Assembly: GCA_028717805.1 (NCBI GenBank)
Contig: JAQUNC010000004.1
Location: forward strand, 5,549 to 69,548
Source of the DNA: Atribacterota bacterium
Lineage (GTDB): Bacteria; Atribacterota; Phoenicimicrobiia; Phoenicimicrobiales; Stramentimicrobiaceae
Length of the DNA: 64,000 nucleotides
Reading direction: 5' to 3'
How positions within the stretch are numbered: the first letter of the stretch is position 1; each line of letters begins with the position of its first letter. The notes beneath the pieces are model-generated. The model ran no database searches and was not told where the DNA came from. It saw only the letters and a program-made list of their open reading frames with translations. Shown here one piece after another: positions 1 to 64,000 of this stretch. The position numbers and the translations under genes were made by a program.

Positions 1-247
1 CTTCAATGGTCCAAATTTATCCATAATATAGACAGAATAAGTTGTCAGTAAAAAAGAAGACTAAAGAAGTGTTGAAATAATAACCTATCTAGACTTTGGT
101 TAAAACGGATTATTTGCCTATTATAGGGAAGTGAGGAAAGAAAACCATTCTAACTTAAATCTATAGTGATATGAGGTAGGGAAAGCATATTTAGATGTTC
201 CTAAACTATGAGCTTTTTTGTTGTTCCTTTTTGCCAGTTGAATCATA

Positions 248-1177
248 TTATCTTTTCTTCTTAGTGCCCATAATAGTTTTTTTAATTTGTTTTTTTGCGG
301 CAACAATAGTCAAATCCACTGTTATCTGCTTCATTTCAAGATGCCGTTTCTGTTTTATATCTTCCTTATTAATACTCCAGGAGAGCGGGGTCATCTCTAT
401 TATTGGAATGAAATCATCTCGTCTGAGCTTCCATTTATATACCAGTTGTTCCTGGCTGATAATGTTGAAATTTTTCCCCAGTAAAGCAATGACCTCTTCA
501 TTAGAGTATTCGCGTTTTTCTTTTTTTGTGTAAAATATTTTTCTAATTTCCTGAAGATAGCTTGAGCCAGGTAATACTTTAATAAATAATTCCGAATCCT
601 TGAGAATTCTTTTAAACTCAGCATAATTAGCAGGAGATAAGATATTAATAATTATATCAAATTGCTGGTCATTCAAAGGACAATTAGCGAGATCTGCAAC
701 AAGCCAGATATTTCCTGGATAACTTACAGAAGCAATATGTATACCTTCTCGGGAAATATCTAAACCAATCCCAATAAACTTAAGATTTGACTTACTGCTC
801 AGATAGGATAATAGACTGACCAAATTGGTGCCTTCTCCACAACCTGCATCAAGTATTCTAACTATTGTTTCTGTTTTCTTTTCCTTTATTTCCCTTATAA
901 TAATGTCACCTATCCGCTCTATCAGTGCCTGGAAAAATCCTTGCCGGGTAATAATTTTCCTGGAATTTAGCATCTGCCTATCATATTTAGAACTAATAGA
1001 ATGCATTAAGAGATTAAGATAGCCCTTTCTGGATAGGTCAAAACAATGTTTATTTAAGCATAGCAAAGAATTGCCTTTCAGTAACATCTGTTCTGAACAA
1101 ACCGGACAACGAAATATTTTTATGTTCTCTGCAATAAATCTTTTTGCTAACTCTATCTTTTTTATATGTTCTGGCAT
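248..1177 (-). CDS. rlmA: SAM-dependent 23S rRNA (guanine-N1)-methyltransferase, RlmA/RrmA-like
   Basis: 309-aa ORF. N-terminal Zn-ribbon (CPVC...C..KHC) is followed by RKGYLNLL and SAM motif I LDAGCGEG. C-terminal MTPLSW matches the RlmA family layout. Confidence 0.65.
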   Translation of the reverse strand: MPEHIKKIELAKRFIAENIKIFRCPVCSEQMLLKGNSLLCLNKHCFDLSRKGYLNLLMHSISSKYDRQMLNSRKIITRQGFFQALIERIGDIIIREIKEKKTETIVRILDAGCGEGTNLVSLLSYLSSKSNLKFIGIGLDISREGIHIASVSYPGNIWLVADLANCPLNDQQFDIIINILSPANYAEFKRILKDSELFIKVLPGSSYLQEIRKIFYTKKEKREYSNEEVIALLGKNFNIISQEQLVYKWKLRRDDFIPIIEMTPLSWSINKEDIKQKRHLEMKQITVDLTIVAAKKQIKKTIMGTKKKR

Positions 1178-1440
1178 CAGATATTTCCTGTCTAATTTTT
1201 ACTATTCTATTTCTTTTTTGATATATAGTCTAATTTTTAATCCATTTCTATTCTACCAGACAGAAATAAAATACAATTTATATAATTTATTGGAAAAATA
1301 TGAATTATCTCATTAAGAAAATATACTTTTAAGAAAATAAAAAAATATTTAAATTTAATAAAAAAGGGGTATCTTTATTTTTATTTTACTATAAAAAATA
1401 GTACAATAAAAAAAGATAAAAAAATAAAAAGGGGTAAAAA

Positions 1441-2700
1441 ATGAAAAATAAAGCTTATTGGTTGGTATGTAGTATATTTATTCTGTTTTTTGCTATGTAT
1501 TTGATCATTTTTCAATCTTCAGTTAACGCCCAGGAATTTTCGGCTCAAATCAAGATTGAACAACCCGAAGAAATCTATTATTATGATTATTTTGTGAAAG
1601 ATCATTTTTATCGGCTAGAAGGCAAAGATAGTAACGAAGAACCAATAGTAATCATTGCTAACCGCCAGATTGATTCTTATCTTGGTCTACACCCGATTAT
1701 GAAGTTTTATATGGAATTTTCTAAAGAAGAGATATTTTTATTTAATCCCATCATTGGATGGGAGATGATTACAGACGGATACCAGGAAGAGAAAACTGGT
1801 ACAGAAGTTATTGCCGGATTTGAATGCGAAAAATACGTCTATAGCAGGCAAGGCTTGGATGAGGCAATTGAAGTCTGGTACTCCCCAGAATTAAAACAGA
1901 GAATAAAAGTGGTTGTTCCACTGATCAATGCTAATAAGAGCATTTTTGAATTACTGGATATACAGATTGGTAACCAGGATGATGACAAATTTTTAGTTCC
2001 TGCAGATTATATAAGAATGGACTCTCCTGCCGAGCAAATACCGACAAACAAAACAGAAGAGAGTGTTTCAATCATCTCAGAAGAGTTTTCTGGAATGACA
2101 GAGGTTGAAGCTCCAGTAGGAAGAGTATTAGGATCAGGAAGTTTATTGCAGATAAAGGTTATCCCTGGTTTGGAGAAAAACTTAGTAATTGAAAATAAAG
2201 GTGATAAAGATGCCTATGTTACAGTAATCCCTATTCGAGAAGGAGAAGTTATTAACGAGGAAATTATTGAGAAGGCAGTTTCACCAAAAGGGAAAATCAA
2301 ACCTTCCTTTAGTAGTAGCCTGAAAATTAACAAAATTGAAGTAAAAGTACAAGAGGGTACCGTTCAAATAGTGGTAATTCAAGAATCGCATTTTACGGAT
2401 AAAATTGAAAGAAAAGAATATTATCTCTTTGAAAATTTTGGACAGGGATTATTTTTCAGTGAAGACAAAGAGGTTCAGTTGACCATTATTGGTGATAATG
2501 AAAAATCAGCAATAGCTCAGGGTGAGGTCACCTTCTTTAAGGGAGAATATCAGGATCCTATTGAAACAATAGAATTTTCACTTGAAAAAGGGGAGATACA
2601 GCAATGGGCTTTTCAGCCAGGAGAGATTAAAACAGTGGATATTGTTACTGGAAATTCCAATGGCGGGATAAAAATAATTTTTGAACAATTTAATCCTTAA
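1441..2700 (+). CDS. Secreted hypothetical protein (signal peptide, beta-rich; N-terminal half possibly LolA/DUF4412-like)
   Basis: 419-aa ORF. RBS-like AAAGGGG lies just upstream. N-terminal hydrophobic signal ends in VNAQ. No family recognised with certainty. Confidence 0.5.
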   Translation: MKNKAYWLVCSIFILFFAMYLIIFQSSVNAQEFSAQIKIEQPEEIYYYDYFVKDHFYRLEGKDSNEEPIVIIANRQIDSYLGLHPIMKFYMEFSKEEIFLFNPIIGWEMITDGYQEEKTGTEVIAGFECEKYVYSRQGLDEAIEVWYSPELKQRIKVVVPLINANKSIFELLDIQIGNQDDDKFLVPADYIRMDSPAEQIPTNKTEESVSIISEEFSGMTEVEAPVGRVLGSGSLLQIKVIPGLEKNLVIENKGDKDAYVTVIPIREGEVINEEIIEKAVSPKGKIKPSFSSSLKINKIEVKVQEGTVQIVVIQESHFTDKIERKEYYLFENFGQGLFFSEDKEVQLTIIGDNEKSAIAQGEVTFFKGEYQDPIETIEFSLEKGEIQQWAFQPGEIKTVDIVTGNSNGGIKIIFEQFNP

Positions 2701-3004
2701 AAAGATATCTATAAACAATAAATAGGATTATTATTTCATAAGATAAAAGCTCTTAATTTTGAATTGGGGGCTTTTTATCTTATAATATTATATAACAAGT
2801 AAAAGCAGACAAATTGTCATTGGACAAGAACTGGAAGAGTAAAAAATAATTCACAAGTTAAGACATACAAATAAATAATTAAAATATTTGACTTTATATA
2901 CCATGCAAAAATCACACTACCTTACCATACTACTACAGAGGCTAAAAGTTACCATATATAATATAATTGTATGACTATATAATAATAATGAAGGAGGATA
3001 AGAA

Positions 3005-3289
3005 ATGGTTACTAAGGGTAAAAAAATTGATATCTATCAAGAAGCTCCAACCGTAGAGCAGTATTTTTATCTGCATAATGGGACGCCGATAAAAAGTTTA
3101 GCCGAATTAATTGATCAGCTGATTAACATGGAACAGGAATTGTTTTGTTATCATGTCCATTCAAAAAATAATGATTTTGCCAACTGGATACGCGATGTAT
3201 TCGGCGCAAAAGAATTAGCAAGAAGAATAAAAATGTCCCATTCTGCTCCAGGAATGTTAAAATCAATAACCAAATATCTGGAATCGTAA
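3005..3289 (+). CDS. Small conserved hypothetical protein, first gene of the alpha-glucan operon (reminiscent of DUF5752; unverified)
   Basis: 94-aa ORF preceded by a GAAGGAGGA RBS. It lies directly upstream of glgE on the same strand. Confidence 0.55.
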   Translation: MVTKGKKIDIYQEAPTVEQYFYLHNGTPIKSLAELIDQLINMEQELFCYHVHSKNNDFANWIRDVFGAKELARRIKMSHSAPGMLKSITKYLES

Positions 3290-3355
3290 GTTATAGTTCA
3301 GGTTTGGGGAAACTAAACAGAATAATTAGCAGAATCAATAGAAAGGATTTTAAAA

Positions 3356-5359
3356 ATTATAAATTTAAATACACTTAATGGAAAACAGCGGGTTGTCATT
3401 GAGAATGTACAACCAGAGATTAACCATGGCCAATTTGCCATTAAAAGAATAGAGGGGGAGAAGGTAAAAGTTTCTGCCGATATCTATGCTGATGGGCATG
3501 AACAGGTTCAGAGTTATTTACTTTTTCGGAAAAAGGAAGAAAAATATTGGCAAAAAAACACCATGGAGTTTATAGTGAATGATTTCTGGCAGGGAGAATT
3601 TACTGTTAATGAGCCTGGTATTTATGAATATACTATAGAAGCAATGGTCGACCATTTGACTACTTGGTGGAAAGATATTCAAAAAAAGGCAACTGGCAGT
3701 GATAATCTGACAGTTGATTTAAAAAACGGTCTTTCCCTCTTAGCTGAAGTTGTTCTTAAGATTGAAGAGGCTGATAAAAAAGTTGCTATTCAAAAGCTCA
3801 TTACCCTTATTCAAAGGGGTGAAAATCAGGAAGAAATAATAAAATTATTAAAAAAAGAATTGAACAAAGAGTTCCTCAAAAAATATCCTTTGCCCAATCA
3901 TATTACACATTATGATAAGAATCTAAGAGTAATCGTAGATCGAAAAAGAGCTGGCTTCAGTGCCTGGTATGAACTATTTCCTCGATCCTGTTCTTCTAAA
4001 CCAGGTGCTCATGGTACTTTTCGTGATTGCTTGAACTGGATTCCGGAAATCGCTAATATGGGATTCAATGTTCTTTACTTTCCCCCTATCCATCCTATTG
4101 GGGAAACACACCGTAAGGGAAAAAATAATACTATTCTAGCAAATTCAGATGACCCGGGTAGTCCCTGGGCTATTGGCAATAAAACAGGTGGGCATATAGC
4201 TATCCATCCCCGGCTGGGAAGACTGGAAGATTTTCAGGAAGTTATTAAAAAAGCCCAGGAATATGGGATGGAAATAGCCTTAGACCTTGCTTTCCAATGT
4301 TCACCAGATCATCCTTATATCAAGGAACATCCAGAATGGTTCCGCTGGCGAGTTGATGGCACTATTCAATATGCTGAAAATCCACCCAAGAAATATGAAG
4401 ATATTGTCCCTTTTAATTTCGAAACTGAAAACTGGCGAGGGTTATGGGAAGAACTAAAAAATATTGTAATGTTCTGGATTAAACAGGGAATTAAAATTTT
4501 TAGAGTAGATAATCCTCATACCAAACCATTTCTATTCTGGGAATGGTTAATAAATTTGGTAAAAAAAGATTATCCTGAGGTAATTTTTTTATCAGAAGCC
4601 TTTACCAGACCAAAAGTAATGTATCGATTAGCCAAACTCGGTTTTACTCAATCATATACCTATTTCACCTGGCGCAATACCAAGCAGGAATTAACAGATT
4701 ATTTAATTGAATTAACTCAAACCCAGGTAAGAGAATATTTTCGTCCCAATTTTTGGCCTAATACTCCGGATATTCTTTCTGAATACTTACAAACCGATGG
4801 TAATCCTGCTTTTATTATCAAATTTATACTAGCAGCAACCCTGTCTTCCAATTACGGGATTTATGGGCCGCCCTATGAACGATTTATTAATAAGCCTTTA
4901 CCAGGGAAAGAGGAATATTACAATTCTGAGAAATATGAAATTAAAAACTGGTTATCAGAAGAGGTAAAAGAAAATATCAGAGACCTATTCGCTACCATTA
5001 ATCGTATTAGAGAGGAAAATTCTGAATTCCATCAAACTAATAATATCCAGTTTTTACCAGTAGAAAATAATCAGTTACTTTATTTCGCCAAATTTAACGA
5101 GGAAAGAAATAATGCCATCTTAGTAGTCATTAACTTAGATCCTTATTATACCCAATCCGGATGGGTCAAAGTTCCTTTGTATGAACTCGGCATTCCGCCA
5201 GAGCAATCTTTTTTAGCTCACGATTTATTGGGTGGCGGACAATATGTCTGGCAAGGTGAATATAACTATGTAGAGCTAAATCCCTATGTATTACCAGCTC
5301 ATATTATAAAAATAAAAAAATATCTCAAAAGAGAAAATCAATTCGATTATTTTAACTAG
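3356..5359 (+). CDS. glgE: Alpha-1,4-glucan:maltose-1-phosphate maltosyltransferase (GlgE)
   Basis: GH13_3-type motifs are present: FSAWYELFPRS, GFNVLYFPPIHPIG.THRKGKNN, FRVDNPHTKP, LSEAFTRP, GFTQSYTYFTWR. The conserved N-domain (QRVVIENVQPEINHGQFAIKRIEGEKVKVSADIYADGHEQV) is encoded in frame upstream of the first ATG (3563). The frame opens at 3353 after TAA. ATT at 3356 sits 8 nt after AAAGGA. Confidence 0.85.
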   Translation: MINLNTLNGKQRVVIENVQPEINHGQFAIKRIEGEKVKVSADIYADGHEQVQSYLLFRKKEEKYWQKNTMEFIVNDFWQGEFTVNEPGIYEYTIEAMVDHLTTWWKDIQKKATGSDNLTVDLKNGLSLLAEVVLKIEEADKKVAIQKLITLIQRGENQEEIIKLLKKELNKEFLKKYPLPNHITHYDKNLRVIVDRKRAGFSAWYELFPRSCSSKPGAHGTFRDCLNWIPEIANMGFNVLYFPPIHPIGETHRKGKNNTILANSDDPGSPWAIGNKTGGHIAIHPRLGRLEDFQEVIKKAQEYGMEIALDLAFQCSPDHPYIKEHPEWFRWRVDGTIQYAENPPKKYEDIVPFNFETENWRGLWEELKNIVMFWIKQGIKIFRVDNPHTKPFLFWEWLINLVKKDYPEVIFLSEAFTRPKVMYRLAKLGFTQSYTYFTWRNTKQELTDYLIELTQTQVREYFRPNFWPNTPDILSEYLQTDGNPAFIIKFILAATLSSNYGIYGPPYERFINKPLPGKEEYYNSEKYEIKNWLSEEVKENIRDLFATINRIREENSEFHQTNNIQFLPVENNQLLYFAKFNEERNNAILVVINLDPYYTQSGWVKVPLYELGIPPEQSFLAHDLLGGGQYVWQGEYNYVELNPYVLPAHIIKIKKYLKRENQFDYFN

Positions 5360-5373
5360 GAGGAAGAAAATAC

Positions 5374-8300
5374 ATGTTGAGCCAGGAAGACTTTTCAGAA
5401 ACTCCCTTATGGTATAAGGATGCCATTATCTATGAACTTCATGTTAAAACATTTTATGATAAGAATGGTGACGGAATTGGAGATTTTAGAGGTCTCACGG
5501 AAAAACTTGATTATCTGGAAAGTCTGGGAGTAAACACTATCTGGTTATTACCTTTTTTCCCCTCACCATTGAAGGATGATGGTTATGATATTTCTGACTA
5601 TTATGATATTCATCCTCATTATGGAAATATGCGTCACTTTAAAAATTTCTTAAGAGAGGCTCATAAGCGGGAAATGAAGGTTATTATTGAGCTAGTTCTC
5701 AACCATACCTCAGATCAGCATCTTTGGTTTCAAAAAGCACGAAAAAAGAATGCTCCTAAAAAATGGCGAGATTTCTATGTCTGGAGTGATAAGCCGGATA
5801 AATATCTGGATGCACGAATTATATTTCAGGACTTTGAGACATCTAACTGGACCAGAGATCCTGAAAATGAAAAGTATTTCTGGCACCGGTTCTATTCTCA
5901 TCAACCAGACCTGAATTATGATAATCCAGAAGTACAAAAGGCTATCTTAAAAATAATTGATTTCTGGATGAAGATGGGTGTTGATGGATTACGACTGGAT
6001 GCTGTACCCTATCTCTTTGAAAGAGAAGGCACTAATTGTGAGAATTTACCTGAATCATTAGAATTTTTAAAAAAGATGCGGACTTATATGGACCGTAATT
6101 ATCAGAATCGCATGATTCTTGCCGAGGCTAACCAATGGCCGGAAGATGCTATTCGCTATTTTGGAAATGGAGATGCTTGCCATATGGCTTTTCATTTCCC
6201 GCTCATGCCCCGTATGTTTATGGCTCTAAGAATGGAAGATCGCTTCCCGATTATTGATATTCTAGACCAAACTCCTCCTATTCCTGATAATTGTCAATGG
6301 TCTCTCTTCTTGAGGAACCATGATGAATTAACTCTAGAGATGGTTACCGATGAAGAGAGGGATTATATGTATCGGGTCTATGCCAGAGATACTACTACCA
6401 GAATTAATCTGGGTATCAGAAGGCGCCTGGCACCTTTACTGGAAAATCATCGCCGAAAAATGGAAATTATGAAAATCTTACTTTTCTCCTTACCTGGTAC
6501 ACCCACCATCTATTACGGTGATGAAATAGCTATGGGAGATAATCATTTTTTAGGAGATCGTGATGGAGTAAGAACTCCCATGCAATGGAGTGCAGATCGT
6601 AATGCCGGATTTTCTCGCGCTAATCCTCAGAAGCTTTATCTGCCGGTTATAATTGACCCAGCTTATCATTATGAGACAGTTAATGTAGAAAACCAGGAAC
6701 AAAACCAAACCTCTTTTCTCTGGTGGATGAAAAGAGTAATTAACATGCGAAAAAATTACAAAGCCTTTGGGCGGGGATCTATTGAATTATTACATCCTGA
6801 AAATCCCAAAATTCTGGCTTTCCTCAGGAAATATAAGGATGAAATCATATTGGTAGTGGTAAATCTCTCTCGCTTTTCTCAGGTAGCGGAATTAGATCTT
6901 TCCCGATATGGCGGCTATACTCCCATTGAAATATTCAGTAAGAATTCTTTTCCTGTTATCCAGGAAAAACCTTATATTATGACTCTTGGTTTTTATGATT
7001 ATTTCTGGTTTGTACTACAAAAAGAAGAGGAGGTTTATCCTGAGAAAAACACTAGAGAAATCCCCCTGGTTAAATCTAGATTAGATTGGATTCAACTATT
7101 TAATAATCGGATTAGAACCAGAATGGAAAGCGAGATTTTATCCCAATTTTTAATGGAACAGCGCTGGTTTGGCAGTAAATCACGGAAGATTTTAAAAATC
7201 AATATTGTAGAGATAATTCCTATAACTAACCGAAATAGTAAAAGTATTATACTTATTATTAAAGTAAGTTATTATGATGCTCCAGAAGAATACTATCATA
7301 TACCGCTATCCTTTCTGGAAATGGAGCAGGCTAAAGAACTTTTAACCGAAAAACCCCAATCGGTATTGTTCCAATTTCAATCGTCAAAACAGGAAGGTAT
7401 AATTTATGATGCAGCTTTAGATGAGTCTTTTCATCAGACTTTACTACAACTGGTTGACCGAAGAAGAATTATACCTGCAACAGAAGGAAAATTAAAGGCT
7501 TATCCCGGCAAATACTTTAGAAAAGTGCGTAATCTGATCAGCAAGTTTGAACATTCCCATCTGCTTACTACAGAACAGAGTAATTCCTCTATTCTTTATG
7601 ACCGTCAATTAATCCTTAAAATATTCCGGAAACTGGGTGAGGGAACAAATCCCGATCTCGAAATCGTAAGATATATCACAGAAAACACTAATTATAAGAA
7701 TATACCAGCTTTTGCTGGTGCCCTGGAATATCAAAAGAAAGATGGCTCCCAGGTTACTCTGGGTATCTTATATCCCTATGTTCCCAGTGAGGGGAATGCC
7801 TGGGATTATGCTCAGGATTATCTAATCAGATATTATGAAAGAGTTTTAGCTCAACTCAGCCAGATAGAGAAAATACCTTTTCTTCCTGCTTCTTTGTTTG
7901 AAAAAACGGAAAAAGATATCCCAGATATTGTGCAAGAATTAATAGGGGCACCCTTTATAGAAATGGCTTATCTCTTAGGTAAAAGAACAGCCGAACTACA
8001 TAGTGCTCTAGGCAGAGTTACTCAGGATCTTAACTTTAAACCAGAATCATTTTCAATACTTTATCAACGTTCAGTTTTTCAATCTATGCAAAGTCTGGTC
8101 AAGAGGGTATTCTTTTCCTTAAGAAGGAATTATAACAGATATCCGGAAACAGTACAAGAAGACCTAAAAAAAGTTCTCCTATTAGAATCCCAAATAATTA
8201 CTTATTGCCAGGAAATTATGTCTCAAAAGATTAAAGCCAAAAAGATTAGAATACATGGTGATTATCATCTTGGTCAGGTACTCTATACCGGAAATGATTT

Positions 8301-8709
8301 TTATATAATTGATTTTGAAGGGGAACCTGCTAAACCTCTGGGCGAAAGAAAGCTGAAACGTAATCCTTTAAAGGATGTAGCTGGAATGTTGCGTTCATTC
8401 TATTATGCCGCTTTTACCCCCTTAATTCAACAGAAAATTTCTGGAGGCTATAATGAACTGGAACACTGGGCAAAATTATGGACCTTCTACATCAGCAAAG
8501 TATTTCTAAATGCTTATTTGGAATATATCGATACTTCTCTTCTTCCGGAAGATAAATCAGAAATTAGCAAATTACTCAGAATATATTTGCTGGAAAAAGT
8601 AGTTTATGAAATAGGTTATGAAATGAATAATAGACCAGACTGGCTGGCTATACCATTGAAAGGAATCCTCTTTGAAGTAGGAGCAATTGGGAATGAAAAA
8701 GGAGAATAA
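5374..8709 (+). CDS. treS: Trehalose synthase (maltose alpha-D-glucosyltransferase) fused to maltokinase (TreS-Pep2/Mak)
   Basis: 1111 aa. The N-terminal GH13 TreS pattern includes [38 protein letters not shown] and [11 protein letters not shown]. The C-terminal ~450 aa shows an aminoglycoside-phosphotransferase-like maltokinase pattern ([11 protein letters not shown]...IIDFEGEP). Confidence 0.9.
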
Positions 8710-10621
8710 AATTTTATACCACCATTCCATACTAAGTAAAGAAGATATTTTTCTTTTTAATGAAGGTACCAATTATCAATTATACCGTCATCTGGGAACC
8801 CATCCGATGGTTGATAAAGAGAAAAAAGGTATTCACTTTGCAGTTTGGGCTCCCAATGCTGAATCTGTTTCTGTCATAGGAGATTTTAATAACTGGGAAT
8901 GGTCTGCTCACCCTCTCAAACAAATTCATGTCGGTAGCGGTATCTGGGAAGGAATTATTACTAACCTGGAAAGGGGTATAAAATATAAATACCATATCAA
9001 ATCCAGATATCACCAATATTGTGTTGATAAAAGAGATCCCTTTGCCTTCTATGGAGAAAAACCTCCTTTGACCGCTTCCATTATCTGGGAACTGGATTAC
9101 CAGTGGCAGGACCAAGATTGGATGGAACAACGTAAAGAAAAAAATCAGCTAAACCAGCCCTTTTCTATCTATGAAGTCCATCTCGGCTCCTGGCGTAGAA
9201 AATCGAACCAACAAAATGATTCTATTAGCTATCGGGAGATAGCCTCAGAACTTGCTCAATATTGTCAAGAAAAAGGCTTTACCCATATTGAATTACTGCC
9301 TGTGATGGAGCATCCTTTTTATGGTTCCTGGGGATATCAGACGGTGGGTTATTTTTCTCCTACCAGTCGTTATGGTACGCCACAGGATCTAATGTACTTG
9401 ATTGATTATCTACATCAATGTGGTATTGGAGTTATCCTGGATTGGGTTCCTTCTCATTTTCCTGGTGATGAACATGGATTAGTTTATTTTGATGGCACTC
9501 ATCTTTATGAACATGCTGATCCCAGACAGGGTTTTCACCCGGATTGGAAGAGTTATATCTTTAATTATAGCCGTAATGAAGTGAGAGCATTTTTAATAAG
9601 CAGTGCCCTATTCTGGCTGGATTACTATCATGCTGATGGCCTACGGGTAGATGCCGTTGCCTCCATGCTCTATCTCGACTACTCTCGTAAAGAGGGGGAA
9701 TGGATTCCCAATAAATTTGGAGGACGGGAAAACCTGGAGGCTATTTCTTTTCTAAAAAAATTAAATGAAACAGCCTATTCTGCTTTCCCGGATATCCAGA
9801 TAATTGCTGAAGAGTCCACTGCTTGGCCTATGGTTTCTCGCCCAACATACCTGGGTGGTCTCGGTTTTGGTATGAAATGGAATATGGGCTGGATGCATGA
9901 TACCCTTTCTTATATTGGTAGAGACTCTATTTATCGTAAATATCACCATCAGGAACTTACTTTTAGTCTTTTATATGCCTTTAATGAAAACTTCATTTTA
10001 TCCTTATCCCATGATGAAGTAACTCACGGTAAAAAATCCTTATTGGAGAAAATGCCGGGGGATGATTGGCAAAAATTTGCCAATTTACGTCTACTTTTTG
10101 GTTATATGTTTGCCCATCCCGGTAAAAAACTGCTCTTTATGGGCAGTGAATTTGGACAAAGACAGGAATGGCAGCATGATTTCTCCTTAGACTGGAATCT
10201 ACTTGAATTACCTTATCATCAGGGTATACAAAGATGGATTAAAGATCTCAATCAATTTTACCAGCAGGAAAAGGCTCTTTATGAAGTTGATTTTGAAAAT
10301 AGTGGCTTTCAATGGATTGAAAGTAATGATTGGGAACACAGCGTGCTGGTTTTTTTGAGAAAAAATAGAGGTAGTAAGGAAAAAATATTGATTGTCTGTA
10401 ATTTTGTTCCAACTCCATGGTATAATTACCGTATTGGCGTACCAGAAAAGGGTATCTGGCAGGAATGCTTGAATAGTGATGCCTCTATATACGGCGGTAG
10501 TTGTCATGGCAATCTGGGTAAAGCAAAGACTAGGCCTATTCCCAAGCACGAGAACGATTATTCAGTAAATATTACTATTCCTCCACTGGGTATTCTTTTC
10601 TTCAAAAAGCTGGAAACATAA
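8687..10621 (+). CDS. glgB: 1,4-alpha-glucan branching enzyme (GH13)
   Basis: 644 aa with [60 protein letters not shown] and LSHDEV. The start overlaps the treS-pep2 end by 23 nt, consistent with translational coupling. Confidence 0.9.
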
Positions 10622-10653
10622 TCTTATTAACTTATTATAAAGGAGTGTACCGG

Positions 10654-13086
10654 ATGAATAATAATAGATATATCTGCATTCACGGTCATTTCTACCAACC
10701 CCCTCGTGAAAATCCCTGGTTAGAAGATATTGAGTTACAGGATTCAGCTTACCCCTTCCATGACTGGAATGAAAAGATTTCAGAAGAATGTTACAAGGCT
10801 AACGCTGCCTCTCGCATCCTGGATAAAAAAGGAAATATCATCAAAATAGTTAATAATTACAATCAAATTAGCTTTAATTTTGGACCAACCTTGCTGGCCT
10901 GGATGAAAAAACATCAACTCGAAGTTTATCAATCGATACTAGAAGCAGATAAATTCAGTCAGAAAAGATTTAATGGTCATGGTTCAGCTATTGCTCAACC
11001 CTATAATCATATGATAATGCCTCTGGCCAATACACAGGATAAGTATACTCAGATATTCTGGGGAATTAGAGATTTCCAGAAACATTTTGATCACTATCCA
11101 GAGGGAATGTGGTTACCCGAAACTGCCGTTGATTATGAAACATTGGAGGCAATGGCTGAATTGGGAATTAAATATACCATTCTTGCTCCACACCAGGCTG
11201 CCCAGATAAGAAAAATGGGAAAAGATACCAACTGGCAGGTAATTAAAGAAGGTAATCTCGATTCCAGGTTATCCTACATTTGTCCTTTACCTTCTGGAAA
11301 AACAATACATATCTTTTTCTATAACGGTTCACTAGCTCATGCTATTAGTTTTGGAGACCTTCTCCGTAATGGCGAAACCTTTGCCCAGCAATTGATAGCA
11401 GGCTTTTCCCAAGATAATGAAAAATCAGAATTGGTGAATATCGCTACTGACGGAGAAACATTTGGCCATCATCACCGTTTTGGCGATATGGCTCTCTCTT
11501 ATTGTCTGTATTATATAGAGGAAAATGACTTAGCTAAAATAACTAATTATGGAGAATATCTGGAATTAAATCCGCCGACTCATGAAGTACAAATTGTGGA
11601 AAACACGTCCTGGAGTTGCAGTCATGGTATAGAGCGCTGGAGGAATGATTGTGGTTGTAAAGCTGGAGGTCATCCAGAGTGGCAGCAAAACTGGCGTAAA
11701 CCACTGAGAGATACCATGGACTGGTTACGTGATCAATCTATGGAAATATTTAAGAAGGGAGCTCCTGCTTATTTTAATGATATCTGGCAGGCTAGAAATG
11801 AGTATATTGAAGTGATTCTTGATCGTTATCCCGAATGCATTCAGGATTTTCTGAGGAAATTTGCCAGTCACTCTCTCAATAGAGAAGAATCGGTGAGAGC
11901 CATTAAATACCTGGAAATGCAACGTAATGCCATGTTAATGTATACCAGCTGTGGCTGGTTTTTTGATGATTTATCCAGAATAGAGACAGTGCAGATTATG
12001 AGATATGCTGCTCGCTGTATTCAGCTGATAAAAGAACTGGATTCTATTGATTTAGAGGAAGAGTATATCAAAAAATTAGAACAGGCTCCCAGTAATGTTC
12101 ATCGCTATAAGAATGGAGCTAAGATTTATCAGCTGATGGTCAAACCAGTTATTATAGATTTACTTCGAGTTGGAGCTCATTATGCCATTTCTGCTCTCTT
12201 TAATGGAAAACAAAAAAATATCTATGCTTATCAAATTATGGGAGATGAAATCCAGCGGAGAGAAAATGGTCAACTAAAAATAGCGATGGGTTACGCCACA
12301 ATTCATTCAGAAATTACCCTGGAACAGGATAAAATAAGTTTTGCCGTACTTCATTTAGGGGATCATAATGTAAACGGGGGAGTAAAAATTTATCAGAATG
12401 AGGAATCATATCAGAACATGGAGAAAGAAATTAGCTCTTCCTTTGAACAGGCAAATGTGGTAGATATTATTAGATTGATGGATAAGCATTTTGGCACTAA
12501 TAGCTATTCCTTGTGGTATCTGTTTAAAGATGAACAGAGAGAAGTTATCGAAAAGATACTGGAACCTATCCTGACTGAGATAGAAAGAAACTTTGCCCAG
12601 ACTTATCTTGATAATCGTACCATTATTAATTTTTTAAGACAATTGAATATACCGATTCCTAAAGCTCTCTCTCTTATTACAGAACAGGTACTTAATCAGG
12701 AATTAAAGATAATCTTTTCCCAGAAATCAATCGATTTAGAGAAACTTGGCGACATCCTGCAGGAGATTGAAAACTGGTCTATTGCTATAGACCAGGCTAC
12801 TTTGGAATTCAATGTTGGGGGATGGATAAACCAGGCTATGGAAGAAGTAAGAAAAAATCCTTTGAAAATCAAATATATCCTGGAAATCACCGATGTATTA
12901 AAACAGATGCAGGATTTTGAGGTTCAACTGCATCTCTGGACAGCTCAGAATATCTATTTTGAGATTAAACAGGATATTTTGCCTCCTCTCCAGCAAAAGT
13001 TAGCACAAAAAGAAGAAAATATACAATCCTGGTGGAAACATTTTAAAGAATTAGGGGCAATGCTCAAAATTGATATGCCTTCCTAA
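10654..13086 (+). CDS. Glycoside hydrolase family 57 protein with long C-terminal extension (DUF3536-type architecture)
   Basis: The N-terminus YICIHGHFYQPPRENPW is typical of GH57, and ATDGETFGHH is present. ATG 10654 lies 8 nt after AGGAG, so the track start (GTG 10645) falls inside the RBS. Confidence 0.8.
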   Translation: MNNNRYICIHGHFYQPPRENPWLEDIELQDSAYPFHDWNEKISEECYKANAASRILDKKGNIIKIVNNYNQISFNFGPTLLAWMKKHQLEVYQSILEADKFSQKRFNGHGSAIAQPYNHMIMPLANTQDKYTQIFWGIRDFQKHFDHYPEGMWLPETAVDYETLEAMAELGIKYTILAPHQAAQIRKMGKDTNWQVIKEGNLDSRLSYICPLPSGKTIHIFFYNGSLAHAISFGDLLRNGETFAQQLIAGFSQDNEKSELVNIATDGETFGHHHRFGDMALSYCLYYIEENDLAKITNYGEYLELNPPTHEVQIVENTSWSCSHGIERWRNDCGCKAGGHPEWQQNWRKPLRDTMDWLRDQSMEIFKKGAPAYFNDIWQARNEYIEVILDRYPECIQDFLRKFASHSLNREESVRAIKYLEMQRNAMLMYTSCGWFFDDLSRIETVQIMRYAARCIQLIKELDSIDLEEEYIKKLEQAPSNVHRYKNGAKIYQLMVKPVIIDLLRVGAHYAISALFNGKQKNIYAYQIMGDEIQRRENGQLKIAMGYATIHSEITLEQDKISFAVLHLGDHNVNGGVKIYQNEESYQNMEKEISSSFEQANVVDIIRLMDKHFGTNSYSLWYLFKDEQREVIEKILEPILTEIERNFAQTYLDNRTIINFLRQLNIPIPKALSLITEQVLNQELKIIFSQKSIDLEKLGDILQEIENWSIAIDQATLEFNVGGWINQAMEEVRKNPLKIKYILEITDVLKQMQDFEVQLHLWTAQNIYFEIKQDILPPLQQKLAQKEENIQSWWKHFKELGAMLKIDMPS

Positions 13087-13255
13087 ATTCTAAAATATGA
13101 AAATTAGGGTAAGCGAGTTTTTCTTACTTTTGGGAATACCAGTTTATTGATGATCACGGCAGGAATTACCTTACTAAAAATAATTTATAATTATTGGAAA
13201 GATATTGTCTATAATTTGTCTGCAATTAATAATATAAGGTAGGAGGAGTTAAAAA

Positions 13256-14779
13256 CTGTTAAATCATCGATCTAGTGGCTTATTAATGCCTATATTTTGC
13301 CTACCTTCCAGATTCGGGATTGGGGATCTGGGACCACAAGCTTATCAATTTGCCAATATATTAAATAAAAATAAACAACAATTCTGGCAAATCCTTCCTT
13401 TAAACCCTACCGAATTAGAACACGGTAATTCGCCTTATTTCTCTTATTCTGCTTTTGCCGGCAATCCTCTCTTAATTAGCCCAGAACTACTCCATCGGAA
13501 TGGTTTATTAAGTAAAAGCGATTTGGAAGAGTATCTTCTACCGGAAAAACCTGAAATAGACTTTAGTAAAGTCTATCCTTTAAAACAACAAATATTGCAA
13601 AAAGCGGTGCTGGTATTCTCTAAATTACCAAAATTGCAGAAGGAATTTGCTGATTTCTGTCAACAACAGGCTTTCTGGCTGGAGGACTATACCCTCTTTG
13701 AAGTTTTACGCCATCAATTTAATCATCAGCAGTGGAATGAGTGGCCAGTACCCCTCAGAGAGCGGAATATGGGAACACTGACAGAATTTAAGAAAACTAT
13801 GTCAGCTGAAATTGAAAGATATAAAATTATCCAGTTTCTCTTTTTTAGACAATGGTATGAATTTAAACATTATTGTAAGGCTAAAAATATCAAGATTATT
13901 GGTGATATGTCTATCTATGTTACCTATCAGAGTGCTGAGGTCTGGACTCATCCTAAATTGTTCAAGCTGGACAAGAATAAAAACCAATTCTGCCAGGCTG
14001 GTGTTCCGCCTGATTATTTCAGTCCAACGGGGCAGCTTTGGGGAAATCCCGTCTATAAATGGTCAGCACATCTAAAAGAAAATTTTCAATGGTGGCAAAG
14101 ACGTATTGCTCATAATCTGACCTTATATGACTTATTGCGCATAGACCATTTTCGAGGCTTGCTGGCCTACTGGGAAATACCAGCAGGCGAAAAAACTGCG
14201 ATCAAGGGCAATTGGGTAAATGGTGGTGGAGAAGATTTTTTCTATATGCTAAAAAGAGAGTTTCCTGATTTGCCTTTCATTGCTGAAGACCTGGGAGTTA
14301 TAACTGAAGATGTAGTGCAGGTTATGAATCAGCTTAGGTTACCTGGGATGCGAGTACTGCAGTTTGCTTTTGGTGAAAGTTTTCCTCACAGTATACACCT
14401 TCCCCACAATCATATCACAAATTGTGTAGTCTTCACTGGAACACATGACAATAATACTATACAAGGATGGTGGCAGAAAGAAATAAAAAATCAACAAAAG
14501 ATATTGGTTAGGCAATATTTAAGCAAGGATATCACTACTAATAATGTACATTGGGAATTTATAAGACTGGCGCAATCCTCTGTTGCAAACTTAGCCATCA
14601 TAGCGGTTCAAGATATGCTTGGATTAGGAGAAGGGGCTAGAATGAATAATCCTGCCTGTACCAGGGGGAACTGGCATTGGCGTCTGACAAATAGACAGAT
14701 GTCTGAATTAAAAGAAAATGCACTTCCCAGATTAAAGAAAATTATCCATACTTATGGCAGAGACAAAACATTAAATTAG
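13256..14779 (+). CDS. malQ: 4-alpha-glucanotransferase (amylomaltase, GH77)
   Basis: GH77 motifs are present: GIGDLG, IIGDMSIYV, LWGNPVY.W, RIDHFRG, AEDLGVIT and GTHDN. The conserved N-terminus RSSGLLMPIFCLPS starts upstream of ATG 13286. The frame opens at 13253 after TAA. CTG 13256 lies 9 nt after GGAGG (13242-13246). Confidence 0.85.
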   Translation: MLNHRSSGLLMPIFCLPSRFGIGDLGPQAYQFANILNKNKQQFWQILPLNPTELEHGNSPYFSYSAFAGNPLLISPELLHRNGLLSKSDLEEYLLPEKPEIDFSKVYPLKQQILQKAVLVFSKLPKLQKEFADFCQQQAFWLEDYTLFEVLRHQFNHQQWNEWPVPLRERNMGTLTEFKKTMSAEIERYKIIQFLFFRQWYEFKHYCKAKNIKIIGDMSIYVTYQSAEVWTHPKLFKLDKNKNQFCQAGVPPDYFSPTGQLWGNPVYKWSAHLKENFQWWQRRIAHNLTLYDLLRIDHFRGLLAYWEIPAGEKTAIKGNWVNGGGEDFFYMLKREFPDLPFIAEDLGVITEDVVQVMNQLRLPGMRVLQFAFGESFPHSIHLPHNHITNCVVFTGTHDNNTIQGWWQKEIKNQQKILVRQYLSKDITTNNVHWEFIRLAQSSVANLAIIAVQDMLGLGEGARMNNPACTRGNWHWRLTNRQMSELKENALPRLKKIIHTYGRDKTLN

Positions 14780-16645
14780 TTACTCTTCTTTATACATCTC
14801 ATAGAAATCCCCAGCAAAAGCACCCATTGGTATAAGAGGGTGATAATACCATCCTTTGACCCAATCTCTTTCCACGTGATATCCTTGATGCTGACATAAA
14901 TAAAGGGCTATTGCCTGTTCATGTGCTATTTGCATCAATTGTTTATAGACTAATTCTCTTTCTGAAGGATTAACTGTTTGTATAGCTTGATTAATCAAGG
15001 GATTAATTAATTCCTGCGCTAGTTTTTGATAATTTTCACCATAAACAGAACCCAAAGTACCATTACTAAATAAAAGCCCTCCCACCCAGGCATATGGATC
15101 GGGGAAATCAACCTGCCAGCCTATGTTATACATAGTAAGCCTACCGGAATATAATTCCTTTAACATGGTCGGAAAGTTTATTCCTATAGGTTCAATTTCA
15201 AATTTTGGATTTAACATCCTGGCGAAATCAGCAATCATTTCACAAGCAGTTTGGGCATAATCTGATCCTGAGGTATAAAAAATATTAAAATAAAAACCCT
15301 TCTCCCATAACTCACCATTCCAGGCTTTCTTAAATTCCACTTCTGCTTTTTTCATATCTTGCTGATAATAAAAATTAGGATCATCCAGATATCCCAATGT
15401 TTCTCTAGTCATAGGACCGGAAATCCTTATTCCCTGTCCCTGTAATGATTTTTCAATAAAAGCATCATAGGGAAACAAATAAGAGAAAGCCTTTCTTACA
15501 TGTATATCATTAAAAAAATTAGGGGGAATACCTCTGCCATCCAGTTTTCCACTACCAATGAATCCGTTTCCTTCCTGGTTAATAGTCCAGTTAAAATGCA
15601 TAATATTAATGGACTGCATTGGTAAATTTTCAATGATCCGGATACCATTAATATCCCTAACTTCGTTAATAAAACCTGGTGTTACCTCAATTATATCGGC
15701 ATCTCCGTTAAATAGAACTAATTTTCGGGTAATCCATTCAGGTATAATCCTTATTAACACCCTTTGTATCTTTGCTGGGCCTTGCCAGTAAGAATCAAAA
15801 CGTTCCAATTGAATCATTTCTCCAGGAATCCGTCTTTGCATCTGAAAGGGACCAGTACCATTGGTTATGCTATACAATGCATCGTCCTCAGCTGCCGGAT
15901 CGTGGTACTTCCACCATTCTTCTACTTCACCGTTCCAGGCATCATGCTCAATAGCCCATGCTTTGTCTATAATTGCTGAACAACTATTATTCTGAGCTAA
16001 AATGCTTAAGAAAGCACTATATGGATTTTGCAAGTGAAAAATCACATTCTCTCCCTCAACTGTAATAGCAGGATCAATATAATCTTTAAAAATACTCTCC
16101 ATTATATCTTGATACTTTGAAATAACTATACCTTCCTCAAACAAATCTTCATAAGATTCAACACCAGCCAATTCAACAGCTAAATCTTCAATACTACTTA
16201 CTTCCAAAAGCGGCTCCAAAAGCATCCAGGTAGGTCCACCATCCCGATCCAGTATCATACTTCTTTTAAAGCTATAGGTGATATCTTCCGGGGTTAAAAT
16301 ATTACCGTTATGAAACAATACATTTTCACGGATTGGGAAAATATAGGTTAGCCCCCCATCTCGAATTAAGCCATTTTCCTCTGAAGGTACTTTTTTAGTT
16401 AATACTGGATCAAATTCGCTTAGACTGTTCTTCTTAAATTTGATTAAATTCTCATAGATATGAAAGGTAATCTGCATACTGGCTTCATCGTATGCCCAAT
16501 GAGGATCAAGTGACTCAATATCTCCCAAACTGGCATAGATTATGGCATCAGGATTGGGAACCTGACTAAAGACATTCATAGATATACTGAATAATAATAT
16601 GATGATAGAAAAAATAAGAAGTCGGGACAAATATTTACTTTTCAT
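14780..16645 (-). CDS. ABC transporter substrate-binding protein, family 5 (peptide/oligosaccharide type), orphan
   Basis: 621 aa with a signal peptide and the family-5 SBP N-terminal pattern (LDPHWAYDEAS...IYENLIKF). No permease or ATPase genes are adjacent. Confidence 0.8.
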   Translation of the reverse strand: MKSKYLSRLLIFSIIILLFSISMNVFSQVPNPDAIIYASLGDIESLDPHWAYDEASMQITFHIYENLIKFKKNSLSEFDPVLTKKVPSEENGLIRDGGLTYIFPIRENVLFHNGNILTPEDITYSFKRSMILDRDGGPTWMLLEPLLEVSSIEDLAVELAGVESYEDLFEEGIVISKYQDIMESIFKDYIDPAITVEGENVIFHLQNPYSAFLSILAQNNSCSAIIDKAWAIEHDAWNGEVEEWWKYHDPAAEDDALYSITNGTGPFQMQRRIPGEMIQLERFDSYWQGPAKIQRVLIRIIPEWITRKLVLFNGDADIIEVTPGFINEVRDINGIRIIENLPMQSINIMHFNWTINQEGNGFIGSGKLDGRGIPPNFFNDIHVRKAFSYLFPYDAFIEKSLQGQGIRISGPMTRETLGYLDDPNFYYQQDMKKAEVEFKKAWNGELWEKGFYFNIFYTSGSDYAQTACEMIADFARMLNPKFEIEPIGINFPTMLKELYSGRLTMYNIGWQVDFPDPYAWVGGLLFSNGTLGSVYGENYQKLAQELINPLINQAIQTVNPSERELVYKQLMQIAHEQAIALYLCQHQGYHVERDWVKGWYYHPLIPMGAFAGDFYEMYKEE

Positions 16646-16789
16646 TTTTCACTCCAACCAAATTTTAAACTAATAGATTAATTTAGTCTTTCTATCTAGT
16701 GAATAAATTCACTATAACTATAATAATATACCACAACAATGCAACTAATAAAATAAATTATTCTTGTTAACCACAGTTATTATCTAACT

Positions 16790-17272
16790 AATAGAAAGAA
16801 TATTATTTTCTCCAGGGTATCATGAGATTGAATAATGGTGCATACTGCTGGCAATCGTATACATAACTTTCTCCTGGACCTCAGCTGCGGTTTTTCCGTC
16901 TTATATGTACTTTAATCCTCATACCTTGATCATAAAAATTCTAATATCTAGTCCTGATAGATATTATTGATCTATGAAATACTATATACTAACTATTTTC
17001 AGCTAAATTTTAAAATACCCAGATCCAAGGGATCAGCAAAAGAACCAAATTATCAATGGCGTATTCCAAATCCTTACTTCTACCAGCAACAACTCAATAT
17101 AATGTTCTTCCAATTTTACTGGAGTATGGGGAAGATAACCTCCTAAAAACGTTGGACCAGCATCAGCGGCTAAATAGTCTATATCTCACCTAAGTCCATA
17201 GCAAAATGAGTTCTTTTCAATTATATTTTCTCCCAGATTTCCGGTAGAGACTAGAACTGATGATTTCCTCAT
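16790..17272 (-). pseudogene. Possible decayed gene remnant (broken reading frames)
   Basis: The minus strand reads ATG(17272) MRKSSVLVSTGNLGENIIEKNSFCYGLR*. Shifted-frame fragments follow: DIDYLAADAGPTFLGGYLPHTPVKLEEHYIELL... and ...RKLCIRLPAVCTIIQSHDTLEKII. There is no intact ORF in a ~730-nt gap. Family not recognised. Confidence 0.25.
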
Positions 17273-17293
17273 TATCTCACCCCTTAATAATAT

Positions 17294-17330
17294 TACCAGG
17301 ATAGCCTTATTTATACTTGCTATCCTGGTA
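17294..17330 (-). terminator. Stem-loop downstream of the TRAP operon (12-bp perfect stem TACCAGGATAGC/GCTATCCTGGTA)
   Basis: A perfect inverted repeat lies 47 nt past the stop of the 132-aa ORF. On the minus strand it is followed by an A/U-rich tail (AUAUUAUUAA), a weak U-tract. Confidence 0.45.
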
Positions 17331-17376
17331 ATACGAATGTAGGTATTCTATTGAACGATCAATAGCTAACCTTAAT

Positions 17377-17775
17377 TTATTGTTTCTCCAAAACTTCCAA
17401 AGGTGTTGTCGCTCTTGAACCCTTATCCCCAATCGCTTCAATAGTGTACACTCCTGGTTTTAGCATGACTGTTGGGATACCACCTGCTGGTTTTAGTTTA
17501 AAAGCACCATATTCATTAACGGTAACAAATCCTCCGGTACCTACTTCAGCAAAGGCAAAAGGAACTCCATCTACTGTCATAATTACCTTTACTTTTTCTC
17601 CTGGAACAAACCCGGCACCATAAAAGGTTAACTTAGTTCCAGGTTCCCCATTTATGGGTGTTACCACAAGACTGGTTACCTTCTCTTCTACAGCACAAAC
17701 CATTCCAACAGAGATTATTGTCATAACCAAAACCAAAAAAATTAGAAGAACGCTTATTTTCATACGACATCTCAT
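17377..17775 (-). CDS. Small secreted/anchored beta-sandwich (Ig-like) protein, last gene of TRAP operon
   Basis: 132 aa. The N-terminal hydrophobic segment is followed by alternating beta-strand pattern (KLTFYGAGFVPGEKVKVIMTVDG...GVYTIEAIGDKG). Same strand as the upstream TAXI gene, 71 nt downstream of it. Confidence 0.6.
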   Translation of the reverse strand: MRCRMKISVLLIFLVLVMTIISVGMVCAVEEKVTSLVVTPINGEPGTKLTFYGAGFVPGEKVKVIMTVDGVPFAFAEVGTGGFVTVNEYGAFKLKPAGGIPTVMLKPGVYTIEAIGDKGSRATTPLEVLEKQ

Positions 17776-17846
17776 TTGTCATCACCTCCCGATTTATCTT
17801 TAAAAGCCATCCTCTCTAATTCTCAACTGGTTCTAACTGGTCAACA

Positions 17847-18869
17847 TTACTTTTTACTCTCTGGTGGAATAAAACGTTCCGGTACATCTATCCCGTTTTC
17901 CAAACAATACCTGTAAAGTCCTGCATGGATTGGTATTTCACCCCCTGGTGCTACTAACTTAAAATAGTCAGTAATAGGATCCCATCCCACTATTCCAGGA
18001 TATGCCGTCGCAACTTCATCAAAACCTTCGACATAAGCCTTTACAATTTCATAACCAACTTCTTCCGGTAAATTAGAGGAAGCCACTGCACCAACAACCT
18101 GTCCTTCTTCCATTATAGATGGATTATCCGAAAGTTCTAAGATACTGCCTGCCGGGGTTTCAAAGAAAAGGATATAGGGGTACTCTGCTCTTATCTTTTC
18201 TATATCATCTTCACCATAACCAATAGCTGCTAGAGGAGTTTTTAAATTTAATTCAATTAAAGAAGAATCTAAGGAAGTCAGTCCACTGGATTTTTGTAAT
18301 CCAACAATACGACCTTGACTAAATAAATTGATAGCATCACCCAGGGTTGCGGGCACTATATCAATCCCACTTCCGATAACTTCATCAAAGTTAATAAAGT
18401 TAGTCGTAGAAGATGCTCCAGGTATACCGGGAGAAAATTTTTTACCTCCTAAATCCTTAAAAGTTTTTATCCCGGAATCTGCTCTGATGTATAGTCTGTT
18501 AACAATAGCATTTCTCAAGAATAACCATCTTATTGGCTCCCATGCTTCCCCTTCAAAATTGCTAATTCCTCTATGTAATTGCATTGCAGAAGCAGAGTCA
18601 ACACACAAGGCAAAATCAAATGATCCTTCCCTGGTTCTTCTTAAATTATCCAAGGCGGCACCACTCTCAATAACTGTTGTAATTATGTTGTTATCTGCCT
18701 TATTGATAACCGAAGCAGTTCCAACACACCAGGCATATAATCCGGATGTTGAAGAGGTACTACCCATATTTAAATAGACAGTTTGGGCAGATACATTGCC
18801 TACTAGCACACTAAACGCCAGTATCAAGATAAGCACAAAAACCAATCCACTTAGTCTTCTGTTTTTCAT
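17847..18869 (-). CDS. TAXI-family TRAP transporter solute-binding protein (copy 2)
   Basis: 340 aa with a signal peptide, NMGSTSSTSGLYAWCVGTASVINK and the C-terminal IPIHAGLYRYCLENG typical of TAXI receptors. Confidence 0.85.
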   Translation of the reverse strand: MKNRRLSGLVFVLILILAFSVLVGNVSAQTVYLNMGSTSSTSGLYAWCVGTASVINKADNNIITTVIESGAALDNLRRTREGSFDFALCVDSASAMQLHRGISNFEGEAWEPIRWLFLRNAIVNRLYIRADSGIKTFKDLGGKKFSPGIPGASSTTNFINFDEVIGSGIDIVPATLGDAINLFSQGRIVGLQKSSGLTSLDSSLIELNLKTPLAAIGYGEDDIEKIRAEYPYILFFETPAGSILELSDNPSIMEEGQVVGAVASSNLPEEVGYEIVKAYVEGFDEVATAYPGIVGWDPITDYFKLVAPGGEIPIHAGLYRYCLENGIDVPERFIPPESKK

Positions 18870-18972
18870 TTTTACTCACCTCCTTTCTATTCTGTTTTTT
18901 CCCAAATATTATTTTGGTATTACCATAAAACATTGGTTAATGTTTGGTAATAACACACTATTTCTATTATCT

Positions 18973-20874
18973 TTACAACTTTACCAGTCCTAACCTTTTT
19001 ATAACATTATGTTGATAGAACAGCATTGGTATTACGATAGCCACACCAATGATGGATAAAATATGTTTAGGACACATCAGTAAAATTCCACTCCCAACGA
19101 ATACTAATCGAAATAAAACATTTAAATTACTTTTTACTCTCCCAAAAAACCCATATGCTAGTAGTATTGCACCAAAAAATGCGCTCCCTACATAAGTTGC
19201 TACTGAAATAGTATCACTGCGACCTACCAGAGAAGGATTAAGTACAAAAAAATAGGGAATAATGAAAGCAACAATACCCAGCCTGACTGATACTAAGGCA
19301 GTTTTAAACCAATTACCTTTAGCAATACCAGCAGCAACAATTGCCTGGGTACAGGTAGGAGGAGTTACTCCGCCTAAGATGGCCCAGTAAATAAAGAATA
19401 GATGCAAGGCTATCTGATCAACTCCCAGCCTTATTAGTGAAGGAGCAAGTATAGAAATAGACAATATATAAGTTGGTACTACTGGTAGAGAGGTTCCTAA
19501 AATAAAAGGGATAATAGTGGCTATTAATAATGCCAATAACAAATTATTTCCTCCAACCTCTAAGATTACAGAACTCAACTTGGGAGCAATACCGGTAATG
19601 CCAATCATATTAACCAGAATATTTACAGACACTAAAATTGGTACAATTTTACAAAGAGCTAATCCTCCTTCACTTAATCCATCCCTTATCTTTGTTAACG
19701 TATATTTTACTCCTTTTGGGGAAAGATCAGAAAGCAAGAAAATTACAATAACTGAAACGCAAGCATAAAATCCAGCAAAGATTAAGGCTCTACCTCTAGC
19801 AATAGAATATAGGAGTACTGCCATAGGAATAACTAAGGAGGCTATTCTATTAAATTTTAAAATACTTTGCCATTTGGGAATTTCATTCTCAGGTACTGCA
19901 GCTAAACCAGATCGTACTGTCTCAAAATGTACTCCAGCAAAGACTCCGGTATAATAGAGTAAACAAGGAATCAGGGCATAAGCTATAATTTTTAAATAGG
20001 GAAGACCCAAAAATTCTGCCATAATAAAAGCTGCCACACTCATAATAGGTGGAGTAATTCCTCCTCCTGTTGAAGCAATAGCTTCCACTCCAGCTGCAAA
20101 ATCAGGATTATAACCCAACCGTTTCATTAGCGGAATGGTGTAACTACCGGTAACTACCACATTAGCTACACCACTACCGGAGATACTCCCAAAAAGAGCA
20201 CTTGATACTACTGCTGTTTTGGCTGGCCCACCCCTGTATCTACCGGTTAATGCTAATGCAATATCAATAAAAGTCTTCCCTCCACCTGCTCCTGAAATGA
20301 GGGCACCAAATATGATAAACATAGCAATAAAAGTTGCTGACATCCCGGTGATACTTCCATAAATTCCTAGAGCAGAAAAATATACTGAATTAATAACAAA
20401 TTTCCAGGATAAACCCGGTAACCTCCATATTCCTGTCAATTTTGGACCAAGAGATATATAGAGAAATAACAATCCCACAAATATTGGTATTGCCCAACCT
20501 ACAGATCTTCGTGCTGCATCAAGTATAACTATTATTAAGAGAGAGCCAATGATTAAATCAAAAGTTGATGCACTTCCCGGAATCATATAAATTTTCATTG
20601 CCTTTAAAAATGTATTAACATTTGCTATTATTATTATGGTAATGACACATACATCCCAAAAGGAAATTTTTTTGTTTTCTTGATTTGATTTACCATAAGG
20701 ATAAGCCAGAGATGCAAGGGAAACTCCAAGAATAATATGAATTGCTCTCAACTGTAAATCTATTAGAGTTATAAAAATGGGAAGAATAAGCTGTGTAAGG
20801 GCAAAAATAATACCACCCCAGAATAGTACCTGGTTTCTATCCAAAATAGACCTCCCTTTATTTTGGATCGCCAT
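18973..20874 (-). CDS. TRAP transporter fused 4TM/12TM permease (TAXI type, copy 2)
   Basis: 633-aa polytopic protein. The block LFGSISGSGVANVVVTGSYTIPLMKRLGYNPDFAAGVEAIASTGGGITPP is paralogous to the 27194-29080 protein. Confidence 0.85.
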   Translation of the reverse strand: MAIQNKGRSILDRNQVLFWGGIIFALTQLILPIFITLIDLQLRAIHIILGVSLASLAYPYGKSNQENKKISFWDVCVITIIIIANVNTFLKAMKIYMIPGSASTFDLIIGSLLIIVILDAARRSVGWAIPIFVGLLFLYISLGPKLTGIWRLPGLSWKFVINSVYFSALGIYGSITGMSATFIAMFIIFGALISGAGGGKTFIDIALALTGRYRGGPAKTAVVSSALFGSISGSGVANVVVTGSYTIPLMKRLGYNPDFAAGVEAIASTGGGITPPIMSVAAFIMAEFLGLPYLKIIAYALIPCLLYYTGVFAGVHFETVRSGLAAVPENEIPKWQSILKFNRIASLVIPMAVLLYSIARGRALIFAGFYACVSVIVIFLLSDLSPKGVKYTLTKIRDGLSEGGLALCKIVPILVSVNILVNMIGITGIAPKLSSVILEVGGNNLLLALLIATIIPFILGTSLPVVPTYILSISILAPSLIRLGVDQIALHLFFIYWAILGGVTPPTCTQAIVAAGIAKGNWFKTALVSVRLGIVAFIIPYFFVLNPSLVGRSDTISVATYVGSAFFGAILLAYGFFGRVKSNLNVLFRLVFVGSGILLMCPKHILSIIGVAIVIPMLFYQHNVIKRLGLVKL

Positions 20875-20897
20875 ATTTTCTTACCTCTTATTTGTAT

Positions 20898-23800
20898 TTA
20901 TAGTTCTAATGGTACAAAATTTTTCTTCATAATACGAATGGCTTTTTCAGGGTCAATTCTTCCGTAAAGACCTCCGACGGTTGATAAAATATAAGAAGCG
21001 TCCAATAATACTTTATGGTTTGGTCTCAAAACGGTATATTCTTTCGGATTGAAAAGGGCTCCTTTTACAATCATCTTAAGATCTTCTATAAGATAATCTT
21101 TGTTTTCCTTACATTTATGATACACTGTTCCACCAACTATTACCAGTGTGCAATCCTGAGTAAAGAAATTGACTCCTTCTTGCAAGAAATAAACATCAGT
21201 TTCTTTGACATGCCCTACATTATTAGCAGTAGCTACTGCTAAAGTTTCCTTAGCCAGAACGCTTCTGATGAAGTTTTCCTCTTCTGTAGTGGGCATAATA
21301 TGGGGATTATCGTGAATCCACTTTAAATATTCCTTTAGCTTGATAAACCATTTTTGTTCTTTATAAACTAAAAATCGATCCATATGGTCACCATTCTCCT
21401 GAAAATCAGGATATTTCTGATTAAACAAATCGCTAATTTCCTTTTCTACTGAACCATTTTTAAATTTTTCCAGTTCCATTAAATTTTCTGCGTTATAAGC
21501 TAATCCATATTTACCTTCTACTCTCCGATAAGCCAGAGGGTAATTGGGAGTTTTTAGTATAGTTCTTTTAACTTTTTTCTTAGGATCATCCCAGGGATAA
21601 TGATACAAGGGATTGGAATGTACATTGGCAAAAAAGTCAGTAGTACAACCACCAATATCTAAAGCCACGATATTCCCGATCCCTTCTTCTTCACCATAAC
21701 CGCGAGCTAACAAATTAATTCCTAAGAAAGCTGCTCGGGGAGTTGGTATAAATTTTGTACTCATATACTCTTCTACCACATCAAATCCCTTGCCTCGGAT
21801 AACAACAGTCTGAAAGAGTTCTCTTATTGCTTCATTTACTACATCAATGTTATACCTGTTAACTTCGGGCATAATATTGCCAGTTGCCCTTACATCAATA
21901 TTGTGACTATGGAAAATATCCAGTATTTCCTCAGTAACATCTTCATTTCCAGCATAAATTATCGGTATTCCATATTTAGCATAGGTTGCTAATTTTGCAG
22001 TTTCAGCTAATATCTTAGCATTGTGTAATACAGTTTCTGTATCTCCACCTTCATTAACTCCACCACTTAAGAGAATAATTTCCGGGCCATCTTCTAAATA
22101 AATTGCTCGAGCTTCTTCTAAAGATAATTTTCCGTCATAACTATTGAGAAGTTTTGCCCCTGCGGTCAGAGCTGCAAGATCAGCAGCAAATCCACTCTCC
22201 CTTTCAGTAGAAGCAACAGTAACCATTTTTAAACCACCTTTTGCACTACTGCAGGGAAGTTTTATATCAAATTCATTCATCATCTTCCGTAAAGGTTCCC
22301 AGTTGCCTTCTTTCCTACATTTGTCAAGACACCCTAAACCATTCGCCAAACCTTCACGAATATCGTCAACTGTAGTTGGAACGTAACGTAAATCCACTGC
22401 ATCTGAATTGGTATTAAAGATAGCAATTTTGGTGTAAGTACTACCAAAATCTACCGCCAATATTTTTTTATCCCGCAAATCTTTTAATCCTAATTGGTCT
22501 CTAAATGATAAGAGGAGATGGTCTTCAACGATAGCATCCTTTGATTCTGCTACTATTGATAATTCATCAGTCTGGCTAACATCTTTATAGAAATACCAGG
22601 GGAATCGTTCTCTAACCTTATCAACTCTTTCAATTTCATCTTTTACCTTTTGCAGACAAAATTCATCAATGCGACAAGTTCCATCAATAATTTTAGTCTT
22701 ACACATTCCTGCTAACTCATAGCGTTTATCTATCACTGTTACCTGGGGTGCCTGGAATAAACCAACCTGTAACGCTAAATCCAGGTTATCAGCACTAATC
22801 AGGTCACATTGCCCAGATGGGTAATTCTTTTCATCAATTAAATCCAGTAACATTGTTTCATAGTTCTTTGCTCTATCAGCAACATTTTCCCTTTTGGCAG
22901 CTTCTCCAGGATTAACTGTATATTCAAAAAAGTTTTCTAAATTTATTTTACCTTCATATCCTCCCATTAAAGCTAAATGAAAGATATTATACATAGCTCC
23001 TTTCTTTAACTCTTCCTTCCGAGATATTACATCAGGAAGCTGCCAGATCTCAGGAAGAGGCGTGCGATAGTACTCTTCGACAGTCTGTTTGGTAATATCA
23101 CAGCTAGCAATAATGTCTTCTGCCTTAGCATCATGGTGCGCTTCACAGTAGCTAACCACATGGATAATATCGGGGTCCATAAACATCTGCCAGTAAGTGG
23201 TCATGGTAAGATGGCTTTTTGCCTTATCTAGATTGGGTGGAAAGCTGGAAAGGCCTCCTCGAGTTTCTTTAGTAATACTAAAATCAAAATGCCTGGTTAG
23301 TGGCTCAATTAGTTCAAAAGCTGCCTTCATTTTCCCTAAATCATATCTGGGATTTATTTCTGGAGGCAAATCAAACATTAATTGCATGACATAATTCTTT
23401 ATACCCATTTTTAGAGCAATAATTCCACATAGGATGTGGTCTGTAACATACATGTCATCTGAGCACCTTCGGAGTTGCCATTGATGGGGATCATTTATCT
23501 CCAGTGGTTTGTTTATAGAAGCCCACCAGCGCATGGTATTAAAATGTTCATTAATGCCATCCAGAATAGAAAGAGGGCCTCGTCCATCTAAACGGTTATA
23601 AAAGAATACAGGCACTGCTGGAAACGGCATATGTAAAGTTTCCTCAAATATCTTAGCTAATTCCACTAATTCATCGGTACCAGAGTATATTCTAATCATA
23701 GGGTAATTTCCACATTGAGTTGCCTCTTTTAACCTCCTTAAATCCTCTTTACTCCGAATTGGTGCACCGCCTTCTCCTTTACGATATTTCTCCGGATTTT

Positions 23801-24554
23801 CCTCTCCCCGAACAAATTTAGCCAGAAATGCCTGACTGGCCTGATCCGGAGCTAAAGAGACAATCTCCAGAGCTGCTGCTTCACTTATTTTTCTGGTTCC
23901 CTCTACTGTTGGTTCTATTGTTTCGGCAGCTGCACCAATATGAGCTCTGATGATTGGTCTATTTTCTAATTGACGTACCTGTTTTATCCTTTCTAATAAG
24001 TCATCAGACCATTTTATTTTCTCTCTGGCAACTCTTATTTTTTTCTGAGCAAAATATTCTAACTCATCCATTGTTACATAATCATCAACCACCATTTCGA
24101 AAAATCCCTGGAATTTTTCTTTATTTTTATATTCTTGAGCAATCTTTTCCAGATTAAAATGTCTATCTTCAGGAGGAGAAAATCTATCCTCCAGTATGCG
24201 TAAGCCAGTCATTGCTCTGACTAAATTAGCTGCGGGTCTTAATCCACCAAAACAATACCTTATTCCACTTTTTTCTGGCTGCAATCCATATTTATATACT
24301 TTTTCTATCAACTCTTCGATAATTTCATCAACATGCAAATCTCCCAGGCGATAACTAAAGGTGACCACTTCTGCTTTTGACTCTCTAATTTTATCTATCA
24401 ATTCATCAATAGATACAGCTGGTCCTAATTTAATGGCAATATAACCTATTCCTTTGCTCTCCAGCCACTCAGCAAATCTTTCTACCCCTAAGGTATGAAC
24501 ACAGGGGTCTATAGAACAGTTTAATACTCTTCTTTTTTTGTTCGATTTATCCAC
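20898..24554 (-). CDS. Single-chain fusion: B12-binding-like domain + glutamate-mutase-E-like middle region + GlmL/MutL-type ASKHA ATPase domain
   Basis: 1218 aa with a GTG start 8 nt after AAGGAGAG. Residues ~8-135 follow a Rossmann B12-domain pattern (RRVLNCSIDPCVHTLGVERFAEWLESKGIGYIAI...FSYRL...YCFGGL). Residues ~700-1218 carry GlmL-like ASKHA motifs (ILAVDFGSTYTKIAIF, ILLSGGVNEGGD, VALDIGGCTTDF, LVIVGGT). By eye only, the middle ~500 aa resembles the C-terminal half of GlmE (GGLSSFPP..., CEAHHDAKAEDII). Confidence 0.7.
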   Translation of the reverse strand: MDKSNKKRRVLNCSIDPCVHTLGVERFAEWLESKGIGYIAIKLGPAVSIDELIDKIRESKAEVVTFSYRLGDLHVDEIIEELIEKVYKYGLQPEKSGIRYCFGGLRPAANLVRAMTGLRILEDRFSPPEDRHFNLEKIAQEYKNKEKFQGFFEMVVDDYVTMDELEYFAQKKIRVAREKIKWSDDLLERIKQVRQLENRPIIRAHIGAAAETIEPTVEGTRKISEAAALEIVSLAPDQASQAFLAKFVRGEENPEKYRKGEGGAPIRSKEDLRRLKEATQCGNYPMIRIYSGTDELVELAKIFEETLHMPFPAVPVFFYNRLDGRGPLSILDGINEHFNTMRWWASINKPLEINDPHQWQLRRCSDDMYVTDHILCGIIALKMGIKNYVMQLMFDLPPEINPRYDLGKMKAAFELIEPLTRHFDFSITKETRGGLSSFPPNLDKAKSHLTMTTYWQMFMDPDIIHVVSYCEAHHDAKAEDIIASCDITKQTVEEYYRTPLPEIWQLPDVISRKEELKKGAMYNIFHLALMGGYEGKINLENFFEYTVNPGEAAKRENVADRAKNYETMLLDLIDEKNYPSGQCDLISADNLDLALQVGLFQAPQVTVIDKRYELAGMCKTKIIDGTCRIDEFCLQKVKDEIERVDKVRERFPWYFYKDVSQTDELSIVAESKDAIVEDHLLLSFRDQLGLKDLRDKKILAVDFGSTYTKIAIFNTNSDAVDLRYVPTTVDDIREGLANGLGCLDKCRKEGNWEPLRKMMNEFDIKLPCSSAKGGLKMVTVASTERESGFAADLAALTAGAKLLNSYDGKLSLEEARAIYLEDGPEIILLSGGVNEGGDTETVLHNAKILAETAKLATYAKYGIPIIYAGNEDVTEEILDIFHSHNIDVRATGNIMPEVNRYNIDVVNEAIRELFQTVVIRGKGFDVVEEYMSTKFIPTPRAAFLGINLLARGYGEEEGIGNIVALDIGGCTTDFFANVHSNPLYHYPWDDPKKKVKRTILKTPNYPLAYRRVEGKYGLAYNAENLMELEKFKNGSVEKEISDLFNQKYPDFQENGDHMDRFLVYKEQKWFIKLKEYLKWIHDNPHIMPTTEEENFIRSVLAKETLAVATANNVGHVKETDVYFLQEGVNFFTQDCTLVIVGGTVYHKCKENKDYLIEDLKMIVKGALFNPKEYTVLRPNHKVLLDASYILSTVGGLYGRIDPEKAIRIMKKNFVPLEL

Positions 24555-24588
24555 TTTTCAATCTCTCCTTTTCCAATATAGGGATATT

Positions 24589-25779
24589 TTATAAATTAAC
24601 AATCTGTTCTAAGTTGTTAAGACCATAATTTTGAGGAATTCTTGTTTCAGATATATCTCTCCCCTTCACATCACCATTGACTAAATATTCTTTTTTCATC
24701 CACTTACTGACTGTAATAATAACCTCATCAATGCTGGGAGTATCTACTTGTGCTAGTAAAGCAATTGCTTTAGAAACTATTAATCCAAAAGGTACATCCT
24801 CAGTGAGATAACGTGATTGAAAGTCTGGTTTATAATAACCATTTTCTAAATCTTTCATAGGCGCATATAAACCTTGATAAGCTTGATTGGTAATAAAACA
24901 GGCTTCTAAAGTATGGTCATCTATAATTGAATTTTTATAAGAAGATATGAGCCAATCCTCTAAGCTTAATACATTTGTCAAGTCTATATTTTTAAATCTA
25001 TTTTGAAGTTTCCTGGTTAAGGCAAGCATATCATTGCTCATATTGGCAAGTGTTTTAGCAATATTACTGGTTACTCCATGATAAAAGAGGGGAATGTCTT
25101 CTTTTTTATATTTTCTATTTTCATTTCCTTTGAAAAGTCCATACATAATTCCGGGGTGCACAATCTGACCGATATTAGCTAAAGTAAGGGTCAACATATT
25201 AGGGATGGGCTCCACTTTAATATTTAGTAAATGAGTAAATATTTCTGATAATTCTAAAGTAGCTTCCCGGGGCAGGGCTGCTAATCCTACTATGTCTTTT
25301 TTTCCCAAAATATCCACTTTGCTGGCATATTCTCTGGTTCGACAAGCCCAGGGAAGCGTTTGTAAACCAAAAAATTTAATTTTTTTATCAGTAACACTCT
25401 TTAAAACTTTCAATAAAGAATATTCAAAACCACCTCTGGCCGGTATTGATCCTATAATTACTTCATTCTTTAAAAAAGGGATTATTTGCAATAGAACCGA
25501 TTCTTGAGCAAATGCTGGCAGAGGCAAAAGTATCAAATCAGCATCCTGGCATACTTCTTCTGGAAATCTACTTACTTTATCTGGTCTCCCATATAATTCT
25601 TCTTTGCCTTGTACTGCAGTGATAACTCTGCTTTCATCAATTATCCTTTGAAAAATATCAACTTTATGCTGATAACGAAAAAAAAGATTAATTTGACAAT
25701 TAAAATTACTTTTGATAATTGGAATCATGGCATGAGCTGCATTCCCGCTTCCACAAATAGTAATGGTCTTAATACTCAT
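24589..25779 (-). CDS. NAD(P)-dependent octopine/nopaline (opine) dehydrogenase family protein
   Basis: 396 aa. The N-terminal dinucleotide fold ITICGSGNAAHA and the LQTLPWACRT segment are typical of opine dehydrogenases. First gene of the second operon. Confidence 0.75.
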   Translation of the reverse strand: MSIKTITICGSGNAAHAMIPIIKSNFNCQINLFFRYQHKVDIFQRIIDESRVITAVQGKEELYGRPDKVSRFPEEVCQDADLILLPLPAFAQESVLLQIIPFLKNEVIIGSIPARGGFEYSLLKVLKSVTDKKIKFFGLQTLPWACRTREYASKVDILGKKDIVGLAALPREATLELSEIFTHLLNIKVEPIPNMLTLTLANIGQIVHPGIMYGLFKGNENRKYKKEDIPLFYHGVTSNIAKTLANMSNDMLALTRKLQNRFKNIDLTNVLSLEDWLISSYKNSIIDDHTLEACFITNQAYQGLYAPMKDLENGYYKPDFQSRYLTEDVPFGLIVSKAIALLAQVDTPSIDEVIITVSKWMKKEYLVNGDVKGRDISETRIPQNYGLNNLEQIVNL

Positions 25780-25863
25780 TTATATACTCCTTAAAATAGC
25801 TATTAATTTATTATTTTTATATTTTTAATAATCTTAATTTTATCTATATAAAGATTAATATAC

Positions 25864-25878
25864 GGTATACTGTATACC
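25864..25878. promoter_or_regulatory. Palindromic operator GGTATAC-T-GTATACC (candidate GntR/FCD site), copy A
   Basis: Perfect 7-1-7 inverted repeat lying 8 nt downstream of a consensus -10 box on the minus strand. It shares the 13-nt core GTATACTGTATAC with 30293-30313. Confidence 0.6.
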
Positions 25879-25886
25879 ATTAAATA

Positions 25887-25915
25887 ATTATAATAATATT
25901 TCTTTTTTCAGTCAA
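25887..25915 (-). promoter_or_regulatory. Sigma-70-type promoter of the opine-DH/mutase-like/TRAP operon
   Basis: The minus strand reads TTGACT (25915-25910), a 17-nt spacer, then TATAAT (25892-25887). Confidence 0.6.
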
Positions 25916-26104
25916 ATTACTCGTTACAACCAAGGAAACTCAATTGTTTATTATAAAAAAATAGTTTGCCCAGAACATCTTCTTCTTTTCTTAATCAATA
26001 ATAGTGTTTATATTAGTATTAGCCATTTTTTATGTTGTCATTGGACATTCTGAACCAAAATCTTCCTTTTAACCAATTTTATTGCTCCCACTAACCACTA
26101 TTTT

Positions 26105-27154
26105 CTAAATTTTTAATTGATTGATTCCTTTTTTTATTAATTCTCTCAAAACATCTACAAACGATTCATGAACACTCGCTGGTAATCCATCAGCACCTGG
26201 TTCAGTATAACCATTAATTCCGTCAATAAAACCAGCATCAGCTGCCTTTTGTAATATCCTTTTCTCTATCTCGCTATTATGAAAAATATCAACGTCATTC
26301 TTTAATAAAGCAATTCCTGCTGCCAATCCATATGCTCCCCAGTTTGATATTACTGCTGTAATTAAATAGTTAGTCTTTGTTGACGGTGCTATTCCTGCTT
26401 GACAAGGACATTTGCACTTATTACCGAAGGGAAGATTTTTTCTGATTTCCTCCTGAATACAGCCCATTCCAATCTCATTTCCTCCATCTCCTATACCTAT
26501 AGTGGTAATATTATTTTTTAGCGCTTCCTGAACCAGATAATCTATTTTTGCCATATACTTACTTGAATCGACTCCTCTGCTGGTATGAATTATTTCTTTT
26601 TTATTCATACCTCCTTTTTCAATAGTGATTACTGCTTTGGGATGGTATTTCCTGATAAGATCAGTAGCTTTCTTTAACGCTATTTCCTTTTCGATAGGAA
26701 ATGAAAGAACTGAAGCTGAATTGATAGGAGCATGATACGCTGGTGTTTCTATTGCTTGGGAAGGTGACAACACTTTTAATCCTGCTGCATTGACCACTGT
26801 AGTCATTCCCTGAACCAGATTCTCTTCAATAAAAATGATAGGTATGGCATGATAGGCTCTATTAATAGCCCGGGCTAAAGATGCTGCACCAGGTGGACCA
26901 TCAGTTTCAGCAATGTCAGGCGTTATCTCTGGCCTATCAGGCCAGCCTGTAGCTATAAAGATAATATCTCCCTTAGTTATAATTTTATCTAATTCCTGAC
27001 TTGCTAGCATAATTAAAGGATATTCTGCCTTATTTCTTGCCCATTGATATAATAAATGGATTACTCCTCTCCCTGGTATATCTAGATTAACTAAACGATC
27101 AATTCTATCAAATATTTCCACCAATTTTTCTTTACTCTTTACAAATGAACTCAT
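26105..27154 (-). CDS. DUF4392 family protein (D-glutamate cyclase-like C-terminal domain family)
   Basis: 349 aa. The stretch IATGWPDRPEITPDIAETDGPPGAASLARAI is the family hallmark as I recall it. Last gene of the first TRAP operon. Confidence 0.7.
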   Translation of the reverse strand: MSSFVKSKEKLVEIFDRIDRLVNLDIPGRGVIHLLYQWARNKAEYPLIMLASQELDKIITKGDIIFIATGWPDRPEITPDIAETDGPPGAASLARAINRAYHAIPIIFIEENLVQGMTTVVNAAGLKVLSPSQAIETPAYHAPINSASVLSFPIEKEIALKKATDLIRKYHPKAVITIEKGGMNKKEIIHTSRGVDSSKYMAKIDYLVQEALKNNITTIGIGDGGNEIGMGCIQEEIRKNLPFGNKCKCPCQAGIAPSTKTNYLITAVISNWGAYGLAAGIALLKNDVDIFHNSEIEKRILQKAADAGFIDGINGYTEPGADGLPASVHESFVDVLRELIKKGINQLKI

Positions 27155-27193
27155 TTGATATTCTCCAATAAATTAAATTTAAATCTGATTTTA

Positions 27194-29080
27194 TTACGCC
27201 TCTACTTCAGAAAACTGTCTAACTTCTTCTCTTTTTTTAATTCTTTGATAGAAATAGACTAAAATCAATAATATCATTCCTCCTAGGCCTATTTTAAAAT
27301 TGGGAAAGATAAGAAGAATAGCAGCAATTATTAATATAATTCTCTCCAATAGATTAATCCGGGTTAGGAAATAACCCATCAAAGCAATAGCCAGGGCAAA
27401 TATTCCGATTAAAGCTGTACTAAAGGTTCTTAAAATATGAGATGCTGTCCCTATGAAAAGAATTGAATAGTCATTAACAAATACATAGGGAATAATAAAT
27501 CCTGGCAAAGCCATCATAATGGCATAGTAAGCAGTCTTTAACCAATTAGATTGGGCTATTCCTGATGCTACATAAACAGATAAACAAACAGGTGGTGTAA
27601 TGGTACCCAAAATAGCAAAATAAAAGACAAACATATGTGCTGCTAAAGGAAGTAAGCCCAACTCAATTAAAGCTGGACAGGCAACAATTGCAGCAATGAT
27701 ATAAGCAACTGCGGTAGGTAGACCCATTCCCAGAATAATACTTCCTACCATTGCTAATAATAGAGCATAAAAAGTATTACCTCCACTCATAGCTAAAATG
27801 ACTGTAGTCATTTTAATTCCTAAACCAGTCATTGAGACAATTCCCAATACTATCCCAGCACAAGCGCAGGCAATCGCCACTCCTATGGTATTTTTTGCTC
27901 CATATTCCAGTGCTTTCAAAAATACTTTGGGATTCTTTCTAATCTCCTGATTAACAAAACTTATAACAACTGTTGAGATAACCCCATAGAACGCGGCTCT
28001 CGTAGGTGAAAATCCCTGAACTATATAATAAATAATTACAATTAGAGGTATTATTAAATGTCCATTTCTTAAAAAAACTTTTTTCAAATTTATAGATGAC
28101 TTTTCCATCTTAAACCCCATCAACAGGGTACGAAACCTTACACATAAAAATACACTGGCAAAATATAATATAGCCGGTATAGCAGCCGCCTTACATATCG
28201 CAAAATATCTCATTCCCAGCATTTCAGCCATAATAAAAGCTCCCGCGCCCATAACCGGTGGCATAATTTGCCCCCCGGTTGAAGCAACAGCTTCTACTGC
28301 ACCAGCAAATTCTGGTTTATATCCTGAGCTTTTCATAAGTGGGATAGTAAATGAACCCGTGGTAGCAACGTTAGCAGTTGAGCTACCACTAATAGTACCA
28401 AATAAAGCACTACTAATAACAGCAACCTGAGCTCTTCCGCCTATCATTCTACCAGCAATGGCTTGTGAAAAATCCATAAAAAATTCCCCTACTCCTGCCT
28501 CGCTTAAGAATTGGCCAAAAATAACAAACATTACTACAGTAGTAGCGGAAACCCCTAATGGTATGCTCCAGATTCCATCTGAAGTAAGATAGAGAAAACC
28601 AAATATTCTTTCTATACTTAATCCTCGGTGTCCCCATATCCCCGGGATGTAACCACCAAAGCGGGCATATAAAATAAAGATGATTGCCAGAATCGGTAAT
28701 GCCATACCTATTGCTCTGCGACATGCTTCTAGAATCAATATAACAACCATGATGCCTATTAAATACTGAACACCAATAGATAATCCGCTCTGCATGGAAA
28801 TACTGATATAGTTTACAAATATATAGATGCAACTTAACATACCTAAAATGGTAAAAATTATATCTATCAGGCTAGCTTTTTTCTTATTCCAAGGATGTAA
28901 TAAAAAAATCATAGAAAAAACAAACATTAAGTGAACAGACCGTTGTACAAATACATCATATGGTATGGTACCGGCAGTATATAGGTGAAAAATTGACATT
29001 AATATAGCCATTAGCTGTGTATACCTATTTATTGGTAAACTTAGCTTATTATTTTTTTCTTCTCCATTATATTCTGTCAT
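27194..29080 (-). CDS. TRAP transporter fused 4TM/12TM permease (TAXI type, copy 1)
   Basis: 628-aa polytopic protein with LFGTISGSSTANVATTGSFTIPLMKSSGYKPEFAGAVEAVASTGGQIMPP. Confidence 0.85.
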   Translation of the reverse strand: MTEYNGEEKNNKLSLPINRYTQLMAILMSIFHLYTAGTIPYDVFVQRSVHLMFVFSMIFLLHPWNKKKASLIDIIFTILGMLSCIYIFVNYISISMQSGLSIGVQYLIGIMVVILILEACRRAIGMALPILAIIFILYARFGGYIPGIWGHRGLSIERIFGFLYLTSDGIWSIPLGVSATTVVMFVIFGQFLSEAGVGEFFMDFSQAIAGRMIGGRAQVAVISSALFGTISGSSTANVATTGSFTIPLMKSSGYKPEFAGAVEAVASTGGQIMPPVMGAGAFIMAEMLGMRYFAICKAAAIPAILYFASVFLCVRFRTLLMGFKMEKSSINLKKVFLRNGHLIIPLIVIIYYIVQGFSPTRAAFYGVISTVVISFVNQEIRKNPKVFLKALEYGAKNTIGVAIACACAGIVLGIVSMTGLGIKMTTVILAMSGGNTFYALLLAMVGSIILGMGLPTAVAYIIAAIVACPALIELGLLPLAAHMFVFYFAILGTITPPVCLSVYVASGIAQSNWLKTAYYAIMMALPGFIIPYVFVNDYSILFIGTASHILRTFSTALIGIFALAIALMGYFLTRINLLERIILIIAAILLIFPNFKIGLGGMILLILVYFYQRIKKREEVRQFSEVEA

Positions 29081-29130
29081 ATCTTCCTGCTTTCTTTAAA
29101 TGATACGATAATACAACAATTATGATTATT

Positions 29131-29163
29131 ATCAGTCCCCCTATTTTTGATAGGGGGACTGAT
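29131..29163 (-). promoter_or_regulatory. Intercistronic stem-loop (14-bp perfect stem) between TAXI receptor and permease genes
   Basis: ATCAGTCCCCCTAT / ttttg / ATAGGGGGACTGAT. It is GC-rich relative to its surroundings and has no clear U-tract on the minus strand. Confidence 0.5.
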
Positions 29164-29191
29164 AATCCCTACTAATCCTTAATAAGCTGGT

Positions 29192-30160
29192 TTATGGAGT
29201 TAATTCTGTCGGTATTTGAACACCATTTTCGGTATAATATTTAATTGCACCAGGATGATAAGGAACGGTAGAATCCAGGACCTTATCCAAGCCCATATCT
29301 GCAGCGCCCGGATGTGCAGCTAACATAAGATCCTTATGCTCATATAATCCCTTGGTAATCTCATATATAACATCGTCCGGTAAACCTTCTCGACACATTA
29401 ATAATGCCCATGTTCCTACTACCTGAACATTCTCTGAGCCTTCATAATAATCGCCAGCAGGAAAGCTTACCTTGCTAAGGAAAGGTAATTTTTCACGAAT
29501 TTTAGTAACATCCTCATCACTGAATTCAATAACTCGAACCGGTTTTCTTACCGAATATTCCATCCAGGTAGGATTAGAACCACCCTGCCAGTGAGAATCA
29601 ATTGTTCCTGATCTCATCATCTCTGCAGCTTCTGTATGTCGGTAATATGATGGAATGATATTGATATTGATGGCTTCAAATAAAGTTGTAGCAGTCGACT
29701 CAGCAGATGAACCCTTAGGCTGAAGATTAACCCTTTTCCCTTCTAGATCCCAGATAGTTTTAATTGGATTATCTTCATTAACAATAAGGTTCCAATATAG
29801 AATATGAATAGGTGCGATAGTTAAAAGAGGGGTCCCTTGTCCTGCAAAAGCTCCTTCCTGTAAATATACTTCTCGAGCAGTGTCATGAGATACAATACCC
29901 AAATCACCAAATCCTGCATATAATCTTTTAGCATTATCAATATATCCTGGAGTTGCTTCCATTGTTACTCTAGCATCAGGCAATACTACACCAATGACTC
30001 TTGCTACACCCGAAGAATACTGGAAACCAATACCACCAATAACCGAAGACATCACTAATAAATCATATTGTTGGGCAGAACATACCGATACAAACAGAAT
30101 ACTGATCATCAAAACTGCAATTATTAAAATACTGGCTGTTATTTTTAACCTATTAGTCAT
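29192..30160 (-). CDS. TAXI-family TRAP transporter solute-binding protein (copy 1)
   Basis: 322 aa with a signal peptide, GGIGFQYSSGVARVI and the C-terminal VPYHPGAIKYYTENG typical of TAXI receptors. Confidence 0.85.
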   Translation of the reverse strand: MTNRLKITASILIIAVLMISILFVSVCSAQQYDLLVMSSVIGGIGFQYSSGVARVIGVVLPDARVTMEATPGYIDNAKRLYAGFGDLGIVSHDTAREVYLQEGAFAGQGTPLLTIAPIHILYWNLIVNEDNPIKTIWDLEGKRVNLQPKGSSAESTATTLFEAININIIPSYYRHTEAAEMMRSGTIDSHWQGGSNPTWMEYSVRKPVRVIEFSDEDVTKIREKLPFLSKVSFPAGDYYEGSENVQVVGTWALLMCREGLPDDVIYEITKGLYEHKDLMLAAHPGAADMGLDKVLDSTVPYHPGAIKYYTENGVQIPTELTP

Positions 30161-30292
30161 TTTTTCACCTCCTTTCTTATTATTTTTTAATGATTTTATT
30201 AGTTGGAATTTTTAGGAATATATTTAGATTCAAAAAGAATTTTTAGATATAGAAAATATTAAGACAAGTGGTTATTTGATTTAATTTTTATT

Positions 30293-30313
30293 TATAGTAT
30301 ACTGTATACTATA
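30293..30313. promoter_or_regulatory. Palindromic operator TATAGTATAC-T-GTATACTATA (candidate GntR/FCD site), copy B
   Basis: Perfect 10-1-10 inverted repeat centred 143 nt upstream of the TAXI copy-1 start codon. It lies between the GntR gene and the operon. Confidence 0.6.
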
Positions 30314-30522
30314 TTTATATATTAGAATTATTATATAATACAAATGGGAAAAGTAAAATATTTTTTAAAAATTTTCTATTTTATTAGGATTCTAGAAATT
30401 TTAGGTTGGTAGAATATTTATTTAATAAAGAAAAGATTTAATTTATTGATTGATTTCTGAAGTAAATTTTATAAAGTAATCTGTTGTATTTTAATAATTA
30501 TATCAATTTGGTTACTCTTCAT

Positions 30523-31245
30523 TCATGAAGAACTTTCTCTCAATTCAAACTCTTTAATAAGAGATTCTTTTCCATTAATAATATGCTCTCTCATTAAATT
30601 TTCTGCTAATATCGCATCTTTCTCAATAATTGCCTTGACTATCTTCTTATGTTCCTCAATTGATTTTTTTTGTCTATCTGCTTTAGATATAATTTCTGAA
30701 AACCGTTCTCTGGACTTTTTATATAAATTATCTATGATATTGATTAATTCTTTACTTCTACTACATTCCTCTATTATATTATGAAATTTTAGATTTAAAT
30801 TGGCAATGTTCCTTAAAGATCCTTCCTTTAAAAAAAGCTCGCTCTCAGTAATGATTTCTTCTAATTGCCTTATCTCCATTTTGGTTATATAATTATTATC
30901 TATTGCTTTTCTAACCGCTAATCCTCTTAATACACTACTTATATCATAAAACTCATTCAATGCTTCTTTGGTAGGAAGAGGAGCAACTCTTACCCCTTTG
31001 GGTGGAGAAGATACGACTAAACCTTTCTGCTCTAACTCGATAATTGCTTCCCTTATTGGTGTTCGGCTTACTTTCATTAGTTTAGCTAATTTTGATTCTA
31101 CCAATCGCTGGCCAGGCTTTAATTCCCCTCGGAAAATAGCTTTACTTAAAATTGAATATACTTTATCACTAGTAACGGTCTTAACACTTAAATCAATTTC
31201 CGAATTCTGTTTTAAAAAATTATCTAAAGAATCGTTTTTCAACAT
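30523..31245 (-). CDS. GntR-family transcriptional regulator, FadR/FCD subfamily
   Basis: 240 aa. The N-terminal wHTH is KPGQRLVESKLAKLMKVSRTPIREAIIELEQKGLV. The C-terminus is an all-helical FCD-like domain ending EEHKKIVKAIIEKDAILAENLMREHI. Confidence 0.85.
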   Translation of the reverse strand: MLKNDSLDNFLKQNSEIDLSVKTVTSDKVYSILSKAIFRGELKPGQRLVESKLAKLMKVSRTPIREAIIELEQKGLVVSSPPKGVRVAPLPTKEALNEFYDISSVLRGLAVRKAIDNNYITKMEIRQLEEIITESELFLKEGSLRNIANLNLKFHNIIEECSRSKELINIIDNLYKKSRERFSEIISKADRQKKSIEEHKKIVKAIIEKDAILAENLMREHIINGKESLIKEFELRESSS

Positions 31246-31623
31246 AACTAACCATTCATCTTTTGGTTTAATTAAGAAGTATTAATAACATTAAATTAAT
31301 TATTGGGAAGTATAATTCTAAACTAACATATTTACTAAATGAATTATGCTTTTTAACTAGTTCATACTAACTTCACAATTTAATTATATATAAAATACAA
31401 TTTTTAGGCAAATGAACTATTCAACATCAATTTATTCTCAGCCAGACCTGGTATTAATATTGTTCTATCTATTAATTGAATATAGAAACAATTATTTCTT
31501 CTATATTGCTCTAAGTTGTTAAATAAAATGAGTTGCTATTATAGTAATAAATATGTTATATTTTAATACCTAAAATAAAAAAATATTTTTTAATTACAAC
31601 CAGAAAGAAGTGGTAATGACCAT

Positions 31624-32367
31624 ATGAAAAATATATTGGAAGTAAAAGATTTGTCTCTCTCCCTAAATGGGAGAAATATCTTAAAAAATATTAATATGGA
31701 AGTCTGGGAAGGTTATGTGCATGCTATTGTGGGTCCCAATGGTGCTGGTAAATCAACATTAGCTTCCGCTATAATGGGATTGGAAGGCTATCGACACTAT
31801 AGTGGTAGTATACGCTTTAAAGGTAAGAATATCAGTAAGCTCAGTATTGATGAACGCGCCAGAATGGGTATCACCTTTGGCTGGCAGGAACCTGCCCGTT
31901 ACGAGGGATTGCTCATCAGAGATTTTTTAAAAGCAGCAGCTGGTAATAAGAATAATGATTTCATCCATGAACAATTGGAAAGAGTGGGGCTTGATCCTGA
32001 TGAGTATGCTAATCGTGCAGTGGATAAGACCTTGAGTGGGGGAGAAAGAAAAAAAGTAGAGTTAGCATCTATTTTAGCTATGGATCCTGATTTGGTATTG
32101 TTGGATGAACCTGATTCAGGAATAGATGTAGAAACCTTGGATAAAATGTTCGAGGTCATCAAAGAACAGAGAAAAAAGAAGAGGACTATTATACTGATTA
32201 CCCATAGTCTAGCAGTATTAAAACAGGCTGATCATGCTTTTATCTTTTGTAATGGAGAAATACTAAAGAAGGATGTAGCTAAAAAAGTAATTCCATATTT
32301 TAAAAATAAATGCTTACCCTGTAAACATAAAAATATTCCTGAGGAAGAAGGAGTACAACTTGGATAA
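31624..32367 (+). CDS. sufC: Fe-S cluster assembly ATPase SufC
   Basis: 247 aa with Walker A GPNGAGKST, the SufC-like IDERARMGI, signature LSGGERKK and Walker B LLDEPDSGID. Confidence 0.8.
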   Translation: MKNILEVKDLSLSLNGRNILKNINMEVWEGYVHAIVGPNGAGKSTLASAIMGLEGYRHYSGSIRFKGKNISKLSIDERARMGITFGWQEPARYEGLLIRDFLKAAAGNKNNDFIHEQLERVGLDPDEYANRAVDKTLSGGERKKVELASILAMDPDLVLLDEPDSGIDVETLDKMFEVIKEQRKKKRTIILITHSLAVLKQADHAFIFCNGEILKKDVAKKVIPYFKNKCLPCKHKNIPEEEGVQLG

Positions 32368-33292
32368 AAACGATTTAACCAGAGAACTATCTCGAATTAC
32401 AGAGACTGATGATATTTTTAAACAACCTGATATTGCTCATATTTTCATTCATCATCACAAGGTAATTCAGTCCCATCTTTTACCTGGTTTAAAGGTTGAT
32501 GTCAAAGAATTTAAAGATCATATAGAGGTAAATACAATAGTAGAAAAGAATGTAAAAATTGATAAACCAGTGCATATGTGTTTTGGAATGATACCAGAAG
32601 AAGGTATTCAGAAAATGATAATAAAAAATGAGATTCAAGAGAATGCTTCAGTCTCTTTCCTGGCTCATTGTGCCTTTCCTAATGCCATTGATATACAGCA
32701 TATTATGGATGGTACTATTAAAGTGGGGAAAAATGCCCGCTATCGTTATCTGGAAAGACATGTTCATGGTTTTCATGGTGGAGTTAAGGTTTACCCACAT
32801 GCCAAAATTCTACTGTCAGAAAATGCCCGTTTTTACTCAGAATTTGAATTAATTAAAGGTCGTGCCGGTTTGATTGATATTAATTACGAGGCTTCCTGTG
32901 AAGCTGATAGTGTTTTAGAAATGATTACCCGTATCAGTGGTAAAGGTGATGATCAGATTATGATAAAAGAAATTGGCCATCTAATCGGGGAAAGAGCGCG
33001 TGGTTTTTTAAGTTCCCGAGTGGCAGCTACTGGCAATACCAGGGCTGAAGTATATAATAAATTAACAGCTTCGGCAGCCTATGCTCGAGGACATGTAGAC
33101 TGTACTGAAATCATTAAAGACAATGGCATCGTTAGTGCCATACCCATTGTAGAGGTAAATCACCCCAAAGCTCATATTACACATGAAGCAGCCCTAGGGA
33201 GCGTTGATTCCAAGCAATTACAAACCCTGATGGCTCGAGGTTTAAGCGAAGAGGCAGCAACAGATTTGATTATCAAAGGATTGCTAAGTTAA
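32360..33292 (+). CDS. SufB/SufD-family Fe-S assembly scaffold protein (short form)
   Basis: 310 aa with a TTG start 6 nt after GGAG, overlapping the sufC end. The C-terminal pattern HITHEAALGSVDSKQLQTLMARGLSEEAATDLIIKG is typical of SufB/D. Confidence 0.75.
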   Translation: MDKNDLTRELSRITETDDIFKQPDIAHIFIHHHKVIQSHLLPGLKVDVKEFKDHIEVNTIVEKNVKIDKPVHMCFGMIPEEGIQKMIIKNEIQENASVSFLAHCAFPNAIDIQHIMDGTIKVGKNARYRYLERHVHGFHGGVKVYPHAKILLSENARFYSEFELIKGRAGLIDINYEASCEADSVLEMITRISGKGDDQIMIKEIGHLIGERARGFLSSRVAATGNTRAEVYNKLTASAAYARGHVDCTEIIKDNGIVSAIPIVEVNHPKAHITHEAALGSVDSKQLQTLMARGLSEEAATDLIIKGLLS

Positions 33293-33319
33293 TAACTATT
33301 GAAATAGGAGGATAAATCA

Positions 33320-33829
33320 TTGAACGCAAAGACTTTCTTTGGTGTTATTTTAGTAATTATCGGTGTTCTTTGGACTCTTTCTAATTTTCAGCTTATAAAT
33401 AGTCAGTGGTTCCTGCCAGCTATTGGATTGGTATTTGTGGCTCCCTATTTCTACAAAGGTAGCACTAAACACAAGGGAACTATCGGTTTTTTAATTGCTG
33501 GTTGTATTATAATAATGGTTGGCTTATTTACCCTTATTAATGATAGCTTTCATTTAGGTTTACTAGAAGGTTCTTTATTCTTCTTTTTTGTAGGAATGGC
33601 CTTTTTGCCCGTTTATTTCATCCATACCAGACATCTAACCAATCAGGACTCTGGGCATCAAAGGTGGCCTCTTTATACCAGCCTGGTTACCATAGGTTTT
33701 GGAATTTTCGTGCTACTTACTGAAACTGCCCATACTCCTTTAATGCGAAGGATTTATCCCCTTGTCTGGCCTTCATTGCTGATTATTTTAGGTCTTTATA
33801 TCATTCTATTTAAACGATTGAAAAAATAA
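33320..33829 (+). CDS. Integral membrane protein (LiaF/DUF5668-like N-terminal TM pair suspected)
   Basis: 169 aa with about 5 hydrophobic segments. TTG start lies after AGGAGGA. Function unknown. Confidence 0.5.
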   Translation: MNAKTFFGVILVIIGVLWTLSNFQLINSQWFLPAIGLVFVAPYFYKGSTKHKGTIGFLIAGCIIIMVGLFTLINDSFHLGLLEGSLFFFFVGMAFLPVYFIHTRHLTNQDSGHQRWPLYTSLVTIGFGIFVLLTETAHTPLMRRIYPLVWPSLLIILGLYIILFKRLKK

Positions 33830-34073
33830 TATGAACACAAAAGAGGTTATCTTTTAGTATCTGCCTCTATAATATTCGATTTTAACATTTTTAATTCCAC
33901 TGGCTTTCAGTAAATAATAGGCTAAATAATCCCTTAATCCTACTTCTGATTACTAAACCAGTGAAAGAATCTTACCTGGACTTGTCAGTTCATAAAATTT
34001 CTATTATTATGATTCTAATAATGTAGGACAAAGATTGATTGACAGTGTGATAGACCAAATTGGAGGTAAGTGT

Positions 34074-34367
34074 ATGAAAAAACTATATCGTTCTAGAAAA
34101 GACAGTAAAATTGCTGGTGTATGTGGAGGAATTGCCGAGTATTTTAATGTTGATTCTACAATAATCAGATTATTAGCAGTACTTACCATTTTCTTTGGTG
34201 GGGGAGGAATAATCGCTTATATAATTGCCTGGTTGATTATACCTTTAGAACCATTGGACGAGGGATCGGCTACTTCTAATCAAAAAACTGGAACCGATAA
34301 ACAAGATAAGCATCAAACTACTATTGATGCTGAAATTATTGAAGAATCTCAGGAGAAAAAGGGCTGA
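34074..34367 (+). CDS. PspC-domain membrane protein
   Basis: [33 protein letters not shown] is a PspC domain. ATG 34074 lies 6 nt after GGAGG. The track start 34035 (TTG) has no RBS. Confidence 0.75.
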
Positions 34368-34392
34368 TCTTTTAAAAATTTTATATTTGCCC

Positions 34393-34420
34393 TTGACATA
34401 AATAAAAACAGTGTTATAAT
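34393..34420 (+). promoter_or_regulatory. Near-consensus sigma-70 promoter with extended -10
   Basis: TTGACA (34393-34398), a 16-nt spacer, then TGtTATAAT (34412-34420). Confidence 0.6.
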
Positions 34421-34426
34421 ATTCTC

Positions 34427-34521
34427 TGGTTTAAGATAAAGAAACAAAAACCATTAAATATTCTTTTCATTTTTATACCTCCTTTCAAACTCGCTTTGCT
34501 CTGGAGCAAAGCGAGTTTTTT
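34427..34521 (+). ncRNA. Candidate ~95-nt transcript (sRNA or attenuator leader of pgsBC)
   Basis: Bracketed by the promoter above and an intrinsic terminator. It contains an exposed CCUCCU (34478-34483). No family recognised. Confidence 0.35.
34489..34521 (+). terminator. Rho-independent terminator
   Basis: 13-bp perfect stem ACTCGCTTTGCTC / tgg / GAGCAAAGCGAGT followed by TTTTT. Confidence 0.75.
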
Positions 34522-34639
34522 GATTTATGGTTCCCTTAACGTTGTAAGAATAAGTTCATCATAATTCTTATCACTTTACAACTTAATCTCTTTCCGATAG
34601 CATTATGATAAAATATTGTACCAACAAGGTAAATTTTTT

Positions 34640-35821
34640 ATGTTCATTTTACTTCTTCTGACAATGTCAATTCTAATATTAGGTATACTGGAAAGCTACT
34701 ACCATGAAAAAAGAATTAAAAATATCCCTATTAGAATTCATGTCAATGGCATTCGTGGAAAATCAACTACGGTAAGATTAATTGCATCTATTTTAAGGGA
34801 AGCTGGCTATCAGGTTCTAGCCAAAACAACAGGTACACTGCCAAGGATTATTCTTGAAAATGGGGAAGAAGAATTAATTAGAAGAAGAGGTTCCGCTAAT
34901 ATTATTGAACAAAAATATTTTATACAGAAAGCAACTGAAAGAAAAGATAATGCTATTGTGATGGAATGTATGGCTGTCCATCCGGAAACTCAGTGGGTCA
35001 GTGAGCATAAATTGATTCATTCTACCATTGGGATTATTACCAATGTGCGAGAGGATCACCAGGATGTCTATGGTCCTAATTTACAAGAAGTAGCTAATTC
35101 ATTAAAGTTGACTATTCCAAAAGATAGTGTATTGGTTACTGCTGAGAAAAAATTCTTTCCATGCTTTCAGAAACAGGCAGAAAAGTTAAATACCAGGTGT
35201 ATTCTGGTTGATCCTGAAATGATTACCTTATCTAACAAAAAGGAATACAAAAACATCTTCTTCAAGGATAATGTTGCTGTTGCTTTACAGGTAGGAAAAG
35301 TGCTTAATATTGCAGAAAGTACTTGCTGGCAAGGAATCTTAAAAGCTAAACCAGATCCAGGGGCTCTTGCTATTTATAAATTAAGAGTCGAACACAGCGT
35401 AGTATGGTTTGTCAATGCTTTTGCTGCCAATGACCGGGAATCAATTCTATTGATATGGGATAAAATAAACCGTTTATTACCTGAAGAAATCATTAATTAT
35501 CCCAAAATTGCTATCTTAAATAACCGTAGTGATCGGGTTACCAGAACTATTCAGTTTGCCAGGATTTTAAGTAAGGAAATTACAGTAAATTATATATTGT
35601 TGGTTGGTCAAAATAGCCCACTAAGCTATAATCAATTAAGAAAATACGGTTATCCCTCTGACCAAATAATTTTAGTACCTGATGAAACTAATATTAATCA
35701 TATTCTGGAACAAATTTCTAGATTTATTGCAAAAGAAGGATTAGTTTATGGGCTTGGAAATACTAGAGGATTTGGCTTACGAGTGATGGATTATTTACAA
35801 GAAAAGGGAGAAAAATTATGA
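34640..35821 (+). CDS. pgsB: Poly-gamma-glutamate synthase PgsB/CapB (Mur-ligase family)
   Basis: An N-terminal TM segment is followed by IRIHVNGIRGKSTTVRL, as in CapB. I prefer ATG 34640 over the track TTG 34616, but the start is uncertain. Confidence 0.85.
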   Translation: MFILLLLTMSILILGILESYYHEKRIKNIPIRIHVNGIRGKSTTVRLIASILREAGYQVLAKTTGTLPRIILENGEEELIRRRGSANIIEQKYFIQKATERKDNAIVMECMAVHPETQWVSEHKLIHSTIGIITNVREDHQDVYGPNLQEVANSLKLTIPKDSVLVTAEKKFFPCFQKQAEKLNTRCILVDPEMITLSNKKEYKNIFFKDNVAVALQVGKVLNIAESTCWQGILKAKPDPGALAIYKLRVEHSVVWFVNAFAANDRESILLIWDKINRLLPEEIINYPKIAILNNRSDRVTRTIQFARILSKEITVNYILLVGQNSPLSYNQLRKYGYPSDQIILVPDETNINHILEQISRFIAKEGLVYGLGNTRGFGLRVMDYLQEKGEKL

Positions 35822-36249
35822 TTTTTCAAGCCATAGGTATTGGTATTGTTATCGGATTTGTATTTTACGAGTTAGTTGGTTTATCTCCAGGAGGAATTAT
35901 AGTACCGGGTTATATAGCTCTTTTTATTGACCAGCCATGGCGAATTATAATCACCATAGGTATCGCAATATTAACTTATTATATTGTCCTTTTTTTATCC
36001 AACTACCTAATTTTATATGGGAAAAGACGCTTTTTCAGTATGATTCTCATAAGTTTTATTGTAAAATGGTTAGTAGAGGGTTTAATTTTTCAATTACCTA
36101 TTGCCAGTATTGAGATTCAAAGCATAGGGTATATCATTCCAGGTTTGTTAGCCAATGAAATACAACGACAGGGAATTTTGCCAACCCTATTAGCGACAGC
36201 CATTGTGGCAATCCTGGTTCGTTTTATACTTTATCTTTTTTTGTTTTGA
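35818..36249 (+). CDS. pgsC: Poly-gamma-glutamate synthesis membrane protein PgsC/CapC
   Basis: 143 aa with 4-5 TM segments and GLSPGGIIVPGYIAL. ATGA overlap with pgsB. Confidence 0.85.
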   Translation: MIFQAIGIGIVIGFVFYELVGLSPGGIIVPGYIALFIDQPWRIIITIGIAILTYYIVLFLSNYLILYGKRRFFSMILISFIVKWLVEGLIFQLPIASIEIQSIGYIIPGLLANEIQRQGILPTLLATAIVAILVRFILYLFLF

Positions 36250-36380
36250 TGATCACACCAAATATAAATATCAATAAAGGTTAAATCCACTTGATAATCA
36301 CTCTTAGCTCTATGGTTGAAACATTTAGAGAGGACATTTTAAATAATACCATGTACATTCATCGTATTAATAATCTTATT

Positions 36381-37280
36381 TTAAAATTCCTTTAACCATT
36401 CAATAATTTCAGGGAATACCGGATCATCCTCTTTCCCTAATTCAAAATCAATAGAGACATGATCTTTTTCTTTGAATTGAAAGAGGGTAGCCTGATATCC
36501 AGCATCTACTAATCTCTGATAAAAGGATTTATTAACTGTCTCTGATACCTCACGATCACCAGCTATCAGTAATAGAAAAGGTGGAACCATCTTGCCTTCT
36601 CTGATATAGTTAACTGGAGACGCTGTCTCCCAGTCTTCTGGATTATCTCCAAAAGCCCAGGAAAATAAGTATTGATTTTCCGGTTCAGCAGTAAATAAAG
36701 AAGGTAAATAATAAGCCGCGCTATCCAGGCTAATGATTCCAGAAATATCCGATGGAACTAAACCAAATGCGGCAAGATAACGTTCATCTAATGTTATTAA
36801 AGCAGCCAGATGACCACCTGCTGAGTGACCTAGAAGATAAATTTGCTCTGGATTACCACCAAAACCAGTAATGTTATTTTTCACCCAGGAAAAAGCCCTG
36901 GCCACATCCTGCGCATGAGCTGGAAAGGAATAATCCGGTGATAGTCGATAATTAATACTTATATAGATATAATTGTGTGAGGTAAAGGCTTTAGCCTTAT
37001 AGCTTAATCCTCCCTTATCACCCAGAACCCAGGTGCCACCATGAATATACATTATAACAGGACATAAGTAACAATCTTTTGGTTTATATATATCTAGAAG
37101 ATGATCATTTTTTTGAGCAACTTCCGGAATATTTTCTGGATAATAACCAAGATCAGAATAAATGTAGATCTGATTACTTACCGATTGGGCTAGAACAATT
37201 GGTTTAAAAAAAATAAGCATGGCTATGGCTATGATCATTATAAGTATTAAAAAAAGGCAGGACATTAGTCCTGCCTTCAT
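36381..37280 (-). CDS. Secreted alpha/beta hydrolase (esterase/lipase type)
   Basis: MYIHGGTWVLGDKG oxyanion region and GHSAGGHLAA nucleophile elbow. I prefer start M13 (ATG 37280, MKAGLMSCLF... signal peptide). The track start 37316 overlaps dfx. Confidence 0.75.
   Translation of the reverse strand: MKAGLMSCLFLILIMIIAIAMLIFFKPIVLAQSVSNQIYIYSDLGYYPENIPEVAQKNDHLLDIYKPKDCYLCPVIMYIHGGTWVLGDKGGLSYKAKAFTSHNYIYISINYRLSPDYSFPAHAQDVARAFSWVKNNITGFGGNPEQIYLLGHSAGGHLAALITLDERYLAAFGLVPSDISGIISLDSAAYYLPSLFTAEPENQYLFSWAFGDNPEDWETASPVNYIREGKMVPPFLLLIAGDREVSETVNKSFYQRLVDAGYQATLFQFKEKDHVSIDFELGKEDDPVFPEIIEWLKEF
37249..37275 (-). terminator. Rho-independent terminator after dfx
   Basis: The minus strand reads GGCAGGAC-TAAT-GTCCTGCC followed by TTTTTTT, 16 nt past the dfx stop. 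It lies inside the first codons of the esterase ORF. Confidence 0.75.
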
Positions 37281-37290
37281 CAAGTACTTT

Positions 37291-37677
37291 CTATTTATCA
37301 AATTTCCACAATCCATGTATATTACAATATTCTCTTACTTTTTTCCAACCCTTGACATCTTCAAATATTGCTTCAGGTGCATCCCCGGGCTTTAAAAATT
37401 TTTTGCAGGCTCCTTTATCAGTAATTACCTGTATCCATTCAATATAATGTTTTTCTTCCATGGGATGAGGCACTGAACCAACTTTAGCCTTAATTCCATG
37501 AGGAGTATCTTCAACCACTGGAACATGTTTTTCATAAGCCTGTTCTGCTGTCTGTTCTTCTAGCAATTTCATGGGCTCACCACAACATACCAACTCACCT
37601 TTACCACCATGCAAGACTTCTACTACATTTCCACAAATTTCACATTTATAAATTTCATATTTTTGAGCCATTATCAT
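37291..37677 (-). CDS. dfx: Desulfoferrodoxin (2Fe superoxide reductase)
   Basis: N-terminal desulforedoxin motif [12 protein letters not shown]...CCGEPM. The C-terminal SOR domain includes HVPV...[12 protein letters not shown]...CNIHGLW. Confidence 0.9.
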
Positions 37678-37905
37678 ATCTCCTTCTTTTTACAATTTTT
37701 TATGACATAAACACCAGTCATAACATTCAAAATCTTTACTTTTTAGTCTTTCCTTAGCATTTTTATATTATTGGTAAATTCAATAATCACAATCACATGG
37801 TCAACTATTAAATATATTCTTATTTAATTTATATTTTCTAGTTTGATTTTTTCCTTTTGTGAAAATTAACCATACTTTTTTTATTTACTTTACTATGCTC
37901 AAATT

Positions 37906-38391
37906 TTATAGCAATCCCATATCTTCTGATAAGGCTTCTAAGTCTTCTTCGTGTTCAACTTCATCTTCTAAAATACTCAAAATCATCTGGTAAGTAATAG
38001 GATCCTTTTCTTTGACCATTTTTGCTAACTTCTGGTAAACATCAATTGCACACTGCTCACCTTTAATGTTTTGTTTAAGCAGTATTCTTACATTTGGGTC
38101 ACTCGGTTTCTCATAACCACAATTGGTGACTTTATACCATTCTTCTGGACTTAGAATTGGTGTACCTCCCAGTTGCAGTATGCGCTCAACCAACATCCCG
38201 GCATGTTCTAGTTCTTCTGAAGCGTGTTCCTCTAATTCTGCTACTACCGCACCCCTCATTGGTCCTTTGGCAACTTTTGCTCCAATCCAGTATTGATAAT
38301 AAGCTAACCACTCATCTGCCAGTGCTTTATTTAGTTCTTTCACTATTTCATTGATATCCATTCCTACAATTTCTCTTCCTTTTGTTCCCAT
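37906..38391 (-). CDS. Ferritin-like di-iron protein (bacterioferritin/Dps-like, DPSL-type)
   Basis: 161 aa. Four-helix-bundle ligand pattern ...ADEWLAYYQY..., EEHASEELEHA and EDEVEHEEDL. Two Cys residues (TNCGY, EQCAI), as in Dps-like thioferritins. Confidence 0.7.
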   Translation of the reverse strand: MGTKGREIVGMDINEIVKELNKALADEWLAYYQYWIGAKVAKGPMRGAVVAELEEHASEELEHAGMLVERILQLGGTPILSPEEWYKVTNCGYEKPSDPNVRILLKQNIKGEQCAIDVYQKLAKMVKEKDPITYQMILSILEDEVEHEEDLEALSEDMGLL

Positions 38392-38499
38392 ATTTGGAAA
38401 CCTCCTTTGTTTAATTTATCTTAAGTTTATTTAAATAGCTATATAATATAATATTTATGAATTTTCTTTAAACAAGATATCTACTAATCCCATATAGAA

Positions 38500-38940
38500 C
38501 TATTTCTTTACTGTTCTTTTTTGAATACAGTCGGAACATATGCCTTCCAGGATAATTTCCTGCCTAAAAACTTTAAATCTTTTGGTAACATCTTCTGGGA
38601 CCTTAATATTATCATATTCCGTACAATCAAAATCGATAATTCTTTTACATTTACAGCAACGAAAATGGTAATGATTTTTTAAATCAGCATCAAAACGGCG
38701 TGGACCATAACCGCTTTCCACCATCCTAATCAGCCCTTTTTCTGATAAACAAAGAAGTGTTCGATTAACAGTATCGAAAGATATGTTGGGAAACTCCTTT
38801 TTTACCTTTTGATATACCATTTCAGCAGAAGGATGATCTCTTGATTCTGCCAGGCAACGAAAAATACCAATACGTTGGGGGGTAATTCTAAAACCATTTT
38901 GTTCTAATTTTTCTTTACAAAAAGATACTGTTTGTTCCAC
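38500..38940 (-). CDS. Fur-family metalloregulator (PerR-like by context)
   Basis: 146 aa. wHTH RITPQRIGIF..L....HPSAEMVY, an HYHFRCCKC motif and a C-terminal CSDC. It sits upstream of the ferritin-like and dfx genes. Confidence 0.75.
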   Translation of the reverse strand: MEQTVSFCKEKLEQNGFRITPQRIGIFRCLAESRDHPSAEMVYQKVKKEFPNISFDTVNRTLLCLSEKGLIRMVESGYGPRRFDADLKNHYHFRCCKCKRIIDFDCTEYDNIKVPEDVTKRFKVFRQEIILEGICSDCIQKRTVKK

Positions 38941-39180
38941 CTTTGCAACCGCCTTCCTTCTATGTTATTACTACATTTTAATCCTTATCGTTGCTATGAT
39001 CACTGTTTATTATTATCTTAAAAAGTTGTTAATATACAAAAACAAAATATAATTCTAAGTATTACTATATAGTATTAGTTCCTATTTGTCAATAATAATT
39101 TGAAAATACTTGAATTTTTTTTATAAGGTAGTATGCTATAAAAGAATGTTTCTAAATTATCTGAGATTAAAATTCTTATT

Positions 39181-40371
39181 ATGGTAGTAAATAAAAAAAT
39201 CCAATATCTAAAAATTAATGCCTTTGGACATGCCTATAATGATGCCTATCATTATATTATCCCTTTATTATTACCTTTCTTCCGATTGGAATTTTCCTTT
39301 ACTTACTTTCAATCAGGTCTTGTTTTAACCTTTTACGAGGCACTACGCTCTATTTTCTCCTTGATATCTGGTTTATTCGCTGATCGTTTTGGTCATAAAC
39401 ATCTAATTATTGCCCTAGGGTTTATTATGTCTTCAGTATTACTGGGAAGTGTAATCTGGATTAGCAAAATTCCCTTAATTATCTCTGTTCTACTACTGAT
39501 GGCAATTGCGGTTGCTACCTTTCATCCTCTGGCTACTGCTATGGTGGGGGAAAAAGCCAAACCTGGTAAACAAGGCCGGGATTTGAGTCTCTTTTCTGCT
39601 GCAGGGACACTGGGTCTTATTATAATAAGTCTATTATTCGGATGGCTGGTACAGATCTGGGGGTGGAGAACAACCTGTTTTATTATTGCCCTCCCGGGAA
39701 TATTACTGGGATGGTATTACATTAAAATCAAAGAAGAAAAACAGGAAGTAAAAACAGTAATTAATAAAACTAATCATCATAACCTATTTACAATTTTCTT
39801 TTTAAGTAGAGGTATACTATGCTTAGGCACCAAGGCATTCTCATCTTTTTTACCTGTCTATGCCACTACCTATATCGGATTAAAGCCAGGTGTTTCTGCC
39901 TGGATTCTCAGTATCTATTTTTTGGGAGTTTTTGCCGGAAGCATTTTTATTTGTCAGGTAATTGACCAGAAAAAACCACTGCAATTTGCTATTTCTTCTA
40001 CTGCCTCCATGACTATTTTAATCCTTTTATTCACCTTTTCCAGTATGCCATTATTAGCAGCAATCTTAGTAGGCGTAATTGGTTTGATGGAGGGTATTTA
40101 CTTCCCTTCTCAGAATACCTGGTTGACAATGGTTAGTTCAAATTATAATAGGGGTAGTCTTTTTGGCTTTGGTTTTTTTATTGAAGGATTGTCAGCTACT
40201 ATCTCACCTACCATCTTTGGCTGGTTTGCTGATAAATTTGGATTGGTATATGCTTATAGACTAACAGTTATACCAATTTTCATCAGCTTTTTTCTCTATA
40301 TATTACTATTTCAAAAAGCAGAAAATCTTCAAAAACAGAGCGGAAAGTTTCACCGTTTCAGTAAAAATTGA
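39181..40371 (+). CDS. MFS transporter
   Basis: 396 aa, ~12 TM segments, and an LFADRFGHK loop motif. Confidence 0.75.
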   Translation: MVVNKKIQYLKINAFGHAYNDAYHYIIPLLLPFFRLEFSFTYFQSGLVLTFYEALRSIFSLISGLFADRFGHKHLIIALGFIMSSVLLGSVIWISKIPLIISVLLLMAIAVATFHPLATAMVGEKAKPGKQGRDLSLFSAAGTLGLIIISLLFGWLVQIWGWRTTCFIIALPGILLGWYYIKIKEEKQEVKTVINKTNHHNLFTIFFLSRGILCLGTKAFSSFLPVYATTYIGLKPGVSAWILSIYFLGVFAGSIFICQVIDQKKPLQFAISSTASMTILILLFTFSSMPLLAAILVGVIGLMEGIYFPSQNTWLTMVSSNYNRGSLFGFGFFIEGLSATISPTIFGWFADKFGLVYAYRLTVIPIFISFFLYILLFQKAENLQKQSGKFHRFSKN

Positions 40372-40609
40372 CAATTCTGCCTAAAATTGTATCTAAATAA
40401 TACCTAAAAATAATAAAATATAATATAATATAGTTATTGATTTGGTAAGGCTCTATGGATTTGCTTTTAAATTAATCAGAATTAAAAGATATAGATTGTA
40501 ATAAAAGTAAAAATATCTGAAAATATCCCTGCAATTTACTGTTGATAATATTTTTAGAAATTAGCAAATCTTTGATTAATAAATCTTTAATCAGGAGATA
40601 GGGGTAAAA

Positions 40610-41872
40610 ATGAAAAGATTTATGGAAACACCTTCTATTTATTTGATTAAACTGCTTATTTTTCTATTGATAATTTATTGTCCAGAAGTAGCTTGGTCTG
40701 AAAACCAAACAACTGAAAATAAATATTTTCAGGGAGTCCACCTTTTAGAGGTTGAAAAAAATTATGATGAGGCATTGAACATTTTTCGATCAATATTGGA
40801 GAGTAATCCCAATCATTCGGAAGCTCATTTTCAGATTGGTAATATCTATCGCCTGACCGGTCAGCCGGAAAAAGCAAAAATATATTATCAAAACGCCATT
40901 AACTTGAAACCAAATTATCTCTCAGCATACTATTATCATGGCATTGTTGAACTGGATTTAGAAGAATATACTAGCGCTCTGGAAACTTTCAAGGAAACAA
41001 TTCGACTGGATCCGGAATTTGCCGATGCGCATTATAGTCTTGGTTTAACCTTTTTAAAGTTAGAACAGTTAGTTCAGGCCATTGATTCCTTTCAACAGTC
41101 GTTAAGGCTTAAACCCAATGATTTCCTATCATATTATGGATTAGGAATAAGTTATAAACAATTAGGTGAAACCGAAAAAGCTATAGAGATGTTAAACCAG
41201 GCATTGAATTTAAAACCAGATTATGGAGAAGCTTATTACGAGTTAGGAATGATTTATCGCTCTTTAGAACAAGACCAGGATGCTATTAATGCTTTAGAAA
41301 GAGCTGCTCATTATCTACCCGAACAGGCTGACCAGATTTATTTCCAGATTGCTATGATTCAGAAAGGAATTGAAAATTTTAACCAAGCCATTGAAACCCT
41401 GGAAAAAGCTATTCAGTATAATGAAGGATTTACTGATGCCTATTACTATCTGGGCTGGTTTTACAACTGGAATAGACAATTTGATAAAACTATAGCAGCT
41501 TATGAAAAGGTCATTTCCTTAGACTCCGACTATCCAAATGTTTATTACAATTTAGGTTGGGCTTACAGTGAAAGGGAAGAGTACCTAAAAGCAGTTGAAA
41601 CATTCCAAAAGGCAATAGAAAAGAATCTGGTTGATACTGATTCTTACTATGCCCTAGGTTGGGTATATGGTAAATTAGAAAATTACAAAGAGGCAAAAAA
41701 AGCCTTTCAGGAAACAATCCGTCTTCAACCAGATTATGTCTATGCTCATTATGGACTGGGTATAGCTTATCTGGCTCTGGGGGAAAGAAGTATGGCCTTG
41801 GAAGAATATAAGATATTAAAGAATCTGGAACAGGATATTGCCGATTTGCTATTTGCTCAAATCTATCCATAG
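40610..41872 (+). CDS. Tetratricopeptide-repeat protein with N-terminal signal/anchor
   Basis: 420 aa. Contains at least 10 tandem 34-aa TPR units (A..Y..G..Y...G....A...Y..AL.L.P). Confidence 0.8.
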   Translation: MKRFMETPSIYLIKLLIFLLIIYCPEVAWSENQTTENKYFQGVHLLEVEKNYDEALNIFRSILESNPNHSEAHFQIGNIYRLTGQPEKAKIYYQNAINLKPNYLSAYYYHGIVELDLEEYTSALETFKETIRLDPEFADAHYSLGLTFLKLEQLVQAIDSFQQSLRLKPNDFLSYYGLGISYKQLGETEKAIEMLNQALNLKPDYGEAYYELGMIYRSLEQDQDAINALERAAHYLPEQADQIYFQIAMIQKGIENFNQAIETLEKAIQYNEGFTDAYYYLGWFYNWNRQFDKTIAAYEKVISLDSDYPNVYYNLGWAYSEREEYLKAVETFQKAIEKNLVDTDSYYALGWVYGKLENYKEAKKAFQETIRLQPDYVYAHYGLGIAYLALGERSMALEEYKILKNLEQDIADLLFAQIYP

Positions 41873-42051
41873 CTTTACCAGGTATTCAAGGGGGAGTCTT
41901 TCACTTGAGGATACCTAAAATCAGATAATGATACTCTATTGGAAAATTGTACTGAGTATATATTGTTCCTTATCCAAAAGAGCATTTAATGGGATTGAAA
42001 TTTTTTAAATTCCGATCTTATATAGCTAAAAATACTTAGGGGAGAAAGACG

Positions 42052-43122
42052 ATGTTTAACAATTTCTTTCAACAGGTTTATTTTCAAAACCGCATAATTG
42101 ATTATATTATAGCCTTAGTGATATTTGTAATAGCTATATTGACTATTGTAATTCTTAAAAATTTTGTAATTAAAATATTAAGGGCTCTAGCAAGTAAAAA
42201 GACTGCTACTATTGATGATCGCTTTGTTGAAGCCTTTCGGAATAGAATCAAACCATTTATTAATCTACTCTATTTTGCCGCCTTTTACTTTAGTGTTTAT
42301 CAGTTAAATATACCTATTATTGTAGAAAAATATTTTAATATAATTATTATTGCATTATTTATATTTTATATTGTTAAATTTATCATATCTATCTTTTCTT
42401 ATTTTTTAGAAAACTATTGGATTAAAAAAGAAAGAGACTCTACCAGAATAACTGCTCTTAGAGGGATAGAAACATTTCTTAAAATCATAATCTGGTCCAT
42501 AGCTTTCATCATTTTACTGGATAACTTGGGAGTACAGGTATCCGCACTTCTGGCAGGTCTTGGTATTGGTGGTATCGCTATTGCCCTTGCATCTCAAAAT
42601 ATTTTAGGTGATTTATTCAGTTATTTTATTATCTTCTTTGATCGACCCTTTGAGATTGGTGATTTTTTAAACATTGATAATTTTTCAGGAACAATTGAAA
42701 ATATCGGTATAAAAACTACCCGGATTAGAAGTCTCGGGGGAGAAGAAATTGTTTTTTCCAATACTGATCTGGTTAATTCACGTTTACGTAATTTTAAACG
42801 TATGAAAAAACGAAGAGTATTGTTTAATTTTGGAGTTACCTATCAAACCTCTTCAGAACAATTAAAAGAAATACCAAATATAGTAAGCGAAATATTCCAG
42901 CGGATAAACGGAGCCAACTTAGATAGAGTACACTTTTCTTCCTTTGGAGACTTTAGTCTTAATTTTGAAGTAGTTTATTATGTAAATAGCCGAGATTATA
43001 CTCAGTATATGAATATCCAACAAGAAATTAATTTAACGCTAAAAGAGGAATTAGAAAAAAGATCTATAGAGTTTGCTTATCCTACTCGAACTGTTTTTTT
43101 ATCCAGAGAAGGCAATAAATAA
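42052..43122 (+). CDS. Small-conductance mechanosensitive channel (MscS family)
   Basis: ALASQNILGDLFSYFIIFFDRPFEIGDFL...GTIENIGIKTTRIRSLGGEEIVFSN. Confidence 0.85.
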   Translation: MFNNFFQQVYFQNRIIDYIIALVIFVIAILTIVILKNFVIKILRALASKKTATIDDRFVEAFRNRIKPFINLLYFAAFYFSVYQLNIPIIVEKYFNIIIIALFIFYIVKFIISIFSYFLENYWIKKERDSTRITALRGIETFLKIIIWSIAFIILLDNLGVQVSALLAGLGIGGIAIALASQNILGDLFSYFIIFFDRPFEIGDFLNIDNFSGTIENIGIKTTRIRSLGGEEIVFSNTDLVNSRLRNFKRMKKRRVLFNFGVTYQTSSEQLKEIPNIVSEIFQRINGANLDRVHFSSFGDFSLNFEVVYYVNSRDYTQYMNIQQEINLTLKEELEKRSIEFAYPTRTVFLSREGNK

Positions 43123-43180
43123 TATATATGTAACATTTTCTTATTTTAAATATTAATTGTAAAAAGAAAGGATTGATATT

Positions 43181-43459
43181 GTGCAGATTTTTCTGTTAAT
43201 TGCTGCTTTGATTGCGGTTTTAGCAGTCATTTTTGCTTTACAAAATGCTGTTCCCATTACGGTAAGTTTTCTCTTTTGGCAGGTAGAAAGTTCTCTGGCT
43301 CTTATTTTAATAGTAGCTTTTATCGCTGGATTAATAACCAGTTTTTTATTTAACATTCTATCTGACATCAAAAGAACTAGAGCTACTGCTTCCCTGGAAA
43401 AACAGGTTGAAGAAACAAAAAAAGAGGTAATTACTGTTCAGGAAAAGGGGGACGAATAG
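43181..43459 (+). CDS. LapA-domain (DUF1049) small membrane protein
   Basis: 92 aa with two TM segments. The N-terminus reads ...LAVIFALQNAVPITVSFLFWQVESSLALILIVAF. Confidence 0.6.
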   Translation: MQIFLLIAALIAVLAVIFALQNAVPITVSFLFWQVESSLALILIVAFIAGLITSFLFNILSDIKRTRATASLEKQVEETKKEVITVQEKGDE

Positions 43460-43501
43460 TAGAGTTCCTTACTAAAAATCCTTATATTTAGGAAGTATTA
43501 A

Positions 43502-44566
43502 TTGATGAAATCTCTTAAGAAAAGAAGCCAATTATCAGGGTTAAGCCCCGGTACACTGGTACATATCGGTGAAAAATTAATGGAAAAACCAAAAATTACC
43601 ATTATAAATTACTCTCCTGATAAACTGGAAGAAAAAACACTGGAGACTATTGAAGAGTGTATTATTTATCTGAAAAGGCCTACCATTACCTGGATTAATA
43701 TTGATGGTATTCATCAAGTAGATTTTATTGAACAAATTGGACAGTATTTCCATATACATCCTTTAACCCTGGAAAGTATTTTAAATACCACCCAGAGACC
43801 CAAAATTGAATATTTCCCTAATTATATTTACATTGCTTTGAAGATGATTTACTGGGATGAAACAAAGCAGGAATCTATAATAGAACATATTAGCCTTATT
43901 CTAATGAATAATACGGTACTTTCTTTCCAGGAAAAAGAAGGCGATGTTTTCAATTCTGTTCGCCAGAGAATTAGAAATATGGCTGGTAAAATAAGACAGA
44001 GTGGCTCTGATTATCTTGTCTATGCCTTAATTGATGCTATAGTGGATCAATATTTTTTAATTCTAGAGAAATTAAGCAACCAAACAGAATCATTAGAGGA
44101 TGTCCTTATACATCTACCTTCTACCCAGAATCTTAAAATCATCCATCAAAGTAAAAGAAATTTAATCTTCTTGAGGAATGCAGTCTGGCCTTTAAGAGAA
44201 GTAATCAACAAATTGGAAAAAGAAGAGACTAATTTGATTCAGGAAAACACCAGAATATTTTTACGAGATGTTTATGACCATACTATACAAGTAATTGAAA
44301 CGGTAGAGGCTCTAAGAGATATGGTCTCCAGTTTATTGGATATCTATCTATCCAGTATAAGCAATAAAATGAATGAGGTTATAAAGGTACTGACCATTAT
44401 TGCTACCATTTTTATCCCCTTAACATTTATTGCCGGTATTTATGGTATGAACTTTCAATATATGCCCGAACTATCCTGGAGATGGGCTTACCCTGCTATC
44501 CTTTTTGTTATGTTTATCGTCGGATTGGGAATGTTTTTCTTCTTTAAAAAGAAGAAATGGCTATAA
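43502..44566 (+). CDS. corA: Magnesium/cobalt transporter CorA
   Basis: 354 aa with the C-terminal YGMNFQYMPEL (GMN motif) and two TM segments. The start is TTG 43502 or ATG 43505. Confidence 0.9.
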   Translation: MMKSLKKRSQLSGLSPGTLVHIGEKLMEKPKITIINYSPDKLEEKTLETIEECIIYLKRPTITWINIDGIHQVDFIEQIGQYFHIHPLTLESILNTTQRPKIEYFPNYIYIALKMIYWDETKQESIIEHISLILMNNTVLSFQEKEGDVFNSVRQRIRNMAGKIRQSGSDYLVYALIDAIVDQYFLILEKLSNQTESLEDVLIHLPSTQNLKIIHQSKRNLIFLRNAVWPLREVINKLEKEETNLIQENTRIFLRDVYDHTIQVIETVEALRDMVSSLLDIYLSSISNKMNEVIKVLTIIATIFIPLTFIAGIYGMNFQYMPELSWRWAYPAILFVMFIVGLGMFFFFKKKKWL

Positions 44567-44595
44567 AACAAGTAGCATCTCTATCATTGATTCAT

Positions 44596-45267
44596 TCAGT
44601 TTTTTTTCTCAGTAGCTTTAAATTTAGTAATTAGTTTGTCAATTTTCTTGTTTTCTCCCACTAATATCAGATTTTCATTTTCTGATACTGTATGTTTGGC
44701 AGTAGGTGAAAAAGTAAATTGATTACCACGACGGATAGCTAAAAGAGTTACTCCATATTTCCCTGGTAAATCTAACTCTCCTAAGGTTTTCTCACAAAAA
44801 ACAGGCAGAGCAGCAATTTCAATAAGACTATAAAGAGGGGATAATTCCATCTGATTTTTAACATTAGGCATGATTAGACTTCTGGCAATTCGCATTCCTT
44901 CATCTCTTTCTGGATAGATTACCCGGTCTGAGCCTACTTTCTCTAATACCCTTCCATGTAGTTCGCTATTGGCTTTAGTAATAACATATTTCACACCGAT
45001 CTCTTTTAGCATAATGGTTATTAAGATACTTGATTCCAAGTCTGGTCCTACACTAACAATAGCGGCATCGAAACTCTTTACCCCCAATTCCTTCAATACT
45101 TTTTCATCGGTAATATCAACTTTTACCACCTTAGTTAATATATCCTTATATTGATCTACCTTTTCTTCATCATTATCCACAGCCAGCACTTCATGTCCCA
45201 GCTCTACCAGTGTAGTAGCTACTGCTGATCCAAAACTACCCAATCCAAATACCACAAATTGTTTCAT
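44596..45267 (-). CDS. ktrA: K+ uptake system NAD-binding subunit (KtrA/TrkA-type, RCK domain)
   Basis: 223 aa with VFGLGSFGSAVA..L...GHEVLAVD followed by an RCK_C domain. Confidence 0.85.
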   Translation of the reverse strand: MKQFVVFGLGSFGSAVATTLVELGHEVLAVDNDEEKVDQYKDILTKVVKVDITDEKVLKELGVKSFDAAIVSVGPDLESSILITIMLKEIGVKYVITKANSELHGRVLEKVGSDRVIYPERDEGMRIARSLIMPNVKNQMELSPLYSLIEIAALPVFCEKTLGELDLPGKYGVTLLAIRRGNQFTFSPTAKHTVSENENLILVGENKKIDKLITKFKATEKKN

Positions 45268-45306
45268 ATTTATTTCCCCTTTTTAAATGTAAATTATAAT
45301 TCAATT

Positions 45307-46653
45307 TTATCCTACCATTACCTGCTCTTTAGGATATTGAATAGACTCTGCTCGGCGATTAATTATCAAGGATAAGGCTAAAGTAAGTGGCCCTAATCTG
45401 CCAATAAACATAGTAAAAATAATTAGTATTTTGCTTATTGTGGAAAGATAGGTTGTTATCCCTGTAGAAAGACCTACTGTCCCAAAAGCAGAAATTACTT
45501 CAAACAATATTCTTATAAAATCAAAATCTTCAAAATAGGAAAGCAATAAAGTTATTATTATTATCCAGCTCATAGCAAGCATTAATATAACCCAGGCTTT
45601 ATTTACTACTAATTCTGAAATTTGTCTCTGATATAAATAAAGATGTCTGCGTCCTTTTAAGGTATAATACATCCACAAAAAAGCCACACAAAAGGTAGTA
45701 GTTTTGATTCCTCCACCGGTTGAAGTCGGCGATGCTCCTATAAACATAAGCATAATAATTAGCAATAATCCTGCATTAGTCATACTTCCAATAGGAATAG
45801 TATTAAAGCCAGCCGTTCTGGCAGTAGTAGATTGAAAAGCCATACTTAATATCTTATCAGTAAGCGAGTAATTATGAATAGTTTTCACATTTTGATTTTC
45901 CAGAAAAAATAAGCCCATGGTTCCCAAAACAAGTAAAATAGTAGTCATAATCAGCACCAGTTTGCTGTGTAATGATAACCTTTGTTGTTTGGGAAACTCT
46001 ATAAGTTCAGCCAGTACCAGAAAGCCAATCCCACCTAATACTATCAGAATAATAAAAATGACGTTAATTCCCCAATGTGAAATATATTTCTCTAAACTGT
46101 CACTAAATAAGGAAAACCCGGCATTACAAAAAGCAGATACGGCATGGAAAAAAGAAAGGAAAAAGGAAGAGTGATTGCTATTTATATTTTTCCAGTATGA
46201 ATACAATAAGATTGTGCCAATTCCTTCCAGAAAGAATGAAAACAACAGAATATGTTTAGCAAGACGTACTAATCCGCCTATAGAGAATTGGTTGAGCGAT
46301 TCTCGAATAATGAGGCGTTGTCGTAAAGATATCTTTTTACCCAGTAAAAAGGCAAACATGGTAGAAAAGGTCATAATACCCAAACCACCGATTTGAAAAA
46401 GAATCAATATAATCCATTGTCCAAAAAGGGTAAAATCCTTTCCTGTATCCAGTACGATTAATCCCGTTACACAAGTTGCTGAAGTAGCTGTAAACAGGGC
46501 ATCGATAAAGGGTATTGGCTCCTCTCCTTTGGTGGAAATGGGAAGATAAAGTAAATAAGTGCCTATTATTATAACAATCAAAAAGCCCAGAACTAACATC
46601 TGGTTAGGCGTTAAAAAAGACCTTTTCTTCAATACAGAGTGCTTTGAATTCAC
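45307..46653 (-). CDS. ktrB: K+ transporter membrane subunit (KtrB/TrkH family)
   Basis: 448 aa with repeated M-P-M pore units (TGLIV, AGFS, AGFN, VGLSTG). Confidence 0.85.
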   Translation of the reverse strand: MNSKHSVLKKRSFLTPNQMLVLGFLIVIIIGTYLLYLPISTKGEEPIPFIDALFTATSATCVTGLIVLDTGKDFTLFGQWIILILFQIGGLGIMTFSTMFAFLLGKKISLRQRLIIRESLNQFSIGGLVRLAKHILLFSFFLEGIGTILLYSYWKNINSNHSSFFLSFFHAVSAFCNAGFSLFSDSLEKYISHWGINVIFIILIVLGGIGFLVLAELIEFPKQQRLSLHSKLVLIMTTILLVLGTMGLFFLENQNVKTIHNYSLTDKILSMAFQSTTARTAGFNTIPIGSMTNAGLLLIIMLMFIGASPTSTGGGIKTTTFCVAFLWMYYTLKGRRHLYLYQRQISELVVNKAWVILMLAMSWIIIITLLLSYFEDFDFIRILFEVISAFGTVGLSTGITTYLSTISKILIIFTMFIGRLGPLTLALSLIINRRAESIQYPKEQVMVG

Positions 46654-46873
46654 TATTTCCTCAATACTGCCAAAATCTTATGTTAAATTATAACACAATT
46701 ATTTCCTTATAAAAAATAATAGGCTCACCTATCTAATCTTTATGGTAAATCAATTTTATTTAACTATTATCTCTTTCTAAGAAGGTGATTTTCATGGATG
46801 AATAAATCTTTTTGTAGCTAATCCCTTTTATAGGTTTATGATATGATATAGATGATATATTACCTTAAGAACT

Positions 46874-48784
46874 TTAATATACCAAACGTGTTATCGTAGC
46901 TAATACGAGTGCAATTAGAAAGGTAAAGATAATTGTAAATAAGGTTCTTTTGCTGCCAATCTCTTTAACTAAAACAGCGATAGTTGCCACACAAGGTACA
47001 TAAAAGAGAACAAAGATAGTAAAAGTCATGATTTGGGTTGCACTCATTACTGTACTAATATTGGTAACTCCCAGAGCTTGAATTAACATAACCATAGATA
47101 ATTCTTTTCTGAGTACACCAAAGATTAAGGTTACCCCTACTGCTACCGGTAGTCCCAACAATAAAGTAACTGGTGATATTAGTTGATTTATAAGTGCTTC
47201 CAGGTGCCAGTGTTTTAACAGACTTAAAACAACACTACCAACAATTAAGAGAGGCCAGGCAATTACTATAAACTCTTTCATTCTTAACCATACTTTGGAT
47301 AATAATATCTTTATTGAAGGTACATGGTAAGCAGGTATTTCTAGTATCATTCCAGGGGTAATTTCCGGCATAATATTAGAAAGAATTTTCCCAGCTATGG
47401 CAACAATCACAATATTAAAGACAAAGACAAAAATTGCAGCTTTCGGTCCAAGATAAAAGGCAACTAAACCAAAAATTATAGTGATCCGAGCTGCACAGGG
47501 AACCATAGTAGTTAGTATAGAAGTAATAAAACGATCTCGTTCTGATTCTAAAATTCTAGTAGCCATCACGGCTGGTACTGTACATCCATAGCCTAATATA
47601 AGAGGTATGATTGCCTTTCCATGGAGACCAATCCGATGAAGAAAGGAATCCATCAGATAGGCAACTCTGGGCAAATACCCGGTATCTTCTAGAAATGCCA
47701 GTCCCAATAAAAATGGAAAAAGGAAAGGGAGAACAATAGCAATACCTCCAGCCAGTCCTTGTATAACTCCATTAACAATATGGTATGGTAAAGTATCAGC
47801 GCCCAAAACTTGTTCAGCATAAGGCAAGAATTGATAAAAGAAATCCAGCAGGGGTTCTTCAAATAAGGCTCCTACATAGAAAACAAAATTAAAAAATAAA
47901 TACAAGATAACTGTTAAAGAAACATAACCAAAAATAGGATGCATTAAAACACTATCCAGGTAATTTCTGAACTCTTTTTTCGGTTTAGAAAGTTTAACCA
48001 CTGATTCATAAAGCTGCATGGATAGGTGGTGACGCTCAGAAGAAATTATCTCATCAGAGCTTCTATCACGGCATTTTTCTAACTTAAGTTGATAATCTTG
48101 CACAATTTTAATAAAATCTTTATCACTCGCCTTAATTTCATCAATAAAATGCTGATCATTTTCCAATAATTTTGTTGCCAAAAATCTATTGGTAACATTG
48201 AATTTTTTAGCATAATCAACTTTTTTTATATGTTCAGACAAATCTTTGATAACCTGTTCTACATCTTTACTAAAAGGCTGGAATTCACTTTTTACTGGTT
48301 TTTGCCCCATTTTATATGCAGTTTCAAATAATCCATTAAGACCCCATCCTTTGTAGGCTATAGCAGTCACTACTGGAACACCCAATAGGCGTGATAATTT
48401 ATCAGTATCAATAATAACTCCTTTCGCTTCGGCTTCATCAATCATATTAAGACAAATTACTGTTGGCAAATTCAGTTCCAATAATTGCAATGTCAATTCT
48501 AAACCTCTACCCAATAGTGAAGCATCAATAACATTTATAATTACATCGTTTTCTTCTCTCAATAAATATTTCCGTGCTTCCAGTTCAGCCAAATCAAAAG
48601 AGGTTAGAGAATAAGTACCAGGCAAATCAACTATTTCACTGGTTATTCCCTGAAAAGTCATTTTGCTAAGGGTATAGGTTACTGTTTTTCCTGGAAAATT
48701 AGAAGTAATTGCTTTATATCCAGCTACATTATTAAAAATAGTACTCTTACCACAATTAGGCTGTCCTACCAGGACAATTTTCAT
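46874..48784 (-). CDS. feoB: Ferrous iron transporter FeoB
   Basis: N-terminal G-domain MKIVLVGQPNCGKSTIFN...DLPGTYSL followed by a polytopic C-terminal region. Confidence 0.9.
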   Translation of the reverse strand: MKIVLVGQPNCGKSTIFNNVAGYKAITSNFPGKTVTYTLSKMTFQGITSEIVDLPGTYSLTSFDLAELEARKYLLREENDVIINVIDASLLGRGLELTLQLLELNLPTVICLNMIDEAEAKGVIIDTDKLSRLLGVPVVTAIAYKGWGLNGLFETAYKMGQKPVKSEFQPFSKDVEQVIKDLSEHIKKVDYAKKFNVTNRFLATKLLENDQHFIDEIKASDKDFIKIVQDYQLKLEKCRDRSSDEIISSERHHLSMQLYESVVKLSKPKKEFRNYLDSVLMHPIFGYVSLTVILYLFFNFVFYVGALFEEPLLDFFYQFLPYAEQVLGADTLPYHIVNGVIQGLAGGIAIVLPFLFPFLLGLAFLEDTGYLPRVAYLMDSFLHRIGLHGKAIIPLILGYGCTVPAVMATRILESERDRFITSILTTMVPCAARITIIFGLVAFYLGPKAAIFVFVFNIVIVAIAGKILSNIMPEITPGMILEIPAYHVPSIKILLSKVWLRMKEFIVIAWPLLIVGSVVLSLLKHWHLEALINQLISPVTLLLGLPVAVGVTLIFGVLRKELSMVMLIQALGVTNISTVMSATQIMTFTIFVLFYVPCVATIAVLVKEIGSKRTLFTIIFTFLIALVLATITRLVY

Positions 48785-49014
48785 GATTCTACCTCCACTA
48801 ATATTTTTGCTGCAATTCCTCTACCTAAAGCAACCTGATTTCCATGTATATTCACCAAAACAGGTCCTCTCATAAAGCCGCATTTTTGTAATAACATTAC
48901 ATCTTCGGGATGAATCCCTAAACAGCTTAATCTCTGTCTGATGCCTAAACCACCCCTGATTCTTACAACTTTAACCTTGGAACCTGATTTAACATCTGTT
49001 AAATTTACTATCAT
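48781..49014 (-). CDS. feoA: FeoA
   Basis: 77-aa SH3-like pattern (L.DVKSGSKVKVVRI.G....RQRL..LGI). ATGA overlap with feoB. Confidence 0.85.
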   Translation of the reverse strand: MIVNLTDVKSGSKVKVVRIRGGLGIRQRLSCLGIHPEDVMLLQKCGFMRGPVLVNIHGNQVALGRGIAAKILVEVES

Positions 49015-49054
49015 AATTATTTGGACTCCTGACTATTTTTCTTATTCCTTTATC

Positions 49055-49513
49055 TTATATCTTATTCTTCAATTTTTCCCAGCAAGTGTGGCAATAACCC
49101 TTTATTTCTAAACGATGTTCAGTAGGAAGAAAAGAATGGTTCTGGCAAATATCGTTCTGTATCTTTCCCACTTCCTGGGAGGTAAATTCAATAATCCTAC
49201 CACAGTTTAGACAAACCATATGGTCATGATGTGGCTTATTGTATATTTTTTCATAGACCACTTTTTCTCCACTATATAGAGTTTCAGTTATTAAACCACT
49301 ATCAATTAATAAAGGGATAGTTCTATAAATAGTAGCCAGAGAAACATTGGATTTTTGTTTTCTAACTTGTTGATGGATATCTTCAACATGGAAATGATCC
49401 CGCAGTATGGCAATTGCCTTAAGAATCTCTTTTCTCTCTTTAGTATACTTTAAATTATTCCTTTTTATAAAATATTTAAATTGCTTTTCATAAATAGCCA
49501 ATATATTCTCCAA
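49055..49513 (-). CDS. fur: Fur-family iron-responsive regulator
   Basis: 152 aa with KYTKERKEILKAI, HHDHMVCLNCGRIIEF and CHTC. Both start candidates are TTG. TTG 49501 has a GGAG 6 nt upstream and may be the real start. Confidence 0.8.
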   Translation of the reverse strand: MENILAIYEKQFKYFIKRNNLKYTKERKEILKAIAILRDHFHVEDIHQQVRKQKSNVSLATIYRTIPLLIDSGLITETLYSGEKVVYEKIYNKPHHDHMVCLNCGRIIEFTSQEVGKIQNDICQNHSFLPTEHRLEIKGYCHTCWEKLKNKI

Positions 49514-49515
49514 TT

Positions 49516-49534
49516 GTAATTGAATATCATTCTC
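49516..49534. promoter_or_regulatory. Candidate Fur box upstream of fur-feoAB
   Basis: The minus strand reads GAGAATGATATTCAATTAC, matching 14 of 19 positions of GATAATGATAATCATTATC. Confidence 0.4.
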
Positions 49535-49644
49535 AGTTACATTTTAACAAAGTATTTCCGTTTGTCAATATAAATAACTAACAAAATGGTTTAAAATTGA
49601 AAGACACAGATGGAAAATAAGTTAAGCCGGCAAGGGAATATTAT

Positions 49645-50085
49645 TTAGTTATGATCTTCTAATAAGGAATAAAAGTTCTTTTTAGTCATTACTTGCCTTA
49701 ACAAATCTAAATTAGAAACATTTACTCTGAAGAGATGGGATAGACACCGACAATCAGAAGAGCCAAAACCTTCTTTGACTACAATACCAATTCCGATCTG
49801 AAATATTTCCTGACTGATACTGCATTCGCATGGTTTTTGACTAATCCAAATATTGATAACCCTGATAGGAAGTCTAGAACTCAGTAGATAATCAATATGC
49901 CAAAATCTATTTTTTTTGCGAGTTAAATGCCTGAGGAGCCGTTGTTGAATTGATTTCTTTGCTGAACCGATATAAATATAATAACCTCTATTAACATTTA
50001 CCCAACCAAGCTTACCAATCAACAGTTGTTTAAAATTACTAACATAGATTAATAGAATATAAGTAGAGCCAACTGCCTGCTCCAG
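49645..50085 (-). CDS. DUF123 / GIY-YIG-superfamily protein
   Basis: GSTYILLIYV...IGKLGWVNVNRGYYIYIGSA...RL.RHL...K..FWHIDYL. The GIY-like half lies upstream of the only canonical start (TTG 50022). CTG 50085 is the nearest plausible initiator, so the start is uncertain. Confidence 0.6.
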   Translation of the reverse strand: MEQAVGSTYILLIYVSNFKQLLIGKLGWVNVNRGYYIYIGSAKKSIQQRLLRHLTRKKNRFWHIDYLLSSRLPIRVINIWISQKPCECSISQEIFQIGIGIVVKEGFGSSDCRCLSHLFRVNVSNLDLLRQVMTKKNFYSLLEDHN

Positions 50086-50128
50086 AACTAAACTGGTTAA
50101 TTTATTATCATTTTTTACCTGTTCTATC

Positions 50129-51064
50129 TTATTGTTTACCTTCGGCAGCCTCCATTGGAATATTATTTTCTTTAAAGTTGCCTTCTAAAATAAAATCACC
50201 AATATTGCAACCCACATGTCTGGCAATAACAGAACATTTGGCAATCAATAAAAAGAATAGAGGTTTATTTTCACCTGAAAGAGCTTCATAATTACCCTGT
50301 CCTTTACTGATAATCATCTCTGCTTCCTTAAAAAGGCGGATAAATTCAGGGGAACAATATTTTAAAACGACACCGGGACAATCAGCACCACAAGAAATTA
50401 TATTAGCAAAATTGTTGATTCCACAAGAAATCGCATCATCTACTAAGGCGTCATTAAGCGCGGGTTTGCCTTTCACTACATAAATTACATTCTTATGATA
50501 ATCATTGACCAGTAATTCTATTAGTATTCGATCAAATACTACCTCCCCAGCATTATCAGCAAGATAAAGGATAGATTGTACTTCTAATAAACGCTGATAA
50601 AAAGATTGATAATCAAAATGTCCTTTGAGACTGGTAGTCTGTAAATCAAAATTTTTATCTACTATTTTATCAATTTCATCAGATATCCCCTGGAAATCTT
50701 TCATACCAAAATCAATCACGTTTCCAGTAATTGCTAATTGTATTGCTGCCAGGAGCTGATTTTCTGATTCCTTTACCTTCATCTTTATATTCGGGTATAT
50801 TTTTAATGCTAACTTATTGCTTTCTTCTTTGATTTCTTTATAAGGATCTTTTTTACCAGTTACTTTACTGACCATAGCATAGATTGCTCTTCCCATCTCT
50901 GCTGGTGAGGTATCCAAAGAGAAACCGGGAACTAACTCGGACAGTCGGTATAAAACATCTCTTTGCATTTCCTTATCAGCACCAGATATTCTAGCTGCTT
51001 TTAATGCCTGATAATAAAAACAGGGAATACAATCTAAATAAGTTCGCATTACTTTACTCTTCAC
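50129..51064 (-). CDS. DUF89 family protein (ARMT1-like damage-control phosphatase)
   Basis: 311 aa with the N-terminal YLDCIPCFYYQAL, and later DNAGEVVFD and KGQGNYE motifs. Confidence 0.8.
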   Translation of the reverse strand: MKSKVMRTYLDCIPCFYYQALKAARISGADKEMQRDVLYRLSELVPGFSLDTSPAEMGRAIYAMVSKVTGKKDPYKEIKEESNKLALKIYPNIKMKVKESENQLLAAIQLAITGNVIDFGMKDFQGISDEIDKIVDKNFDLQTTSLKGHFDYQSFYQRLLEVQSILYLADNAGEVVFDRILIELLVNDYHKNVIYVVKGKPALNDALVDDAISCGINNFANIISCGADCPGVVLKYCSPEFIRLFKEAEMIISKGQGNYEALSGENKPLFFLLIAKCSVIARHVGCNIGDFILEGNFKENNIPMEAAEGKQ

Positions 51065-51134
51065 TCCTGGATTGGTAATAACTAAATACTACTATAATTC
51101 TATTATCAATATCTATCTTAACATACTTTTTCAC

Positions 51135-52007
51135 TCATTTTTGGATTTGAGTGAGAATGGACTGTACTATTTTCTCAAAAGCTTGTTTTGTTTCGCCCGT
51201 TTTATTACTACACATAAATGGCTTACCCTGGTCTCCAGAACTCACTATATCCATATCCAGTGGTATGGCACCCAGAAAGGGTACCTGAAAATCACTAGCT
51301 GCTTTTTCTCCTCCACCAGTCATAAATAAATCAATTTCGGCACCACAGTGAGGGCATCGAAAACCACTCATATTCTCAATTATTCCTAAAATAGGAATAT
51401 TAATACCTTTTAAAAATTTAATACATTTTCGGGAATCTGTTAAGGCAATCTCCTGTGGAGTAGTTACAATAACACCGCCATCTAATTCAGGAATGAGTTG
51501 ACAGATAGATAATGGTTCGTCTCCTGTCCCCGGGGGAGAATCAATTATTAAAAAATCAAGTTTACCCCAATTTACTTCTGCTAAAAGCTGCTTGATTGCT
51601 ACTCCCTTTAAAGGTCCTCTCCATACCAAAGGAGTATCTGGAGATTCAATTAAAAAAGCCATAGAAGTAGCTATCAGATTTTTCCTAACTTTTAACGGAT
51701 TAATGTGTCCATTACTGCCAGTTATCTTCTCTCCTTCAAATCCTAACATCTTGGCTATAGAAGGACCATGTAAATCTGCATCTAATAGACCAACCTGATA
51801 ACCTTGGTCAGCTAAGGAACAAGATAAATTAACAGCAACCGAACTTTTCCCAACTCCTCCTTTATTAGACAAAACTAATATTTTATGCTTAATATCAGCC
51901 ATATTCCATTTTAATTTATCAGCCATTTCCTGATTAGCTTGTTTCCTTTCATTTTTTAAGTTCTCCTGTTCCTGTTCAGTTGTTACTTTGTTGTTTATAT
52001 TTGACAT
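51135..52007 (-). CDS. apbC: Mrp/NBP35/ApbC-family Fe-S cluster carrier ATPase
   Basis: ILVLSNKGGVGKSSVAVNL (deviant Walker A), IIDSPPGTGDE and CPHCG. Confidence 0.85.
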   Translation of the reverse strand: MSNINNKVTTEQEQENLKNERKQANQEMADKLKWNMADIKHKILVLSNKGGVGKSSVAVNLSCSLADQGYQVGLLDADLHGPSIAKMLGFEGEKITGSNGHINPLKVRKNLIATSMAFLIESPDTPLVWRGPLKGVAIKQLLAEVNWGKLDFLIIDSPPGTGDEPLSICQLIPELDGGVIVTTPQEIALTDSRKCIKFLKGINIPILGIIENMSGFRCPHCGAEIDLFMTGGGEKAASDFQVPFLGAIPLDMDIVSSGDQGKPFMCSNKTGETKQAFEKIVQSILTQIQK

Positions 52008-52452
52008 ATTACATTTCCTCTTCCTTGTTTAATTTTTCTGCAATTTTTTACTTTCCCATTATTGCCTAATAAAAATTGGCATGTTATAAAATATTCTATT
52101 TAAGTTTAGTAAATTATCGCTCTCTACCCGATCAGACCAGTGACCTTCCCTGACCTTCAGTCAATTTTATCGCTAAACATCGTCGTTTAATTTACTCTAT
52201 CTCAGCATATTAATTAACAAATAATTTGAAAAATTTGTTAAAATTATCAAAAATCAACAGTCATAAATTAAGTCTGTACTCAATGTAGTAATAGTACAAA
52301 TGATACAAAAATATACCTCACTATCTTCTATTATAAACCCTTATGACAAGTTTATTAAGCTAAACGCTATATCCATCTTTAATGAGTGGCTCTGCAATAA
52401 TAAAGAAGGATACTTAAATATGATTTTAATAAATATACTTTTAAAATAATTT

Positions 52453-52493
52453 AAACTAAAACCACCAGTAAGCAATTAATACTTACTGGTGGT
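52453..52493 (-). terminator. Rho-independent terminator after the DUF5320 gene (A-run/T-run on both sides, potentially bidirectional)
   Basis: 12-bp perfect stem ACCACCAGTAAG/CTTACTGGTGGT. On the minus strand it is followed by TTTAGTTT. Confidence 0.75.
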
Positions 52494-52513
52494 TTTCTCG
52501 AAATTTATACTAT

Positions 52514-52906
52514 TTACTCTTTAGTTTCTTTTTTTAACTCAGCTATTCTTTTGTTAACAGCTTCCAATTCAGCTTTGATGTCCTCTGCCTCTGTTTGAAG
52601 TAAGTCCATTTCCTGCTTGGAATCCATTGTTCCCTGATAAGGATAAGCGGAACTATAATATGGATAGGCTGGTGGTATCGCTGAATAAGCTGGATATACT
52701 GGATAACCTAAGAAGCCTGCTCTTCGGAAACCCCATCCTCGGCCAAATCCTCTGCCAAATCCACGACCAAATCCAAATCCGAAACGGCCACCCCAAGAAT
52801 TGGCATAACCGGGAACAGGATATCCAGCACAATAACCAGCCGCTCTACCAGTCATTGGGCCTAAGCCGGCAGGACCTGTTCTATCCCCACCTGGCATAGT
52901 ATTCAC
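52514..52906 (-). CDS. DUF5320-family protein (Gly/Arg/Phe-rich low-complexity core plus C-terminal coiled coil)
   Basis: 130 aa. N-terminal PGGDRTGPAGLGPMTGRAAGYCAG, then GRFGFGFGRGFGRGFGRGWGFRR, then LQTEAEDIKAELEAVNKRIAELKKE. Confidence 0.7.
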   Translation of the reverse strand: MNTMPGGDRTGPAGLGPMTGRAAGYCAGYPVPGYANSWGGRFGFGFGRGFGRGFGRGWGFRRAGFLGYPVYPAYSAIPPAYPYYSSAYPYQGTMDSKQEMDLLQTEAEDIKAELEAVNKRIAELKKETKE

Positions 52907-53021
52907 CTCCTTCTGCTAATAATAGCTATTAATGGCATTTAACTTTTTAACAATTACTACTTTTCCGAATAATTGGACAATACAAATTCTACTTAAATAT
53001 TTTTATATCAGATTTCTTATT

Positions 53022-53040
53022 GATAATGATTGTCATTATC
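53022..53040. promoter_or_regulatory. Fur box (GATAATGATTGTCATTATC)
   Basis: Matches 17 of 19 positions of GATAATGATAATCATTATC. Perfect 8-3-8 inverted repeat. It abuts the -10 element of the promoter reading toward the DUF5320 gene. Confidence 0.7.
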
Positions 53041-53069
53041 ATATTATAATTGATCTTGCTTTTTGTCAA
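53041..53069 (-). promoter_or_regulatory. Sigma-70-type promoter of the DUF5320 gene
   Basis: The minus strand reads TTGACA (53069-53064), a 17-nt spacer, then TAATAT (53046-53041). An alternative is TATAAT with a 15-nt spacer. Confidence 0.55.
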
Positions 53070-53160
53070 GTATTTTTAAAATAAATAAATTTAAAATTTA
53101 TTACTAAATGTCCACTACATAGCAATAGAATTAGTATATTGTTTTGGTCAGTTTACTGAG

Positions 53161-53205
53161 AGAAAATAAAAAAAGAGAAAAGGCAGGAATTACTGCCTTT
53201 TCTCT
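53161..53205 (-). terminator. Rho-independent terminator after the AOR gene
   Basis: 13-bp perfect stem AGAGAAAAGGCAG/CTGCCTTTTCTCT, followed on the minus strand by TTTTTTATTTT. Confidence 0.75.
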
Positions 53206-53253
53206 TAAATAAATAAGCTTAAAATATCTTTATTTATTTACTTTTTATTATTG

Positions 53254-55410
53254 TTATTTATTATTATGATAATTCTGCCATACTGACAATATTTCTGGAA
53301 AATCTATTTGCAATCTTTTTATTGTTTCTAAGTTAGGTACCCCATTCTCATCCCAGCCTCTTCTCCGATATACTGCATCACATAATAATTCATATTGCTT
53401 TTCTCTAAATTTTCTTAATGCTTTAATTCTTTCCTGAATATCTTTCCCCTTTATATCATATTCCACTTCTTCCTGTAATTGCTTGTCATAGAAATCAGCG
53501 CGCGAACAATATTCTTGCTCTTTTACCGGACCCATGGCACGATAGGGAATGGCATCATGTTTTCTGGTACCATAACCCATCTTTAAATTAAACAGCCTCT
53601 GGAGGTTATGTACTGCCTCGGATTGACTGATTATATCTTCAGTAGATATTTTCTTACCGGTTATGCCTTCAAATAACCAGCAATAATTTTCCACATGTTC
53701 CGGTATTTTAGCTGCTGTAATACCTGAGTATTTTTGCTTATTATCAGCCGGTTCAATATCATTCCAGGGCAGTTTGCAAAGTCCAACCAGAGAAAACCAA
53801 GTCCTGAATAAGGGAAAATAATATAGTGCTTCTGCTTTATCTTCAAAGGTTGGAATCTGTTTATTTACCTGGTCCATAAAAATTAACCAGGATTCGTCAT
53901 GTTGTGGACCCTTGTTGGCTATACCGTATCCTCCCTGTTGGGCTAGAGATTCTTTGGTAACATATTCAGAAAATTCCATACCTTTACATTCCATGCCAAT
54001 ATCTTCTAAAAAGTCCGGATCAGCATCAAAATTTTCTACAAAATATTTCTTACAGCGACGAATTCCCTGTCCAGCAATCTTTCCAAACTCCTCTCCTTGG
54101 GCAATTAGATGAATCAATTCTAAAAGAGCATCTCCATTCCCAAACCTCAAATCCAGACCGCCTGTTCTTTCCTGATTAAGAATTCCTCTATCATAACACT
54201 CCATCAAAAAAGCAATGGTGGTACTAACCCCTATGGTATCAATCCCATAGTGGTCACAATAAAAATTGGCTTCTAGAACTACATCAGGGTCAAAGCAACC
54301 ACAGTTCCCCCCCATACCAGCAGCAGTCTCGTATTCAGGCCCATCGACAATTACTTCTTCGCCTTTTAAAGGACCTGTTTTTAATATAAATCTATCAACT
54401 GCATGGGAACAACGCAAATTGCATCCTACCCAGCAGGAATCTCCTGGCTGTTTCTGGGAAAACCGTTTCTTCCAAACCTGATTAAAGATTTTAATTGCTT
54501 GTTTATGCGAACCAAATTGAAAATTGTGTACAGGTAAACAATTATGAGTATTCATATGGTCAATAAGATTAATAGTGCCTGTTTGTCGCATTCCGTTTTG
54601 AACATCATCTAGAGAGAGAATCTCTTGGGTGATACGCTGACCTGCTTTCTTTAACAATTCAGGAGAGGCAGGATTATTAGTAGATCCAGTTATACCTTTA
54701 TACTTAATGATAATTGCAACTATTTTTTTGTCTCTCAGTACAGTTCCTGGTCCACCCCGAGCAGCCTGTTTATAACGGACTTTCTCTCGTTTACGGTCAT
54801 ACCAGCTAAAATTTAAAATTCCTAATAAGGAATTTTCAGCTCCCTCACCAGCTGAAACAATACTGATATTGGCTTTATCCTGTTCATCCTCAGCAAAATA
54901 CTCAGTCAATCTTTCCACTAATAAATAAGAATTCTTGTCTTCATAAGGATAAGTTTGGATAGTTAATTCTCCCTTATTCCCGTCTATAAAAATAATCACA
55001 TCCTGTTCAGATTTTCCTTGAATCTCCAGCGCATCCCAACCGGAAAATTTTAAATAAGGTGCAAAATAGCCTCCGGCATTATTATCATTAGCACTGCCGG
55101 TTTCGGGAGAAAGGCTCACTACATGACTCTTTCCACAACCTGAATATTGAGTAATTCCACAGAGCGGTCCGGTACAGAATATTAACTCATTTTCCGGATC
55201 ATTCCACCTTGTTTCTGATTTAACTGCTTGCCATAGATACCATAAACCATAACCTCGACCACCCGTTAAAACTTCTTTAATTTTTGGTGGAACCTCTTTA
55301 ACCTCTATTTCTCTGTTAGATAAATTAACATAAAGAATCCTATCTGTATACCCTCTGTTTACTTTAGCCGGTTGATATGAAAATAGTTTTATTGTATGAC
55401 CTTCTAGCAT
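53254..55410 (-). CDS. aor: Aldehyde:ferredoxin oxidoreductase family protein (tungsto/molybdopterin, long ~700-aa form)
   Basis: 718 aa. The N-terminus GYTDRILYVNLS...GGRGYGLWYLW and the central and C-terminal AOR domains are recognisable. Confidence 0.85.
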   Translation of the reverse strand: MLEGHTIKLFSYQPAKVNRGYTDRILYVNLSNREIEVKEVPPKIKEVLTGGRGYGLWYLWQAVKSETRWNDPENELIFCTGPLCGITQYSGCGKSHVVSLSPETGSANDNNAGGYFAPYLKFSGWDALEIQGKSEQDVIIFIDGNKGELTIQTYPYEDKNSYLLVERLTEYFAEDEQDKANISIVSAGEGAENSLLGILNFSWYDRKREKVRYKQAARGGPGTVLRDKKIVAIIIKYKGITGSTNNPASPELLKKAGQRITQEILSLDDVQNGMRQTGTINLIDHMNTHNCLPVHNFQFGSHKQAIKIFNQVWKKRFSQKQPGDSCWVGCNLRCSHAVDRFILKTGPLKGEEVIVDGPEYETAAGMGGNCGCFDPDVVLEANFYCDHYGIDTIGVSTTIAFLMECYDRGILNQERTGGLDLRFGNGDALLELIHLIAQGEEFGKIAGQGIRRCKKYFVENFDADPDFLEDIGMECKGMEFSEYVTKESLAQQGGYGIANKGPQHDESWLIFMDQVNKQIPTFEDKAEALYYFPLFRTWFSLVGLCKLPWNDIEPADNKQKYSGITAAKIPEHVENYCWLFEGITGKKISTEDIISQSEAVHNLQRLFNLKMGYGTRKHDAIPYRAMGPVKEQEYCSRADFYDKQLQEEVEYDIKGKDIQERIKALRKFREKQYELLCDAVYRRRGWDENGVPNLETIKRLQIDFPEILSVWQNYHNNK

Positions 55411-55463
55411 TAAGAACCTCCTTCAAGACAAATTTATATTCATGAATCATTATTTGTTAATAT

Positions 55464-56783
55464 TTATGAAAATTTTTCTTTAAATATTTCTTTTAAATCA
55501 GGACTGCCAATCTCTTGTAATTCATATCTTACTCTAACATACTTTTTCTCAATATGCATCACTCTACTTAAATCAATGGGAGTTCCTATAATTACTAGCT
55601 CAGCAGTGCTATTATTAATGGTTTCTTCCAATTCTTTAATCTGCTCCTTTCCATAACCCATAGCTGGTAATAGCTTTCCTATTAATGGGTATTTCTGGTA
55701 AGTATCTTTTATACTGCCAACAGCAAATGGTCTCGGATTGATTATTTCTGCAGCACCATATTTTTGTGCTGCTACAATACCAGCACCATATTGCATCTCT
55801 CCATGTGTCAGGGTAGGCCCATCTTCCACCACGATCACCTTTTTACCTCTAATCATCTCATTATGCTCAACCTTAATTGGCGATGCTGCCTCAATCAATA
55901 TTGCTTTTGGTGCTAATTCATAAATATTGTCTCTTAACTGAGTAATATTTTCTGGTCTTGCTGTATCAACCTTATTTACCACCACCACATCTGCCATCCT
56001 CAAATTAACAGCTCCTGGATAATAGGTTATTTCATGTCCCACCCGGTGGGGATCAGTAACAACAATATGTAAATCTGGCTTATAAAAAGGAATGTCATTA
56101 TTGCCGCCATCCCAAACTATTACTTCTGCCTCTTGCTCAGCTCTTTTTAATATTTCACCATAATCAACCCCTGCATAAACAATATTACCTAAATCAATAT
56201 GGGGTTCATATTCTTCTCGTTCCTCTATAGTGCATTGATATCTATCCAGATCACCATAATTCTCAAAACGTTGCCAGATCTGTTTACTTAAATCTCCATA
56301 AGGCATAGGATGCCTGATTACCACTACTTTTTTGCCCATTTCTTTTAATATCCTGGTTACCTTGCGGGTAGTCTGACTCTTACCACAACCTGTACGAACA
56401 GCACAAACAGAAACCAGAGGAATATTAGCTTGTAGCATAGTACTTCTGGGACCCATCAATCTAAAATCAGCACCCTTTGCTAAAACCAGAGATGCTCTCT
56501 CCATAACATACTGATGAGGTAAGTCACTATAGGCTAAGATAACCTGATCAACATGATATTTTTCAATTAATTCTGGTAATTCTTCTTCTGGGAAAATTGG
56601 TATCCCATCGGGATAAAGAGGGCCACTTAATTGAACTGGATATTTTCGATCAGCAATATCGGGAATCTGGGTAGCAGTAAAAGCAATTACCTTAAAATCT
56701 TCATTATTTCGAAAAAAAACGTTAAAATTATGAAAATCTCTACCAGCAGCACCCATTATGAGTATATTTTGTCTTCTCAACAA
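55464..56783 (-). CDS. COG2403-type P-loop protein (predicted GTPase; family sometimes annotated cyclic 2,3-diphosphoglycerate synthetase-like)
   Basis: 439 aa with ILIMGAAGRDFHNFNVFFRNN and the P-loop CAVRTGCGKSQT. TTG start 6 nt after GGAG. Confidence 0.6.
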   Translation of the reverse strand: MLRRQNILIMGAAGRDFHNFNVFFRNNEDFKVIAFTATQIPDIADRKYPVQLSGPLYPDGIPIFPEEELPELIEKYHVDQVILAYSDLPHQYVMERASLVLAKGADFRLMGPRSTMLQANIPLVSVCAVRTGCGKSQTTRKVTRILKEMGKKVVVIRHPMPYGDLSKQIWQRFENYGDLDRYQCTIEEREEYEPHIDLGNIVYAGVDYGEILKRAEQEAEVIVWDGGNNDIPFYKPDLHIVVTDPHRVGHEITYYPGAVNLRMADVVVVNKVDTARPENITQLRDNIYELAPKAILIEAASPIKVEHNEMIRGKKVIVVEDGPTLTHGEMQYGAGIVAAQKYGAAEIINPRPFAVGSIKDTYQKYPLIGKLLPAMGYGKEQIKELEETINNSTAELVIIGTPIDLSRVMHIEKKYVRVRYELQEIGSPDLKEIFKEKFS

Positions 56784-56908
56784 GAATCACTCCTTAATTA
56801 TTTTATTTTAATTTTATTATTTCTTGTATAATAAATCAATGTCTTTTGCTAAACTATTCCTGGAGTATTAAATGAAAAATAGTTAATCTGGAATTAAATA
56901 AAAACAAT

Positions 56909-56959
56909 CCACCTCATTTTCTGCTTAATGAGTAAATGAGATGGATTGTCTGCAAATAA
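56909..56959 (-). terminator. Rho-independent terminator after the NhaC-family gene
   Basis: 16-bp stem with one mismatch (ACAATCCACCTCATTT / AAATGAGATGGATTGT), followed on the minus strand by TTTTTATTT. Confidence 0.7.
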
Positions 56960-56980
56960 GTTAGAGTAAATTTGTGTAAC

Positions 56981-58648
56981 TTATTCTTTGCTCTCTGCTT
57001 TTTCCAATGGGAAGGTTATACCTAATTTTTTTGCTGATAGAGAAGATAAAACAAATACCAATAGATAGAGTAAAACAATTCCAACAAGTAAAACAATAAT
57101 GACCGGTATGCCCATACCCGCCAAGAGATAGCAAATCACAGCAATTAACGCCGCAGTAAGGGCATAAGGGAATTGTGTTCTAACATGGTCTATATGGTCT
57201 GAACCGGCAAAAGTTGAAGACATTACTGTGGTATCCGAAATAGGACTACAATGATCACCCATTACAGCACCAGTTAAGACACTAGAAATAACAATGGGAA
57301 GAGGCGTGCCTACGCTCACTCCTAGAGGAATTACAATGGGAACAACAATGCCCATAGTACCCCAGGATGTACCGGTACATATAGCAATAAAAGCAGAAAT
57401 GATGAAAGTTAAAATAGGCAAGATTACGGGAGATAAAACACCTTCCAGAGCATTGACAATATAAGGAGCAGTACCCAGTTCATCACATACACCTTTAATT
57501 GCCCAGGCTGAAATTAATATTAAGGTAGCATAGACCATCATCCTGGCTCCATTGAGAAAAGAATCCATTATTTCTGCTACTGTCGCAATTTTTTGTACTA
57601 AATACATGATTATGGCAACAAAAAAAGCAATGAGTGTAGCTAATAATATGGAGAACATGGAATCGGCATCGGAGATTGCCTGGGAAAATGATTCAGCCGA
57701 GCTACCACCACCACTCGCCCACATAAAATAGAATGATAGCAATACCAGTAATATAATAGGTAACCACAGATTTATTGGTTTTGTAGAGGCATTTTGAGCA
57801 ACTTTTAATTCTGAAGTTCCAGCTAATGGTCTAGCACCTTCAGCCCAGAGTTCATGGTTTGTTCTAGCTCTATATTCTGCTTTCAGCATCGGTCCAAAAT
57901 CTCTTCCAGTATAAGCAATAATCCCTACCATAACAATAGCTAAAATAGAATAAAAACTATAAGGTACACTCCTTAGCCATAAAAAATAGGGAGAGACATT
58001 AATTCCTTCGGGAAGAGAATCGCCAATTAGACCAACCTGATAACCTATCCAGGTAGAAATTAAAAATATAGAAGAAACAGGTGCAGCAGTTGAATCTACA
58101 ATATAGGATAGCTTCTCTCTAGAAATATAATACTTATCAGATAGGGGGCGAAACAGATTTCCAATAAAGGCTGAATTTGCATAATCATCAATAAAGATAA
58201 CAATACCACCTAGCCAGGAGAATAGTTGTGCCATTTTTGCATTGTTAGCTTTTTTACTGATTGAATCTAAAAAAGCCTGTCCACCACCAGAAAAAAAGAT
58301 CATTCCCATCAATCCACCCACTAAAAAGAAAAACAAGATAATACTGGCATTCCAAGAATCAGCTACTTGCGCAACCAGTAAATTAGCTGTTTTTTCCAAG
58401 CCTGTCCATAAATTCCCATTATTTAGAATTGTGGCACCGACTAATACAGCAGTAATTAAAGAAATTAGGGCTTCTTTTAAAATGATACAAAGTATAATTG
58501 CTAGAATTGGTGGCACTAAAGACCAGATACCATAAGCACCTGTCTCCTGTTCTTCATTAGCCCAACCTATTACTGATAAGAATGATAGAATAATCAGCAC
58601 AGAAAAAACCACTACAATATATCGATTAAATCTATTCCTTCTCACCAT
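56981..58648 (-). CDS. NhaC-family transporter (candidate lysine transporter because of the upstream L-box)
   Basis: 555-aa polytopic protein with an NhaC-like C-terminal half (GTSWGTMGIVVPI, VMGDHCSPISDTTV). Confidence 0.8.
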   Translation of the reverse strand: MVRRNRFNRYIVVVFSVLIILSFLSVIGWANEEQETGAYGIWSLVPPILAIILCIILKEALISLITAVLVGATILNNGNLWTGLEKTANLLVAQVADSWNASIILFFFLVGGLMGMIFFSGGGQAFLDSISKKANNAKMAQLFSWLGGIVIFIDDYANSAFIGNLFRPLSDKYYISREKLSYIVDSTAAPVSSIFLISTWIGYQVGLIGDSLPEGINVSPYFLWLRSVPYSFYSILAIVMVGIIAYTGRDFGPMLKAEYRARTNHELWAEGARPLAGTSELKVAQNASTKPINLWLPIILLVLLSFYFMWASGGGSSAESFSQAISDADSMFSILLATLIAFFVAIIMYLVQKIATVAEIMDSFLNGARMMVYATLILISAWAIKGVCDELGTAPYIVNALEGVLSPVILPILTFIISAFIAICTGTSWGTMGIVVPIVIPLGVSVGTPLPIVISSVLTGAVMGDHCSPISDTTVMSSTFAGSDHIDHVRTQFPYALTAALIAVICYLLAGMGIPVIIVLLVGIVLLYLLVFVLSSLSAKKLGITFPLEKAESKE

Positions 58649-58801
58649 TATTTTAAAAACACTCCTTTTTAAATATTTTTTTAATTTATTATATTAACAC
58701 TATTCTATTTTTCTACTGATAACTGTCCACATCCTCCTTTCTCTATTTCTTTCTTAGATCGCTAAATTTTCTTTTTAATTATTTAATCCCATCTAATCTA
58801 A

Positions 58802-59075
58802 TAAAAAAGGGCAATCCATAAGCGCCAGGCTCATCGATTGCCCTAAATAAATAGCAAGCGTTCTTTTTACCTCCCTTTTATCTCTCCTCGATGAGATAGC
58901 GCACCACCTAAGAACGGGAGTTTTCTTAGGTGACAGTGCTATGGTTGTTAACCATAGTCCCAGCCTGGGGCTTAGAGCATCGGCTCCAGACTTCGGCGAA
59001 GATCCCTTTTCTGATAGTTCATCACTGCTCAGGCTACCTATCAGTACTCTTGATCGTTCGCGCCTCTACCTCACT
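58802..59075 (-). promoter_or_regulatory. Lysine riboswitch (L-box) with intrinsic-terminator expression platform
   Basis: The minus strand carries the conserved L-box blocks in order: GGTAGAGGCGCGAAC, CAAGAGTA, GAAAAGGGA, TCGCCGAAG, GCTGGGAC, CACTGTCAC. Helices are visible (CTGATAG/CTATCAG, ACTATGGTT/AACCATAG). Terminator AGGGCAATC...GATTGCCCT plus TTTTTT lies at 58843-58802. The segment is GC-rich relative to its flanks. Confidence 0.8.
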
Positions 59076-59217
59076 TCAGATAAAAAGTGAGGTAAACAAT
59101 ATTCGATTTTCTCTAAACTAACATAACTTAAACAAAAAGTCAAAAATATTTTATTTAACTATTACCGATTTCTAAAAGGTTTTTAAGACTGCATAAATAC
59201 CACTTTTAAAGGTTTGA

Positions 59218-59595
59218 TTACAAATTGCTCTTTTCAATTCTAATTCTAGTACCTGATCTTACCTGTTGTAAAACTTTAGGATCACCAATAATCCCGCCAA
59301 AAATATTCACTGCACTTGCTGCTCTGATTTCCTCACCGTTACTGGCAGGTGTTGTTCCAAAAAAGATACAAAATGCCTCACCGGGTGGCCAATAAGCTAA
59401 ATCTCCTATGGAAACAACCGCACTGGCACCTTGCTCTAGTTCGATTTTTTCACCAATAGAAAAATAAATTTCATCTCCCCAGGTATTAACCCTACCTTCT
59501 ATTGGTAATGCATCCCATATTTTCTCTGCTGTCTTACTATTATTTAATTCAGCTTCTACCTCAATATTTTCGATCTTTATTAAAATCTTTTTCAT
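59218..59595 (-). CDS. Cyclophilin-like-fold protein of unknown function (TM1367/DUF3830-like)
   Basis: 125 aa with ...TAEKIWDALPIEG.VNTWGDEIYF...GDLAYWPPGEAFCIFFG. Last gene of the transketolase operon. Confidence 0.55.
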   Translation of the reverse strand: MKKILIKIENIEVEAELNNSKTAEKIWDALPIEGRVNTWGDEIYFSIGEKIELEQGASAVVSIGDLAYWPPGEAFCIFFGTTPASNGEEIRAASAVNIFGGIIGDPKVLQQVRSGTRIRIEKSNL

Positions 59596-59616
59596 ATTAA
59601 AACACCACCTTTTCCC

Positions 59617-61647
59617 CTATTTCTTAATGTCGTGCAACTCTTTAGCTCTTTTCGCCAGGTGTTCAGCAGTTAAACCAAACACTTTTAGCAATTCCCAGGG
59701 GGCACCAGATAGTCCAAACTCATCATCTACACCTATCATATCAAAAAGAAATCGTGTATTATACATCTTCCCGGTAGCAACTACTCCTGCTACTATATTA
59801 CCAAATCCTCCCTTTTGATGTTCTTCCACGCTCAGCAGTACTCCTATTTCCTGAGTTGCTCTTCTAATGGCTTCTTTATCAATAGGCTTAACAGTATGCA
59901 TGTTTATTACTCTGGTTTCCAACTCGTATTCTTTTTTAAGAATATAAGCCGCCCGCATTGCTTCAGCTACCATAGGACCACAGGCAATAATAGCAATATC
60001 TTCCTCTTCGTTCTGATATTCGGAACTGAGCTTAGTTTCAAAGGCATCAACAAAGTTTTCTTTTTCTCCTCGGAAACGAATGGTATTGGCAACACCAAAT
60101 TTATAGGGAGTATTTTCGCAAGTAACAACAGGAGTAGCTTCTCGAGCATAACGAATTACTGCTGGTCCTGAAATATTAGCTACTTCCCTGGTTCCTTTTT
60201 TAGTTTCCAGCGAATCTCCGGGAACAATAATATGCATATTAGGTAAGTAGTACATATTGCTAATTTCTTCCAAGGCTTGATGAGTTGGTCCATCTGGACC
60301 AACAGATAATCCTCCATGAGCATTAGCTATTTTGACATTAAAGTTATTATAGCAGAGAGTAGTTCTGATTTGTTCCCAATTTCTGCCAGTAACAAAAACC
60401 CCGTAAGAACCAATAAAGGCAATTTTACCTTCCTTAGCAAAACCAGCAGCTGCTAAGGTCATATTCTGTTCGGCAATACCCATTTCAAAGAAACGTTCTC
60501 TTCTATCCGGATGTTTGGCATAGAATTGATCCATCTTGATAGAACTGGTAATATCTGCCCCAAAGGTAATCACCTCAGGTGATTCTCCCAATTCTTCAAT
60601 CGCATCTCCAAAGCCATTACGGGTAGGAATCATTTTAACCCTCATTATATCCTGACTATTCCACCAGTAATCTTTACTGAATTTAGGCAGGATCCGGTCA
60701 ACTTTATGGTTTACTTCCTCCTGATAATCACAGGCTATCTTGAGTAATTTATTTACCTTTTCCTGGTCAAAACCAGGAGATTTAATATCCTGCAAGGCTT
60801 TTTCTAACGATTCTGCACCAGTGAGTCCATCCTTAGGACAAATCCCATGATAACCCACTACATTTTCAGCAAAGGAAACCTCTTTGCCTTTAATAGTATG
60901 GGCAATAATAACTATAGGTTGTCCTTTGATTTGTAAGGCCTTATCCAGAGTAGCTAGTATTTCTGTCATGTTATGCCCATTCACCTCCAGCACCTGCCAG
61001 CCAAAGGATTGCCACTTGTCAGCTAAACCCTCTAATCTCATGACCTCTTCTGTTGAACCGTCAATCTGCAGTCGATTACGGTCAACAATAGCAATCAGAT
61101 TATCCAGCTGATAATGGGCAGCAGACATAATTGCTTCCCAGACTGATCCTTCATTTAATTCCCCATCTCCTAAAATACAATAGGTTTTGTAATTCTTATT
61201 TTCTAGACGAGCATTTAAAGCACATCCTACCGCTACTCCTAATCCTTGACCAAGAGAACCACTGGAAAGTTCAATACCAGGAACTTTAAAACGATTGGGG
61301 TGTCCTTCAAATCCAGACCAGAGCTTTCTTAATTTCACAACCTCATCAATGGGAAAATAACCAGCCATTCCCAGGGCAACATAAATTGCTGGAGCCTTGT
61401 GACCCACTGACCAAAAGACACGATCCCGCTCCTCCCATTCTGGATTAGCCGGATCATGTTTGATATGTTTTAAATATAAGGCTGCTGCTATGTCCATGAT
61501 AGAGAGGGTCCCTCCGGTATGACCGGATCCAGCTGCAGTAATAGCCACCATATTATAAGCTCTCATATCTTTTGCTTTTTCAACCAGTTCCTCAATAGAA
61601 TAATCTTTCTTTACTTTTCCTGTCTTTGCATCAATAATTGGCATCAT
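59617..61647 (-). CDS. Transketolase-family enzyme (N- and C-terminal halves of the split type fused in one 676-aa chain)
   Basis: TPP-binding N-half: SGHTGGTLSIMDIAAALY...RDRVFWSVGHKAPAIY...GSLGQGL...GDGELNEGSVWEA. Pyrimidine-binding C-half: FEMGIAEQNM...GPDGPTHQALEE. Confidence 0.85.
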   Translation of the reverse strand: MMPIIDAKTGKVKKDYSIEELVEKAKDMRAYNMVAITAAGSGHTGGTLSIMDIAAALYLKHIKHDPANPEWEERDRVFWSVGHKAPAIYVALGMAGYFPIDEVVKLRKLWSGFEGHPNRFKVPGIELSSGSLGQGLGVAVGCALNARLENKNYKTYCILGDGELNEGSVWEAIMSAAHYQLDNLIAIVDRNRLQIDGSTEEVMRLEGLADKWQSFGWQVLEVNGHNMTEILATLDKALQIKGQPIVIIAHTIKGKEVSFAENVVGYHGICPKDGLTGAESLEKALQDIKSPGFDQEKVNKLLKIACDYQEEVNHKVDRILPKFSKDYWWNSQDIMRVKMIPTRNGFGDAIEELGESPEVITFGADITSSIKMDQFYAKHPDRRERFFEMGIAEQNMTLAAAGFAKEGKIAFIGSYGVFVTGRNWEQIRTTLCYNNFNVKIANAHGGLSVGPDGPTHQALEEISNMYYLPNMHIIVPGDSLETKKGTREVANISGPAVIRYAREATPVVTCENTPYKFGVANTIRFRGEKENFVDAFETKLSSEYQNEEEDIAIIACGPMVAEAMRAAYILKKEYELETRVINMHTVKPIDKEAIRRATQEIGVLLSVEEHQKGGFGNIVAGVVATGKMYNTRFLFDMIGVDDEFGLSGAPWELLKVFGLTAEHLAKRAKELHDIKK

Positions 61648-61693
61648 TTCCTCCTTTATAATTAACTTTATAATAAAAAATGTATTCTATAAT

Positions 61694-62608
61694 TTACACT
61701 CTTGCCCATGCTTCTCTCAAGGTTCTCTTGGCATTGGCAATGATCACCTCTGAGGATTCACCGGGTAATGGCTTAACTTCGAAACTTAAAAATGGGGGAT
61801 GATCTGGATTCAAGTAACCAATATTCAGTAATACTCTTAAATACTCAGTCAACTCTGCAACGTCATTTTCTCCACCCTTGATTCCAAAACGAGGATGCTC
61901 ATCTCCATAGCCAACCTGATTCTTATCTTTAACAATACAGTTGCCCATATGGGCATGGACTAGGTAATTCTTGACTGGCAGAATAGACTCTTCGGGAGAT
62001 TCACCTAAGAGAGGCAAATGGGATAAATCGACCATTAAGCCAAAATTATCGAATTCCTTCCTGACCTCCGCAGCATACCTTCTGGCCAAGTCAACCGGTC
62101 CGACAAGACATTTCTTATCAATCTCCTGGTCAAAGACTTCCATAGCAATCATGAGATTACCTTTTGACTGAGCATAAGCACAGATCTCTTTGGTGGAAGA
62201 GATCAGCAAATTCAGGGCTTTTTCTCTTTTTTCTTCACCTGGATCCTTGCCGCTTAGAAAGCCAAGACCTTTCGCTCCAAGCTCATAGGCTTCATCAACA
62301 CCTTCTTTTACTTGCTGAACAGCTTTTTTTCTCTCTTCTTTTTCAAAGGAATTGATATTCAGCTTATTCACCAATAATCTGGGTTGCGCCCCGTAAGCTA
62401 CAGCCAAATGGCTGGCTTCCAACAATTCTCGAGCCTTTTTACGAACATCAGGATCCTTCATCCAAGAAACTTCCACTGCAGTAAAAAAATCATCTTCGGC
62501 AATCTCCTGCAATGTCTCCAGGATAGGACCTTCCCCTTTCATAACTTGAGGGTAAGCCATAAAATGAATTATACCTACCTTCATAAATTTGTAAATTGAT
62601 TCTTGCAT
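61694..62608 (-). CDS. Sugar phosphate isomerase/epimerase (xylose-isomerase-like TIM barrel)
   Basis: 304 aa with a pattern of metal ligands in AMEVF, VDLSHL, HAHMGN and SFEV. Confidence 0.7.
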   Translation of the reverse strand: MQESIYKFMKVGIIHFMAYPQVMKGEGPILETLQEIAEDDFFTAVEVSWMKDPDVRKKARELLEASHLAVAYGAQPRLLVNKLNINSFEKEERKKAVQQVKEGVDEAYELGAKGLGFLSGKDPGEEKREKALNLLISSTKEICAYAQSKGNLMIAMEVFDQEIDKKCLVGPVDLARRYAAEVRKEFDNFGLMVDLSHLPLLGESPEESILPVKNYLVHAHMGNCIVKDKNQVGYGDEHPRFGIKGGENDVAELTEYLRVLLNIGYLNPDHPPFLSFEVKPLPGESSEVIIANAKRTLREAWARV

Positions 62609-62818
62609 AATAATTCTTCCTTTCTAATTCAATTATTTGATATTCTTTTTTTATATATCAAATATTTTAAAATCTACTTTACAATACAATCATAATTTTA
62701 TTTTCTTAGAAAAGTCATAATCTTTGAGGTAACATCTATATTCTTCTCGCTTTTGCTTTTTTAAAATAATAAATTCTCACTAATAATTTATTAATTATAG
62801 TTAATAATATAATATATT

Positions 62819-63706
62819 CTATTGGCCTATCTCTTCAAGGATCTTCCTCAACTTCTCTCTTGCTTCAGAAGTTAAGGGTTTAATCGGTTGTAAAGTATTC
62901 CCAACCTCGATTCCCCTTAGTTTTAGTCCTTCCTTCATAATCACCGGAAAACTGCCAAGTGAAAAAGCCATGCGTAAAGGTGCCAATTTGAATTGTGCTT
63001 CTAAAGAGGCCTGGTATTCTCCTTTTTTATACAACTCATAAATTGATACCACTAATTCAGGAACAATATTTGCAGTTGCAGCAACGCTACCATGTCCACC
63101 ATAAGCTAAAAAGCCATAAATTAAGGTATCTCTGCCAGATAGAACAGCAAAATCACCATTGGTGCAGCGAATAATCTCTGCTGCTTTACTCATATCTCCA
63201 CTGCTGTCTTTAATTCCTACTATATTTTCAATCTCACCCAATCTAACTATCAGATCAATACTTAAATCAACACCAGTTCTACCTGGATTATTATAGAGTA
63301 TTATGGGTAAATCAGTATTTGCAGCAATTGCACTATAATGTTCAAATAATTCCTCCTGATTTGGCAAGATGAAGTAAGGTGTAATTACTGATAAAGCATC
63401 TACTCCTAGCTCAGTAGCCATTTCAGTTAGCTTAATAGATTCTTTTGTGGTAATAGCTCCTGTGCCAGCATAAACCGGTACTCTTTTATTGGTAGCTTCT
63501 AAGACTGTTTCAATAACCTGTCTTTTCTCATCAAAACCAAGGGCATAGCCTTCTCCAGTACTTCCTAAAGGAAATACTCCATGTACACCTGCCTCTATGA
63601 GATAATTAGTCATTTTTTGCAATGCTTTACAATTAATCCTTTCTTCTTCGTCAAATGGAGTAATCATCGGTGGAATAATGCCTTTGACTTGAATCTTCAT
63701 AATCAT
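62819..63706 (-). CDS. DapA/dihydrodipicolinate-synthase-family class I aldolase
   Basis: 295 aa with PPMITPF, GVFPLGSTGEGYAL, VYAGTG, ITPYF, ILYNNPGRTG and IVGIKDSSG. It could be DapA or a sugar-acid aldolase paralog. Confidence 0.8.
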   Translation of the reverse strand: MIMKIQVKGIIPPMITPFDEEERINCKALQKMTNYLIEAGVHGVFPLGSTGEGYALGFDEKRQVIETVLEATNKRVPVYAGTGAITTKESIKLTEMATELGVDALSVITPYFILPNQEELFEHYSAIAANTDLPIILYNNPGRTGVDLSIDLIVRLGEIENIVGIKDSSGDMSKAAEIIRCTNGDFAVLSGRDTLIYGFLAYGGHGSVAATANIVPELVVSIYELYKKGEYQASLEAQFKLAPLRMAFSLGSFPVIMKEGLKLRGIEVGNTLQPIKPLTSEAREKLRKILEEIGQ

Positions 63707-63914
63707 CCCTTTCTCTTTTCCAAATTTTTTCCCCTTTTAGGGGTTAAAGAATATTTTATTAAACACCAATTTTTTAAACATAAATAAAATTTATTCAACC
63801 AATCTTATCCAGTAATTATAATAATATTTAGTCTAACCTCTTTATATCAATATTTTAGCTTAAAAAGTCTTAATAACTACAACATATAAATTTTATTTCG
63901 TAAATTTACCTTCA

Positions 63915-64000
63915 TCATTTAAATAATCTATAATTATCAATATAAACTCCAGATTCTTTTGCCATTAATTTTAAATCATCAAGAACTTCCTTGCTTATTG
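63915..64000 (-). CDS. 3' end of a CDS running off the window (product unknown)
   Basis: Open frame from the window edge to TGA (63917-63915): ...ISKEVLDDLKLMAKESGVYIDNYRLFK*. It is short and AT-rich, so the evidence is weak. Confidence 0.2.
   Translation of the reverse strand, partial: ISKEVLDDLKLMAKESGVYIDNYRLFK

Follow-up and report, generated by a model that had tools for sequence, protein, structure and literature searches.

A widely conserved pair of a B12-dependent isomerase-like fusion protein and an opine-type dehydrogenase in a putative uptake and breakdown locus of Atribacterota

The GlmS/GlmE set of glutamate mutase together with GlmL (Clostridium cochlearium, 1cb7; Escherichia coli O157, ECs_0762-0764) comprises the same three modules that we find here in a single protein. 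In other amino acid fermentations, 3,5-diaminohexanoate and 2,4-diaminopentanoate dehydrogenases oxidatively deaminate the products of aminomutases; the logic of a mutase followed by a dehydrogenase is established there. The second enzyme of our locus belongs with the opine dehydrogenases, but none of the described opine systems has a B12 isomerase, whereas the dehydrogenase described here is always paired with one. The two enzymes have been noticed together before: the 2009 genome paper on Halothermothrix orenii flagged an operon for an octopine dehydrogenase and a B12-binding protein, role unknown. We found no functional study of the pair in the literature, and neither the literature nor our comparisons yielded a characterised pathway that matches it. 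An earlier note on this DNA, which could name no pathway for the locus, was right in that respect, although the pair itself had already been flagged in the H. orenii paper.

The window, by which we mean the whole stretch of DNA that was analysed, covers 64 kb of an Atribacterota genome, and all genes of the locus lie on its minus strand. An ORF check reproduced exactly the coordinates and strand of the nine reading frames reported in the earlier note. Its domain calls held in Pfam/TIGRFAM profile searches, and the difficult GlmE-like call was upheld by structure. The features are as follows.

30523..31245, minus: GntR-family regulator with FCD effector domain (PF00392, E 5.5e-18; PF07729, E 3.9e-18)
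30297..30309, minus: operator 1, GTATACAGTATAC, core of the palindrome AGTATAC-A-GTATACT, ahead of TAXI-A
29192..30160, minus: TAXI-A solute receptor with signal peptide (TIGR02122, 178.8 bits, cutoff 84.35)
27194..29080, minus: fused TRAP permease A, DctQ-DctM type (TIGR02123, 634 bits, cutoff 321)
26105..27154, minus: PF14336 protein (formerly DUF4392, 'D-glutamate cyclase-like, C-terminal'; E 1.9e-69), putative feeder enzyme
25865..25877, minus: operator 2, GTATACAGTATAC within GGTATAC-A-GTATACC, ahead of the opine dehydrogenase
24589..25779, minus: opine-dehydrogenase-family NAD(P) oxidoreductase (Octopine_DH, PF02317, E 1.2e-32)
20898..24554, minus: 1218-aa fusion (B12 domain, then GlmE-like barrel, then GlmL-type part)
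24180..24554, minus: fusion residues 1-125, GlmS-like B12-binding Rossmann domain (family profile)
22575..24002, minus: fusion residues ~185-660, GlmE-like TIM barrel, predicted catalytic domain (AlphaFold, Foldseek and hhalign)
20898..22463, minus: fusion residues 698-1218, GlmL/MutL-type ASKHA-fold ATPase, putative reactivase (PF13941, TIGR01319)
18973..20874, minus: fused TRAP permease B (TIGR02123, 531.6 bits)
17847..18869, minus: TAXI-B solute receptor with signal peptide (TIGR02122, 92.1 bits, cutoff 84.35)
17377..17775, minus: small protein of 132 aa, secreted or membrane-anchored (N-terminal signal or transmembrane helix)
17048..17275, minus: DUF1446/AtuA-family gene remnant, residues 1-81 of 463 (tblastn with the L001 protein, 60% identity, E 9e-19)
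16812..16937, minus: DUF4387 gene remnant, residues 65-106 of 108 (tblastn, 81% identity, E 5e-19)
14780..16645, minus: orphan family-5 solute-binding protein, directly after the locus (PF00496, E 6.7e-53)

The conserved unit is the pair formed by the opine dehydrogenase and the fusion. Among 58 testable loci, which span more than 10 phyla, the two genes adjoin in at least 49. In P0057 (one lineage, three contigs) they form one polypeptide. The neighbourhood described in the earlier note is thus conserved with respect to this pair, but its DUF4392 and TAXI genes are mostly absent elsewhere, and DUF4392 accompanies the pair in only six other loci. GntR or RpiR regulators and importers are found in nearly all pair loci. 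Shorter relatives of the fusion that lack the GlmL part are likewise preceded by an opine-dehydrogenase partner in all four look-ups (cultured thermophiles). The Hore_09740/Hore_09750 pair and its relatives from thermophilic anaerobes share the dehydrogenase subfamily (H208, R323, D328 and R115 kept), the B12-plus-barrel family (30-42% identity) and the gene order, often with overlapping genes. Unlike the window fusion they have no GlmL domain, and no importers or repressor lie nearby, the neighbours being housekeeping or cell-wall genes.

The GntR(FCD) protein is the presumed repressor of both operons, and its orthologs (66-85% identity) flank the pair in loci L002, L003, L006 and L014. The two-operon layout with a common operator, proposed in the earlier note, was borne out by the position of GTATACAGTATAC after each promoter. 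The exact 13-mer occurs twice in 64 kb, once per promoter, and within each of the two intergenic regions it sits just 3' of the best -10 box. When up to two mismatches were allowed, the 64 kb contained 6 matches against 1.2 expected, and none of 100 shuffles reached 6. Operator 1 is downstream of a promoter-like TTTACT-16-TATAAT (30357..30330), and operator 2, which has an overlapping degenerate copy at 25858-25870, is downstream of TTGACT-17-TATAAT (25915..25887). The motif upstream of the opine dehydrogenase is kept in six other Atribacterota loci (L001, L002, L003, L006, L009 and L014), and that of operator 1 also precedes the equivalent operon in L001, L003 and L009. Operators placed after both promoters and kept across Atribacterota species suggest an inducible, catabolic character, as do the importers and the GntR or RpiR regulators of nearly all pair loci.

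The GlmS/GlmE/GlmL-like nature of the fusion was confirmed for each module. The B12 domain scored below the Pfam threshold as a single protein (E 2e-4), but its family profile matches the PDB B12 domains 4jgi (E 3.6e-7), 2yxb and 7xcn. Its conserved columns are H20-x-x-G23, S67..L70 and G103-G104, and the Asp of the DxHxxG motif is variable within the fusion family. The middle of the protein gave no match in Pfam and no sequence match in the PDB. An AlphaFold model of residues 1-700 (pLDDT 91) found the glutamate mutase epsilon chains 6h9e_B and 1cb7_B as its best Foldseek matches (E 3e-13, target TM 0.66-0.67). Alignment of the barrel to the GlmE profile with hhalign gave E-values of 9e-5 to 1.2e-4 at a probability of only 55-59%, and the mapping of GlmE residues is therefore provisional. 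The GlmL/MutL part (residues 698-1212) matches PF13941 (E 5.4e-86) and TIGR01319 (206.7 bits, cutoff 204), is 28% identical to E. coli GlmL (E 1e-37) and contains the invariant ATP motifs DFGST..K (702-709) and D966-GG-TTD973. A CobA/BtuR corrinoid adenosyltransferase gene lies directly 3' of the fusion in four loci (L020, L022, L024 and L029), which points to adenosylcobalamin as the cofactor. Besides this nearby adenosyltransferase gene in some pair loci, the fusion shares with canonical glutamate mutase the glutamate aligned with GlmE Glu329, near-invariant E471 in the fusion family (hhalign and alignment). This residue contacts the adenosyl ribose in glutamate mutase, and its retention likewise speaks for an adenosyl cofactor.

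The nearest solved structures to TAXI-A are the TAXI proteins 8s4j (E 6.6e-25) and 1us4 (E 6e-22), and 1us4 is also the best PDB match of TAXI-B (E 2e-19). As originally described, the permeases are paralogs (37% identity) and the receptors are far more different (27% identity), a pattern that the earlier note took to suggest two related substrates. The gene for TRAP permease B lies in the same locus as the fusion in L001, L002, L004, L006, L007, L008, L014 and L015, and the only groups in which TAXI-B occurs alongside the core pair are the Atribacterota and Vecturithrix. The TAXI-A/TRAP-A/DUF4392 operon, and with it the twin TAXI arrangement, was found only in the window's species, whereas other lineages carry a Dpp-type ABC importer with an amide hydrolase. 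In the slot that TAXI-A, TRAP-A and DUF4392 occupy in the window, L003 and L009 carry a family-5 (SBP5) ABC importer and a peptidase C26 behind the same operator. In place of two related substrates we favour a single direct importer and, beside it, a feeder slot with exchangeable content, in which an importer is combined with an amide- or lactam-opening enzyme. The PF14336 protein matches the TON_0340 structures (E 5e-27). Its orthologs lie directly upstream of the opine dehydrogenase in L013, L019, L022, L024 and L029, and in L020 beside a divergently oriented GntR gene ~3 kb from the dehydrogenase. The two experimental precedents for DUF4392 conflict: in a mammalian protein of two domains it forms part of a D-glutamate cyclase, whereas in vitro it has been found to act as an Mn-dependent phosphatase.

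A deletion has removed three downstream genes from the window strain, in which the pathway may therefore be incomplete. Its scar is a gap of 731 bp behind the small gene that still contains remnants of DUF1446/AtuA and DUF4387 genes, and the MmgE/PrpD gene that lies between these two in L001 is wholly missing from the window. The sister strains L001, L006 and L015 carry all three genes 3' of the small gene (Pfam assignments for L001). The lack of accompanying enzymes remarked on in the earlier note is to this extent a strain artefact. In line with the earlier note, no homolog of methylaspartate ammonia-lyase was found, either in the window or across ~1.6 Mb of related loci.

These features suggest a GntR-repressed regulon with two promoters that would serve to take up and degrade an acidic amino compound, a model to which, as a whole, we give an even chance of being correct. 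TAXI-B/TRAP-B would import the substrate. The single-chain, AdoCbl-dependent radical enzyme would then carry out a 1,2-rearrangement of the glutamate-mutase type, with its built-in GlmL-type ATPase swapping out damaged cofactor as a form of self-repair. The opine dehydrogenase would oxidise the C-N bond of the rearranged product with NAD(P), yielding a 2-oxo acid and ammonia or an amine for central metabolism. With import, rearrangement and C-N oxidation in this sequence, two enzymes would suffice as the core. Operon 1 would be the feeder slot, delivering the same intermediate from a precursor and filled by TAXI-A/TRAP-A and DUF4392 here and by a Dpp-type ABC importer and peptidase C26 in sister species. 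We consider it likely that an AdoCbl-dependent isomerase and the dehydrogenase work together, in view of their adjacency, the single polypeptide of P0057, the partner kept by the GlmL-less relatives and the residues shared by the 72 partner dehydrogenases. A catabolic direction with the isomerase acting first is about evenly balanced against other arrangements.

The choice of a glutamate-family substrate is tentative. Hints come from accessory genes (those for peptidase C26, Amidohydro_3, an SDF transporter, a class-IV aminotransferase and a D-glutamate-cyclase-like domain) and from the DUF1446+DUF4387 pair, which the canonical E. coli glutamate mutase cluster also has. The accessory genes are heterogeneous, however (MTTB, C45/AAT and RpiR-SIS regulators also occur), and only some of them point to glutamate. 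The context supports the earlier note's guess of a glutamate-family or N-carboxyalkyl amino acid as the most plausible substrate class. The compound would not be L-glutamate bound in the canonical way; our best guesses are D-glutamate and a derivative that is substituted at the N or gamma position. The pathway logic is incomplete, because a single dehydrogenase step from glutamate to 2-oxoglutarate would need no mutase. The locus probably marks an undescribed breakdown route for a glutamate-like compound in uncultured anaerobes, centred on an enzyme pair that is widely conserved and still uncharacterised.

It is possible, though unlikely, that the locus serves strict opine catabolism, in which an imported N-(carboxyalkyl) amino acid, a secondary amine, undergoes classical oxidative cleavage by the dehydrogenase to an amino acid and a keto acid, and the B12 enzyme isomerises either the opine or a cleavage product. 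The dehydrogenase has full-length homology to Pecten octopine dehydrogenase (OcDH; 3c7a, E 3e-63), Arthrobacter CENDH (1bg6) and CntM. The equivalents of the catalytic H212, R324 and D329 are kept, and H208, R323 and D328 are invariant among 72 partner dehydrogenases. R115, present in 71 of the 72, stands in place of OcDH Gln118, and a Gln replaces OcDH Glu142. Gln118 lies in the keto-acid pocket, where an Arg would fit a dicarboxylic keto-acid moiety. Family-5 ABC importers, the class to which the receptors for staphylopine and nickel belong, occur with the pair in ~26 of 35 loci and are found nearby in most phyla, as in Cnt loci. The MmgE/PrpD family, represented in the sister strains, includes iminodisuccinate epimerase. 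However, opine pathways are not known to require a B12 isomerase, the hydrolases among the accessory enzymes (C26, C45 and Amidohydro_3) act on amides rather than secondary amines, and the GlmL-less pairs of cultured bacteria are without importers.

A pairing in the style of lysine and ornithine fermentation, in which an aminomutase moves an amino group and the resulting amine is oxidatively deaminated by the dehydrogenase, is improbable. Ornithine 4,5- and lysine 5,6-aminomutase are likewise AdoCbl-dependent TIM-barrel isomerases and are the second and third fold matches (Foldseek, E 6e-10 to 1e-8). Their pathways follow the same logic of isomerisation and then NAD-dependent oxidation, and a match to NF040744 (E 7.5e-49) recalls the GlmL-related proteins that go with ornithine degradation. 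GlmE nevertheless fits the structure better, and the dehydrogenases of those pathways are from other families. The aminomutases also depend on PLP, whereas no PLP-related Pfam domain was detected in the fusion. The PLP lysine of KamE lies ~11 residues after the cobalt-binding His, and in a loose comparison the fusion family has no conserved Lys at this position (K34 is variable). As the earlier note maintained, the locus matches neither the methylaspartate pathway nor opine-metallophore clusters, and these aminomutases come only second to GlmE in fold.

We give little weight to a biosynthetic module. In this reading the two enzymes would produce a modified amino acid, for instance a metal chelator of the opine type or a building block for peptides or the cell wall, and the importers would recover the product or its metal complex. 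GlmL-less pairs adjoin genes for penicillin-binding proteins, LytR, asparagine-synthase-type amidotransferases (2/4) or an ATP-grasp ligase, and one relative carries a fused ATP-grasp domain, another a fused peptidase M15 domain. The housekeeping and cell-wall contexts of the GlmL-less pairs, without importers, could point to a biosynthetic role. A family-5 importer beside an opine dehydrogenase also recalls the Cnt staphylopine systems, but no nicotianamine-synthase-like (CntL) gene was found in the locus. Moreover, the dehydrogenase is far closer to octopine dehydrogenase than to any CntM model and has no NCBIfam match, and in the fused clade the pair lies within importer operons that also contain hydrolases and repressors of the substrate type.

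Very improbable is a fused canonical mutase that converts L-glutamate to 3-methylaspartate, with the opine-type dehydrogenase replacing methylaspartase and yielding 3-methyloxaloacetate and then 2-oxobutyrate. Beyond the GlmE fold and the GlmL domain, this reading has in its favour the family name given by NCBI annotators ('glutamate mutase L') and the glutamate-related context of the accessory genes. A GntR regulator is found in canonical clusters too, and the DUF1446+DUF4387 pair of the sister strains is shared with the E. coli glutamate mutase cluster. In our locus, however, the modules are fused in one 1218-aa chain with the B12 domain first, and the barrel is only ~17% identical to GlmE, matching neither Met_asp_mut_E nor the NCBIfam equivalogs. 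Residues R67, R99, R148 and E170 (E. coli numbering) bind glutamate in glutamate mutase. In the provisional hhalign mapping, R99, R148 and E170 correspond to Q241, Y290 and a Pro of the fusion, and R67 maps ambiguously to H205 or R203. Judged from these replacements and the missing methylaspartase, the fusion differs from canonical glutamate mutase, and its obligate partner is an opine dehydrogenase rather than methylaspartate ammonia-lyase and mesaconase. Corrinoid methyl transfer, with the B12 domain as methyl carrier for MTTB methyltransferases and the GlmL-like part as reductive activase, is disfavoured to the point of being scarcely credible: MTTB-family genes occur in importer operons of 6 of 35 loci, but they are missing from most loci including the window, the barrel is GlmE-like and not a methyltransferase, the accompanying cofactor gene encodes an adenosyltransferase, and no Fe-S domain was detected in the GlmL part.

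Two further genes lie at the downstream end of the locus. The small protein, called Ig-like in the earlier note, belongs to no Pfam family that we could find. It comes after TAXI-B in five Atribacterota loci (73-89% identity), and its single-sequence AlphaFold model, of low confidence (pLDDT 57), contains only an N-terminal helix and beta strands. The orphan family-5 solute-binding protein has no permease genes next to it in the window and is possibly associated with the locus; in other phyla the core pair is usually accompanied by an ABC importer of family 5.

The locus consists of nine open reading frames, all on the minus strand and at exactly the positions reported in the earlier note.

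Genes of the locus, with the evidence for each assignment
30523-31245, minus strand: regulator with GntR and FCD domains (Pfam/NCBIfam)
29192-30160, minus strand: TAXI receptor A (TIGR02122, 178.8 bits; cutoff 84.35)
27194-29080, minus strand: fused TRAP permease A (TIGR02123, 634.2 bits; cutoff 320.65)
26105-27154, minus strand: PF14336 protein, formerly DUF4392 and now "D-glutamate cyclase-like, C-terminal" (Pfam)
24589-25779, minus strand: Octopine_DH protein (OPDH; PF02317)
20898-24554, minus strand: 1218-aa fusion (Pfam/NCBIfam, AlphaFold and Foldseek)
18973-20874, minus strand: fused TRAP permease B (TIGR02123, 531.6 bits; cutoff 320.65)
17847-18869, minus strand: TAXI receptor B (TIGR02122, 92.1 bits; cutoff 84.35)
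17377-17775, minus strand: 132-aa small protein with a hydrophobic N-terminal helix and no family match

Both importers have the TAXI receptor and fused DctQM permease of a TAXI-TRAP transporter, with all four proteins above the curated cutoffs. Identity is 37% between the permeases and 27% between the receptors, which bears out the earlier description of paralogous permeases with divergent receptors. The 132-aa protein, described as Ig-like in the earlier note, gave a poor single-sequence AlphaFold model (pLDDT 57). No cobalamin riboswitch or other RNA element was found in the locus with Rfam.

The C-terminal 520 residues of the fusion form a GlmL/MutL ATPase (PF13941, E 5e-86, 289.6 bits against a cutoff of 27) that is 28% identical to E. 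coli GlmL (E 1e-37). Both ASKHA (actin/sugar-kinase fold) nucleotide motifs, DFGST..K and D-GG-TTD, are invariant in the fusion family. The score against TIGR01319 was just over the cutoff (206.7 bits; cutoff 204.05), and that against the GlmL equivalog NF040745 was 279 bits. Because the latter lies under the 475-bit cutoff, the domain classifies as a GlmL/MutL family member and not as the glutamate-mutase GlmL equivalog. The B12 domain scored 21.5 bits with Pfam, below the 32.1-bit cutoff, and a 60-sequence family profile matched B12 domains in the PDB, including 4jgi (E 3.6e-7), 2yxb, 7xcn, methionine synthase and GlmS. In the B12 signature DxHxxG...SxL...GG, the positions H20-x-x-G23, S67..L70 and G103-G104 are conserved, and the Asp position is not fixed (DPCVH in the fusion, DCVH in the consensus).

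The middle 500 residues gave no match to Pfam (residues 1-700, up to an E value of 10), and none to the PDB with phmmer or family profiles. The barrel likewise had no match to PF06368 (E up to 10) or to the NCBIfam methylaspartate mutase E model. Since sequence searches found nothing, the identity of the barrel rests on structure prediction and profile-profile comparison. The AlphaFold model of residues 1-700 (pLDDT 91) matched glutamate mutase epsilon chains best in Foldseek (6h9e_B and 1cb7_B; E 3e-13, target TM 0.66-0.67), followed by ornithine and lysine aminomutases in second rank (E 6e-10) and then methylmalonyl-CoA mutase. Alignment of the barrel profile with a GlmE profile by hhalign gave an E value of 9e-5 at an alignment probability of 55-59%; in Viterbi-only mode, only the C-terminal half was aligned. 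Among the shorter homologues in the alignment that lack GlmL, 8 of 40 match PF06368 weakly. The structure model, Foldseek and hhalign all identify a GlmE-type TIM barrel, so that the earlier reading of the protein as a B12/GlmE-like/GlmL-like fusion was correct. Together, these comparisons show the fusion to be, at the level of predicted structure, a B12 isomerase from the GlmE lineage that is self-contained and carries its own putative reactivase.

The partner enzyme has the two-domain fold and the His-Arg-Asp triad of the opine dehydrogenase family (PF02317; OcDH/CENDH). Its residues 4-394 align to residues 4-395 of Pecten octopine dehydrogenase (OcDH; 3c7a) with an E value of 3e-63. H208, R323 and D328 are the equivalents of H212, R324 and D329, the catalytic triad of Pecten OcDH. 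In an alignment of 72 partner dehydrogenases covering all clades, they are unchanged in 71-72. The pocket differs from that of OcDH at two positions, where Q118 is replaced by R115 (in 71 of the 72 partners) and E142 by Q140. The family chemistry is reductive condensation, or oxidative cleavage, of a secondary amine; the substrate here may be of that kind or a primary amine. As opine dehydrogenases generate or oxidise a carbon of D configuration, a D-amino-acid substrate would fit.

We then scanned one genome per GTDB species and found relatives of the fusion in 158 stretches, of which the best 80 were kept. These 80 are mostly from metagenome-assembled genomes of Chloroflexota (Anaerolineae, Caldilineae), Atribacterota and Bacillota, with a few labelled Thermotogae, Bipolaricaulota, Spirochaetales, Ignavibacteriales, Aerophobetes, Armatimonadota, Acidobacteriota or Vecturithrix. 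Within this best 80 of 158, fusion identity is 55-98% over the full length of about 1,200 residues, across more than 10 phyla. The window is from an Atribacterota genome, and the fusion of the related locus L001 is 98% identical in protein sequence to its own. Two short contigs, L002 (labelled Actinomycetota) and L005 (labelled Promethearchaeota), carry fusions 92% and 82% identical to the Atribacterota gene; they are probably mis-binned Atribacterota contigs and not true cross-phylum or cross-domain cases.

Open reading frames were called in these loci and compared with the window proteins. A homologue of OPDH directly adjoins the fusion in at least 49 of the 58 loci whose flanks are long enough; of the nine misses, several are artefacts of the greedy ORF map. 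It is present in 33 of the 35 loci with flanks of 6 kb or more on each side. One lineage has OPDH and B12/GlmE/GlmL as one 1657-aa polypeptide, the protein P0057 (L086:4337-9310), found on three contigs from two sequencing runs, and its gene is followed by genes for a peptidase C26 and a class-IV aminotransferase. Conservation of the neighbourhood in other genomes thus holds for the pair of OPDH and fusion, but all other neighbours vary.

Neighbours of the OPDH-fusion pair
Dpp/Opp-type ABC importer with family-5 binding protein: about 26 of 35 loci
C45/AAT hydrolase: 17 of 35 loci
Peptidase C26: 7 of 35 loci
MTTB family: 6 of 35 loci
Amidohydro_3: 4 of 35 loci
DUF4392: the window and 6 other loci
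TAXI-B/TRAP-B: Atribacterota and Vecturithrix only
Regulator near the pair: GntR-FCD, GntR-UTRA or RpiR-SIS

L013, L019, L022, L024 and L029 have the gene order GntR-DUF4392-OPDH-fusion, with DUF4392 immediately ahead of the dehydrogenase (a fragment only in L029); in L020 the DUF4392 gene is about 3 kb from the dehydrogenase and divergently oriented. Single loci contain an SDF glutamate/dicarboxylate-type symporter in one case and a glutamine-synthetase-like gene in another. MTTB (trimethylamine-methyltransferase-like) genes are found inside Dpp-type importer operons beside the pair in L019, L030, L037, L045 and L089 (e.g. L089:7284-8741), from Chloroflexota and Spirochaetales. Amidohydro_3 genes follow two permease genes in L016, L024 and L029, and lie in the importer cluster in L021.

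A barrel search of 1.84 billion representatives returned only 303 relatives at E <=1e-3, many of which are proteins of 540-630 aa with the B12 domain and barrel and without GlmL. Cultured anaerobes with such GlmL-less relatives include Halothermothrix orenii, Caldanaerobacter, Thermoanaerobacter, Tepidanaerobacter, Caminicella, Anoxybacter and Rosettibacter. In all four contexts examined, an Octopine_DH gene is immediately upstream of the GlmL-less gene, often overlapping it. The other neighbours in these four contexts are housekeeping and cell-wall genes, including those for a penicillin-binding protein, LytR, asparagine-synthase-type amidotransferases (twice) and an ATP-grasp ligase, and the GlmL-less pairs may be biosynthetic. 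Because the catalytic residues and R115 are kept in the 72 partner dehydrogenases of all clades, the two-enzyme unit is ancient, probably with the same chemistry throughout. Of two further GlmL-less proteins, P0127 and P0139, one has a C-terminal ATP-grasp (glutathione-synthetase/RimK-like) domain and the other a peptidase M15 domain; these fusions hint that part of the family is involved in peptide or D-amino-acid chemistry.

Our literature search found no functional study of the core pair or its families, and the sole relevant item was a remark in the 2009 H. orenii genome paper. That paper describes Hore_09740 (octopine dehydrogenase) and Hore_09750 (B12-binding) as a "putative operon", also present in other thermophilic anaerobes, and gives its role as unknown (PMC2626281). 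A Thermoanaerobacter ethanol paper mentions octopine dehydrogenase only as a stress-induced gene.

We considered canonical glutamate mutase as an explanation for the fusion, with the E. coli O157 cluster as reference and a GlmE profile built for comparison. The L-glutamate-binding residues of glutamate mutase are three Arg and Glu171 in C. cochlearium numbering, corresponding to R67, R99, R148 and E170 in E. coli. In the hhalign alignment, which is provisional at a probability of 55-59%, R99 aligns with Q241, R148 with Y290 and E170 with P312 or P315 of the fusion, and R67 with H205, R203 lying two residues upstream. The strand order of the barrel in the AlphaFold model fits this mapping. GlmE E329, which contacts the adenosyl ribose, aligns with the near-invariant E471, and the fusion family has its own invariant polar set of R203, Y290, D323, R325, E352, N354, R362, D366 and R432. 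No homologue of methylaspartate ammonia-lyase was found by tblastn with E. coli methylaspartase in the window and 91 loci (~1.6 Mb). Canonical glutamate mutase was rejected on these grounds, namely the provisionally replaced binding residues, the lack of a curated GlmE match and the absence of methylaspartase from the ~1.6 Mb searched; the methylaspartate pathway is therefore not matched, in agreement with the earlier note.

For the PLP/AdoCbl aminomutases (KamDE, OraSE), the fusion has no conserved Lys near the place expected for the PLP-binding residue of the B12 domain. A corrinoid adenosyltransferase gene (CobA/BtuR) lies directly downstream of the fusion in four loci, which points to adenosylcobalamin as the predicted cofactor and to radical chemistry rather than methyl transfer. 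We rejected a corrinoid methyltransferase system given the GlmE-like barrel and an accompanying cofactor gene that encodes an adenosyltransferase. An opine-metallophore cluster of the Cnt/staphylopine type was also rejected, in agreement with the earlier note, since the CntL/CntM/CntA-F set was not found: the nine locus proteins contain no nicotianamine-synthase (CntL) domain, the dehydrogenase has no NCBIfam match, and the sole CntA-like match is a weak one to the orphan family-5 solute-binding protein beside the locus (58 bits against a cutoff of 800).

The regulator has the wHTH and FCD domains of the GntR/FadR subfamily, and inverted repeats follow both -10 boxes and are kept in six related loci. 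The palindromes are GGTATAC-A-GTATACC ahead of the dehydrogenase and AGTATAC-A-GTATACT ahead of TAXI-A. They have in common the 13-mer GTATACAGTATAC, which occurs in exactly two copies in 64 kb; allowing up to two mismatches gives 6 matches where 1.2 are expected, a number reached by none of 100 shuffles. Each copy comes just after the site that most resembles a promoter in its intergenic region (TTGACT-17-TATAAT for the dehydrogenase, TTTACT-16-TATAAT for TAXI-A). The sequence GTATACNGTATAC also precedes the dehydrogenase gene in the related Atribacterota loci L001, L002, L003, L006, L009 and L014, and the first operon too in L001, L003 and L009. We propose GGTATACAGTATACC as the putative operator of the GntR protein. 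Because this predicted operator is conserved across related Atribacterota loci, the suggestion of two operons under one repressor appears well supported by comparison.

The genes between regulator and dehydrogenase differ among these loci. The TAXI-A/TRAP-A/DUF4392 set is found there in this species only (window, L001 and L081-L083). The same slot in Atribacterota L003 and L009 has the same operator, then a family-5 binding protein (SBP5), two permeases, two ATPases and a peptidase C26. In L002, L006 and L014 the place just ahead of the dehydrogenase is empty, so that in L002 and L014 the dehydrogenase adjoins the regulator.

Comparison with L001, which is ~94% identical in nucleotide sequence over the shared locus, revealed a deletion at the other end of the window locus. 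After the small gene, at L001:17271-20374, L001 encodes DUF1446/AtuA (463 aa), MmgE/PrpD (494 aa) and DUF4387 (108 aa) ahead of the SBP5 gene. The same trio is also found after the small gene in L006, and AtuA with PrpD in L015. The window lacks ~2.7 kb of the L001 sequence, and the scar lies within 16646-17376.

Gene remnants in the deletion scar, from comparison with L001
17048-17275, minus strand: AtuA remnant, residues 1-81
16812-16937, minus strand: DUF4387 remnant, residues 65-106 (last 42 codons)

The E. coli O157 glutamate mutase cluster has DUF1446 and DUF4387 genes just downstream of methylaspartase (ECs_0759/ECs_0760; L085:934-2618), and those after the fusion operon in L001, L006 and L015 are 31-33% identical to this pair. 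This recurrent link of GlmE-type mutases with DUF1446 and DUF4387 suggests that the chemistry further downstream is related and acts on branched C5 dicarboxylates. DUF1446 has been noted in the glutamate mutase cluster and in Dictyoglomus (PMC4682846), and we found no function for the DUF1446 or DUF4387 families in the literature.

Together, the data show a B12 isomerase obligately partnered with an opine-type dehydrogenase that retains its catalytic residues, with a substrate-type repressor and importers adjoining. The substrate would be imported, TAXI-B bringing in the core substrate directly. The isomerase would then rearrange it by a radical 1,2-shift, and the dehydrogenase would oxidise the C-N bond to give a 2-oxo acid and ammonia or an amine. 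Operon 1 would be an exchangeable slot, with an importer and an amide- or lactam-opening enzyme feeding the core module; under this model, the DUF4392 protein would turn the TAXI-A ligand into that of TAXI-B. Characterised members of the accessory families release or handle glutamate, and several D-glutamate: they include gamma-glutamyl hydrolase, the N-acyl-D-amino-acid deacylase and D-amino-acid transaminase families, the D-glutamate-cyclase-like domain and glutamate-type transporters. Based on these families and on the replaced L-glutamate-binding residues, our best guess is a non-canonical glutamate-family compound, with D-glutamate or an N- or gamma-substituted derivative as candidates. 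MTTB, C45 and RpiR-SIS, however, have no obvious fit with such a substrate. The precedents for DUF4392 conflict, since a two-domain mammalian protein with this domain is a D-glutamate cyclase (PMC5339696) and TON_0340 is a Mn-dependent phosphatase in vitro (PMC5132392).

The analysis confirms that the locus is real, neither an artefact nor a pathway already explained. No characterised pathway for the enzyme core was found in our literature search, and the earlier failure to name one stands. The core belongs to a known superfamily, yet is an uncharacterised, strongly conserved and widespread variant, and we know of no described precedent for the pairing of a B12 isomerase with an opine-type dehydrogenase. 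We tentatively raise the possibility, which we rate as rather unlikely, that the fusion and its GlmL-less relatives are a new substrate class of AdoCbl isomerase (e.g. a D-glutamate or N-substituted-glutamate/opine mutase) forming with the dehydrogenase an undescribed two-enzyme pathway, by which uncultured anaerobes (Atribacterota, Anaerolineae, Bacillota, Bipolaricaulota, Thermotogae and others) ferment necromass rich in D-amino acids or gamma-glutamyl compounds, such as peptidoglycan or poly-gamma-glutamate fragments. Few substrate classes of AdoCbl-dependent isomerases are known, and a new one, if true, would add to radical enzymology. Members of the family, from at least 158 GTDB species, belong largely to uncultured anaerobes that are abundant in sediments and digesters, settings in which little is understood of what becomes of D-amino acids and cell-wall debris. 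Because cultured organisms (Halothermothrix, Thermoanaerobacter, Caldanaerobacter) carry GlmL-less versions, the proposal is directly testable at the bench. Annotation in public databases is also corrected by the comparison: there, the fusion is labelled "glutamate mutase L" and the shorter relatives "cobalamin B12-binding domain-containing protein" or, wrongly, "methionine synthase".

The flanks are unrelated to the locus, with SufC/SufBD on one side and the orphan family-5 binding protein and a GH77 enzyme on the other. The orphan protein (14780-16645, minus strand) is encoded directly after the locus with no adjoining permease or ATPase genes; since in other phyla the core pair is usually accompanied by family-5 ABC importers, this protein may be a relic or an additional receptor. 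Elsewhere the window encodes ion transporters, FeoB, an aldehyde:ferredoxin oxidoreductase and a TPR protein, none of them pathway-related. A lysine riboswitch (RF00168; 58889-59076, minus strand; 110.7 bits, E 1e-28) lies upstream of an Na+/H+-antiporter-family (NhaC-type) gene at 56981-58648, and this transporter is presumably lysine-controlled. Two genes downstream of it is the aldehyde:ferredoxin oxidoreductase gene (53254-55410, minus strand), which is of the tungsten type (AFOR_N and AFOR_C) and unrelated to the locus.

Follow-up and report, generated by a model that had tools for sequence, protein, structure and literature searches.

The window, that is, the whole stretch of 64,000 nucleotides analysed here, contains on its reverse strand a gene that joins the S, E and L parts of a glutamate mutase-type system in one polypeptide. 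The encoded protein is probably an adenosylcobalamin-dependent carbon-skeleton isomerase of the GlmS/GlmE type, which would carry a GlmL-type ATPase in cis, act on a substrate other than L-glutamate and have an opine dehydrogenase as its partner. The presence of the three parts in a single chain had been proposed in the initial annotation, and it was borne out by Pfam, Foldseek, hhalign and more than 120 homologues, with every sequence motif quoted there being found in its place. The parts of the gene and of its product are the following:

20898-24554 (-), S-E-L fusion gene, 1218 aa, GTG start (ORF list and translation)
24150-24554 (-), aa 1-135, GlmS-like B12-binding Rossmann domain
24486-24509 (-), aa 16-23, cobalt-ligand loop D-P-C-V-H-T-L-G
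24240-24356 (-), remaining two B12-binding signatures, S-Y-R-L (aa 67-70) and F-G-G-L (aa 102-105), which align with the S-x-L and the G-G of corrinoid proteins of solved structure
22590-24137 (-), aa 140-655, GlmE-like TIM barrel and C-terminal helical part
22467-22589 (-), aa 656-696, linker predicted to be poorly ordered (pLDDT under 50 at aa 661-678)
20898-22466 (-), aa 697-1218, GlmL/MutL-type ASKHA ATPase domain, with DFGSTYTK (aa 702-709), LLSGGVNEGGD (aa 828-838), LDIGGCTTDF (aa 965-974) and VIVGGT (aa 1138-1143)

The fused protein and its domains

The GTG start is preceded by an AAGGAG Shine-Dalgarno motif at 8-9 nt. More than 120 full-length fused homologues (1200-1270 aa, 61-92% identity) were found in metagenome-assembled genomes (MAGs) of more than 10 phyla, and relatives of the gene occupy 79 MAG loci, which are independent and stem from many studies. 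The whole gene is present in 71 loci and forms a single ORF in all but three of them (L036, L043 and L087, MAG assemblies with apparent frameshifts). Stand-alone S-E proteins of 540-580 aa, which lack the ATPase domain, also occur, and in two loci (L100 and L103) the S-E gene has a separate GlmL gene immediately 5′ of it. The linker is variable in the family alignment. The fusion is not accidental and appears to be a natural join of linked functions, and the protein, as judged from its homologues, a member of a widespread family of uncultured anaerobes.

In the case of the N-terminal domain, the Pfam B12-binding match (PF02310, aa 9-107, E 2e-4) falls below the cut-off, but a family profile compared with solved corrinoid-binding domains reaches an E of 5e-7 and aligns His20 with their cobalt-ligand His, and the AlphaFold model finds GlmS in Foldseek (1cb7_A, TM 0.66). 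His20 is presumably the lower cobalt ligand. The full D-x-H-x-x-G ... S-x-L ... G-G signature is not reproduced: Cys18 occupies the position of the canonical Asp (C-V-H-T-L-G versus D-x-H-x-x-G) and S-x-L reads S-Y-R-L, with the His, the Gly, the Ser and the G-G being present. In glutamate mutase, the Asp that pairs with this His plays an important part. Cys is found two residues before the His in 86 of 87 close homologues, and Asp in 20 distant relatives, which show a normal D-x-H-T-x-G and an architecture identical to that of the Cys group; one member of the Cys group itself (P0180) has Asp at the Cys18 position. His20, G23, S-Y-R-L and G-G are kept alike in the Cys clade and in the canonical Asp clade, and together with Cys18 they are invariant or nearly so across the family. 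The replacement of D-x-H-x-x-G by C-x-H-x-x-G had been correctly noticed in the initial annotation, but its description as degenerate does not agree with the Cys of the close homologues, and the C-V-H-x-L-G motif is not a degenerate one.

The AlphaFold (AF2) model of aa 1-690 (pLDDT 84, pTM 0.75), in which the Rossmann fold starts at residue 8, has GlmE as its best Foldseek match (6h9e_B and 1cb7_B, E 8e-14, TM 0.67 over the target), and both GlmE and GlmS rank above aminomutases and methylmalonyl-CoA mutase. Homology of the middle segment to mutase E, which the initial annotation had made a point to check, is also found by hhalign, where E. coli GlmE 1-481 aligns with aa 140-686 (E 2e-5 to 8e-7), and in near-threshold Pfam Met_asp_mut_E (PF06368) matches: only distant stand-alone relatives score 25-27.5 bits, near the cut-off of 26.6 bits, and the fusion protein itself gives no match even at E ≤ 1. 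Conserved barrel strands include RAHIG, RIYSGTDE, NDPHQWQLR, ETRGGLSSFPPNL and HVVSYCEAHH. In the profile alignment, E. coli GlmE R67, R99, R148, E170 and Y180, which correspond to the glutamate-binding Arg66, Arg100, Arg149, Glu171 and Tyr181 of C. cochlearium, align with H205, Q241, Y290, P312 and G324, residues that are conserved but differ from the GlmE ones. As the alignment probability is 60-84%, this residue mapping, and with it the apparent loss of the glutamate-binding residues, is moderately secure. E471 is conserved and aligns with the ribose-binding Glu of GlmE (E. coli E329). A His-on B12 Rossmann domain and a substrate-binding TIM barrel, as in class I carbon-skeleton isomerases, are thus both recovered by AF2, Foldseek and the family profile. 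The aminomutases OraSE and KamDE are second-tier Foldseek matches (E 1e-9 to 5e-8, TM 0.35-0.48), and a Pfam search of the fusion protein found no OraE- or KamD-type domain. K42 and K55, although invariant in the close family, do not belong to the columns conserved in the wider family, and so lend no support to a PLP-binding Lys.

The C-terminal domain matches Pfam MutL/GlmL (PF13941) over aa 698-1212 with E 5.4e-86 and 289.6 bits (cut-off 27), and NCBIfam TIGR01319 with 206.7 bits (cut-off 204.05), but it stays under the cut-off of the glutamate-mutase GlmL equivalog NF040745 (279 bits against 475). It shares 28% identity with E. coli O157 GlmL (E 2e-36) and matches the Or-4 model with E 7.5e-49. 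Its AF2 model (pLDDT 89.6) adopts an ASKHA fold, with hydantoinase/acetone-carboxylase-type ATPases and sugar kinases as the best Foldseek matches, and the phosphate-1 (D702-F-G-S-T), phosphate-2 (D966-x-G-G-x-T-T-D) and adenosine (G1141-G1142) motifs are invariant.

Gene neighbourhood and proposed function

The fusion gene belongs to a cluster on the same strand, which contains the following features:

30523-31245 (-), GntR/FCD regulator, head of the cluster
27194-30160 (-), TAXI-type TRAP transporter 1 (binding protein 29192-30160, fused permease 27194-29080)
26105-27154 (-), protein with a D-glutamate cyclase-like C-terminal domain (DUF4392; Pfam PF14336, E 2e-69)
25887-25915 (-), best sigma-70-like site of the region, TTGACT-17-TATAAT (consensus match only)
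24589-25779 (-), opine dehydrogenase homologue, 396 aa (Pfam Octopine_DH), 34 nt upstream of the fusion gene
17847-20874 (-), TAXI-type TRAP transporter 2 (fused permease 18973-20874, binding protein 17847-18869)

The sigma-70-like site sits in a gap of 325 nt 5′ of the opine dehydrogenase gene, in a region where the number of such sites is not above chance. The opine dehydrogenase homologue, a partner gene overlooked in the initial annotation, matches the octopine dehydrogenase of Pecten (3c7a) over its full length with E 3e-63 and retains the catalytic His and the R-Y-L-T-E-D segment. An opine dehydrogenase gene adjoins the fused gene in 66 of 71 loci and the stand-alone S-E gene in 58 of 67, and in one case (P0057) dehydrogenase and mutase are fused in one protein. 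No report of opine dehydrogenases acting with a B12 enzyme was found in the literature.

The permease of TRAP transporter 2 begins 23 nt past the mutase stop, and this transporter is kept downstream in Atribacterota loci; a GntR regulator recurs in many loci and the DUF4392 gene in seven. In five of the scanned loci (L020, which equals L008; L022; L026; L027; L031), a gene for a CobA/BtuR-type cob(I)alamin adenosyltransferase adjoins the stop codon of the fusion or overlaps it, and in L149 such a gene lies directly 3′ of a stand-alone S-E gene; the 64-kb window was found to contain no adenosyltransferase gene, cobalamin riboswitch, cob or btu genes. Together with the conserved E471, these adenosyltransferase genes may hint at use of the adenosyl form of the cofactor, although neither proves it directly. 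Recurring neighbours comprise importers of the peptide or TRAP type, amidases (gamma-glutamyl, C45 and others), the D-glutamate-cyclase-like protein and racemase- and epimerase-like enzymes, with a D-/gamma-glutamyl theme (Peptidase_C26, GGT, C45, Amidohydro_3, DUF4392, an Orr-like racemase, present in four loci, and an L-Ala-D/L-Glu epimerase/DgcA-like enzyme). These genes suggest that an acidic amino acid, freed from small peptides, is broken down. Stand-alone relatives adjoin ligases (Asn-synthase-like and ATP-grasp), which suggests biosynthesis, not catabolism, in those organisms. As neighbours differ between phyla, any deduction of the substrate from them is weak.

Whereas the architecture, the homologies, the conservation and the linkage to neighbouring genes are observed, what follows on the cofactor, on reactivation and on the sequence of events is inferred. 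The Rossmann domain would hold a corrinoid in the base-off/His-on form through His20, with Cys18 in place of the usual Asp beside the ligand, and would dock on the GlmE-like barrel, where the Co-C bond would be homolysed and the resulting 5′-deoxyadenosyl radical would take a hydrogen from the substrate, starting a 1,2 rearrangement. The C-terminal ATPase would spend ATP to eject damaged cofactor or to reload fresh adenosylcobalamin, as proposed for GlmL/MutL, although ATP-dependent mutase reactivation is sparsely documented even for GlmL. The enzyme would form an obligate pair with the neighbouring opine-type NAD(P) dehydrogenase, which would take or supply the rearranged compound. The substrate would be other than L-glutamate; speculatively, it could be D-glutamate or else a compound that resembles glutamate or aspartate and is N-substituted. 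Beyond this, it is a tentative possibility that the family represents a third CoA-independent adenosylcobalamin carbon-skeleton mutase, after the glutamate and 2-methyleneglutarate mutases, with a tethered reactivase, a Cys-His lower-ligand pair, an opine-type dehydrogenase specific for D-centres and a novel anaerobic pathway. If so, D-glutamate from peptidoglycan or gamma-glutamyl peptides, for example, could be converted to a methyl-branched amino acid and then to a keto acid, and the pathway users would be abundant uncultured necromass degraders (Atribacterota, Anaerolineae and Bipolaricaulota).

Alternative explanations

An assembly or annotation artefact merging separate genes, a concern already raised in the initial annotation, is extremely improbable. 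S, L and E are indeed separate genes in classical operons such as the E. coli O157 locus, but the uninterrupted ORF recurs in more than 120 protein clusters and 79 MAG loci, and the full-length homologues from so many MAG phyla rule out mis-assembly; moreover, the order of the fusion is S-E-L and that of the operon S-L-E, so that read-through of neighbouring genes could not yield it. It is also very improbable that the Rossmann domain binds no cobalamin, the protein being a cofactor-independent relic, as the initial annotation had considered, or the user of another cofactor. The replaced Asp and the sub-threshold Pfam match would agree with such a relic, against which speak the strict conservation of the Cys, the His, the Gly, S-Y-R-L and G-G in hundreds of sequences from many phyla, the canonical-Asp relatives of like architecture, the Asp of P0180 within the Cys group and the adenosyltransferase genes directly 3′ in five loci. 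The other reading given there, a divergent B12 enzyme with a built-in chaperone or reactivase, is the best supported one.

Among cobalamin-dependent alternatives, a methyl-corrinoid system is highly unlikely. In it, a corrinoid protein would be fused to a methyltransferase-like barrel and to a reductive activator that depends on ATP, and the whole would cooperate with methyltransferases of the MttB family. Weak NCBIfam matches to MtbC-type corrinoid proteins, the presence of the reductive activator RACo at rank 30 among the Foldseek matches of the ATPase domain and the MttB-family genes of 12 loci, mostly from Anaerolineae, where they hint at methyl-corrinoid chemistry, speak for such a system. 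However, most loci and the window lack MttB genes, the genes abutting the fusion encode adenosyltransferases and not methyl-transfer partners, and the barrel resembles those of GlmE and other adenosylcobalamin mutases, not methyltransferase barrels. Neither a helical cap domain (PF02607) ahead of the Rossmann domain, which begins at residue 8, nor a ferredoxin domain was detected by Pfam in the fusion protein, whose ATPase domain is of the GlmL family. An ordinary glutamate mutase, converting L-glutamate to (2S,3S)-3-methylaspartate with its three subunits fused by chance, would explain why the structural matches are led by GlmE and GlmS, why the GlmL model is the top NCBIfam match of the C-terminal domain and why homologues are named glutamate mutase L at NCBI. 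TAXI-TRAP, SDF and DctM carriers, whose frequent cargo is C4/C5 dicarboxylates and glutamate, would likewise agree with a glutamate mutase. This reading is nevertheless very unlikely: none of the five GlmE glutamate-binding positions is kept in the alignment, where other conserved residues stand, Met_asp_mut_E gives no match and the GlmL equivalog score stays below its cut-off. In addition, neither the window nor any of 166 related loci was found to contain a homologue of E. coli methylaspartate ammonia-lyase (MAL), mesaconase (FumD) or canonical GlmE, and the constant neighbour is an opine dehydrogenase. A glutamate mutase in the strict sense, as the subunit names of the initial annotation might imply, is therefore not sustained.

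Comparison with known systems

The isomerase with its own ATPase, as preferred here, seems to be a variant of known B12 mutases. One of the closest systems is that of GlmS/GlmE and GlmL (MutS/MutE/MutL) of clostridia and E. coli O157, with which it shares a His-ligand B12 Rossmann domain, a GlmE-fold barrel including the C-terminal part and a GlmL-family ASKHA ATPase; the E. coli cluster also has an adenosyltransferase gene nearby, as in some fusion loci. In that system, however, there are three genes in the order S-L-E instead of one chain, an Asp instead of a Cys in the ligand motif, glutamate-binding residues that are not kept here, and a methylaspartate ammonia-lyase as partner instead of an opine dehydrogenase.

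The isobutyryl-CoA mutase IcmF, structures of which are among the Foldseek matches of the aa 1-690 model, offers another example of an adenosylcobalamin mutase naturally fused to a nucleotide-dependent cofactor chaperone, although its chaperone is a MeaB-type GTPase and not a GlmL-family ASKHA ATPase, and it acts on acyl-CoA esters with a CoA-type barrel and not a GlmE-type one. The D-ornithine 4,5-aminomutase pathway (Orr racemase, OraS/OraE, the GlmL-related Or-4 and diaminopentanoate dehydrogenase) follows the same logic: a racemase-type enzyme comes first, then a B12 mutase, which has an accessory protein related to GlmL, and lastly an NAD-dependent dehydrogenase. OraE is the second-best fold match, though a weaker one (TM about 0.4). 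The dehydrogenase of the fusion loci differs in belonging to the opine dehydrogenase family, and the fusion lacks the OraE- and KamD-type Pfam domains. Finally, the partner gene resembles the opine dehydrogenases of marine invertebrates and bacteria, being similar to the Pecten maximus octopine dehydrogenase along its whole length, with catalytic His and R-Y-L-T-E-D segment retained, and a feature that may set it apart is its pairing with a B12 enzyme.

Domain architecture of the S-E-L protein

The protein that joins a B12-binding domain (S), a GlmE-like barrel (E) and a GlmL-type ATPase (L) in one chain is encoded by the following gene:

20898-24554, minus strand: S-E-L fusion gene, a single ORF of 1218 codons with a GTG start

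An AAGGAG sequence sits 8-9 nt 5′ of the GTG, and the gene starts 34 nt past the stop of the preceding gene and stops 23 nt ahead of the next start. All the motifs quoted in the initial annotation were found at the residues and coordinates it gave for them. Residues 698-1212 match the MutL/GlmL family (Pfam, E 5.4e-86) and share 28% identity with GlmL of E. coli O157 (E 2e-36). In NCBIfam, this domain scores marginally over the cut-off of TIGR01319 and clearly under that of the GlmL equivalog model (279 vs 475 bits), and by these profiles it is a GlmL family member in the broad sense of TIGR01319, outside the GlmL equivalog. At the N-terminus, aa 9-107 give a B12-binding match in Pfam that is only sub-threshold, and a profile of the wider family matches solved corrinoid-binding domains (E 5e-7), with His20 aligned with their cobalt-ligand His.

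The middle region of about 500 residues has no match in Pfam or NCBIfam. A sequence search of solved structures with the whole protein gave no match, and the family profile retrieved from them B12 domains only and no GlmE, so that fold comparison and hhalign were needed for the barrel. An AlphaFold2 model of aa 1-690, obtained with 41 homologues as input (pLDDT 84, pTM 0.75), has glutamate mutase GlmE as its best fold match (E 8e-14, TM 0.67 over the 483-residue target), followed by ornithine and lysine aminomutases and methylmalonyl-CoA mutase, and it also matches GlmS (TM 0.66). When the family profile was aligned with E. coli GlmE by hhalign, GlmE residues 1-481 paired with aa 140-686 (E 2e-5 to 8e-7); additional GlmE homologues did not raise the alignment probability, because each of them shared 68% identity or more with the E. 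coli protein. Two distant relatives fall on either side of the 26.6-bit threshold of Pfam Met_asp_mut_E, P0127 over it (27.5 bits) and P0135 slightly under it (25.1 bits). Taken together, the Pfam, profile, model and hhalign matches mean that the S + E + L reading of the initial annotation holds, the middle segment included.

The model of the ATPase domain is confident (pLDDT 89.6, pTM 0.85), and the fold search found no close solved relative for it. At the top of the hits stand the ATPase subunits of acetophenone and acetone carboxylase and N-methylhydantoinase; sugar kinases come after them, and the corrinoid activator RACo is at rank 30. All have TM scores of about 0.3, so low that they support no mechanism beyond that of an ASKHA ATPase. 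The modelled fold, together with the invariant phosphate-1, phosphate-2 and adenosine motifs, does show an ASKHA ATPase; fold and motifs alone do not reveal the use of the ATP, and a role as GlmL-type reactivase is putative.

Occurrence of the fusion and its genomic partners

Over 120 clusters of proteins 1200-1270 aa long show full-length identities of 61-92% with the S-E-L protein. A scan of one genome per species yielded 79 loci, all from metagenome-assembled genomes (MAGs), in Atribacterota, Anaerolineae and other Chloroflexota, Bacillota, Bipolaricaulota, Thermotogae, Spirochaetales, Ignavibacteriales, Armatimonadota, Acidobacteriota, SAR324 and, more distantly, Saccharibacteria. The Atribacterota locus L010 shows 98% protein identity to the window, and 94% DNA identity over 15.5 kb. 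Mis-assembly of separate genes, which the initial annotation had contemplated, is ruled out by the full-length homologues, by the gene being one ORF in all loci, bar contig ends and three apparent MAG frameshifts (L036, L043 and L087), and by a domain order that is S-E-L in the fused protein vs S-L-E in the classical operon, which therefore excludes read-through of adjoining genes as its cause. An exhaustive search with aa 1-690 gave 368 representatives, among them many S-E proteins of 540-630 aa that stand alone and lack the ATPase. Two of 80 stand-alone loci (L100 and L103) have GlmL as a gene of its own immediately 5′ of the S-E gene, as would be expected if the 1218-aa form had arisen by fusing functionally linked genes.

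Other fusions occur among the homologues: opine dehydrogenase at the N-terminus of S-E-L in one chain (P0057, 1657 aa), S-E with a glutathione-synthetase/RimK-type ATP-grasp (P0127, 863 aa) and S-E with Peptidase_M15 (P0138, 732 aa). MAGs assigned to Actinomycetota, Promethearchaeota and Anaerolineaceae contain three loci (L009, L015 and L019) that share 79-94% identity with the window protein over aa 1-690, which seems likelier to reflect contamination of these bins with Atribacterota contigs than a recent transfer.

The gene preceding the fusion encodes a candidate partner:

24589-25779, 34 nt upstream of the S-E-L gene: opine dehydrogenase homologue, full-length match to scallop octopine dehydrogenase

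The match to the scallop enzyme (3c7a) has an E value of 3e-63, and the catalytic His and the R-Y-L-T-E-D segment are retained. When adjacency was tallied on the same strand, within 500 nt and only for loci with enough flank, a homologue of this dehydrogenase adjoined the mutase in 66 of 71 fused loci and in 58 of 67 stand-alone S-E loci; it is upstream in most cases and downstream in some. Mutase and dehydrogenase thus form a conserved two-gene module that predates the ATPase fusion. No paper linking an opine dehydrogenase to a B12 enzyme was found, and literature searches on the fusion, on the GlmL reactivase and on Atribacteria with glutamate mutase returned none on the S-E-L family. An opine dehydrogenase gene likewise accompanies the stand-alone S-E proteins of the metagenome loci L088-L167 (540-580 aa, with a C-V-H-V-A-G motif and lacking the ATPase). 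Two Saccharibacteria MAGs, L083 and L086, supply the fused homologues that diverge most (46-48% identity), and their flanks hold no opine dehydrogenase gene, with only that of L086 long enough to judge.

Genes neighbouring the mutase genes (counts in brackets)
Window: GntR regulator, two TAXI-type TRAP transporters, D-glutamate-cyclase-like DUF4392 protein
Fused loci, transport: Opp-type ABC importer (about 34 loci), TRAP or DctM carriers
Fused loci, hydrolases: C45 autoproteolytic hydrolase (17), Peptidase_C26 gamma-glutamyl hydrolase-like (12), Amidohydro_3 (9), DUF4392 (7), gamma-glutamyltransferase (4)
Fused loci, other enzymes: MttB family (12), Orr-like racemase (4)
Contig of L008 and L020: L-Ala-D/L-Glu epimerase/DgcA-like enzyme, BioF/Kbl-like enzyme
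Stand-alone S-E loci: Asn-synthase-like enzymes (14 loci), Ddl-like (D-Ala-D-Ala-ligase-like) ATP-grasp ligases

Small peptides, gamma-glutamyl linkages and D-amino acids are the recurring theme of these neighbours. The context of the fused family looks catabolic, and that of the stand-alone proteins is perhaps biosynthetic, their Asn-synthase-like and ATP-grasp neighbours suggesting such a use of the two-enzyme module. A scan for promoters and terminators gave counts no higher than chance, and the best promoter site is suggestive by its position alone.

Several features of the surrounding DNA are recorded here. Compared with L010 (17389-20239), the window lacks about 2.85 kb immediately 3′ of the operon, at 16938-17157, a deletion that takes out genes of the AtuA, MmgE/PrpD and DUF4387 families and leaves short remnants. 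The AtuA and DUF4387 pair is also found inside the glutamate mutase/methylaspartase cluster of E. coli O157 (ECs_0760/ECs_0759, with the record names '3-methylaspartate ammonia-lyase' and 'acyl-CoA synthetase'), and through this shared occurrence it may be linked to branched C5-dicarboxylate metabolism. Six Atribacterota loci retain, directly 3′ of the gene for the second TAXI binding protein, a 132-aa ORF (17377-17775 of the window, minus strand) whose N-terminus has a hydrophobic segment and which matches nothing in Pfam or NCBIfam. At 34616-36249 (plus strand), a protein with a Mur-ligase middle domain and, after it, a CapC protein look like a PgsB/PgsC-like pair for poly-gamma-glutamate synthesis, a possible source of gamma-glutamyl polymers within the organism. 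The window also holds an alpha-glucan cluster (3563-14779, plus strand) with a GlgE-like maltosyltransferase, a branching enzyme, GH57 + DUF3536, a 4-alpha-glucanotransferase and a 1111-aa fusion of alpha-amylase and maltokinase cap (TreS-Mak-like); an iron and oxidative-stress island (37291-49513) with desulfoferrodoxin, a ferritin-like protein, two Fur-family regulators and FeoB, interspersed with CorA, TrkA/TrkH and an MscS channel; and a 439-aa ORF adjoining an aldehyde:ferredoxin oxidoreductase gene (55464-56783, minus strand), with no Pfam match at E <= 1e-5.

Ligand motif, cofactor and substrate

The initial annotation described the cobalamin motif as degenerate. The replacement of Asp by Cys is indeed present; the decay is not, since the residue two ahead of the ligand His is Cys in 86 of 87 close-family sequences, and His20, Leu22, Gly23, R69-L70, F102-G103 and many more positions are invariant in 21 sampled homologues and the window protein. 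Among representatives at 50% identity, 40 have C-x-H-x-x-G and 20 the canonical D-x-H-T-x-G, the latter being more distant proteins of 600-630 aa, and S-Y-R-L and the G-G position are common to the Cys and Asp groups. Within a group with G-K-C-V-H-N-L-G, P0180 reads G-K-D-V-H-N-L-G. An Asp one residue further upstream of the Cys is present in many homologues, yet it is not conserved: the window's clade has Pro there, and other sequences have Asn, Gln, Glu or Ser. By the conservation and the shared signatures described, C-x-H-x-x-G is thus no decayed motif but a variant that is conserved and defines its clade. The canonical Asp-x-His hydrogen-bond network of MetH, methylmalonyl-CoA mutase and glutamate mutase is summarised in PMC6013808. 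The conserved Cys for the Asp of D-x-H-x-x-G offers a natural experiment on varying this lower-ligand network.

A cofactor-independent relic, the other fate proposed in the initial annotation, has to be set against the same motif. The window holds no adenosyltransferase gene and no cob/btu genes, and Rfam over its full length gives no cobalamin riboswitch and instead one lysine riboswitch (RF00168, 110.7 bits; 58889-59076, minus strand), upstream of an NhaC-like Na+/H+ antiporter-family gene (56981-58648). In five scanned loci, a cob(I)alamin adenosyltransferase gene of the CobA/CobO/BtuR type either directly adjoins the stop codon of the fused gene or overlaps it (L022, L026, L027, L031 and L020, the last on the same contig as L008), and such a gene follows the stand-alone S-E gene in L149. 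With the ligand motif conserved and adenosyltransferase genes linked in other loci, the relic was rejected. E330 of C. cochlearium GlmE (E. coli E329), the ribose ligand of the adenosyl group, aligns with E471 of the S-E-L protein, nearly invariant family-wide.

An ordinary glutamate mutase was rejected as well. The glutamate-binding residues of GlmE, R66, R100, R149, E171 and Y181 in C. cochlearium numbering, are R67, R99, R148, E170 and Y180 in the E. coli protein, within recognisable motifs. In three hhalign runs, these align with H205, Q241, Y290, P312 and G324, residues that are invariant or almost so; two positions ahead of H205 and Y290 stand Arg203 and Arg288. The replacement of the glutamate-binding residues is moderately secure, at an alignment probability of 60-84%. 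Methylaspartate ammonia-lyase, mesaconase FumD and canonical GlmE homologues are absent from the window and from 166 related loci. The protein fails as a glutamate mutase in its ligand motif, E-subunit model, substrate residues and genomic partner, and in the strict sense it would not be one. A PLP aminomutase, a kind of enzyme whose fold matches less well than GlmE and which has no Pfam match here, seems less likely, and a methyl-corrinoid system was rejected, the barrel resembling those of adenosylcobalamin mutases and not of methyltransferases.

Proposed mechanism and known counterparts

The most likely mechanism is the divergent B12 enzyme with built-in reactivase of the initial annotation, whose architecture is borne out and whose cofactor use and reactivase role are inferred. 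The S-E-L protein is probably a GlmS/E-type adenosylcobalamin carbon-skeleton isomerase with a GlmL-type reactivase in cis. His20 would ligate the cobalt and the Rossmann domain would present the cofactor to the barrel; a substrate other than L-glutamate would there be rearranged by radical chemistry. The ATPase domain would remove or replace the inactivated cofactor, and the opine-type dehydrogenase would act catabolically on the rearranged product. Opine dehydrogenases make or oxidise a D-configured N-bearing carbon and, given the D- and gamma-glutamyl neighbours, D-glutamate or an N-substituted acidic amino acid is therefore the preferred, though speculative, substrate. The specific pathway is tentative, and we would sooner expect it to need revision than to stand.

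The S-E-L proteins are an uncharacterised and widespread B12-mutase subfamily with three unusual features: the S-E-L fusion, the Cys-for-Asp replacement and the opine dehydrogenase partner. It is rare for a new adenosylcobalamin isomerase reaction to be discovered and, to our knowledge, only two isomerases of this kind that do not use CoA esters are known; this family comprises hundreds of sequences from at least 10 phyla of uncultured anaerobes, with a fixed dehydrogenase partner. GlmL/MutL function is not known to have been tested much since the 1990s, and the fused protein would be convenient for settling it because the ATPase is covalently attached. The database name 'glutamate mutase L' for the whole 1200-residue protein is misleading, as it fits the last 40% only, and it masks what is probably a catabolic pathway in bacteria of the subsurface and of digesters.

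The fusion with a GlmL-type reactivase is analogous to IcmF, a mutase fused to its own G-protein chaperone, and the S-E-L protein may work much as glutamate mutase does with GlmL. The logic of the proposed pathway would in turn parallel that of D-ornithine, in which a racemase is followed by D-ornithine aminomutase with Or-4 and then by a dehydrogenase.
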